DNA from: Macrostomum lignano
Lineage: Eukaryota
DNA: 64,000 nt
Direction of reading: 5' to 3'
Assembly (NCBI GenBank): GCA_002269645.1
Contig: NIVC01000200.1
Coordinates: 124,001-188,000, forward strand
Within the stretch, counting starts at the first letter, position 1, and each line of letters begins with the position of its first letter. The translations under genes and the position numbers were made by a program. The notes under the pieces were generated by a model, which had not been told where the DNA came from, ran no database searches, and saw only the letters and a list, made by a program, of their open reading frames with translations. Below, piece by piece: positions 1 through 64,000 of the stretch.

Positions 1-760
1 ATCCCGGACACAATCCCTAATTACATGATCCCGGACACAATCCCCAATCACATCCCGGACACAATCCCTAATTACATAATCCCGGACACAATCCCTAATT
101 ACATAATCCCGGACACAATCCCTAATTACATGATCCCGGACACAATCCCTAATTACATAATCCCGGACACAATCCCTAATTACATGATCCCGGACACAAT
201 CCCCAATCACATCCCGGACACAATCCCTAATTACATAATCCCGGACACAATCTCTAATTACATAATCCCGGACACAATCCCTAATTACATAATCCCGGAC
301 ACAATCCCTAATTACATGATCCCGGACACAATCTATAATTACATAATCCCGGACACAATCCCTATAGCTAATTACATGATCCCGGACACAATCCCTAATT
401 ACATAATCCCGGACACAATCTCTAATTACATAATCCCGGACACAATCTCTAATTACATAATCCCGGACACAATCCCTAAATACATAATCCCGGACACAAT
501 CTCTAATTACATAATCCCGGACACAATCCCTAATTACATGATCCCGGACACAATCCCCAATCACATCCCGGACACAATCCCTAATTACATAATCCCGGAC
601 ACAATCTCTAATTACATAATCCCGGACACAATCCCTAATTACATAATCCCGGACACAATCCCTAATTACATGATCCCGGACACAATCCCTAATTACATAA
701 TCCCGGACACAATCCCTAATTACATAATCCCGGACACAATCCCCAATCACATCCCGGACA
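1..760. repeat. Minisatellite, 27-nt unit (atcccggacacaatccctaattacatr), iGluR intron
   Basis: Tandem array visible; truncated by the window start. Confidence 0.95.
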
Positions 761-766
761 CTGCAG

Positions 767-3700
767 GTTCGCGACCTCAAGCACCGCTGGCAGCTGATCA
801 GTCAGCATGTTGAAACCCAACAGCGGCAGCGCGAAGGCCATGGCGGCTCCTCTCCGCCTCCTCCTCCGTCGCTGCAGACGGTGGCTCTGGTCATGGACTC
901 GGTGACCGCGGCGCTGACAGCAGCGACAGCAGCTCAGCTCGACCTTAACGCAGCATCGTCGAGAACGACGACAGAAGCCAGGAAACGGATGCGGTGGCAC
1001 CTGGCCAACACCGTTGATTTCGTTGGCTACACCGGCCGTGTCACCTTTCGCGGCGGCGGCGGTGGCAGTCAGCGGCGGACGAGTTTGTCGGTGCCGGTGC
1101 TGCAGTTGAACAGCCCGGACGGCTTCCGGCATCTGGACGATTGGCGGTCGAACTCGAATTCGCGGCCGATGCAACTGTCGCCGGACGTTGCTCATGGCGG
1201 CGGATTCTTCGATAGCAGCGACAGTGACATCGGTGTCGGCTTCAGGGGGCGCCGGAACCGAACAGCGAAGTCGTCGCTGCGCTGGCCGAGTCTCATCCGG
1301 GTGGTGACCATCGAGTCCAGGCCGTTCGTGCAGCCGAAAACTGCATCGTTAGCGACAGCAGCCGATGACGTCGGTAGCAACGACACCGCACCGTCTGCGT
1401 CGCCACGTCGCCTGCCGTTTGAAGGCTTCTGCATGGAGCTGCTGGAGCGAATTGCCGAGCGAGTTGGCGGGCTGAAGTACTCGGTGCACCTTGTCCACGA
1501 TGGTCAGTACGGCGGTAGGAACTCCAGCGCTCCGGCAGCGACAGCGGAGGCGGACAAGTGGAACGGCATGATCGGCGAGCTGCTTCAAGACACCGCCGAT
1601 GTCGCATTCGCGCCGCTGACCATCAACACGGAGCGATCGAAGGTGGTGGACTTCACCGAGCCGTTTCTCACCTTTGGCATCTCAATCATGATCAAGAAGC
1701 CGCGCAAGGAGAAGCCGGGAATTTTCGGATTCTTGCAGCCGCTGTCTCAGGTGAGGCGACGTCGTCTGCTGTGCTGGGCTTTGCATGTCCATGCTCACTG
1801 AGCCCTAGGTTTAACTGCCTAGTCGCTTTTTCCTGCTATCCTGCCAGTCCTCAGTGCTGCCCCCCCCCATGAGTGCCGCCTCTCCTACCAGTCCCGAGTG
1901 TCTAACTGCAAGTAAGCTCAACGGGTGCGTGCAATAAAATTTTTGGTAATTTTATATTAAGACATATTATGACATATTATGAATTTTATGTTATGATCTA
2001 GGATCTGGGATCCAGGATCTGGGATCTAGGATCTGGGATCTAGGATCTGGGATCTAGGATCTGGGATCTAGGATCTGGGATCTAGGATCTGGGATCTAGG
2101 ATCTGGGATCTAGGATCTGGGATCCAGGATCTGGGATCTAGGATCTGGGATCTAGGATCTGGGATCTAGGATCTGGGATCTAGGATCTAGGATCTGGGAT
2201 CTAGGATCTGGGATCTGGGATCTAGGATCTGGGACCTAGGATGGCCCTACATGCCAACATGTGCTGCCCCATCCCTGACCCCAACTGAGCACAGGTGTGG
2301 CCCTACATGCTCACATGAGCTGCCCTATCCCTGACCCCAACTGAGCACAGGTGTGGCCCTACATGCTCACATGAGCTGCCCCATCCCTGACCCCAACTGA
2401 GCACAGGTGTGGCCCTACATGCTCACATGAGCTGCCCCATCCCTGACCCCAACTGAGCACAGGTGTGGCCTACATGCTCACATGAGCTGCCCCATCCCTG
2501 ACCCCAACTGAGCACAGGTGTGGCCCTACATGCTCACATGAGCTGCCCTATCCCTGACCCCAACTGAGCACAGGTGCGGCCCTACATGCTCACATGAGCT
2601 GCCCCATCCCTGAACCCAACTGAGCACAGGTGTGGCCCTACATGCTCACATGCGGCGCGGGGGTGATTGCCGGTCTGCACCTGTGCGCCAGACTCAGCCC
2701 TGTTGAGTGGCGCATCTCAGACTCCGAGCAGCTGCAGGCCTGCAGTCTTCTGCTTCTGCGGAAGAGGCGCAGAGACTTCTCGCTGTTCAACTCGCTGTGG
2801 TTCGCGCTGGCCTCCATCGTCAACCAGAGTGTGGACATCTCGCCCCGCAGCTCAGGTGCTCGACTGGTAACCAGCGTGTGGTGGTTCTTCACCCTGATCA
2901 TGATCGCTGACTACACCGCCATCCTGGCCGCCTCCCTGACCGTTGAGCTGCTGCGGACACCCATCGAGAGCTGGCCGGACCTGCTGGGAGCCCACGAGAC
3001 CAGCGGCATGCTGTTTGGCACCATCGCCTCGGGCTCGACTCAGGCCTTCTTTTTGAGCACCAAGATTTGGCCCTACAGCGGCATCGGGGCCGTGATGAGG
3101 AGCAACTCTGATAAGGTGCGGCTTGGGATTGGGGATTTGGGGTTGGGGGCCGGATTTGGTTTGATTTGGCGCTTTAGGGTTTTATAAGATTTGAAATTTG
3201 TGTATTCACCTTTTTATTACATTCCCGTGAACACCACCGAGATCCCCGTGAACACCACTGAGATACCCGTGAACACCACTGAGATACCCGTGAACACCCA
3301 GAGATCCCCGTGAACACCTCGAAATCCCCGTGAACACACCGAGATCCCCGTGAACACTCCGAGATCCCCGTGAACACCCAGAGATCCCCGTGAACACCTC
3401 GAAATCCCCGTGAACACTCCGAGATCCCCGTGAACACCCAGAGATCTCCGTGAACACCATCGAGATCCCCGTGAACACCCAGAGATCCCCGTGAACACCC
3501 AGAGATCCCCGTGAACACCCAGAGATCTCCGTGAACACCCAGAGATCCCCGTGAACACCCAGAGATCCCCGTGAACACCCAGAGATCTCCGTGAACACCA
3601 CCGAGATCCCCGTGAACACCCAGAGATCCCCGTGAACACCCAGAGATCCCCGTGAACACCCAGAGATCCCCGTGAACACCCAGAGATCCCCGTGAACACT

Positions 3701-4580
3701 CAGAGATCCTCGTGAACACCAAGAGATCCCCGTGAACACCCAGAGATCCCCTGCACCCGGAGCCCCGCAAACCCGCCCAGGTGTACGCGAGCACCACAGC
3801 GGCCGGGGTGCAGCGAGTTCGCGAATCCAACGGCCGCTACGCCTTCCTGCTGGAGTCGAAGATGAACGAGTTCCACAACAACCGCGATCCCTGCGACACC
3901 ATGATGGTCGGGCACCCGTTCGGCGACAACGGCTACGGGGTGGCCACCCAGCGCGGCTCGCCGCTCAGAGAGCTCTTCAACGATGCCATCCTGCAGCTGA
4001 GGGAGCAGCAGGTGCTGGCCGAGCTGTACAAGAAGTGGTGGATTGAGAAGGTAAAGATCGGTGTTAGAGTCCGAGACCTTGAGCACACTTGGCTGTACAC
4101 AAATCGAAGAAATCAAACTTTTCGCATGAAACTGGGGTCCTGGGTTCTACTCCTACCTGTAATTACATGTAATTAGGGCACTGCAATTTGCACCCATGAG
4201 AGGCCTGTGATGGGAGCACCGGTTTCCGTTGGCTCAGCTACGGCATTCTTTGGGTCCAGTATCGCACAGGGCCGGAGTTCGAACCCCGCTACTGCCAGCA
4301 AGTCCCGATCGAGCTCGAACCCCGCTACCACCCACAGGGCCAGTGCGCCACCGACGACTCTGACTCGAGCGACGCCGGCCAGTCGCCGCTGGCAGTCGTT
4401 AATGTGGCCGGCGTGTTTTACATCTTGGTGGCCGGGCTGGGCGCTGCGATGGCCGCGGCGCTGGTCGAGTCCGCGTGCTCCGCGGCGATGCGGCGGCGGA
4501 GAAATCGGCGACTGAGGCGGCGGCCCGAGATGGCGGCCGGCTGCGTCGGGGCGACATTGGCGGCTGGCGTAATCATGTAG
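767..4580 (+). CDS. Ionotropic glutamate receptor, AMPA/kainate-like; 5'-partial; exons 767-1750, 2630-3115, 3781-4050, 4338-4580
   Basis: All junctions are GT-AG and phase 0. S1 has [32 protein letters not shown]; M2/M3 has [20 protein letters not shown]; S2 has GTIASGST and [11 protein letters not shown]; then KKWWIEK|GQC and M4 [12 protein letters not shown]; stop TAG at 4578-4580. Upstream exons lie outside the window. Confidence 0.93.
1995..2241. repeat. Minisatellite, 14-nt unit (gatctaggatctgg)
   Basis: Tandem array visible. Confidence 0.95.
2243..2651 (+). repeat. 56-nt tandem repeat that includes the iGluR splice acceptor and the first 7 codons of the exon
   Basis: CAG|GTG junctions at 2295, 2351, 2407, 2463, 2518, 2574 and 2630. 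Confidence 0.95.
3223..3752. repeat. Minisatellite, 20-nt unit (cccgtgaacacccagagatc)
   Basis: Tandem array visible. Confidence 0.95.
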
Positions 4581-4588
4581 ATCTTGGG

Positions 4589-4801
4589 GTTTGAGCAGCA
4601 GTTTGAGCAGCAGTTTGAGCAGCAGTTTGAGCAGCAGTTTGAGTAGCAGTTTGAGCAGCAGTTTGAGCAGCAGTTTGAGTAGCAGTTTGAACAGCAGTTT
4701 GAGCAGCAGTTTGAGCAGCAGTTTGAGCAGCAGTTTGAGCAGCAGTTTGAGCAGCAGTTTGAGTAGCAGTTTGAGTAGCAGTTTGAGCAGCAGTTTGAGC
4801 A
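4589..4801. repeat. 12-nt repeat (gagcagcagttt) just 3' of the iGluR stop
   Basis: Tandem array visible. Confidence 0.95.
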
Positions 4802-6222
4802 CAAGCAGCACAAACCACAGCTACATCAACTTCATCAAGATGCAGTCTTGGTGTGAAAATCGCATTTTCCGACTTGAATTCTGCATGCTGTGTTTGCTGC
4901 ATGCCAGACTCACCTGAGCTCACCACCTGACTGAAATTGGTCACCGCAGACTTGCAGTGCGACAAAGGGAGACTAAAGCGCACATGAAAGGGAAATTACG
5001 TGTTTCCCAGAAAAAAATTGAAGGCTGGCTATGATTGAAAATGAACTGCAAAGATAAGAAGTCATGATTTTGTGGTAATCAAAATGACAAAATCTTTTGA
5101 CAGAAGCAGATTTAGTTATTTTTTTTTGTCATATCAGCAGCTGCATCATAAAGTGTTTGTATGACAAAAATTCAAATGCATTCAAATTCATTAGAAATAA
5201 AGTAAAAATCTTGTTCAACAACGTGTAGTAGCATGCATTGTAATTCTAGAAATTTTCGCGATAAATATATATTCCAAATACATTAAGATAAATAACCACG
5301 GGACTCTGTTTAAAATATTCTCGTCTCCGGAATGTTCCTATAAAAAAGTAAATATAATCATGCACACGCGCAATCAAACAGCTGCAACCGTGGGGTCTAC
5401 AATTGCTCCAATATTTTTATTTATCGCCTTCAAATCATTTGAATTCTCTACAGAAGCATCCGATCTGATCAAACTCTACAGGAAGCTACACGAGTAGTAG
5501 AGGGGATGTACACACCGCCGCGGGAATTCCGTGGGCCCGCATGGAACCGGGCTCCTAGCTATAACGCGTTTGCACGAGGGACTCTGCCGCAGGCAAAGCT
5601 ACGGAAATACAATGGGACCTAATAGAGCAGGTAGCCGCTATTGTTTAAAGACATGGAATGGACTCTGCCCGAGAGACCATAAAGGTTTTGTAGATCGTAG
5701 GTTTTCATAAATTTTGAGTGAAAGATTCAGTTAGACTTTTTCAGTAAGAGAATGCGTGTGGTCATGTTAGCGCCACCGAACTTGAGTAAATTGAATTCCA
5801 CACGGCTTTCCCTGCGGCAGTGTGCACATCTCTGAGTCTCTCCTCTACCTAAATGGCTGTATATGTGGTAAACCATAGCTAAATTGTACAAGTACTTTTT
5901 GTAAGAAATCAAGATTTTCAAGTGGACTTCAGGCAGAGGCCACTCGGCACTGAGGCTGCAGCCGCACCCAAAATTGACTCAATTTAGTGAGCTGGATTTA
6001 GGCGCTCAGAACTCCCGGAAAGTGTGCTCAGGGAGTAATAGTGGGCATTTTGTATGGTGAGTGCTCAGCACGGATCGATTATCGAGCCCCCCCGCAACCC
6101 CTCAGCACCGCCACTCGAGCAGACTCAGCTCTGATCCCTCAGCTCACCGCCTTCCTGCGCACATGGTTGCAGTTTGTAACATCAGTAACATTGCAGCAGC
6201 AGTGCATTGAATTGTGTTCATT

Positions 6223-6621
6223 GCAGTGACCCATTGAAGAAAATGCAACACAGAAGCGAGCGCTGAGTCTGCTGCTAGTGAGGAGAATTTAAGCAAACTG
6301 CATGCCATTTTTGCAGGAATTCAATTCAACAGTCAAGTCCCGATTTCAGATGCTGAAACTTCTAGAACAATAAAAACAATGAGAGAAGTGTTGACGGCCA
6401 ACATAAGTTTAATATAATTGCTTAATACATGCATAATGTTAAATGTGCTTCTATTTAATAAATATCAATTCTGACATGTACAAGACATGATAAACATTTA
6501 TCAGACAAAGAAAGTAGTCGCATTAAAAAATTATTAAAAAACTCGAACAAAAACCCGGCCTCCAACAAATCAGTCACTCCAGAAACCTTCAGTACGATTA
6601 TTATTCGGCCTGTGAATAAAA
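6223..6621 (-). repeat. 3' flank of NHL copy 1, homologous to 43784-44180 (3' flank of copy 4)
   Basis: Shared blocks, e.g. gcagtgacccattga..aaaatgcaacacagaagcgagcgctgagtctg..agtgaggagaatt.aagcaaactgcatgccattttt. Confidence 0.9.
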
Positions 6622-8241
6622 TCAGGATGCACTGAACACCTGCAGTCTGCTGTTGTAATCGTCAGCCACCACCAGCTGCTCGCGCGGACCTCCCGTCACC
6701 ACCGCAAGACCCCATGGATGCCAGAATCTGCCGTCTCCGCTGCCGCTCTCGCCAGTCCCCAGAGTCCACAGCAGCGACCCGTCGTCTGCAGCCACCGCTC
6801 GCACTGAGTGACCACCATGTTCACTCACGAACAGGCGGCCTTTGCTGTCGACGGCCACATCCAATGGCCAAGCAAACTGTTGAAGGCCGGAACGCTGAGT
6901 CGGGAAGGAGGCGACCAGCTGCTGGGTGTCGATGCGAACTCTGTGCACCTGATTGTGCTTCCAGTCTGTCACCAGAATGCAGTTGTCGTGAGTCGCCAGG
7001 TTGCCAAGTCGAGCATGAGGAAGCTGAGACAGCGTGATGACCGTCTCCATCTGCCAAGTCGCTTTGCTGAATGCAGCAATTTTGTTTCCACCGGACACAA
7101 ACACGGAGGCTGCGTTGCCGCCGATTCCATTGATGTCTCCGAAGCCCTCGGTCTGTAGGCGGACTACAGCGCGACCGCTCAGGTCCGTCACTGTCACTGC
7201 GTCAGGCTGAGCAATGAACAGCAGCTGACGGTCGCAGTGAAGGCCAAAGATGTGCTCTTTCCATTCGATGTCGCAGTGACACCGCAGCTTCTGTGAGCCG
7301 TCCACAGACAGCACCAGTAGGTGGTCTCTGTTTGGACAGAATGATACAAGGATGCAGGGCTGAGGCAGAGCCCCGTAGCCGTCTTTCTTTGAATCGGCGG
7401 GAACCACACGGCCTGAGCGGTCACCAACGAATCCGCTGGTGTCGTTGCACACAACCACCCACCGGAAAAGGCCATCCAGCTTCACCTCGTGACTGAAGAC
7501 CATCGGATCGAACAGCAGTCTATGAGCAGTGTCTATCTCCTCGGATGTCGCAGTCACCGCAGCGTCTCTCGACCAGTCGCCCTCTTCACTGCGTCCCGCA
7601 CAAATGCCGACCAGCCGCTCGAGCTGGCCCAGAAGCCGCAGCTGCAGCTCCTCATTGTCGCTCTGGTCTCTGAGCAGGCGCTCTGACCTCTCAAAGTCGG
7701 CCTCCAAGTCTCCAAGCGATTCGTGCATGGACTGGACCAGGCGAAGCAGCTCCGCCATGTCGCCTGCAGCCTCCGCCGTGGCCACCTCCTGCTTGTAGCT
7801 GGAGACGTCCTCGAGGTCCCGCTCGCACACACGCACTGCCTCAAGCACACCTGAGAGCTGGCCCGTCACCCTGCTACGAAACGAGTCGATGTGTTGCTGT
7901 ACCAAATCGAATTTGTGATTGACCTCTTGCAGCTGCTGTTGGATGTCGAGAGCGAGACGACGCAGCGAATCAGCGTCTTGTCTGTGTCGCAGCAGCGCTG
8001 CACGGCCAGCTGCACCTGCTGCGCCTTGTGACTCTTGTGAGTAGGCTCGCAGCAGCTCGTCGACCTCCTCCTTGAGCTTGAATAGATTGGCCACATCGAC
8101 ACTGAGGTGTTGACTGCACATGTGGCAGCGGGAGAACGGAGCCACACCGACTGCAGCTTGGTCGCAGATGATGCAGAGAGGAGTTGGGGTAGCGGGAGAC
8201 GCGTCCGAACTCGAGCTGTCGCTGGAGTCATCAAGGCTCAT
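6622..8241 (-). CDS. Cys/His-knuckle + coiled-coil + NHL beta-propeller protein (TRIM-NHL-like, no RING), copy 1; intronless, 539 aa from ATG 8241
   Basis: N-terminal CIICDQ..RCHMCSQH, a long heptad-rich helix, and NHL-consensus blades (FAWPLDVAVDSKGRLFVSE; RFWHPWGLAV..VADDYNSRLQVF). ATG chosen from the conserved acaATGAGC start in copies 2 and 4. Confidence 0.85.
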   Translation of the reverse strand: MSLDDSSDSSSSDASPATPTPLCIICDQAAVGVAPFSRCHMCSQHLSVDVANLFKLKEEVDELLRAYSQESQGAAGAAGRAALLRHRQDADSLRRLALDIQQQLQEVNHKFDLVQQHIDSFRSRVTGQLSGVLEAVRVCERDLEDVSSYKQEVATAEAAGDMAELLRLVQSMHESLGDLEADFERSERLLRDQSDNEELQLRLLGQLERLVGICAGRSEEGDWSRDAAVTATSEEIDTAHRLLFDPMVFSHEVKLDGLFRWVVVCNDTSGFVGDRSGRVVPADSKKDGYGALPQPCILVSFCPNRDHLLVLSVDGSQKLRCHCDIEWKEHIFGLHCDRQLLFIAQPDAVTVTDLSGRAVVRLQTEGFGDINGIGGNAASVFVSGGNKIAAFSKATWQMETVITLSQLPHARLGNLATHDNCILVTDWKHNQVHRVRIDTQQLVASFPTQRSGLQQFAWPLDVAVDSKGRLFVSEHGGHSVRAVAADDGSLLWTLGTGESGSGDGRFWHPWGLAVVTGGPREQLVVADDYNSRLQVFSAS

Positions 8242-8259
8242 TGTTAGATAGACTAGCAG

Positions 8260-8392
8260 CTGAAACACGGGTTAAGTAAAAAAGTTATTGATGACACATC
8301 AGACGAAGAGAAACTATGAGAAGCTGAGGATAAGAAGATAAGTAGGATAAGTAGTTAGCTTTGGGCACTGAATGTCAAGTGTATTTTTTAAT
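8260..8392 (-). promoter_or_regulatory. Candidate intercistronic region: ATTAAA (8392-8387) after the RNPC3 stop, a pyrimidine-rich stretch, and an acceptor tttcAG (8261-8260) 18 nt before the NHL copy 1 ATG
   Basis: The motifs are seen directly; the trans-splicing interpretation is inference. Confidence 0.5.
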
Positions 8393-8432
8393 GCTGGTAG
8401 TCACACTACTTAGACGGTTCAGTAGTATAAAA

Positions 8433-9890
8433 CTAATCATTATCATCAGCGTCAGTATCGCGGGCTTGGGCAAACGCCACAACCATAGGTTTATTGTGCA
8501 GCACACAGCCATGGAGAGCTTCCAGGGCCGCAGTCGCTTCAATCGCGCTATCAAAGCTAACAAACGCTTGACAGCGCATCCGACCGGAAGTGAGCAGGCG
8601 AACTTTTCGAGCCGAATAGGGTTCGAATACTGACTCGAGATCCGATTGGACGACTGAACGGGCGAGATTCTTCAAGTAGAGCCTGTTGGCCGGCTTGCCT
8701 GGGCTGTAGTTGCGCAATGCAGCCAGCTGGGAGCGCTCCTGCTCACCTATGCGGGTCAGACAGGGAAGGGGGGCGGAACTCGGGGCGGATGACGGAGCAG
8801 GAGCGGAAATGGGGGCGGATGACGGAGCAGGAGCGGAAATGGGGGCGGATGACGGAACAGGAGCGGAAATGGGGGCGGATGACGGAGCAGGAGCGGAAAT
8901 GGGGGCGGATGACGGAGCGGATGGCACGAGCCGACCGAACCCAAAGCCAGTCTGTGGCACTTCCAGCGCTGGCAAAGCCGCAGCCGCTTGTGCAGGCGCA
9001 ACCGGAAGTGAAATTCTGGCTGGCAGACGAAGTGCCGGCGGCCGCAGCTGAGGCGGCACCGACTGGGCGGCAGTCGTCGCACCTGCGGCGGTCACCGGAA
9101 GCAGCGCTGGAGCAGGCCGCGGCTTAGGCAACAGGTGCTTCCGGCTGAACTGGGCAACAGCAGAAACAGCAGCAACTCCTCGAGGCTTCTTGGCAGCTGA
9201 AGCAGCAAAAGATAATGACGAGGGGCACTCTTCTTCTTCTTCAACTTGTTCAACAGGCTTAACATTTGCAGTTTCATCTGCGCCATCAGTGCTTGCACTC
9301 TGCCGATGGCTGGCAACCAGCTGATCCTTTGCAGCCGAGTTGCCGCGACGCAGCAAGCCGAGAACCTTTCTACGAAACCGAGCATCGTTGCGCAACAGCC
9401 ACACAGCCTCGGAGGTGGCCGCTCGTTCGGCTTCTTCAGCCGCCGTCCAGCCGCCGCCCCAGTCGAGACAAGCGGCGGCCGCCTGACAACGGCGGGCGAA
9501 TTCAACGCAAACCCGACGGCCTGCCAGCAGCTCCTCCTCGTGGAGGCACTTCAACACCGCCTTGGCCTTCGCCGAATCGTTGAACGTGGCGTACAAGCAG
9601 CCCGATAGGCGAGGATTCGGCGAGACGGCTACGGCACCGAAACCGTCGACAAAGAGCCGGTGAGCCTGGGACCAGGGCAGCTGGGCTGGCCAGCGGCGGA
9701 TGTGCAGTACTCGAGTATCTGTTATCGAGTCTGCTGATGCCTCATCATTGCGGATGCTGGAAGCTGCTTGCTGCTGCTGATGATGATGAACAGGCGGGGG
9801 CTGATGAAAGGGAGGCTGGGGCGGCGGCGGTGGCTGCGGAGCAGGCTGCCAAACCCAGCTGGGAGGAAGTTGATTGCTGTTAAAGCTTTG
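8433..9890 (-). CDS. RNPC3: RNPC3 (U11/U12 snRNP 65K), two RRMs; single long exon; start codon unresolved
   Basis: RRM1 (RVLHIRRWPAQL..YATFNDSAKAKAVLKCLH..RVCVEFAR) and RRM2 (NYSPGKPANRLYLKNLAR..SGRMRCQAFVSF..LHNKPMVVAFA) match RNPC3 as I recall it. The frame is open from about 9917 with no ATG; there is a phase-0 acceptor at 9892-9891. Confidence 0.85.
   Translation of the reverse strand, partial: QSFNSNQLPPSWVWQPAPQPPPPPQPPFHQPPPVHHHQQQQAASSIRNDEASADSITDTRVLHIRRWPAQLPWSQAHRLFVDGFGAVAVSPNPRLSGCLYATFNDSAKAKAVLKCLHEEELLAGRRVCVEFARRCQAAAACLDWGGGWTAAEEAERAATSEAVWLLRNDARFRRKVLGLLRRGNSAAKDQLVASHRQSASTDGADETANVKPVEQVEEEEECPSSLSFAASAAKKPRGVAAVSAVAQFSRKHLLPKPRPAPALLPVTAAGATTAAQSVPPQLRPPALRLPARISLPVAPAQAAAALPALEVPQTGFGFGRLVPSAPSSAPISAPAPSSAPISAPVPSSAPISAPAPSSAPISAPAPSSAPSSAPLPCLTRIGEQERSQLAALRNYSPGKPANRLYLKNLARSVVQSDLESVFEPYSARKVRLLTSGRMRCQAFVSFDSAIEATAALEALHGCVLHNKPMVVAFAQARDTDADDND
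8780..8920 (-). repeat. In-frame 30-nt coding repeat (APSSAPISAP) in the RNPC3 inter-RRM linker
   Basis: About 4.5 copies visible. Confidence 0.9.
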
Positions 9891-9967
9891 CTGAAGAATT
9901 TGTAATAATGCTTTTAATTAACTATAATTATCAGCATTTTTCAGGTGCTTCTTCTGATATGCGGTGA

Positions 9968-10515
9968 GGGATCAATGAAGGGATTTGAGATTGCAATGAA
10001 GCGATTCGGGATTGCAATTAAGGGATCAATGAAAGGACTTAGGATTGAAATGAATGAATCAATGAAGGGACTTAGGATTGAAATGAAGGGATCAATGAAT
10101 GGATCAATGAAGGGACTTAGGATTGAAATGAATGGATCAATGAAGGGATTTAGGATTGAAATGAAGGGATCAATGAAGGGATTTAGGATTGAAATGAAGG
10201 GATCAATGAAAGGATTTAGGATTGAAATGAAGGGACCAATGAAAGGATTTAAGATTGAAATGAAGGGATCAATGAAGGGATTCAGGATTAAAATAAAGGG
10301 ATCAATGAAGAGATTTAGGATTGAAATGAAGGGATCAATGAAGGGATTTAGGATTGAAATGAAGGGATCAATGAAGGGACTTAGGATTGAAATGAAGGGA
10401 TCAATGAAGGGATTTAGGATTGAAATGAATGGATCAATGAAGGGATTTAGGATTGAAATGAAGGGATCAATGAAGGGATTTAGGATTGAAATGAAGGGAT
10501 CAATGAAGGGATTTG
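9968..10515. repeat. Minisatellite, 33-nt unit (aagggatcaatgaagggatttaggattgaaatg)
   Basis: Tandem array visible between DDB1 and RNPC3. Confidence 0.95.
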
Positions 10516-11197
10516 GTACTGCAATAAAAAAACACAAACAAAAGACCAACATGATAAAATCAGTTCAATTGATTTTGTGACAATTTGAAACAAAATGAGC
10601 CCAAGAAAACACGAAGTCCCTACACTGTGCGTGCACTCCGTAACGCATTTATTTATATATCGCTACAACTAAGAGTCATTATTATGTGTATAGGAGCATA
10701 CTAAGTTAATTTCTACTATCAATACTACAATATCGTAAAGATATAAACTCATTGAGATGTTCAAGCAAGTCTGTCTAACACAGAACTTAAGCCCATAAAA
10801 AAATAAATTATTAATAGACACTTAGATAAGACAATAATTGATGAATTGTTGACGGTCACGGGGTCGATAAGTCGGTAAAAGGAGAAGCAAAATAGTGGAT
10901 CAGAAAACAACGAATAACGAAAATATGGTCCTAGTACATGTCGAAAGAGAGCAAACATGCAAAGTGCAGTTTTAAACGAGATCGACTGTTTATTTTCTAT
11001 TTAAAAGTTTAATTTCATATTATAAATACTAATTAGCAAAGCTTACGTATAGTTAGTTTATAGACCAAGCTGCTCAGTGACAAACACCCTCAGCTAAGTC
11101 AAGCATCTGGGCTCGCAGATCCAGGGTCAGTAATAATAAAGCAGCACAATAAATCAACCATAGAGTCAACAGGTTCAACCAATAATGCAATAAAAGT

Positions 11198-14100
11198 TCA
11201 GTGCAGCCGAGACAGCTCCTCAAGGATTCTGATCAAGTCTTCAACTGTGCATGGGACGCTGTCGGACACTGCACTGCTGAAGTCCGTCTGAAATTAACCG
11301 ATAAAGTATATAACCTGTTGGAGAATTATGTTTAAATAATAGTGAGGGCTGTGCAGCTTCTGTACGCTGGCACAGAACTCATACACACGCTCACACAGGG
11401 TGCACGGGGCTCTTGCTTTCTAAAAACAGTACTGCTCCCTCTATGTAGATAGCTAGAGAAGATACACAGGGGGAAGAGTGAGATACACAAATAGGAGAGT
11501 GAGATACACAAATGGAAGAGTGAGATACACAAATGGAAGAGTGAGATACACAAATGGAAGAGTGAGATACACAAATAGGAGTGAGATACACAAATGGGAG
11601 AGTGAGATACAAAGGGGAGAGTGAGATACACAGGAGGAAGAGAGAGATACACAGGAGAAAGAGTGAGATACACAGGAGGAAGAGTGAGATACACAAGAGG
11701 AAGAGAGAGATACACAAGAGGAAGAGAGAGATACAAAAATGGGAGAGTGAGATACACAGGGGAGAGTGAGATACACAGGAGGAAGAGTGAGATACACAAG
11801 AGGAAGAGAGAGATACAAAAATGGGAGAGTGAGATACACAGGGGAGAGTGAGATACACAGGAGGAAGAGAGAGATACAAAAATGGGAGAGTGAGATACAC
11901 AGGGGAGAGTGAGATACACAGAAAAAGGGTAGATAAAGCAGACACACCGCACCTTTCTCGTGAGTCCCTGAGCGACAGTCTCGAGTTTGTCGCGTCCCAA
12001 ATCGAGCGCAGCTTCCAGCAGATCGCCATCAATGAAATCCTTAGCCGGTTCGGTCCTGTGCTCAGTCTCAAACGATCGATATTTGGAGTGCTCAACTCCG
12101 CCAACTCCGACTATAAGACTGGCTAGCCGGCGCTGCAATTCGTTGAGAAACTCGAACAGAGGCGGCGGTAGCTGACAGATGAGACCAACTGCGCCGCTTT
12201 GAGTAGCAAATAGAATTGGAGTGCTCACAGTGACCAGGCGTTCGCCTAATTGGCTCATTACTAATGAGCCGTGTTGGAAAGTGTTAACTGTGTCGCCTAG
12301 GTGGTACCAGGCGTTCTCCTGCGTGTGTGTGACAGGGCGCATTGCTTCTAAGAGATGATAATTGATCGGTAGCAATCAGTTTTAAAAAATTTAGAGTTGC
12401 TTCAGAACAGCTACATAGCAGAGTAACACAAAGGATAGGTGAGAGTAACACACAAATTGATAAGAATAGTGTAAGCAGGAAAGCCAGCGAAACACACAGA
12501 TCTAAGATAGTGACCCACAAAGATCTAAGAGACATGCAGATCTAAGAAAGTGACGCATACAAAAGAACTGATACACATGAGAGAGTGACACACATGAGAG
12601 AGTGACGCACACGGATCTAAGAGTGACGCACACGGATCTAAGAGTGACACACATGAGAGTGACGCACACGGATCTAAGGGTGACACACATAGAGAGTGAC
12701 GCACACGGATCTAAGAGTGACACACATGAGAGAGTGACGCACACGGATCTAAGAGTGACACACATGAGAGTGACGCACACGGATCTAAGGGTGACACACA
12801 TAGAGAGTGACGCACACGGATCTAAGAGTGACACACATGAGAGTGACGCACACGGATCTAAGAGTGACACACATGAGAGAGTGACGCACACGGATCTAAG
12901 GGTGACACACATAGAGAGTGACGCACACGGATCTAAGGGTGACACACATGAGAGAGTGACGCACATGAGAGAGTGACGCACATGAGAGAGTGACGCACAT
13001 GAGAGAGTGACGCACACGGATCTAAGAGTGACGCACACGGATCTAAGAGTGACACACATGAGAGTGACGCACACGGATCTAAGGGTGACACACATAGAGA
13101 GTGACGCACACGGATCTAAGAGTGACACACATGAGAGAGTGACGCACACGGATCTAAGAGTGACACACATGAGAGTGACGCACACGGATCTAAGGGTGAC
13201 ACACATAGAGAGTGACGCACACGGATCTAAGAGTGACACACATGAGAGTGACGCACACGGATCTAAGAGTGACACACATGAGAGAGTGACGCACACGGAT
13301 CTAAGAGTGACACACATGAGAGTGACGCACACGGATCTAAGGGTGACACACATAGAGAGTGACGCACACGGATCTAAGAGTGACACACATGAGAGTGACG
13401 CACACGGATCTAAGAGTGACACACATGAGAGAGTGACGCACACGGATCTAAGAGTGACACACATGAGAGAGTGACGCACACGGATCTAAGGGTGACACAC
13501 ATGAGAGAGTGACGCACATGAGAGAGTGACGCACATGAGAGAGTGACGCACACGGATCTAAGAGTGACGCACACGGATCTAAGAGTGACACACATGAGAG
13601 TGACGCACACGGATCTAAGGGTGACACACATAGAGAGTGACGCACACGGATCTAAGAGTGACACACATGAGAGAGTGACGCACACGGATCTAAGAGTGAC
13701 ACACATGAGAGTGACGCACACGGATCTAAGGGTGACACACATAGAGAGTGACGCACACGGATCTAAGAGTGACACACATGAGAGTGACGCACACGGATCT
13801 AAGAGTGACACACATGAGAGAGTGACGCACACGGATCTAAGAGTGACACACATGAGAGAGTGACGCACACGGATCTAAGGGTGACACACATGAGAGAGTG
13901 ACGCACACGGATCTAAGAGTGACACGCATGAGAGAGTGACGCAAACGGAACTAAGAGTGACACGCATGAGAGAGTGACGCACACGGATCTAAGGGTGACA
14001 CGCATGAGAGAGTGACACACACGGATCTAAGAGTGACACACATGAGAGAGTGACGCACACGGATCTAAGAGTGACACACATGAGAGAGTGACGCACACGG

Positions 14101-17100
14101 ATCTAAGAGTGACACGCATGAGAGAGTGACACACACGGATCTAAGAGTGACACGCATGAGAGAGTGACACACACGGATCTAAGAGTGACACGCATGAGAG
14201 TGACATATAAGAGTGACACGCATGAGAGTGACACATAAGAGTGACACGCATGAGAGTGACACATAAGAGTGACCCGCATGAGAGTGACACACATAAGAGT
14301 GACACACACAAGAGAGTGACACAAACCTGCAGTCTTGGCCTCTCCTCCCCGCCAGAGTTCTCCGACTCTCTTGAGCACACAAACAGATTGCCGCAATTCT
14401 CTGCGCCCAGAAATGCATCGTCGTCGATAATTTCAATGGCGAACATCCAGTTAGGCGCGTGATCTCTGGCGATCTCTTCCAGACTGGTTTCGACCGGCTT
14501 GTACAGCAGCAGGGACATGCTGCGTAGCAGGTCGCCAACCAGAGCGAAATCCCCTTTAGTTTTGAGGTACAGAGCGATGATGTTGTTAAAGTGGGAGCAT
14601 TCCAATCGGAGTTCCCGTTCGTTTTCGCTCCATTCGAATAGGCGGACGGAACTGTTAACGCAGACCAGAAGGCGCTGGTTGAAGCAGCACATTGAGTAGG
14701 GCGCGCCTCGGATCTCCTTCTCCGCTACCTGGCGGGCGGGAAATTGGGAAGCTGCTAGTGAGCGACAGCTGATCAGATGGGGAAATCTCAACTTCTAGAA
14801 GATTATATCAGATGGGGAAATCTCAACTTCTAGGAGATTCTATCAGATGGGGAAATCTCAACTTCTAGGAGATTCTATCAGATGGGGAAATCTCAACTTC
14901 TAGGAGATGCTATCAGATGGGGAAATCTCAACTTCTAGGATATTCTATCAGATGGGGAAATCCCAACTTCTAGGAGATTCTATCAGATGGGGAAATCTCA
15001 ACTTCTAGGAGATTCTATCAGATGGGGAAATCTCAACTTCTAGGAGATTAAATAGATAGGGAAATCTCAACTTCTAGGAGATTCAATAGATAGGGAAATC
15101 TCAACTTCTAAGAGATTCAATAGATAGGGAAATCTCAACTTCTAGGAGATTCTATCAGATGGGGAAATCTCAGCTTAGGGAGAGATTCTCTTAAATGGGG
15201 AAATCCCAGATTAGGGGAGATTCTATGAAAATGGGGAAATCCCGAAGTAGGAGAGATTCTCTCAAATGGCGAAATCTCATCTCGAGGGAGATTTTCTCAA
15301 ATATTATCTGGAAAAAATATCAGATGTCTATAGATCAATGATAAGTACCCAGAAGAGCTTAGCTAATATCAGAAGCAATACCTTAGTCAGATAAGGACTA
15401 TCTGCGGAATACTGCAGCATTAGCAGCCTCCCAGCAGACGGTTCAGACTCATTAGGCCGTATATAGCAGGTGCCAACTACGAAATAGGTGGCGCAATCGG
15501 TGCCAAACTGGCCTGAGGTGATACTAGTGGCAGTCTCAACGCAGCTCGGATTCGATGGAAACTGCATCGAGCAGAGCGGTTGCAAAGAATTCTGTTCTAG
15601 CAGTACTACAGAGGTCACTTCGAGTTCTTCATCAACTTCGGCTGATGAGGCTGCGGCGGCGGCGGCAGCAGCGGCGGCGGAAGCTACGGTGGCAGCGGCG
15701 CCGACCATACCGGACGCGTGCGGATGATGTCGCTTGCCGGCAGCTGTGGCGGCTCCATCCGGTGTGAGCTGGATCGGGGCAGTGACAGAGACAGAGGATC
15801 TGGCAGGAGCATAGCCGCCTTCGTGACGCAGATCAACCCGGGAGGTGACCACGGCTAGGGTGCCGGACTCGGGTTGGTGAGCCACCTTTCTGGCAGATTC
15901 GCCTAGCGGCAGAGTTCGAATGTGCAGCTTCTGCATGTCGTCTATGGTGCCGAATAGTAACTGGCTGTTGGTTACTAGGCAGATGCACTGTTGCGGCTGC
16001 TGGGCATCGCTAGACGCTGCTGATAGTAGTATAGGGCACACGTAATTCACTTGGCGAGTGTTCACGTGGGAGATTACCTGGTTGAAGGGTTTGGTCATTT
16101 TTTATATGATAGGGATATACTCAGGTGATGAGTGGGGTATACTCAGGTGATGAGTGGGGTATACTCAGGTGATGAGTGGGGGTATACTCAGGTGATGAGT
16201 GGGGGTATACTCAGGTGATGAGTGGGGTATACTCAGGTGATGAGTGGGGTATACTCAGGTGATGAGTGGGGATATACTCAGGTGATGAGTGGGGGTATAC
16301 TCAGGTGATGAGTGGGGTATACTCAGGTGATGAGTGGGGTATACTCAGGTGATGAGTGGGGTATACTCAGGTGATGAGTGGGGTATACTCAGGTGATGAG
16401 AGGGGATATACTCAGGTGATGGGTGGCGTTAAATAGTAAAAACTCACCAGCTTCCCCGAAACGCAGTGAGCAATGGCTGGTCTGTCAGTGCAGACAAACA
16501 AGCTCTGAGAAGGCAGCCAGCACAATCCCATAGGTTGAGTACCAATAATCACGTGCTTCCTATTAACCAGAGCGGGCCCGGGTACAACGGTAAAGTACAC
16601 CATTGTGCCGTCCCCGATGCCAACGAATAGATAAACACCGCAGGGCATTGTGGCCAGGACTATGGAGCGCGGAATGATCTGCAACAGTAATTGGAGTGGG
16701 ATGAATAGAGATAAATATAATAGGTCAACATGACACACCTGCATATAGATCTAATGGGTGTAAACATACTGCAGATAGATCTAATGGGTCAACATGACAC
16801 ACCTGCATATAGATCTAATGGGTGTAAACATACTGCAGATAGATCTAATGGGTCAACATGACACACCAGCATATAGATCTAATGGGTCAACATACTGCAG
16901 ATAGATCTAATGGGTCAACATACTGCAGATAGATCTAATGGGTCAACATACTGCAGATAGATCTAATGGGTCAACATACTGCAGATAGATCTAATCGGTA
17001 AACATGCTGCAGATAGATCTAATGGGTCAACATACTGCAGATAGATCTAATGGGTCATTATACTGCAGATAGATCTAATGGTTCAACATACTGCAGATAG

Positions 17101-20100
17101 ATCTAATGGGTCATCATACTGCAGATAGATCTAATGGGTCAACATACTGCAGATAGATCTAATGGGTCATCATACTGCAGATAGATCTAATGGGTCAACA
17201 TACTGCAGATAGATCTAATGGGTCAACATACTGCAGATAGATCTAATGGTTCAACATACTGCAGATAGATCTAAGCAGGTCAAAAACACAAACCTGAACG
17301 CCAAGCGGTTCCATGCAGACCTCCTCAAGATTGCTCAGCCGCAGCAGTCGCACAGAGATCTCAACCCACAGGCCAACAGCTACAATACCGCTGCCATCAT
17401 CAAATCCATCTGGCAATGGCGTGGCATCGATGCAGGCCACTTCGTTTGGCAGCTCGCGTTCGGCTAGCACAGTCAAAGTGCCTTCGCCAATTGCTAGACA
17501 GGTGAGCTGTCGGCCAATAGCTATTAGCAGGTGACGCTGTCCGGCTCCGCAGACGGACACTGTCCGACCAGATGGTGGCAGCCATTCAGCTAGTCGACGC
17601 TTGCCAGTGGAATCCAATAGGCGAGCGGACTGCGGCGTGACCTGACATTTTATATTAATTAAATTTTGGTTACTCTGTTCATTATGTGCTACTTATAAAA
17701 CATTTAATCAGTAGTGTAGTATGGAAATAAACTGCAAAAAACATTTCAAAACCAATATGCCTGCTACTTAAGATTATTGATTATCATTACCTGAACAATC
17801 TGACCGCCAAGAACATTCTGGCACAGGTAGGTGCGTTCGGCAGTTTCAAATGCGGGCATTGGCACCTCCTCAATCTCCATAGCCGGATCGCAGGGCGAAC
17901 AGCTCATTAATAGAGTCTTGGTCTGATTCTGGAAGGTGATAATGATGAAGTTATCAAAGCTGCTGCCAGCTGTTCGCAGATTCCAGACGCCTTTGATGCC
18001 GGCCAGATCGATGTTAACCATCTCGTTGATGCCGACTCCGCTGCGAATGATTCTCAGACTGCCGTCCTTGAATGCGCCAGAACAGGTGACTAGCTGTCCC
18101 TGGCCCAGGTTGTCAATGTCAACAACTGCCATGTCAACCACTGGTGCAATATTGACAAAGCTTTCCAATACGCTAACAAAATTGCCCGAACTATCGGCCT
18201 CTACTAATAGGCGAATTAATTGACTGTCGCCGAAACGGGAGCCAATGAAAACAACATTGTTGTCAAGGTAACTGATTGTCTCCGGTATAGAAATTTCGCC
18301 GAGTAGTTCCACCTGGAAATGTTTTTACATTGAAGTTGATTGTAGTAATTAGATGCCGAGGCAATTATTTCATAGTTACTCCCGCCGTTTACCCAGCACA
18401 AGTTAAGCTAAAACGTTTTGAGTTTTGAGCCAGCAGAAATAGACTTGATCCTGCTAGTTAGAACGAGTTCTAACAAATCAATAAAACTGAGCTCAAATGT
18501 TATTTTAAACACCAACAGACCTTCATATCTTTGACTCGGTCGCCTTCCCTCTCTAGGAACAGCATGAACAGCCGGCCGGCCATGTCGCCCAATAGGAATC
18601 GATTGCAATCCAATCGATCAAAGGCCAGCATTGGCGAAGTTCGAATCACTGGCGGGGCGATGGTTTTTAATGAGCCGTCCTTTGAACGGATTGTCACGGT
18701 CTCTTGGCCTACTATTAGTAGGCCCGGATGCGGCATTGGCAGCGGAATTAGCATAGATGCCTGTCAATGGAAATAAGTAATTTAACAATTAGTTGAGTTT
18801 CTTAGAAGCACAAGAGCCAATAATCGGGTAAGTCGGACCAGTTTCTTAGAAAGCGATTTCATTGAATGGCGAGGTGATTGGTTTCTTACAAATATTGGAT
18901 AAATGATTTCTTAGAATGATTACGTATTTTATTTCTTAAAATTGCTTGAATAATATTTTTTTAAATGGCTGGGAATTTTTATTTGAATTGCTAGGTAAGT
19001 AATGCCTTAGAATTGCTGGGTAAGTGGTTTCTTGGAATCGCTGGGTAAATGATTTCTTGGAATCACTGGGTAAGTGGTTTCTTGGAATCGCTGGGTAAAT
19101 GATTTCTTGGAATCGCTGGGTAAGTGGTTTCTTGGAATCGCTGGGTAAATGATTTCTTGGAATCACTGGGTAAGTGGTTTCTTGGAATCGCTGGGTAAGT
19201 GGTTTCTTGGAATCGCTGGGTAAGTGGTTTCTTGGAATCGCTGGGTAAGTGATTTCTTGGAATCGCTGGGTAAGTGGTTTCTTGGAATCGCTGGGTAAGT
19301 GATTTCTTGGAATCACTGGGTAAGTGGTTTCTTGGAATCGCTGGGTAAATGATTTCTTGGAATCACTGGGTAAATGATTTCTTGGAATCACTGGGTAAGT
19401 GATTTCTTGGAATCGCTGGGTAAGTGATTTCTTGGAATAAGAACAGCTTTATAAAAGCGATTTCTCGAATGAACATTAGAAATCGGTGTGGCTAATTAAT
19501 ATATAATAAAATATGCAAGTTATTGTACCTGTGCTTGAATAGAATCAATTTTCCAAGGCCCCGGCGCCAGATCTCTGGTGTCGCAATTGATTTCCACAGT
19601 TTTCAGATGACGCCCAACAGAATCCTGAGTTATATAGGCAATCGTAGGATTCACTCCGTCGATGAAAGTCATATCGACCAAGTCGATCTCTTCGATTCGA
19701 ACATTGAAAGCTTTCAACGTGTCCGGTCCGGCCTCCGGATTGTAGGGCTTCTGAACAAAGGACACTGGAATAACCTTCAGCAGGCCTTCGTATAGTTGCA
19801 AAGCCACTACACGACCGCGAGGATCCACAATGCCCAGCGGACCGTTCTCAGATTGTCTACCAATTCGTTCGTGCAGATTGCCAGAGGCCAGTGTCACCAC
19901 CTTCAGGCAGTGGCTGTTGTCAGCTAAATCATCACCAGCAGCCTCAGTAGCTTCCATCATTGACAAGCCAGCGTTGTCTACCTGGCATTCCAGTATCATG
20001 GCGTCCTTCTTTTGTGTCAGCAGGAAAATCAAATCGGTGCCAGATGATCGACCCTGCGCGAAAGAAATAAAAAGTAATAAAGCTAGCTGTATGCTTTTCT

Positions 20101-23100
20101 GAGAACTCTATAAAAATATAGGCAGGCTAGAATGTTTTTAGTAAATATAGGGCGGTTTTTTTCAAAGAAGGGAAGGATTTCTAGTATTATTATTGCCAGG
20201 AAAATAATACTTAGACACGATGTGGCAACTTTTACTGTGCTATTCGGCATCCAACAACAACAGTCAGGCGTGGGACAATGTCAACAGGGCGCGTTTCAGG
20301 GCCTTGGCGCCAGCGTAGGCAGCACAGCCGGCATCAGCCAGCAGGCAGTCGACGAAACGCCGAGTGCGCGCCTGCAGCGTCAGCAGCAGCACCTCCTGCA
20401 CCGGCTGACAGCGTGGAAGCCTCGTCACCTGCCCATCAGCGCCTCGACAGAAAATTGCAGTCTCGATGTCGTCCGGAACGCAGAGCACGACGGTCTTCTG
20501 CGTGTTGACTACCAGGCCAACACTCGCCCAGCCAAGCAACAGAACGAACAGGAACGGCGCAAGCGCATCTCGATGAAGCACCCCGGACTTCGGAGGATGT
20601 CTTAAAGAAGTCCGATAGGCCGTCCAGTCTTGAAACAGCAGCTTTCGTATCACGGTACATCGCCATGATGGCGAATATCAGCTGCTCTGGCACGTTGTAC
20701 GCACAGATCACCTTTGGGAGCACAGACCTTACGGCCGAGTCGAATGCCTTCTTGATGTCTATGAAGATGACAATCAGGATCGATTGGGGTGTCCGCGCTT
20801 CCTCGATAACTTGCTGAATAGCCAGGATCTGCTGCGTTACTGTGCCGCGATGGGGCCGGAAGCCGTTCTGCTCAGGACGCAGGTACGGATCCAGTACGGG
20901 CTGCAACTGCGATAACAGCATCCGGATGAACAACTTCGCAGTGCAGGACTGAAGGCAGATACCTCGATGCTCCTCTAGCCGTGTGGTGTCCGGCTTTTTA
21001 GGAACTGCGACGATGTGCACCGTGGTCCATTCGTTGGGAGCACGCGATTCATCACCCTGGCGACCTCACTGGCCACACAGTAGATGCGCGGCAGAGACGG
21101 CCCGAATGGCGTCATCAACAGCAGTCTGCAGTCGCTGCAGATAGACAGCCGCCAAGGCCTCCTCTGCCTCGCGGGTTGGTCTCCTGCTCAAGCGGAGTCT
21201 TTCCAGCTCTTCCCTCGCTTGCCGAATCGCGGAGTCGTCTTGCCATACCGGCTGCCCCTACTAGGCTGGTCGTATCAGCGGGACTGCTTGTTCCACAGCA
21301 GCTCGAACAGCAGCACACAACTCCACGTACTCGGCACCTCCACGCTTGCCGCCGAGCGCAGTGATGAAAGTGCTGGTAAAGCGGCTGTTTGTGTCAACAT
21401 CCAGATTGTGACTTGTGAGACAAAGGTCACAGATGAGGAGTCGATGATCGAACTGCAGAGTCAGCGGCCTGATGGCATTGTTACTGGCATCCTGGGTCTT
21501 AATTTGAGATGCCGAGTTGAAAAAGTTCAAAATCAAATAAAATACCTGCGCCTTTTAGATCCACAGAGGTCTGCAGACTCTATGCTTACAGGGTACTTAA
21601 ATCTGACAGTTAATATAAGTCTTGAAATTCCAGTGATTATAAATTTATTGATCCTTCAATCAAATTTGAATAACAAAAAAAACAAATGGCAGCCAGATTG
21701 AAAAATGGGTTACTAATTTGGCATCTGGAGATGATATGCCATGACATAAAAACCCAGCTGATATTACTAGATAATAAAATAGATACCTGAGGCTGAAATC
21801 CAAGCAGTACACTGATCTTGCCATATATAGAGATCTCCTTAATAGTCTTGACGCCACTGGAGCTGACAACATGTAACTCGAGAGTGTTGTGCTTGGCAAC
21901 TAGCAAATTTCTATGATTCTTGCCAGTGAAATGACCTGTTGTTGAGTTGATGTTATGATTAATTATTATTAAGTATAAGTGATACACATAACTTATCAAA
22001 AGCAATATAAACTTGAAAAAGATGATATCAAAACAAAAAATAGGCCTAACTGAAAAATGTTACTTTTACAAACTAGAAAATCAAATAATGCTTAAAAGCC
22101 CACTAAAATAAAATAAAACACTACCAAACTTTTGTAATTTGAGAACTTGAAAAGCCTAATAAATCAAATAAGCAAATAAATGAAAGAAAAGTATATTGAA
22201 TAAAATCTTATAATTTTTTATTTGGTATAACAGTCTTTTATAAATTTCTATGAACTAATCTTTAGAGATCCTTTTTCAAATCAAATATAGTATATTTTTT
22301 GTTTGTTTTAACTATTAAATACTATATTTTAGCCAAGGTCTAAAATGCACTAGACACCCCCTTTGAATACTTAATGGCACCAATATGCCAGATTGTGTCT
22401 ATATAACTAGGAGTCAATCCCCACAAGACACTGTCTACAATAATGGCCATTGGCTGCCATAAGGATTTAAAATATATTTTTCTTTTGTTTTTACCTATAT
22501 ACCTTTTTACAATTTTTTGTATTTGATTAGATTGGTTTTGCAACAAACTCTTTATGGCCACCATCACCTAGCTAGGTAAGCTAAATATTTAACATGTAAA
22601 GATAAATAGCAAAATTAGTTTTAGTCTTTAAAATAGGTTAGGCTTATCAATTATCATTCATTTATTGTTCTATATCAGTGGCGGCACAGTACCTCCTATT
22701 GGGGGGAGGGGGTGGTAGTTGGGTGGTCACCTCTTCCCCTAGCAAATTTTCTGAATTAGAGTAGTGCATTACTCTAAAATCTCACAAAAGTGCATATAAT
22801 AAGCTTATAATAAACAATTATGGTGGGTTACCCTATAAAGGGATAGAGATGTTCCGAAATTTTGATTTCGATTTCGATTTTCCGAAATTCGGATTTTTTA
22901 GAGCAAATTTTGATTTCGAAAAAATTTTGGAAGTCAAAATTTCGGAAGTGCCTACTTCTGAAATTTTTATTTGATTTTAGTTTTTTTAGAACTTTGTTAC
23001 TGTCTTTTATCGGTGATATTATACAGTTTTTACATGTAAAACTTTTTGAATTTGTTAAAACTGTTCCATGCATGTAGGACATGTAATATGGTAGTTTGTA

Positions 23101-25049
23101 CATGTGGAACTGTAAATTTTCGTAAATTTTGTTGCACTTTAAAGCTGCAAAAGTGTCTGCTGATATATTGCATATTTTTCGCATTTTACAGTATATATAT
23201 GTACATTTACTGTACATGTACATGCATTATTGTTTACACGATCTCAGTTATTGCTAGTCATGCAGTACTGATACATGTACATTTTAACTGTACATTTTAT
23301 ACATGTACAACTCAGTATACACCCTATACCCTACCGCCTAGACGGATAAAGGCAGAGAAATTTGTTTTGTCTAGCAGGGAAAAGGCGCGCTTTGCTGCCG
23401 TGCTTTAATACCGTCTAGTAATGCAATATACGCGCCTTAGTGTTTCTTTTAAAGGCACTAGTTCAAATAAATTACTTAACACATTTACAGTATATGTAGT
23501 TTTTGCGTCGAAAAAAAATTTTGCATTTAAAAGTGGCAATGAGGGATTCTACTTATTTAGTGGCCCAAAATAAACGAACTTCTGCTAAACATACATGTAT
23601 TTTGTTTTGCATGAGCAGTAAATCGAAAGTAGAAAAGTGAGTGTCGGTTGTACTAAACTTTGTTTTTCTGAATTACGATTTCGGAAAATTTCGATTTCGA
23701 TTTCAATTTCGATTTTGATAGAAAATTCGCTTTCGGAACATCTCTATAAAGGGATAGGAGGGTAGTCACCCCTAAGGAGATAAGAGGGTTATCACCCAAG
23801 GGCAATATCCCCTCTGCCCTCCACCTATGCTACCATTGCTCTACATTGAATTCCAATATAGATTGGTGCCAACAATGTTTCTAGATAAACTCAAAACACT
23901 AAATAAAAGAGGATATACAAAAATTAATATGTCAATATTATATTATTAAAGAAAATTATATTTATAAGGTAAAAAAACAATTAATATATAATGTATATAC
24001 TTTTAAAGTAGGCCTAAGTCTTTAATAGACTCTGTTTAACAAACTGTCTAACAATATTTAATAAATAACTAGGCTTAGGCCTAGCAAAGGATCTTTATTT
24101 CTATTTTATATTTTAAAATTAGAAATTTTTAGATAATAAACTCAAAATCAGTTAAATTCTAAAAAAATGTTTATTAGTATTACTTATGCACTTAAGCCTA
24201 GGCCTAAGGTTTAAATAAAATATTCTGGCTTTATTCTATTTTCAAAGATGTTATTCATAGAACTAAATAATAATTTAAAAAGTTTTAGTTTTAGGCCTAG
24301 TATATAAAATAAATTTTGAAATCATTCAAGGCCTATTTTTATATACTAAAAACTTGAACAAAATAGTTCAATAAATAGAACATAATTATAACAACATTAT
24401 ATGCAAATTTGTAGACAGTATAGCATTCAATTATATAGATATAAGATAGTTAGTTTTTATATCATATTTAACATTAAGAAATTTCTTAGCCAGGATGGAT
24501 GTACTGTCCCCAGAAAAATTTCTGATCAAATGGTGCAAGTTTGAAGAAAATTGGTTGAGCAATTTTTTCTGAAATCTATTGCATAGCTATAGACAACTCA
24601 TTTTTAGTATATGGATTTAACTGTCTTCTTTCTGGACAATTTTGAATCTTTTGGCGAAAACGCGATCAAAATCAGTCAAGAATAGCGAGCTCTAGAGCGT
24701 TATGGACATTCAAGCAAACATACAAACCTTAGAGATTTAGTATATTTGGATGGATTCATAAATCATAGCATAGGTCTATATTGCAAGCCATAGGCTAAGG
24801 CACAAGTTAAGTAAGTCATAGCCATGCGAGTTAAATACAATGTAAAAAAATTTATTAGAAATAAAAAAATGTATAAATAAAACCTTCATTTAAAATTATG
24901 AGACTAATGAACTTTCATAGATACAAAAAACAAATATATTACATGGATTCACTATCGTCTATTCAGTATTCTATCTTATCAGGCATACCTGTAAGAGAGC
25001 AGCTTACTGCAGTAGATCGTTGGGCTGTTACAATATAATTTTTCGACAT
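11198..25049 (-). CDS. DDB1: DNA damage-binding protein 1 (CUL4 adaptor); exons 25049-24989, 21935-21787, 20053-19529, 18760-18521, 18312-17791, 17641-17294, 16678-16448, 16077-15382, 14728-14327, 12318-11953, 11287-11198; about 1209 aa
   Basis: Starts [19 protein letters not shown]; includes [50 protein letters not shown] and FIDGDLLE; ends [15 protein letters not shown]. All introns are GT-AG with consistent phases. Confidence 0.96.
11455..11922. repeat. Minisatellite, ~21-nt unit (gagtgagatacac...), DDB1 intron 10
   Basis: Tandem array visible. Confidence 0.93.
12575..14322. repeat. Composite minisatellite (gagtgacgcacacggatctaa / gagtgacacacat) with higher-order blocks, DDB1 intron 9
   Basis: Tandem array visible. 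Confidence 0.95.
14775..15300. repeat. Minisatellite, 35-nt unit, DDB1 intron 8
   Basis: gatggggaaatctcaacttctaggagattctatca repeated. Confidence 0.93.
16113..16421. repeat. Minisatellite, 22-nt unit, DDB1 intron 7
   Basis: ctcaggtgatgagtggggtata repeated. Confidence 0.95.
16743..17273. repeat. Minisatellite, 28-nt unit, DDB1 intron 6
   Basis: gcagatagatctaatgggtcaacatact repeated. Confidence 0.95.
19015..19437. repeat. Minisatellite, 25-nt unit, DDB1 intron 3
   Basis: gatttcttggaatcgctgggtaagt repeated. Confidence 0.95.
20245..21590 (-). mobile_element. Degenerate non-LTR retrotransposon fragment (RTE-like) in DDB1 intron 2, same orientation as the gene
   Basis: RT motifs [43 protein letters not shown] and [13 protein letters not shown]; an endonuclease-tail-like DHRLL upstream; frameshifts; the YADD segment is missing; short (TGT)n 3' tail. 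Boundaries are approximate. Confidence 0.85.
22676..23838. mobile_element. Older hAT-type MITE (outer element) in DDB1 intron 1
   Basis: Degenerate TIRs cagtggcggcacag / ctatgctaccattg, flanked by near-matching 8-mers ttctatat / ctctacat. Confidence 0.55.
22844..23746. mobile_element. Young hAT-type MITE, 903 bp, nested in the older element
   Basis: Perfect 16-bp TIR tagagatgttccgaaa / tttcggaacatctcta; perfect 8-bp TSD taaaggga (22836-22843, 23747-23754); subterminal atttcg repeats; no transposase ORF. Confidence 0.9.
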
Positions 25050-25204
25050 TATTATTGCAGAAAGTAAACTAAATATTAAAAGTGCGAACTTTTTATATAT
25101 CCTTCCTTCTTCTGTTTGCTGAACTACTCGCTGAAACGACGAACAAACTACGAAAACAAGTGTATAAAGCTTCAGCTTCGACGCCGACAGACGCACATGT
25201 CGTA
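25050..25204. promoter_or_regulatory. Candidate bidirectional promoter between DDB1 (-) and a putative PHF12 first exon (+)
   Basis: DDB1 ATG at 25049. On the + strand, ATG TTT TCA|GTAAGT at 25205-25219 is phase-compatible with the PHF12 acceptor at 29873-29874. Confidence 0.4.
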
Positions 25205-25416
25205 ATGTTTTCAGTAAGTTTAAAAAACAACCATTTTTGCCGAAAAAAAATTAACTACAATTTTAGGACATTGCAAAAAAATTAAAATTTGTTTTGTAGC
25301 AGTACAAATTTTCAATAATTTATTTAATTTTTGTATACTTCGTGTTATAACTTATGGAATTAAAATAGCAAAAATTTAAAAAGCAATTTAAGGGTGCGTT
25401 CGAGTGGCCTAAAAAA

Positions 25417-26677
25417 ATGACCCGCATTCGAACTCCAACTCCAAATTCGGGAAAAGATAAACAAATTTTCAAATCCTTCAAAAGCTAACCGCATGTCTAA
25501 AACTGGGATAATAAAATGATAAAAATCAAAAATAACAACTGTTTTCTACATTTTTGTGACTTTTCAGTCACATTCATTTATCCATCTAGTTGCTATTGAT
25601 CTTCAGTTTAAAATAGACGAAATAAATTCAACAATTTCCGTACATTTACAGACTCTATTAAAATGTTTGAAGACCTGGTCTGCACTCAAAACTGAAAACT
25701 AATTTGGAGTTGAAGTAAAAATCAAAAATAACAAAAGAAATCTACATTTCTGTGCAATTTCTGCAAGATTCATGCATCCAGCTCGGAGTTATGGACCTCT
25801 AGTTTGAAATGGACGCGTTTAAATGCATACATTTTAGTGCATTTACAGTATGAAACCAAAAGTTTAAAAATCTGGGCTGCACTCAAAACTGAAAACTAAT
25901 TTGGAGTTGAAGTAAAAATCAAAAATAACAAAAGAAATCTACATTTCTGTGCAATTTCTGCAAGATTCATGCATCCAGCTCGGAGTTATTGACCTCTAGT
26001 TTGAAATGGACGCGTTTAAATGAATACATTTTAGTGCATTTACAGTATGAAACCAAAAGTTTAAAAATCTGGGCTGCACTCAAAACTGAAAACTAATTTG
26101 GAGTTGAAGTAAAAATCAAAAATAACAAAAGAAATCTACATTTCTGTGCAATTTCTGCAAGATTCATGCATCCAGCTCGGAGTTATTGACCTCTAGTTTG
26201 AAATGGACGCGTTTAAATGCATACGCGTCGAATCTGACGCATGCATTTAACGCATGCATTTAAACGCGTCCATTTCAAACTAGAGGTCAATAACTCCGAG
26301 CTGGATGCATGAATCTTGCAGAAATTGCACAGAAATGTAGATTTCTTTTGTTATTTTTGATTTCTACTTCAACTTCAAATTAGTTTTCAGCTTTGAGTGC
26401 AGACCAGGTCTTCAAACATTTTAATAGAGTCTGTAAATGTACGGAAATTGTTGAATTTATTTCGTCTATTTTAAACTGAAGATCAATAGCAACTAGATGG
26501 ATGAATTAATGTGACTGAAAAGTCACAAAAATGTAGAAAACAGTTGTTATTTTTGATTTTTATCATCTGATTATCCCAGTTTTAGACATACGGTTAGCTT
26601 TTGAAGGATTTGAAAATTTGTTTATCTTTTCCCGAATTTGGAGTTGGAGTTGGAGTTGGATTTCGAATGCGGGTCAT
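25417..26677. mobile_element. Foldback element with about 400-bp inverted arms and an internal ~186-bp unit repeated three times
   Basis: Left arm atgacccgcattcgaa... (25417 to about 25825) is the reverse complement of about 26250-26677. Superfamily not assigned. Confidence 0.85.
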
Positions 26678-27480
26678 CTTAAAAAAGTTATTAAAATGAC
26701 TTAAAATGACCTTTAACCTTTAGACGCTCTTTCAAATACCTTACTTTTACAAATATCGTAACTCGCATCGTAACTCGTGTAAAAATTTAACCTTTTGAAC
26801 AAATACTAAATACATCGGATTATACTGGCAAAACAGGCTCCTTAAGCCTGCGCCAAATTTACTACTACCTTAGAAATTAATATTTGTCTGATTAGAGCTG
26901 CTGTTTCTATGTAATTCAATGACTTGCTTTTCTAAGTCTAATTGACTCTAATAATAATCTTTAACTTCAGAAAAAATAGTTAGTATAGTTTGACTTGATT
27001 TTCGAGATAGATAGACATCATTTCAAGATAGGCCCTAGGCCTACAAAATAGGCCTACATTACTCATTCGCTTATCAGTGATCATTCAGGTCTAATTTCAA
27101 GGTCCAGTTTTGACTTTTGAACATATCAAAAATATATCTTATCTTAATTATTTTATTTATTTATCTTTTATTATCAATATCTTTTTGTTTTTTTTATTTA
27201 GAGCCACGTGGCTTGTTTAATTTTGCTAGTAAATAGGCCTAGTAATGTTTCAAATGGATTAAAGAGATCCTACACATTAAGTTGTAAAATAACTTAGTAG
27301 GCCTATTTGGCTATTTGTTTCATTATTTTTCAAAATAAAAAACTAAGTTTATTTAAATTTACATTCTAAAATATAGTTAAAATACATGCAATAGTTTTTT
27401 GGCATTATATAAGCATCAAAGTATCAATCAATACTTTACAAAAGGAATTTAAAAAAAAAGTTCTAAGCCTTGGTATGAAG

Positions 27481-28577
27481 CCATAGTCAGGAAGATATAC
27501 CATGTGCGCCGCAACAAATTCCTAGTCAAATTTTTAACTGTATGCTATGCGCCAAGTAGAAAAGTCCATGCATGTGTACCAAGAATCTTATTTTGAATTT
27601 TGAATTTTATATATTTCTAAATTTTTCTTTCATGATTTATTAAAGGCACTAAAGGCAGTGCTTAGGCCTATCCCCATGGTACCATAGGAATAATTTCTGT
27701 CTTATTCCAATAGTACCATGGGAATAATTTTTTGTTTATCTGCATAGCACACAAACAAGATAGTTGCCCTACATTCTATGTGTGCCATGGGAATAATTTT
27801 CTGCTTATCCGCATGGCATAATAATAAGATAGCTGACCTATCTTTTACATATGCCATGGGAATAATTTAGTTTGTTGCTTACATTTTGAGTGCAGTATAA
27901 TAACATAACTTTGCTTAAACATTTGTTTTATAGAAATAAACATTTTTTGGCCTTTCTATGCAAAAACAACACTTTTTTCTATTGATAAGTTATGATTTAA
28001 AGTAAATTATTCTAGTAATTGTACATAAATTAAATTTTTACCATAGTCTATGACAGAATCTATGATTAAAATTTAGTGTCTATCCTCTTAGCAAGATTGA
28101 AATGTAGAAGATAAGGCAGATATCTTGTCAGTGTGCCATGTAGATAAACAAAATAATTCCTATGGCATATGTAAAAGATAGGCCAGATATCTTATTGGTG
28201 TGCTATACAGATAAGCAAAACATTATTCCCATGGCCATTGGAATAAGACAGAAATTATTCCTATGGTATTGTGAAGGTAGGGGGCCTAAGCACTTCCTTT
28301 AATAAAGTAAAGATGGTCATAATATTTAATTTTTTAATATAATGTGTATCATTTGTAGATTTGGAAAAAAACTTTTTATACTATTTGAATTGAATTAGAT
28401 ATTTGAAAATGGAGCAAGTATATATATACATGTCATACTTTATATATAAACTAAAAATATTTTACTGTATAGACTGCATTAAGTATGGCGCACTATGTGC
28501 CATATGCACCATGTGTGCCAGAAAGTTCTTGTGTGTGCTATAATTTTGTGTGAAATCTACAACCTTCCTGACTATGG
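27481..28577. mobile_element. hAT-type MITE (outer element)
   Basis: 14-bp perfect TIR ccatagtcaggaag / cttcctgactatgg; 8-bp flanks gtatgaag / gtgtgaag (7 of 8 match). Confidence 0.7.
27650..28302. mobile_element. Nested inverted-repeat element with taaagg...cctttaa ends (Kolobok-like ends, tentative)
   Basis: About 200-bp imperfect inverted arms: gtgcttaggcc..ccataggaataatttctgtcttattccaat versus its reverse complement near 28230-28300. Confidence 0.65.
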
Positions 28578-28639
28578 GTGTGAAGGAGAGAGAATTGGAC
28601 AAAAACATTTAGCTCTTTTTCACTAAGCCTTGGTAAATG

Positions 28640-29635
28640 AAAGCCTTGTGACATCTTGATTGCAGTGCTTTGATGCCACTCTGAAAGAACTATGTTGAGC
28701 ATCCCTCAAACCAGGAGGTTGCAGCATCTTTTAGTGCCTTATTAGTATTGGATCACTGCCTACAGAGTTACCTGCTTTAGATGCAGAAATAGGTGAAAGT
28801 TGCTAGGGGCAAGGTCTGATGAATAGGCAAGGTGTAGCAGCTCTTAGAACCCTGCAATGCTGCCAATTGCCATTGCCATCCCATTGGTATAAGCAGGTAC
28901 ATTGTTATGCAGCAGTACTATGGCTCAGCATTCCCCGCAAATTTTCCTTGATTACTTTGCATAAATTTACAATCAGATTGGCATAGTAGGCACCTATGAC
29001 TGTCTGCTTGTTTGGCAGAAAGTCCAGCAACAGTTAGTCTTTGGCATCCCAAAAGACAGTAAGCGTTTTCTTACCTGCACTGCATATAGTCCGTGCATTC
29101 AATGGTGCAGATGAACCAACTGGCAGCCACTACTTTGACTCTTCCTTTGATTCAGGATTGTGGTGGTGGATCCATGGCTCATCACCAGTCACATAGCAGG
29201 ACAGAAAGCTAGCACGATCTGGATTGTAAGCTTGCGGGACAAGCTTTGCATATTGAAACTGTGTGGATTTCTGGTTGCTTGTCAAGATTTATGGGATCCA
29301 TAAGGCCAAGACATTTGACAGATAAAGATGCTGGTTTAGGATCTCAATGACCTGTATCAGAGAGCCCAGTGTCTGCCCAAATTTCCTGACCTTTACTTGC
29401 CAGTCACTATCAACCAGGGCCTAGATGTGCTGGATGTTTTTAGCAGTGACACCAGTCCAGGGGCATGTGCATCGAGGGTCATCTTTGAGAGAGTTGCAGC
29501 CAATGCTTGAACTCAGCTGCCCAATTCTTGACAGTGGTGTATGAGGGGGCAGCCCCAGCATACATGCCAGCCATTCGACTTTGGATTTCAGCAGGTTTTG
29601 AGCCCTCCAGGGTCAGGAATCAGATCACTGCCCTG
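28640..29635 (-). pseudogene. Mariner-family transposase pseudogene
   Basis: Minus-strand translation across stops and frameshifts gives FLTLEGSKPAEIQ..APSYTTVKNWAAEFK..DDPR, YVTGDEPWIHH..PESKEES, VFWDAK, YYANL, LAYSSDLAPSNFHL (cf. YSPDLAPSD) and WFEG. TIRs not identified. Confidence 0.9.
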
Positions 29636-29874
29636 TCTCTCGTATTGTTCAGTACAATTTTTCTAGTAATAAATTTTTATTGTCATTTTACTATCAAAAA
29701 ATTTGATGAAAACTTAAAACTTTGATTAGTGTAAGCTACTATTAGAGCTATCATCTCATTTCTAATTCTTTATTTTTCAATCGAACTATTTGCCTATACA
29801 AGATTACTTAAATTGGCCTCTGAAACCCTTACACAGTAGCCGTCTCCGTGTACCCACATGCCCCACAATTGCAG

Positions 29875-33005
<3,131 letters not shown>

Positions 33006-34730
33006 GTCTGCTTGTGTACTTGCTATATAATACTGGCTTTAATATTAATATGACTGACTCGCTTTAGTACCCAATCTCCCTGATGCCATTCCCGTTGAAA
33101 ACGTTACCGTTCTCGACAAGACTAAAGGTGACTGTCGTATATTGTATCTTATGAGTTGTTAAAATCGTAAAGGAGTCGCGAAAAAGGTCGTCCTAAGACT
33201 CGTTGTGTTAGCGCTTAACTTTCTACTAACTCAAGTAGTCTAAATAGAGTTGTTATCAATTCAAAATGCGATTCTAATTCATAAAGGGACGTAGATTACA
33301 CTTGGACGCAATTCGATGCACTCTACAGCGACTCTGGCGCGTCTCATATACGACTCTTTTTTACCTTAAGATCTCCTCGTTTTAGAGTCGTCGAAAGTCA
33401 CTTCTTTCCTATTTTACCTGTGTTACCTGGCTCTGGGACGCTTCTTGGCCCGTGGCGACTGTGGCGACCGTTTAAGAATTGTTTTCATCGGGGTTTTCGT
33501 GTGATTCTCACCCATTAGGGCCCTATAAACTTGAGTTGTTGTTGAAAAGTTTCTCTTAGTAATCATTTTTGCATATGTTTATATTACAGTTAGTAATTAG
33601 CAGTATTTTATTGTTGCAATTTGTCTAGTTTATTTTATTATTGTAAACAATTTTGTTTGTTTGTAAACGCAAATACAAAGTAACACGCATTCATAATATA
33701 CTGCAAACCTTATGCGTTGTTTTAATTCTGGTATTCTAATTTTAATGGACTGTTAAGAGATAGTTGTTAGATTAATAAAAGTCGTTTGTTAAAATAGAGG
33801 AAGTTGGCCAAGTGTGTTCTTTCCTTAGTTAATGGCAGCTTGTCTATGGCCAAGATGTGAAGCAGTTTCACTGAGACTGTCTTTGGCAAGTGGTTGGCAG
33901 CCCGCGAAGCCTCTGTCGGATTTTGAAACTTCACTTCACTGTGGCAATCCGGCCTGCTTTCTTGTCTTCTCACTTTCTCACTTCTCGTCTTTCACTGTCC
34001 TCTCCTTTACTATCCTCTCCCCTCCTCTCCCCTCCTCTCTCCCCTCTCTTCTCTTCCCTCTCTCCTCTCCTGTCTACTCTACTTTCCCCACTACTCTTCT
34101 CTCCTCTCCTCTCTCCTATTTGGCCTTGTCTTCTCTCCCCTCTTCTCTCTTCTCTCACCTGGCCCGCTGCCATGAGCTGGATTGTGGCCCTTTAGGTAAA
34201 AAAATTTATGTCCCTTCGTCTGTGCTAAAGCCGTTTGATTCAGTGCAAAGCCAGCTGGCGTGAAACGCCAAGACCGACTGTGTGGCTAATCTTACAAAAT
34301 AATATCAAGGAAGCCTCTATTTGCCCTTCGAATATAGCGAAGTGAACACAGGGGTTTCCTTGAATAATATGCTGTGCTGACTATACCAAACTATAATATT
34401 TCCATATTTGTATGTTGGGGATTAACTAAATGTGCTCAAAAGATTGGTTCAGGGGTGTGGAAATGATACTTGATACACACGGTGGCTTGAGTGTCTGTTT
34501 TCTATGTTCTGAACATAAATTCTATGGCTTTTCTGGGGTTTACATTGCAGTAGAATTTCTTTCTTTTCTCCATTTTCTCAATCGACAAAGAAACTTTACG
34601 ATCCAAAATTTGCGAAAAAGGATTTAATTACTCAGTTTTTTGCTTCTCGTGTTTGTAAAACCATAATTTATTTCGTCGTTAAATCTCTGCCCGACAGTCG
34701 TTAAATTTTTTAAAAACATCTCCAGCAACA

Positions 34731-36422
34731 ATGAGCCTAAAACGTCACAGCGACAGCTCAAGTTTGGACGCGCCTCCCGCTACCCCAACTCCTCTCTGCA
34801 TCATCTGCAACCAAGCTGCAGTCGGTGTGGCTCCGTTCTCCCGCTGCCACATGTGCAGTCAACACCTCAGTGTCGATGTGGCCAATCTATTCAAGCTCAA
34901 GGAGGAGGTCGACGAGCTGCTGCGTGCCTACTCACAAGAGTCACAAGACTCACGAGAGTCACAAGGCTCACAAGAGTCACAAGGCGCAGCAGGTGCAGCT
35001 GGCCGTGCAGCGCTGCTGCGACACAGAAAAGACGCTGAGTCGCTGCGTCGTCTCGCTCTCGACATCCAACAGCAGCTGCAAGAGGTCAATCACAAATTCG
35101 ATTTGGTACAGCAACACATCGACTCGTTTCGTAGCAGGGTGACGGGCCAGCTCTCAGGTGTGCTTGAGGCAGTGCGTGTGTGCGAGCGGGACCTCGAGGA
35201 CGTCTCCAGCTACAAGCAGGAGGTGGCCACGGCGGAGGCTGCAGGCGACATGGCGGAGCTGCTTCGCCTGGTCCAGTCCATGCACGCATCGCTTGGAGAC
35301 TTGGAGGCCGACTTTGAGAGGTCAGAGCGGCTGCTCAGAGACCAGAGCGACAATGAGGAGGTGCAGGTGCGGCTTCTGGGCCAGCTCGAGCGGCTGGTCG
35401 GAATTTGTGCGGGACGCAGTGAAGAGGGCGACTGGTCGAGAGACGCATCGGTGAACGCCAGACCGGAGGTGAGAGACACTGCGGTGACGGCGAGACCCGA
35501 GGACATAGACGATCCTCAGAAAATGTTGCAGCCGATGGTCTTCAGTCACCAGGTGGAGCTGGATGGCGATGTTACATGCCTGGCTGTGTGCAGCGACACC
35601 AGCGGATTTGTTGGTAACCGCTTAGGCCATGTGGTTCCCACCGATTCAGCGGAAGACGGCAGCGAGGCTCTGCATCAGCCCTGCATTATTGCCTCTCTAT
35701 TGAATAGAGACCACCTACTGGTGCTGTCTGTGGACGGCTCACAGAAGCTGCAGTGCCACTGCGATATCGACTGGAAGCAGCGCATCTGTGGCCTTCACTG
35801 CAATCGTCAGCTGCTGTTCATTGCTCAGGATGACGCAGTGACAGTGACGGACCTGAGCGGTCGTGCGGTGCGTCGAGTCCGCCCATTCATCAAGGACTTC
35901 GGTGACATCAAGGGAATCGGCGGCAACGCGGCTTCCGTGTTTGTGTCCAGTGGAAACAAAATTGCTGCATTCAGCAAAGCGACTTGGCAGATGGAGACGG
36001 TCATCACGCTGTCTCAGCTTCCTAGTGCTCTACTGGGTAACCTGGCGACTCACGACAACTGTATTCTTGTGAGAGACTGGAAGCGCAAGCAGGTGCACAG
36101 AGTGCGCATCGACACCCAGCAGCTGGTCGCCTCCTTCACAAATCAATCTTCTGGCATCCAACAATTTGCTCATCCAGTGGATGTGGCCGTCGACAGCAGA
36201 GGCCGCCTTTTCGTGTGTGAATTGTGGGGTCACTCAGTGCGAGCGGTGGCTGCAGACGACGGCTCGCCACTGTGGACTCTGGGGACTCCGGGCAAAAGGG
36301 GAATCGGAAACGGCAGATTCGACGGTCCATGGGGTCTGGCGGTGGTGACGGGAGGTCCGCGCGAGCAGCTGGTGGAGGCTGACTGTAGGAACAGCAGACT
36401 GCAGGTGTTCAGTGCATCCTAA
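34731..36422 (+). CDS. Cys/His-knuckle + coiled-coil + NHL propeller protein, copy 2; intronless, 563 aa
   Basis: Paralog of copies 1 and 4, with a near-identical N-terminal half and a divergent propeller. Confidence 0.85.
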   Translation: MSLKRHSDSSSLDAPPATPTPLCIICNQAAVGVAPFSRCHMCSQHLSVDVANLFKLKEEVDELLRAYSQESQDSRESQGSQESQGAAGAAGRAALLRHRKDAESLRRLALDIQQQLQEVNHKFDLVQQHIDSFRSRVTGQLSGVLEAVRVCERDLEDVSSYKQEVATAEAAGDMAELLRLVQSMHASLGDLEADFERSERLLRDQSDNEEVQVRLLGQLERLVGICAGRSEEGDWSRDASVNARPEVRDTAVTARPEDIDDPQKMLQPMVFSHQVELDGDVTCLAVCSDTSGFVGNRLGHVVPTDSAEDGSEALHQPCIIASLLNRDHLLVLSVDGSQKLQCHCDIDWKQRICGLHCNRQLLFIAQDDAVTVTDLSGRAVRRVRPFIKDFGDIKGIGGNAASVFVSSGNKIAAFSKATWQMETVITLSQLPSALLGNLATHDNCILVRDWKRKQVHRVRIDTQQLVASFTNQSSGIQQFAHPVDVAVDSRGRLFVCELWGHSVRAVAADDGSPLWTLGTPGKRGIGNGRFDGPWGLAVVTGGPREQLVEADCRNSRLQVFSAS

Positions 36423-36957
36423 TTTTATCCAGAGACCGAATAAACTGTGGAGTGATTGATTTTGTGGAGGCTGGTCTATCGTTCGAGTTTTTCTTATTAT
36501 GGAACGGGTACGGATAGTCTTAACCAGCACTACTGTGTGAGGGCGTCAGAGGCCAATCAAAGTAATATAGATGACTTAGAGGAGGGAGTGGCACTGAGCG
36601 CTATACACTGATACTAATATAGCTCAAGTGAACTATCTAGGTTACATAGTATCGTTGCATCTGTGTAACAATTGTTGGTTGATATTTTTGCGCAGGTTTT
36701 TTTTACTATTTTTTGTTTTGTCTTTCCGTAGTAAACAATTAGTAATTTAATTGTAGCTTTTTAACATACCCTGTAATGCGCTGCATGTTGAGGAAATCAT
36801 TAATAACATATTTCATAGCTTGTTTACAAAATTTATATTGAGTGACAAACTGGTATTTGACTAAATAAGCTTTGATTATTTATCTTTATCTGATATGAAT
36901 CTCCGTTCAAACAATCAGTCACAAAGATTAAAATAGACAGGTAATTTAAGCCAAGTA

Positions 36958-37454
36958 AGCTACTTTAAGGCACCACACATTGAGCGCAGGTTCTGGAGAT
37001 GGCCACGTTAACCTTAAAGCAACTTTCCGCTTCTATAGTGAGAACTCGGATCGGTGTTTTAAAGCGTAAAAAAATTTACTGACAGTAATCGCTTCTTGGT
37101 GCGCCATCTTGGCAATCGCAGAAACACCTCAACCGGTCAATTATTACGCCCGGAATCTCGTAACCAAGGAGCGAATTCTTCAGCGGTTTCGGAGCAAGCA
37201 TGAGGCTGAGGCGGCCCGTCCTGCTTATCGTAAAGATCTTTGCTAAGCCCAAACGGATATTCAGCATTCTAGATTATTTTTATTCGTTGGAATGGATTAA
37301 CAGTTTGTCGACACCAAGACTAGACAGTAAAGAGAAGAATAATGTTGTCGTCATGGGAACCTCCAGGCTTTGGGATCAATGCTGCAGCCTCATTTTATCT
37401 TCGCGGTGAAGAAACTTAATGTAACGTCATGTCCCGGACATCTACAAATATTCT
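36958..37454 (+). repeat. ~500-bp direct repeat, copy A; supplies the 5' end of NHL copy 3
   Basis: Matches 39970-40475; the only differences I saw are a 10-nt indel and a 1-nt homopolymer difference. Confidence 0.95.
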
Positions 37455-38953
37455 TCGAAAGCGGGACATCTTCCACCGTCGTTGCGCCGGGAACTCGACC
37501 TCTGGTGCAAGAGTTGCAGATTAGCGGTCAGCTAAAATGTATTGAAAACGAATGCCTATTGATGCAAGGCGAATTAGATAATTTTTATCAGCGAGTTCAG
37601 CTTCAGATTAAAGAATACTTGAATGCTGTACGAACTTGTCATAATGGTCTCAATGATACTCAAAACTACAGACAGGAAGTGGCCGCAGCGGAGGCTGCAG
37701 GCAATATTTCAGAAATTGCAAAGCTGTCAATGTCTATGCAGCTGTCCATTCCCGATCTGCAAGCTGAATTTGACTTGGCGCAACGCCTTCGGCTTGAAAA
37801 TGACTGTGTCGAGATGCAGTTGCGACGGTTTAGACAGATAGAGAAACTTGTTGGCAGTGTTGCAACTGATAGGAACTCAGGTGTGACTGACGCAGCTGTT
37901 TCTGCTCTACCAGATGTTAGAGACGCCGAGTCAACAGCTAGTCCAACTCTGCTTAGCGCTGCCGTTACTGCAAGACCAATTGGTATTGATATTGAAACGA
38001 CCGTCGCACCCGAGGTCTGTGACGCCTCGCTCACCGCTAGCGACTCGCCGTTTGATCCAATTGTGTTCAGTCATCAAGTTCCATTAAATGGTCAGGTGGA
38101 CCTGTTGACTGTGTGCAGCGACACTCGCGGATTTGTTGGCGAACCAAGCTCAGGTCTTGTGGTGTCCATTAATGCAGCTGGTGACGATCGCGAGGCACTG
38201 CCTGAGCCCTGCATCTTTGCCAGAGTCAGTGGCTGTAGCCATTTAAGAGTGCTGTCCGTGGACGGAGCGCGGAGACTGCGCTGTCAGGGTGACTTCGATT
38301 TCAAACAGAACATCTGCAGTCTTCATTGCGATCGTCAGCAACTGTTTATTGCCCAGCGCAGCTCCGTGAAAGTGACAGTAACTGACTTGAGCGGTCGCGT
38401 GGTTTTTCAAATAGAGCCACAGATTGAAGATTTCGACGAGATCAGAGGCATCAGTTGCAACGCAACTAATTTATTTATTAGTTGTGACAACAAAATTGCT
38501 GTATTGCACAAGTTGATTGGCCAATTGGAGACGGTCATCACGTTGCCGGGTGCTTTGGATATGCGCAACCTGACGGTTTATCGCGACAGTATCATGGTGG
38601 TAGACTGTGAGAGTTGGCAGGTCCATAAAGTGCACATAGACAGCCAGCAGTTGGTCTGTTCTTATCCAAGTGATGCTTCCGGCCTCCAACAGTTTGCTTG
38701 GCCAATGGATGTGGCCGTCGACAGAAGAGGCCGCCTGTTCATGAGTGAAAACGATGGTCACTCAGTGCGAGCGGTGGCTGCTGACGACGGGTCGCTGCTG
38801 TGGACTCTGGGCACTCCGGGCGAGAGCGGTTTTGATGGCAATAGACTCAACCGTCCTTGGGGTCTGGCGGTGGCCACGGGAGGTCCACGCGAGCAGCTGG
38901 TGGTGGCTGACTATTTAAACTCGCGATTGCTAGTGATTGATGTAGATTCTTAA
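37379..38953 (+). CDS. Divergent coiled-coil + NHL propeller paralog, copy 3; lacks the Cys/His knuckle; 524 aa from ATG 37379
   Basis: Homology to the other copies starts near 37500 (QEVAAAEAAG, VFSHQV, CDRQQLFIAQ, QQFAWPMDVAVD, NRPWGLAV..ADYLNSRL). The ORF is uninterrupted. The true start is uncertain. Confidence 0.75.
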   Translation: MLQPHFIFAVKKLNVTSCPGHLQIFFESGTSSTVVAPGTRPLVQELQISGQLKCIENECLLMQGELDNFYQRVQLQIKEYLNAVRTCHNGLNDTQNYRQEVAAAEAAGNISEIAKLSMSMQLSIPDLQAEFDLAQRLRLENDCVEMQLRRFRQIEKLVGSVATDRNSGVTDAAVSALPDVRDAESTASPTLLSAAVTARPIGIDIETTVAPEVCDASLTASDSPFDPIVFSHQVPLNGQVDLLTVCSDTRGFVGEPSSGLVVSINAAGDDREALPEPCIFARVSGCSHLRVLSVDGARRLRCQGDFDFKQNICSLHCDRQQLFIAQRSSVKVTVTDLSGRVVFQIEPQIEDFDEIRGISCNATNLFISCDNKIAVLHKLIGQLETVITLPGALDMRNLTVYRDSIMVVDCESWQVHKVHIDSQQLVCSYPSDASGLQQFAWPMDVAVDRRGRLFMSENDGHSVRAVAADDGSLLWTLGTPGESGFDGNRLNRPWGLAVATGGPREQLVVADYLNSRLLVIDVDS

Positions 38954-39969
38954 GCTTTATTTTATAGTTTGCTAGACTGATAGTCCGGTGTTTATATTCT
39001 TATCAAGAGCAGTCTGTCTCACTTGTTTTACGTGTACATATACACTGTATTTATCAGATAAAGATTAGTACCTTATTCCTATTTTCTAAAAACTGAATTT
39101 TGCATTTAGCGTAAAATATTGTCATATTTGCCAGAAATGAAAATTCTGCATGTGATTTTTTAATGCTGATTTAGATCTAAAAGTAAAAAAAAATTATTAC
39201 TATTCTGTGACTTCGGCTTTCAGTTTTGTTGGCGGTGAAAATAACCATAAAGGAAAATTGTCATGTTTGACACTACTATATCTTCATTTTTGCCAGTGAC
39301 TTTAGAATGATTTTTATATATGGATTTACCAATTTCTAAAATTACAAGTTTAACAAAAAATTAATTCTAGGATAAATGGTAGCTACTAACAGCAGCTATA
39401 GGTCCACATTGTATGACTTCAAACTTAATGAAATAATAAGTGTCCCAGTAAAACAGCAGTCTCAAGTCTGCGCAATTCTAGGCGTGGTTGGAGACTTTCC
39501 GGAATGAGGGTGGGATAGTAAGTTTTATCTAGCTTATCAACAGCGTTAGAATCATCTTTATGAAACTTCTAACTCGTAGGTTTTTGGAGGTATTTGCAAT
39601 TGACGTAGATAAGTAGATTTTGCTGGCTTATACTTATTTTGATTGTGCATACTTTGCCTACGTACGTACTTTAACACTTTATCAAATTTGCCTACTTCTT
39701 AGCATACTTTGTCTGCCTACTTTTCAGAATTCTGGCTTCATTTATTGGATAATTAACGATTAAATTAGGCTACTGAGTGAAAATAAGATATAGCTAAAGA
39801 AGTGAAGGACCTTTGATGAAGCTGTGCAGGTTGTTTTCCTTGAATCAGGTGAGAAGTTACGGAGAAAGCATTGCACAGCGATTTGGTATTTTCCATCCAA
39901 TTTTGTTTAATCATGTAAGGAAAGTTTAGTCCAACGAACCTAAAAAGCGGTCTTTGTTGAGACCTTACT

Positions 39970-40475
39970 AGCTACTTTAAGGCACCACACATTGAGCGCA
40001 GGTTCTGGAGATGGCCACGTTAACCTTAAAGCAACTTTCCGCTTCTATAGTGAGAACTCGGATCGGTGTTTTAAAGCGTAAAAAATTTACTGACAGTAGC
40101 TTGGCTTAATCGCTTCTTGGTGCGCCATCTTGGCAATCGCAGAAACACCTCAACCGGTCAATTATTACGCCCGGAATCTCGTAACCAAGGAGCGAATTCT
40201 TCAGCGGTTTCGGAGCAAGCATGAGGCTGAGGCGGCCCGTCCTGCTTATCGTAAAGATCTTTGCTAAGCCCAAACGGATATTCAGCATTCTAGATTATTT
40301 TTATTCGTTGGAATGGATTAACAGTTTGTCGACACCAAGACTAGACAGTAAAGAGAAGAATAATGTTGTCGTCATGGGAACCTCCAGGCTTTGGGATCAA
40401 TGCTGCAGCCTCATTTTATCTTCGCGGTGAAGAAACTTAATGTAACGTCATGTCCCGGACATCTACAAATATTCT
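39970..40475 (+). repeat. ~500-bp direct repeat, copy B
   Basis: Near-identical to 36958-37454. Confidence 0.95.
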
Positions 40476-40973
40476 ATGACCAAAGAATGGCTGGATGACC
40501 AGGGAGTCATCGTTGCGAGAGTTGGTTACAGAGACCTTCCTGGCCTACCCGAAGTATTCTGCGACAACCACGACTCGCGACATATTCATAATGCTGAGAC
40601 GCAGGGCCGTTTTTAAGAAAAAAAATGTATAAGCAGATTATATAATCTAGCTATCTGTATTATTCATGTGCTCCGGAAAAGTGAAAAAAACTATATTTCA
40701 GGTTCCATTCTGATCTATTTCTATCAGGCATGGTATCTTTTGTTTTAATCAATAATTACTTTTAATCTTTCTTCAAACGGGTAACAATTCTGCATTATAA
40801 TTTTTTTTATTTTACGATATATAGTTTCGTCTAAAATTACTTTTAACAGGTATATATTTTTGGCCGTGTCAAGCGCAACGCACATGCATGTAATGCAGCC
40901 ACTTGATGTTGCAGTCTTCAGCTAAGTTAAGGCATCGTGGAATGACCTCACGAGCTGCTTGCACACGGCTAGT

Positions 40974-42123
40974 CTGGGACTCACTCGTGTTCTCTGGGAC
41001 TCACTCTGTGATCTCTGGGACTCACTCTGTGATCTCTGGGACTCACTCTGTGTTCTCTGTGACTCACTCTGTGATCTCTGGGACTCACTCTGTGTTCTCT
41101 GGGACTCACTCTGTGATCTCTTGGGACTCACTCTGTGATCTCTGGGACTCACTCTGTGATCTCTGGGACTCACTCGTGTTCTCTGGGACTCACTCTGTGA
41201 TCTCTGGGACTCACTCTGTGTTCTCTGTGACTCACTCTGTGTTCTCTGTGACTCACTCTGTGATCTCTTGGGACTCACTCTGTGATCTCTGGGACTCACT
41301 CGTGTTATCTGGGACTCACTCTGTGATCTCTTGGGACTCACTCTGTGATCTCTGGGACTCACTCTGTGTTCTCTGCGACTCACTCTGTGTTCTCTGGGAC
41401 TCACTCTGTGATCTCTGGGACTCACTCTGTGTTCTCTGTGACTCACTCTGTGTTCTCTGTGACTCACTCTGTGATCTCTTGGGACTCACTCTGTGATCTC
41501 TGGGACTCACTCGTGTTATCTGGGACTCACTCTGTGATCTCTTGGGACTCACTCTGTGATCTCTGGGACTCACTCTGTGTTCTCTGGGACTCACTCTGTG
41601 ATCTCTGGGACTCACTCGTGTTCTCTGGGCCTCACTCTGTGATCTCTTGGGACTCACTCTGTGATCTCTTGGGACTCACTCTGTGATCTCTGGGACTCAC
41701 TCTGTGATCTCTGGGACTCACTCGTGTTATCTGGGACTCACTCTGTGATCTCTGGGACTCACTCTGTGATCTCTGGGACTCACTCTGTGATCTCTGGGAC
41801 TCACTCTGTGATCTCTGGGACTCACTCAGTGATCTCTGGGACTCATTCTGTTTTGCAATCCTGACACTGGGATTCAGCGATCCATATTTTCTTCGCGGTC
41901 AAGGCCGCAGATCGAGGATAACCATTTGGACTCACCCACGATTATATTGCGCCCTGCAAGCAGAGTCCCAAGAGATCACAGAGTGAGACCCAGAGATCAC
42001 AGAGTGAGTCCCAAGAGATCACAGAGTGAGTCACAGAGAACACAGAGTGAGTCCCAGAGATCACAGAGTGAGTCCCAGAGATCACAGAGTGAGTCCCAGA
42101 GAACACAGAGTGAGTCCCAGAGA
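40974..42123. repeat. ~21-nt minisatellite (gggactcactctgtgatctct) in both orientations: 40974-41851 and 41962-42123
   Basis: The second array is the reverse complement of the first, separated by a ~110-bp unique spacer. Confidence 0.93.
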
Positions 42124-42509
42124 ATCGCAGCTCAGATCCCAAGTCTGTCTGAATTCAGAATTCTGAAACCAACCAGCTGCAGCTCATAAACCTGACCAAA
42201 CAGCCCACAGCGGCAGTGTCTGCAGCCCGTCAATCCTTCTCTCTGCTTTTCTGTGCTGCACCGCCCTTTGAAGTTGTGCCCTCAGCTGTTAGCGAACTCC
42301 GATGTACCACACTGCAACAAATCAGTGACTGTCTTTGCCTTAAAACTAAATATAAAATAACTAAAAATAAATCCAGTTTATCCCAATGAGAAATATTTTA
42401 CTAATAAACCTGAATACTCCATGAGGTTTATTAAGTAAATCATAAATGTAAAACTTGTTTTCACTACTCAGTTTTGACTTTGAAGCCAATTTGAATTAAT
42501 TCTGGGCAG

Positions 42510-43400
42510 ATGGAGACTGGGAGTTGGAGCTGATGAGAGACTGGATGTTGATGCAGCTAATGAGAGACTGGGTGTTGATGCAGCTGATGAGAGATTGGGA
42601 GTTGGAGCTGATGAGAGACTGGGTGTTGATGCAGCTAATGAGAGACTAGGTGTTGATGGAGCTAAAGAGAGAATGGGTGTTGATGGATCTAATGAGAGAA
42701 TGGGTGTTGATGGAGCTGATGAGAGACTGGGTGTTGATGGAGCTAATGAGAGAATGGGTGTTGATGGAGCTAATGAGGTAAGAATGGGTGTTGATGGAGC
42801 TAAAGAGACTGGGTGTTGATGGAGCTAAAGAGACTGGGTGTTGATGGAGCTAATGAGAGACTGGGTGTTGATGGAGCTAAAGAGAGAATGGGTGTTGATG
42901 GATCTAATGAGAGAATGGGTGTTGATGGAGCTGATGAGAGACTGGGTGTTGATGGAGCTAATGAGAGACTGGGTGTTGATGGAGCTAATGAGAGACTGGG
43001 TGTTGATGGAGCTGATGAGAGACTGGGTGTTGATGGAGCTGATGAGAAACTGGATGTTGATGCAGCTAATGAGAGACTGGGTGTTGATGGAGCTAATGAG
43101 AGAATGGGTGTTGATGGAGCTAATGAGAGAATGGGTGTTGATGGATCTAATGAGAGAATGGGGTTGATGGTGCTAAAGAGAGAATGGGTGTTGATGGAGC
43201 CAAAGAAACTGGGGTGTTGATGCAGCTAATGAGAGAATGGGTGTTGATGGAGCTAATGAGAGAATGGGTGTTGATGGAGCTAATGAGAGAATGGGTGTTA
43301 ATGGATCTAATGAGAGAATGGGTGTTGATGGTGCTAAAGAGAGAATGGGTGTTGATGGAACCAAAGAAACTGGGGTGTTGATGGAGCTAGTAAGAGAGAC
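42510..43400. repeat. Minisatellite, 27-nt unit (gggtgttgatggagctaatgagagact)
   Basis: Tandem array visible. Confidence 0.95.
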
Positions 43401-43783
43401 TGGGAGGCTGATGCTGCTCAATTAGTGAAGGAGACTGAAGAATGAGACAGTTATCCGGAAAATTCGGGTTCATCATCCACCCCAGAAATTCTGCTGACAG
43501 TCCTGCTCAGTGAACTTAACTCGCTGAATTGACTGAACCAGTTGCCAGTGCTGCACATGTAGTTCCAGAATCACAGATCCCATCCCAATCTGTTAGATGC
43601 AGGAGTGCATCCGGAGTTTCTGACAGCGCTTTAATGCACGAGTACATGAAAATTGGGTTTTGTATGTGCACTTACTTTTTTGTACCTTCCATCAATTTCC
43701 AAAAACTTCAACTTTTCAAAGCACTCATATTTTAACAACAATTTCCCAGCTAAAAATATCTGAGCCAATGCATATAAAACACA

Positions 43784-44180
43784 GCAGTGACCCATTGAGA
43801 AAAATGCAACACAGAAGCGAGCGCTGAGTCTGCAGCGAGTGAGGAGAATTAAAGCAAACTGCATGCCATTTTTGCTGAAATTCAATTCAAAGTCAAGTCC
43901 CAGTTTCTGGTGCTGAAACTTCTAGAAATAGAAAAACAATGAGAGAAGTTATGAGGACCGTTTCATTTAATTACTTAATACATTCATAATGTTTATTGTG
44001 CTTCTATTCAATAATTATCAAATTCTGAATATGCTGGACGGAACAAACAATTATCGGACAAAGAAATTCATCGCGTGTTGAAAATTTATTATAAGAGAAA
44101 CTCGATCGAAAACCCGACCTTTAATAAATCAATCACTCCAGTAAGACTACAGTTTAATTATTTTCGGCAAGTGAATAAAA
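43784..44180 (-). repeat. 3' flank of NHL copy 4, homologous to 6223-6621
   Basis: Same shared blocks as 6223-6621. Confidence 0.9.
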
Positions 44181-45851
44181 TTAGGATGCACTGAACACCT
44201 GCAGTCTCATGTTGCCTCTGTCAGCCACCACCAGCTGCTCGCGTGGACTTCCCGTCACCACCGCAAGACCCCATGGACGGTTGAATCTGCCGTCTCCGCT
44301 GCCGCTCTCGCCCGAAGTCCCCAGAGTCCACAGCAGCGACCCGTCGTCTGCAGCCACCGCTCGCACTGAGTGACCCCACAATTCACTCACTAACAGGCGG
44401 CCTCTGCTGTCGACGGCCACATCCAATGGCCAAACAAACTGTTTAAGGCGAGAACTCTGAGTCGGGAAGGAGGCGACCAGCTGCTGGGTGTCGATGCTCA
44501 CTCTGTGCACCTGATCGTGCTTAAATTCTGTCACCAGAATGCAGTTGTCGTGAGTCGCCAGGTTGCGCAGATCAGCACGAGGAAGCTGAGACAGCGTGAT
44601 GACCGTCTCCATCTGCCAAGTCGCTTTGCTGAATGCAGCAATTTTGTTTCCACTGGACACAAATACGGAGGCTGCGTTGCCGCCGATTCCCTTGATGTCA
44701 CCGAAGTCCTCGATGTGTGGGCGGACTCGACGCACCGCGCGACCGCTCAGGTCCGTCACTGTCACTGCGTCAGGCTGAGCAATGAACAGCAGCTGACGAT
44801 CGCAGTGAAGACCCCAGATGACCTTCCTCCAGTCGATGTCGCAACGGCACCGCAGCTTCCGTGAACCATCCACAGACAGCACCAGTAGGTGTTTTCTGTT
44901 CGGAAGGAATGATGCAAAGATGCAGGGCTGAGGCAGAGGTTTTCTGCGTTTTCTGCGGTCTCCCGCTGAGTCGGCGGGAACCACACGGCCCAAGCGGTTA
45001 CCAACGTATCCGCTGGTGTCGCTGCTCACAGCCAGCCATTGAACTGGGCGATCCAGCTTCACCTCGTGACTGAAGACCATCGGCTCTAACATTCTCTGAG
45101 CAGCGTCTATCTCCTCGGATGTCGCGATCACAGCAGCGTCTTTCGAACAGTCACCCTCTTCACTGCGTCCCGCACAAATGCCGACCAGCCGCTCGAGCTG
45201 GCCCAGAAGCCGCAGCTGCACCTCCTCATTGTCGCTCTGGTCTCTGAGCAGCCGCTCTGACCTCTCAAAGTCGGCCTCCAAGTCTCCAAGCGATTCGTGC
45301 ATGGACTGGACCAGGCGAAGCAGCTCCGCCATGTCGCCTGCAGCCTCCGCCGTGGCCACCTCCTGCTTGTAGCTGGAGACGTCCTCGAGGTCCCGCTCGC
45401 ACACACGCACTGCCTCAAGCACACCTGAGAGCTGGCCCGTCACCCTGCTACGAAACGAGTCGATGTGTTGCTGTACCAAATCGAATTTGTGATTGACCTC
45501 TTGCAGCTGCTGTTGGATGTCGAGAGCGAGACGACGCAGCGACTCAGCGTCTTGTCGGTGTCGCAGCAGCGCTGCACGGCCAGCTGCACCTGCTGCGCCT
45601 TGTGACTCTTGTGACTGTTGTGACTCTTGTGAATCTTGTGAGTCTTGTGAGTAGGCACGCAGCAGCTCGTCGACCTCCTCCTTGAGCTTGAATAGATTGG
45701 CCACATCGACACTGAGGTGTTGACTGCACATGTGGCAGCGGGAGAACGGAGCCACACCGACTGCAGCTTGGTTGCAGATGATGCAGAGAGGAGTTGGGGT
45801 AGCGGGAGGCGCGTCCGAACTCGAGCTGTCGCTGGAGCTGCTGTGGCTCAT
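44181..45851 (-). CDS. Cys/His-knuckle + coiled-coil + NHL propeller protein, copy 4; intronless, 556 aa from ATG 45851
   Basis: Paralog of copies 1 and 2; shares about 400 bp of 3' flank with copy 1. Confidence 0.85.
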   Translation of the reverse strand: MSHSSSSDSSSSDAPPATPTPLCIICNQAAVGVAPFSRCHMCSQHLSVDVANLFKLKEEVDELLRAYSQDSQDSQESQQSQESQGAAGAAGRAALLRHRQDAESLRRLALDIQQQLQEVNHKFDLVQQHIDSFRSRVTGQLSGVLEAVRVCERDLEDVSSYKQEVATAEAAGDMAELLRLVQSMHESLGDLEADFERSERLLRDQSDNEEVQLRLLGQLERLVGICAGRSEEGDCSKDAAVIATSEEIDAAQRMLEPMVFSHEVKLDRPVQWLAVSSDTSGYVGNRLGRVVPADSAGDRRKRRKPLPQPCIFASFLPNRKHLLVLSVDGSRKLRCRCDIDWRKVIWGLHCDRQLLFIAQPDAVTVTDLSGRAVRRVRPHIEDFGDIKGIGGNAASVFVSSGNKIAAFSKATWQMETVITLSQLPRADLRNLATHDNCILVTEFKHDQVHRVSIDTQQLVASFPTQSSRLKQFVWPLDVAVDSRGRLLVSELWGHSVRAVAADDGSLLWTLGTSGESGSGDGRFNRPWGLAVVTGSPREQLVVADRGNMRLQVFSAS

Positions 45852-45904
45852 TGTCGGATTGGCTGTGAGGAGTTGAAATGTAGATGAAGTCAAAACTCAA
45901 CGTA

Positions 45905-46122
45905 GGATGCAGTGTGGGGATGGGGTGCAGTGTGGGAATGGGGTGCAGTGTGGGAATGGGGTGCAGTGTGGGAATGGGGTGCAGTGTGGGAATGGGTTGC
46001 TGCGTGGAAATGGGGTGCAGTGTGGGAATGGGGTGCAGTGTGGGGATGGGGTGCACTGTGGGAATGGGGTGCAGTTTGGGATGGGGTGCAGTTTGGGATG
46101 GGGTGCAGTGTGGGAATGGGAT
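45905..46122. repeat. Minisatellite, 18-nt unit (ggggtgcagtgtgggaat), upstream of NHL copy 4
   Basis: Tandem array visible. Confidence 0.95.
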
Positions 46123-46572
46123 GAAAAGAACCCGTGACACTGCAGGTGTCAGTAAATGCATATGATAGTCTATCAAACACTAAGACAGCTATAAGTATAA
46201 ATAAAAAATGATATGTTTAAAAAGTAAAGCAAATGTTATTGCATGGCATGAAAACTAAACTGTGGTAAATAATGAGCATATAAAAATGCTGTCATTAAAT
46301 TCAGTATATTTTGCATGCAGCATGTTAATGAAAAGGCAAATCACAATTATCTATTTTGAATTAGAGAATCAGAATTATTCGACAGATAATTTAATAATAT
46401 ACAATAGTACACTCATAAATAACAGTGCACTAATATTAGTACCCAGATTAAAAGTGCAATGCTAGCGGAATACTAAGGTTGTAGTAGCCGGTAAATGATG
46501 ACTCATCAAAAAAGCAAAAAATTAATTAAAGCCTGTTCAAGAACTCATAATGCCCATAGCAGCACACAGATA

Positions 46573-46857
46573 CTCAGGCTACTCAGCCAAGCAACCACAG
46601 CAGCTCAGGCTACTCAGCCAAGCAACCACAGCAGCTCAGGCTACTCAGCCAAGCAACCACAGCAGCTCAGGCTACTCAGCCAAGCAACCACAGCAGCTCA
46701 GGCTACTCAGCCAAGCAACCACAGCAGCTCAGGCTACTCAGCCAAGCAACCACAGCAGCTCAGGCTACTCAGCCAAGCAACCACAGCAGCTCAGGCTACT
46801 CAGCCAAGCAACCACAGCAGCTCAGGCTACTCAGCCAAGCAACCACAGCAGCTCAGG

Positions 46858-46875
<18 letters not shown>
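46573..46875 (-). repeat. 31-nt tandem repeat containing the last five TSC2 codons and the stop
   Basis: Minus-strand unit ggttgcttggctgagTAGcctgagctgctgt, about 10 copies. Confidence 0.95.
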
Positions 46876-60251
<13,376 letters not shown>

Positions 60252-60419
60252 ATCCACAGATGCTTCTGTGGAAGCAATTCATAACAACAAAAAGACTTCA
60301 CTTCTGAGTCAATGATTAATCAGCTTCATTCTGTTTGAAGTTTGCCTCGATCGGTTTTTCAAAGTTCCTCGAGACTTAAAATTTATAGAGGTTTTAATAC
60401 TCTTAAGACGCCAAATTCC

Positions 60420-61275
60420 TCAGTTTTAAATACCCTTAAGACACTAAATTCCCTACAGTTTGAAATACCCCTGACACTAAATTCCCTTAAGTTTTAAATA
60501 CCCCTAGGACACTAAATTCACTACAGTTTGAATACCCCTAGGACACTAAATTCACTACAGTTTTGAATACCCCTAGGACACTAAATTCAATACAGTTTTG
60601 AATACCCCTAGGACACTAAATTCACTACAGTTTTGAATACCCCTAGGACACTAAATTCAATACAGTTTTGAATACCCCTAGGACACTAAATTCACTACAG
60701 TTTTGAATACCCCTAGGACACTAAATTCCCTACAGTTTTGAATACCCCTAGGACACTAAATTCACTACAGTTTTGAATACCCCTAGGACACTAAATTCAC
60801 TACAGTTTTGAATACCCCTAGGACACTAAATTCACTACAGTTTTGAATACCCCTAGGACACTAAATTCCCTACAGTTTGAATACCCCTAGGACACTAAAT
60901 TCACTACAGTTTTGAATACCCCTAGGACACTAAATTCCCTACAGTTTGAATACCCCTAGGACACTAAATTCCCTACAGTTTGAATACCCCTAGGACACTA
61001 AATTCCCTACATATTGAATACCCAGAGGACACTAAATTCCCTACAGATTGAATACCCCTAGGACACTAAATTCCCTACGGATTGAATACCCCTAGGACAC
61101 TAAATTCCCTACAGTTTGAATACCCCTACGACACTAAATTCCCTACAGTTTGAATACCCCTAGGACACTAAATTCCCTACAGTTTGAATACCCCTAGGAC
61201 ACTAAATTCACTACAGATTGAATACCCCTAGGACACTAAATTCCCTACAGATTTAAATACGCCTATGGCACTAAG
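60420..61275. repeat. Minisatellite, 34-35-nt unit, between TSFM and TSC2
   Basis: gaatacccctaggacactaaattcactacagttt repeated. Confidence 0.95.
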
Positions 61276-61858
61276 TTCCCAATAGAATGGACTAAATTTC
61301 CCATAATAAGTTTTTAAGTACTACTATTAGTTTTAGCATATAAAGATTTAGTTATTCATGCTTTGCATAACCTAGCAACCAGAAACCTCAGCTGTCATCA
61401 GCAATATCTAGCCTAACAACCAACAAAAAGTATTCATTGAAAAATTACCAAAACTCAGGTAAATAAATCAAGCAAAAGTATTAAGAATGCTGTTTTAATG
61501 CAGACAAAAAATATTGCTAATTTTCTTTTGCGCCTTGCAATTCAACAATTAGGCCTACTTAAAGTAGCTATGCTTGCAGTTGCAACAAGTTTACTTAAAA
61601 AAATTAATTGATCTAACGAAACACACGTTCAGAGACAAGATCTTGAGAAATAGTACAACTTCGCTATGGAAAATGCATTTTTTGCTAAAACAAATTACAA
61701 GCTTACCTTAGATAAATTTGACCAAAGCAATAATTTAATCTAGCATACAGAGCCTAGGTTTTTGGGTATCATATCGCCTGTAATGACACATCAACTTGTA
61801 TCTTTTTAAGCTTAGTTTATTCTATCTTTCAGTTTCAACCCAAAAAAACAGGTTGAGA

Positions 61859-63351
61859 TCATTCTTCGGCGCATTTAAGCCGAAAAAATCCCGCAACTTG
61901 CATCCCAGCTTCTTGGAGAACGTCGCCAACTAGACGAGTTTCATCTAGTAGAAATTCCTGACGAAGGAGAGCGTCTTCGGATTCCGGGTCGGGGTTCGGT
62001 TGAGGAGAGTCCAGTCTGGAATGTTATTGTTAGCGATCTTCAGTTAGTCTTGATCCAGCTGAGTTCTGACTGCGTCTATACATGAGCTATTAGTATGTCT
62101 ATACAAGATCTACTTATTGTATCTAAACAAGATCTCATCAGTGGATCGATGCCAGATTTATAAATGAAATGAATTTATATAATATCTGGGTCTATACAAG
62201 ATCTATCGTTATATCTATACAAGATCTCATCAGTGTATCTATACAAGATCTATCTTTATATCTATACAAGATCTCATCAGTGTATCTATACAAGATCTAT
62301 CGTTATATCTATACAAGATCTCATCAGTGCATCTATACAAGATCTATCGTTATATCTATACAAGATCTATCTTTATATCTATACAAGATCTCATCAGTGC
62401 ATCTATACAAGATCTATCGTTATATCTATACAAGATCTCATCAGTGTATCTATACAAGATCTATCAGTGTATCTATACAAGATCTAACAGTGTATCTATA
62501 CAAGATCTATCAGTGTATCTATACAAGATCTATCAGTGTATCTATACAAGATCTATCAGTGTATCTATACAAGATCTCATCAGTGTATCTATACAAGATC
62601 TAACAGTGTATCTATACAAGATCTCATCAGTGTATCTATACAAGATCTATCAGTGTATCTATACAAGATCTATCGTTATATCTATACAAGATCTCATCAG
62701 TGTATCTATACAAGATCTATCAGTGTATCTATACAAGATCTATCAGTGTATCTATACAAGATCTATCGTTATATCTATACAAGATCTCATCAGTGTATCT
62801 ATACAAGATCTATCAGTGTATCTATACAAGATCTATCAGTGTCAGATCTATCCAAGACCCAACAGTCTCTATCTCAATCTGTGAAATCAAAAATCAATCA
62901 ACCAATCACATTCACCTAGCCGGATTCCTGCCAACAATGTGCTGACAGATCTGATAGGCCAGCTGCTCACTGCCACCGCTATAGGCCACCGCAGCGGCGT
63001 AGCGACCGAACTGACAGGAGCCGGTCTCAGACTGCTGCAGCGGATGAGCATCGGGCTCGCCCTGCCACGGCGAGTGGCAGTACAGAGCCAGACTGTCTGG
63101 CTGGGCATTGAACACCAGCGCCCGGCCGCAGATGATGTTCTCACCGACGCTGCCGACCAAGCTGGCGACAGAGTCAGCGAGGGAGCTGTCACCGAGTTTC
63201 AAGCCCAGCAGCCGGTCCTGGGGCACCAGAGTGACCCCTTGCGGCGCCGAGGCGATGAAGTTATCAGCCAGACTGTTGCACGCCTCCGATAGTAGGGTCT
63301 GGGGATAGATTAGATAGATACATAAGATTAGATAGATAGATAAATAAATAG

Positions 63352-63395
<44 letters not shown>

Positions 63396-63422
63396 AAGTC
63401 AGACAGACAGACAGACAGACGA

Positions 63423-63476
<54 letters not shown>

Positions 63477-63478
63477 GA

Positions 63479-63514
<36 letters not shown>

Positions 63515-63926
63515 GTACCAACCTGAAACCGTGCATTCCTAGCAACAAAGTCGGTCTCGCAGCGCAGCTCTAACAATGACAGACAGTTAGGCGAGGCAAC
63601 GCGCTGCACAATGCCTAGCAGACCCTGGAATCGGTCGGTAGTTGATAAACATAGAAAGGCAAACATAGACGAACAAAACCCAAATTGCAACAAGCCAGCC
63701 AAGTTGTCACCTGTCTCGCAGTTCTATCTATCAATTTCTCAGCTTTCGCCCAGCCCTCAGCTTGGGCCCGTTCATCTAGCCAGGCTTTGGCCTCGGACAC
63801 GTCGCCATTGCAGCGAGACAGAGCCTGTCGACAGGCAAGCATAGGGTAGCCAGTTGTCTGTCTGAGCTGCATCAGTGCCTGCTTAGAAACGCTGGAACAC
63901 ATGGCTAGAATCTGCGACAGCCTCAT
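61859..63926 (-). CDS. TSFM: Mitochondrial elongation factor Ts; exons 63926-63711, 63624-63523, 63298-62916, 62015-61859; 285 aa
   Basis: LMQLRQTTGYPMLACRQAL..AKAWL; LLELRCETDFVARN; GENI; QICQHIVGRNP; LLRQEFLLDETRLVGDVL..GFFRLKCAEE*. Phases are consistent. Confidence 0.95.
62095..62850. repeat. Minisatellite, ~23-nt unit, TSFM intron 3
   Basis: tatacaagatctatcagtgtatc repeated. Confidence 0.95.
63305..63513. repeat. (TAGA)n then (CAGA)n microsatellite, TSFM intron 2
   Basis: Directly visible. Confidence 0.97.
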
Positions 63927-64000
63927 GTTGTGTTAATTCTGAAATTTACTGTTTTTGTTAAAAAAAAAGTGATAAATTTGTTATTAATTTATTGAATTTT

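Follow-up and report, generated by a model that had tools for sequence, protein, structure and literature searches.

TRIM genes reportedly fall into two groups. TRIM-NHL genes are conserved, low-copy developmental regulators, and their proteins (TRIM71/LIN-41, TRIM2/3, TRIM32/Thin, Brat and Mei-P26) share with the Macrostomum lignano family described here the order zinc module, coiled coil, NHL propeller. They are also its best matches in sequence (TRIM71, 4e-27) and in fold (Thin, TRIM2 and TRIM71, TM 0.70-0.77), and several variable positions of the M. lignano family align with the positions of the RNA-contacting "upper" face of LIN-41. RING is absent from both Brat and the M. lignano family. 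Unlike TRIM-NHL proteins, the M. lignano proteins have one CCCH knuckle and lack a RING, a Pfam-detectable B-box and a filamin domain, and their genes are intronless, occur in dozens of tandem copies and show ω of ~9 on the binding face.

Rapidly evolving TRIM-B30.2 genes are clustered and combine a constant N-terminal oligomerising part with a C-terminal recognition domain in which positive selection is concentrated in loops at the surface. These families (primate TRIM5alpha/TRIM22; fish finTRIM and btr) have the same evolutionary mode as the M. lignano family, whose recognition domain is an NHL propeller rather than SPRY/B30.2, which lacks the RING E3 module, which comes from a flatworm and not from a vertebrate, and for which an antiviral role is a prediction. 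Fungal NLR proteins (HET-E/HET-D/NWD, with WD40, ANK or TPR repeats) resemble the M. lignano family in that a handful of hypervariable sites on the binding face of a β-propeller (WD40) are subject to diversifying selection, and in that concerted evolution and recombination accompany it. In the fungal genes the exchanging units are internal repeats that are nearly identical, in the same gene or in different ones; in M. lignano they are paralogous genes. The fungal proteins also have an effector domain and an NTPase of the NACHT/NB-ARC type, and the M. lignano proteins have no NTPase. Coral Tachylectin-2-type lectins are likewise invertebrate β-propeller recognition proteins, reported to have high amino-acid diversity and to be under positive selection (PMC2880987). 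They differ in their unrelated five-bladed lectin fold, in being secreted or lectin-type and in lacking a coiled coil.

The sequence analyzed was a 64-kb window of M. lignano (NIVC01000200.1:124001-188000), for which an initial annotation had proposed a four-gene coiled-coil/NHL family. All four open reading frames were present, intronless and correctly placed. Copy 4 (c4) was used as the reference for residue numbering, the codon of its residue r being window positions 45851-3r+1 to 45851-3(r-1). Window positions of the copies and their surroundings are as follows.

6622-8241, minus strand: copy 1 (c1), intact coding sequence of 539 aa with a Pfam NHL match (NIVC01000200.1:130622-132241)
6625-7506, minus strand: propeller of c1
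34731-36422, plus strand: copy 2 (c2), intact coding sequence of 563 aa
35514-36419, plus strand: propeller of c2
36955-37450, plus strand: unrelated 496-bp segment in place of the first 83 codons of c3 and the sequence upstream (pairwise alignment to L006, BLAST breakpoints)
37379-38953, plus strand: open reading frame of copy 3 (c3)
37451-38953, plus strand: homologous part of c3, a divergent, 5'-truncated subfamily member
43784-44180, minus strand: 3' flank of c4, homologous to that of c1 at 6223-6621 (self-BLAST, flank alignments)
44181-45851, minus strand: c4, intact intronless coding sequence of 556 aa (open reading frame and translation)
45852-45911, minus strand: 5' leader of c4, ~60 nt, common to most copies (upstream alignment)

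Copy 3 is not the full copy it had been taken for, its ATG and zinc knuckle having been lost with the first 83 codons. Its counterpart on contig NIVC01000303.1 (L006) is 98% identical, intact and 582 aa long, and only 37451-38953 of c3 matches it; the ATG at 37379 is thus fortuitous. The identity of c3 to c4 is ~50% at the amino acid level. The 3' flank shared by c4 and c1 is a UTR-like part of the duplication unit and, as judged by p-distances, has diverged further than the coding sequence. Upstream of the leader, homology ends in low-complexity repeats. The leader contains an acceptor-like TTTCAG ~25 nt upstream of the ATG.

Codons quoted for the variable pair of GCT GAC nnn nnn AAC in the last blade (GAT TAC in c1, TGT AGG in c2, TAT TTA in c3, AGA GGC in c4) and for the RF-xx-P motif (TGG CAT in c1, GAC GGT in c2, AAC CGT in c4) were exact, as was the identity of c2 and c4 over the 43-aa block DFGDIK...SQLP. 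We counted 63 differences in 297 propeller codons between these two copies, against ~60 in 300 residues in the initial annotation. Its "about 5" nucleotide differences over the N-terminal half was too low, although qualitatively right: there are 11 in 633 nt from codon 21 and 21 in 693 nt from codon 1.

From N- to C-terminus, the encoded proteins have one CCCH zinc knuckle, a stretch of ~185 aa made up of long, coiled-coil-like helices, a linker that is disordered, and an NHL-type β-propeller. In c4 these parts, all on the minus strand, are the following.

45717-45785: zinc knuckle, residues 23-45, C23-x2-C26 ... C39H40-x-C42-x2-H45 (alignments)
45171-45725: helical/coiled-coil region, residues 43-227 (full-length AF2 model)
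45599-45650: coding 9-nt repeat, (SQE/SQD)n (TRF; indels in the alignment)
44184-45089: β-propeller, residues 255-556 (AF2, Foldseek, site models, loop mapping)

Zinc ligands are kept across subfamilies as C-x2-4-C-x13-17-C-x2-H (alignments of distant N-termini). Helices are predicted at residues 43-81, 87-171 and 174-227 in the full-length AF2 model, and the copy number of the (SQE/SQD)n repeat differs among paralogs. The AF2 model of the propeller (pLDDT 94.8, pTM 0.92) has NHL domains of Thin, TRIM2, TRIM71 and TRIM3 as its top Foldseek matches (TM 0.70-0.77). TRIM71 is the sequence match in PDB at 4e-24 to 4e-27 (4e-24 for c4, which matches Pfam NHL at 3e-10). The modelled strand count of 27 suggests that an extra seventh blade is possible, giving a blade number of 6 or 7; the blades are dissimilar, with no internal repeats among them at the DNA level. 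Of the TRIM likeness noted earlier, the order of knuckle, helices and NHL domain stands, but membership is weak, c4 having no Pfam match to RING or B-box at E≤1. UniProt names relatives "B box-type domain-containing". The encoded proteins are cytoplasmic-type and have no signal peptide, and the window proteins contain no immune-type domain.

The window ORFs are members of a Macrostomum-specific, tandemly clustered, intronless multigene family that is far larger than four genes. In the window and five fetched M. lignano loci, tblastn detected 16 or more copies sharing ≥80% identity. An exhaustive HMMER search gave at least 10 more distant clusters, below 50% identity, with full-length relatives in M. 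lignano only; the knuckle motif and the same architecture are present in all of these subfamilies. Close homologs of c4 are all M. lignano proteins. Nine copies have intact open reading frames of ~550 codons, and others (c3; L004_b, L004_f and L004_g; c2' and c4' in L006) are broken or truncated, so that some members may be in decay. As the initial annotation had supposed, no published description of this M. lignano NHL family was found in the literature.

Codon models were fitted to the propellers of 12 sequences (three frameshift-masked) with a custom implementation using NJ topologies and M0-derived branch lengths that were adjusted only by a common scale factor. The comparison of M7 with M8 that had been suggested favored M8 (-4252.9 versus -4075.1), and M1a and M2a gave -4243.0 and -4072.9 (2ΔlnL of 340-355 for both tests). 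Site-specific positive selection is thereby borne out: ~10-11% of propeller codons have ω of ~9.3 and ~51-54% have ω of ~0.2. Recombination inflates such likelihood-ratio tests, a concern that is lessened, without being removed, by fitting six 50-codon partitions with one tree each (2ΔlnL 243, ω 9.0) and by tree-free minimum counts, in which the 24 selected codons, with 58 nonsynonymous sites, account for no fewer than 104 replacements compared with 0.47-0.49 silent changes per silent site. Site calls are NEB, not BEB, posteriors, and M8a optimization was imperfect. The selected c4 codons are 269, 271, 297, 316, 317, 319, 344, 346, 360, 387, 425, 427, 441, 443, 444, 474, 476, 491, 492, 524, 525, 545, 546 and 548. 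Changes at codon positions 1:2:3 number 46:44:25 at these codons versus 103:73:127 elsewhere, and R, W and Y are over-represented at them. Among the 12 paralogs, hypervariable columns contain 4-8 different residues beside invariant neighbors, a pattern far beyond chance.

Loop classes were set beforehand from DSSP strands. Note that "top face" here is assigned from strand/loop parity, NHL-motif register and the LIN-41 alignment, not from 3D coordinates, and that codons 269 and 271 (first N-terminal loop) and 297 fall outside the assignment. On this basis 19 of the 21 assignable selected codons lie in top-face loops and none in bottom loops (Fisher p=8e-9), which upholds the proposal of a diversified binding face. 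Mapped onto the assigned strands and loops, nearly all of these codons gather in B-C and D-A loops rather than being scattered over loop classes. The value of dN is 0.251 for top loops, 0.038 for bottom loops and 0.055 for strands. Pooled over all top loops, ω is 1.22 (bootstrap interval 0.86-1.76, which includes 1); strands and bottom loops, at 0.34-0.54, are under purifying selection. Three c4 sites on the minus strand illustrate the distribution.

44208-44219: B-C loop of the last blade, AD-xx-N-x, with selected codons 545, 546 and 548
44277-44282: D-A loop, RF-xx-P, with selected codons 524 and 525
44376-44432: blade with F-x-W-P-x-D and SE-xx-GH, with selected codons 474 and 476, and 491 and 492

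Residues Y658, W660, R676, R707 and F722 of zebrafish LIN-41 contact RNA (PMC5908797). These align with c4 residues 474, 476, 492, 527 and 545, and T675 aligns with 491; several variable residues thus match RNA contacts by alignment, as predicted from known NHL propellers.

The near-invariant N-terminus had been read as a constrained scaffold. Instead, ω is alike in the two halves (0.65 versus 0.66), and silent divergence is ~4-fold lower in the coiled coil (NG86 dS of 0.027, compared with 0.10 in propeller strands; M0 tree lengths of 0.53 and 2.12 for coiled coil and propeller). Untranslated flanks, with p-distances of 0.2-0.38, diverge more than any part of the coding sequence. Because of these three observations, N-terminal invariance is attributed to interlocus gene conversion, which homogenizes the coding sequence and above all the coiled coil. 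Mosaicism is seen in the nearest-neighbor map (PHI p=0.0005; Rm=27). Nucleotides 1080-1260 of the c2 coding sequence form a c4-like patch unlike the L006 counterpart and are a candidate conversion tract.

The case named at the outset as refuting, an N-terminus made uniform by conversion over a neutrally diverged propeller, is thus right only in part. If the 5' half were recently homogenized and the propeller carried only older neutral divergence, the ~4-fold difference in dS at equal ω, the demonstrated conversion and mosaicism, and a whole-propeller ω of 0.66-0.91, not above 1, would all be accommodated. The propeller is clearly non-neutral, however: its codons are heterogeneous in ω, replacements cluster in one loop class while strands and bottom loops are conserved, and at least 104 independent replacements at 24 codons stand against ~0.48 silent changes per silent site. 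The flanks also exceed propeller strands in divergence; therefore the propeller is itself partly homogenized. This reading is largely refuted by these observations and we regard it as very improbable. Hypermutation, or error-prone repair or conversion, in the loop patches without selection for new specificities is improbable as well. Third positions do change about twice as often at selected codons (25 in 24 codons versus 127 in 274 elsewhere), dS is raised beside them (0.17, 0.125, 0.113 and 0.084 with increasing distance), and the propellers of L004_d and L004_e are 8.3% apart within flanks only 0-0.4% diverged. A frame-blind process should nevertheless affect all positions equally, yet positions 1 and 2 change ~1.8 times as often as position 3, opposite to what is seen elsewhere in the gene, and directly adjoining codons are invariant. 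Much of the L004_d/L004_e difference matches other paralogs, which indicates conversion rather than new mutation, and raised dS nearby is also expected if selection blocks homogenization there. Least credible is that decaying pseudogenes, or homeologs or haplotypes represented redundantly, account for the copies in a PacBio assembly that is rich in repeats and partly duplicated. The stretch from 32.8 to 51.4 kb of the window recurs on another contig at 97-98.5% identity, and several copies have frameshifts, a truncation or an insertion, but the four window copies share one contig with propellers 10-13% apart, the nine intact frames and the purifying selection on strands and bottom loops argue against decay, and pseudogenes are not expected to show ω of ~9 at loop codons beside invariant neighbors.

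It is possible, although we think it rather unlikely, that the paralogs are Brat/LIN-41-like regulators divided among host mRNAs or partners, for example in germline, neoblasts or reproduction, and the same guarded estimate applies to the joint claim that their rapid change reflects host-partner co-evolution or sexual conflict, not defence. The closest relatives of known structure regulate development by binding RNA, and their RNA-contact positions match the selected ones, and the absence of an immune-type domain and signal peptide is in keeping with this. Host-mRNA regulators do not typically show an ω of ~9 at the binding face, dozens of very young tandem copies or shuffling of patches, given the conservation and low copy number of known TRIM-NHL genes; these points are nonetheless compatible with reproductive conflict.

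We consider it probable that the locus belongs to a converting tandem family with a diversified propeller top face that forms a predicted repertoire of intracellular binders. Segmental duplication at the locus gives rise to new copies. Interlocus conversion is frequent and keeps the coding sequence alike, most of all in the coiled coil, and diversifying selection drives and preserves replacements at ~24 codons; conversion also carries variable patches between copies to give mosaics. By analogy with TRIM proteins the predicted coiled coil would mediate oligomerization, and the propeller top face would be the ligand site, each paralog presenting a different R/W/Y-rich surface. Because the homologous LIN-41/TRIM71 positions contact RNA, the most likely ligands would be viral or transposon RNAs or proteins, and because there is no RING, action is predicted to be by binding, sequestering or Brat-like repression and not by ubiquitination of its own. 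We infer by analogy that the proteins recognize ligands inside the cell that evolve fast and may be RNA, the family constituting a putative germline-encoded repertoire of binders for rapidly changing ligands. Of the roles initially put forward, an innate-immune or anti-TE one would be putative, and self/non-self sensing gains no specific support from this analysis. Its evolutionary mode resembles that of immune-type receptor families, with fast-changing binding loops and the rest of the protein kept alike by conversion.

The window, approximately 124001-188000 of contig NIVC01000200.1, comes from the free-living flatworm Macrostomum lignano. The genes described here belong to a family that diversifies in the manner of receptors and is based on an NHL propeller. 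Four copies lie in the window:

6622-8241, minus strand: copy 1 (NIVC01000200.1:130622-132241, same strand)
34731-36422, plus strand: copy 2
37379-38953, plus strand: copy 3
44181-45851, minus strand: copy 4, used as reference for residue numbering

These open reading frames are exactly where the initial annotation placed them, and the codons it cited match the window DNA exactly. Its comparison of copies 2 and 4 held for a 43-amino-acid identical block and for the propeller (63 amino acid differences over 297 codons; about 60 over about 300 had been claimed), but the approximately 5 nucleotide differences given for the N-terminal half were somewhat low, the real values being 11/633 nt from codon 21 on and 21/693 nt from codon 1. 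Protein identity among copies 1, 2 and 4 is 79-87%, varying with the pair and region compared, and copy 3 is ∼50% identical to the others. Copy 3 is incomplete: relative to a syntenic locus (L006), its first 83 codons, containing the ATG and the zinc knuckle, are replaced by an unrelated 496 bp (36955-37450). Its counterpart on NIVC01000303.1 (L006 15145-16893) is 98% identical and encodes an intact 582-amino-acid protein with the knuckle. The window version (37451-38953) is probably a truncated allele or pseudogene.

The annotated gene for P0001, a related protein, measures exactly 556 codons plus stop, and the family genes are intronless. The unit common to the copies comprises a leader of ∼60 nt with an acceptor-like TTTCAG, the coding sequence, and ∼400-500 nt of 3' flank. 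Retroposition was considered as the source of intronless copies and rejected. Homology reaches ∼30 nt upstream of TTTCAG and ∼400-500 nt downstream, and in some duplicates the shared flank runs to kilobases; duplication therefore occurred at the DNA level.

For a copy census, DNA was fetched around annotated relatives and searched by tblastn. What had been taken for a four-gene family has far more members, with at least eight further copies in a second cluster alone. The other M. lignano loci are as follows:

NIVC01000200.1:280294-334562 (L004): second cluster, ∼92 kb away on the window's contig; at least 8 copies (4 intact, 3 frameshifted, 1 fragment)
NIVC01001900.1 (L001, L003): 3 copies
NIVC01000032.1 (L005): 1 divergent copy
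NIVC01000303.1 (L006): syntenic counterpart of window 32.8-51.4 kb, 97-98.5% identical, an allele or homeolog

The clustered multicopy arrangement seen in diversifying germline-encoded receptor families is thus present (four copies in the window, at least eight in L004, three on NIVC01001900.1). Every one of the 14 close protein homologs belongs to M. lignano assembly GCA_002269645.1. When 1.84 billion representative proteins were searched exhaustively with a profile, full-length relatives of ∼500-580 amino acids emerged; ten were looked up and all ten are from M. lignano. In this search the M. lignano relatives form at least 10 clusters below 50% identity, and the only further relatives are short JGI metagenome contigs (P0016, P0017).

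Copies in L004 are interleaved with glyoxalase-domain genes; b/f and d/e are near-identical segmental duplicates, and the three frameshifted copies may be pseudogene donors or reflect assembly indels. The L006 counterpart of copy 4 (7345-9931; window counterpart ∼45403-45961) is split after approximately codon 152 by ∼2.55 kb of AT-rich, ORF-free DNA, which may be inserted sequence, a newly gained intron or an assembly error. Due to this split its annotation retains only a 383-amino-acid C-terminal product (P0007). Copy 4 in the window is intact. An ORF with an RRM domain (8433-9596, minus strand; Pfam 5e-10) lies on the same strand as copy 1, with its end 190 bp upstream of that copy's ATG, and could be an adjacent gene or one sharing a transcript with it; no such arrangement was seen beside the other copies. 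A conserved partner gene was also considered and rejected: neighbours differ by cluster (RRM ORF, SET, glyoxalase, tuberin and PHD genes) and none is conserved, so no multi-gene system is indicated.

The window is eukaryotic, with many spurious ORFs arising from minisatellites; tRNA and Rfam annotation found nothing in it. Its other features are:

12493-14323, 57760-58995, 54701-55650, 30246-30785, 63304-63514 and others: minisatellite arrays making long spurious ORFs (those at 30.2, 54.7 and 63.3 kb mutually related, 74-92% identity)
881-1801, plus strand: exon-like ORF, ionotropic glutamate receptor ligand-binding domain (3e-31)
15328-16098, minus strand: exon-like ORF, CPSF_A-like, weak match
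52823-53458, minus strand: exon-like ORF, tuberin-like, weak match, consistent with the tuberin/Rap-GAP gene annotated beside the copy 4 counterpart in L006
22000-28000: AT-rich block, GC 0.29-0.31
25431-25828 / 26254-26651: inverted repeat within that block, 398 bp at 97.7% identity and containing internal direct repeats, a possible foldback or TIR element

Pfam matches in the family proteins are limited to NHL repeats (3e-10), and the C-terminal propeller also matches the TRIM71 profile (4e-27). Among solved structures, the NHL domains of TRIM71, Thin/TRIM32 and TRIM2/3 are closest. In the AlphaFold2 model the C-terminal 302 residues form a propeller with high confidence (pLDDT 94.8, pTM 0.92), for which Foldseek returned the NHL domains of Thin, TRIM2, TRIM71 and TRIM3 (TM 0.70-0.77, rmsd 3.2-3.9 Å). 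Class VII TRIM-NHL propellers have six blades, the sixth closed by the N-terminal strand. DSSP assigns 27 strands and seven A-strand-like starts to the model; by Foldseek, six-bladed NHL domains match best, but WD40 domains with seven blades reach TM ∼0.62, and the propeller may have six or seven blades. Upstream, a full-length model of moderate pLDDT predicts helices at 43-81, 87-171 and 174-227, followed by a disordered linker and the propeller, which would place a long coiled coil immediately C-terminal of the zinc module. The N-terminus is Ser/Asp-rich and has no hydrophobic leader, and the protein is therefore presumably cytoplasmic. A coding 9-nt repeat (45599-45650, with the same site in other copies) specifies (SQE/SQD)n between knuckle and coiled coil, its copy number differing among paralogs by 0-4 extra units. 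The third knuckle Cys is lost in some copies, RCH becoming LSH in L004_d / L004_e and LNN in the L006 counterpart of copy 3.

By fold and domain order, TRIM-NHL proteins are nearest. The family shares the coiled coil and NHL propeller of class VII TRIM-NHL proteins, but a RING is absent and a B-box is not clearly present. In the window copies (E≤1) and in 10 members of related subfamilies (E≤0.01), Pfam matched no C3HC4 RING finger. The coiled coil is preceded by just four or five Cys/His residues, and Pfam does not bear out the “RING-type” label that UniProt gives to two older gene models from a distant subfamily. Pfam zf-B_box likewise matched none of the window copies, Pfam B-box was negative in 10 distant subfamily members, and the sole support for a B-box is the UniProt name “B box-type domain-containing” given to relatives. 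A B-box zinc finger has eight ligands and binds two Zn. Common to all subfamilies is a motif C-x2-4-C-x13-17-C-x2-H directly before the helical region, with ligands sufficient for one Zn site, in a segment of low AF2 confidence. Since only C-x2-C ... C-x2-H is universally kept, conservation suggests a single zinc site. Because the Pfam RING and B-box searches were negative in the window copies and the 10 distant subfamily members, the family is TRIM-NHL-like and is not filed as TRIM.

For the analysis of DIVERSIFYING selection, a 15-sequence codon alignment was built and codon models were run on 12 paralogs. Likelihoods were computed with our own Goldman-Yang program using F3x4 frequencies, an NJ tree, M0 branch lengths that were then scaled, and NEB posteriors. 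The source assembly is PacBio-based and repeat-rich, and 3 of the 12 modelled sequences needed frameshift masking. Null models were run with multiple starts; the lnL of M8a was slightly below that of M1a, so the comparisons quoted are M1a/M2a and M7/M8.

Table. Codon site models for the propeller (298 codons).
M0: lnL -4361.3; omega 0.66
M1a: lnL -4243.0
M2a: lnL -4072.9; 10.8% of sites at omega 9.3
M7: lnL -4252.9
M8: lnL -4075.1; 11.2% of sites at omega 9.4

Values of 2dlnL were 340 (M1a vs M2a) and 355 (M7 vs M8). The initial annotation had proposed positive selection at the variable sites, and the codon site models, including M7 vs M8, agree: omega is ∼9 at ∼10% of propeller codons, so that site-specific omega above 1 is centred on the recognition domain. 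The N-terminal half gave a weak signal (2dlnL=23; four sites: 4, 5, 83 and 213). Because recombination is present, M1a vs M2a was repeated after cutting the alignment into six 50-codon partitions, with tree and branch lengths separate for each, giving 2dlnL=243 and 9.5% of sites at omega 9.0. A tree-free minimum count, which recombination cannot inflate, gave at least 104 replacements over 58 nonsynonymous sites (1.79 per site) at the 24 codons with posterior above 0.95; the whole-propeller silent comparison is 0.47-0.49 changes per silent site. A mutational hot spot blind to reading frame would be an alternative source of such variability. Minimum changes at codon positions 1:2:3 are 46:44:25 for the selected codons and 103:73:127 for the remaining propeller; the excess at positions 1 and 2 is thus reversed outside the selected codons, which favours selection on the amino acid over such a hot spot. 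Selected codons are enriched for R (16.8% vs 6.3%), W (8.4% vs 1.5%) and Y (4.9% vs 0.3%).

Loop classes were fixed beforehand from DSSP strands of the model over residues 52-300, the part with a clear blade register; loops B-C and D-A counted as top, and A-B and C-D as bottom.

Table. Divergence by propeller loop class.
Top loops: 79 codons; dN 0.251; dS 0.205; omega 1.22 (bootstrap 0.86-1.76)
Bottom loops: 44 codons; dN 0.038; dS 0.114; omega 0.34
Strands: 126 codons; dN 0.055; dS 0.101; omega 0.54

Among assignable selected codons, 19/21 fall in top loops and 0/21 in bottom loops (Fisher p=8e-9), and the other two are no more than two residues from the top end of a strand. The face assignment covers these 21 codons; sites 269, 271 and 297 belong to the N-terminal unit, 269 and 271 being in its first loop. 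The assignable selected residues thus co-localise on one face, as had been anticipated, by an assignment based on DSSP loop parity, NHL motif register and LIN-41 alignment rather than on 3D coordinates. Homology lends independent support: in a profile alignment to TRIM71, with residue numbers from Kumari et al. 2018 (PMC5908797), family positions 474, 476, 492, 527 and 545 lie opposite DrLIN41 Y658, W660, R676, R707 and F722, through which LIN-41 contacts an RNA stem-loop on its “upper” surface. Both the spacings 658/660/676/707/722 and the aligned blade end at residue 683 are consistent with LIN-41 numbering. By positional homology to LIN-41 only, RNA is a candidate ligand of the family's top face.

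The near-invariant N-terminus noted initially is real as low divergence (coiled-coil dS 0.027), but does not reflect stronger constraint, M0 omega being 0.65 for the N-terminal half vs 0.66 for the propeller, with tree lengths of 0.53 vs 2.12. Averaged over pairs, dS rises from 0.027 in the coiled coil through 0.06 in the knuckle region to 0.10 in propeller strands, and untranslated flanks have diverged by 0.2-0.38, above the coding sequence. Coding sequences are therefore younger than their own flanks, which indicates concerted evolution through interlocus gene conversion, strongest in the 5' half. L004_d and L004_e, recent segmental duplicates with flanks 0-0.4% diverged over several kilobases, differ by ∼1.5% in their N-terminal halves and at 75/900 nt in their propellers; a nearest-neighbour map resolves L004_e into a mosaic of d, b and g segments. 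Copy 2 and its L006 counterpart are identical except at CDS nt 1080-1260, where copy 2 is copy 4-like and the counterpart L004_g-like. Evidence for recombination comes from these explicit mosaics and from all informative sites (PHI p=0.0005; at least 27 events in the propeller); PHI on third positions alone, with few sites, was not significant (p=0.09-0.36). With distance from selected codons, dS declines from 0.17 (1-2 codons) through 0.125 (3-5) and 0.113 (6-10) to 0.084 (>10), as expected if selection resists homogenisation around selected sites. Homogenisation of internal repeats, as in fungal WD40 NLRs, was rejected: the propeller coding sequences have no internal direct or tandem DNA repeats.

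The family has thus been shaped in several ways: genes duplicate, conversion acts on their scaffold, the top-face loops are under diversifying selection, and patches are exchanged between copies. In the mechanism we propose, the coiled coil would oligomerise the protein and the propeller top face would bind ligand, each paralog having a different specificity for ligands that would themselves be fast-evolving. The LIN-41 correspondence and the R/W/Y enrichment are the reasons for proposing that these ligands may be RNA. As a RING is absent, the action would be binding or repression and not ubiquitination by the protein itself. Defence against viruses or transposons is our leading guess, with co-evolution with host partners, or reproductive conflict, a serious rival as the driver of diversification. 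In its most specific form, which we put forward tentatively and consider rather unlikely in full, the defence reading is of an intracellular germline repertoire in which dozens of tandem NHL-propeller cassettes, some broken copies serving as donors, swap top-face patches by gene conversion under diversifying selection to yield binders of viral or transposon RNA or protein; such a repertoire would parallel TRIM5/finTRIM in a RING-less, RNA-directed form and provide the first instance of an NHL domain as variable immune-type receptor.

The evolutionary mode is that of TRIM5/finTRIM, in which the variable domain is B30.2 and not an NHL propeller. Fungal NLRs are alike in having hypervariable WD40 repeats; the family differs in domain and in lacking internal repeat exchange, and Pfam found no NTPase (NACHT/NB-ARC) in its proteins. 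The impression that the family was undescribed was borne out: literature searches on Macrostomum NHL, lineage-specific TRIM-NHL expansion, NHL diversifying selection and the gene identifiers found no paper on these genes, whose proteins are annotated as hypothetical.

The usual picture of NHL-domain proteins is of conserved regulators, present in few copies, that act in development and RNA fate; in this family the NHL fold would serve as a hypervariable module for recognition. Its genes combine tandem expansion with a scaffold that evolves in concert, omega ∼9 on the putative binding face and shuffled patches, the signature found in TRIM5/finTRIM, MHC and fungal NLR repeats, and the family is a clean example of gene conversion and diversifying selection jointly shaping a gene. 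M. lignano is a laboratory model with RNAi and transgenesis. The family also offers, whatever its function, a natural library of variant NHL top faces, from which the encoding of NHL specificity could be learned; should viral or transposon RNAs or proteins prove to be the ligands, it would represent a new class of invertebrate intracellular immune receptor.
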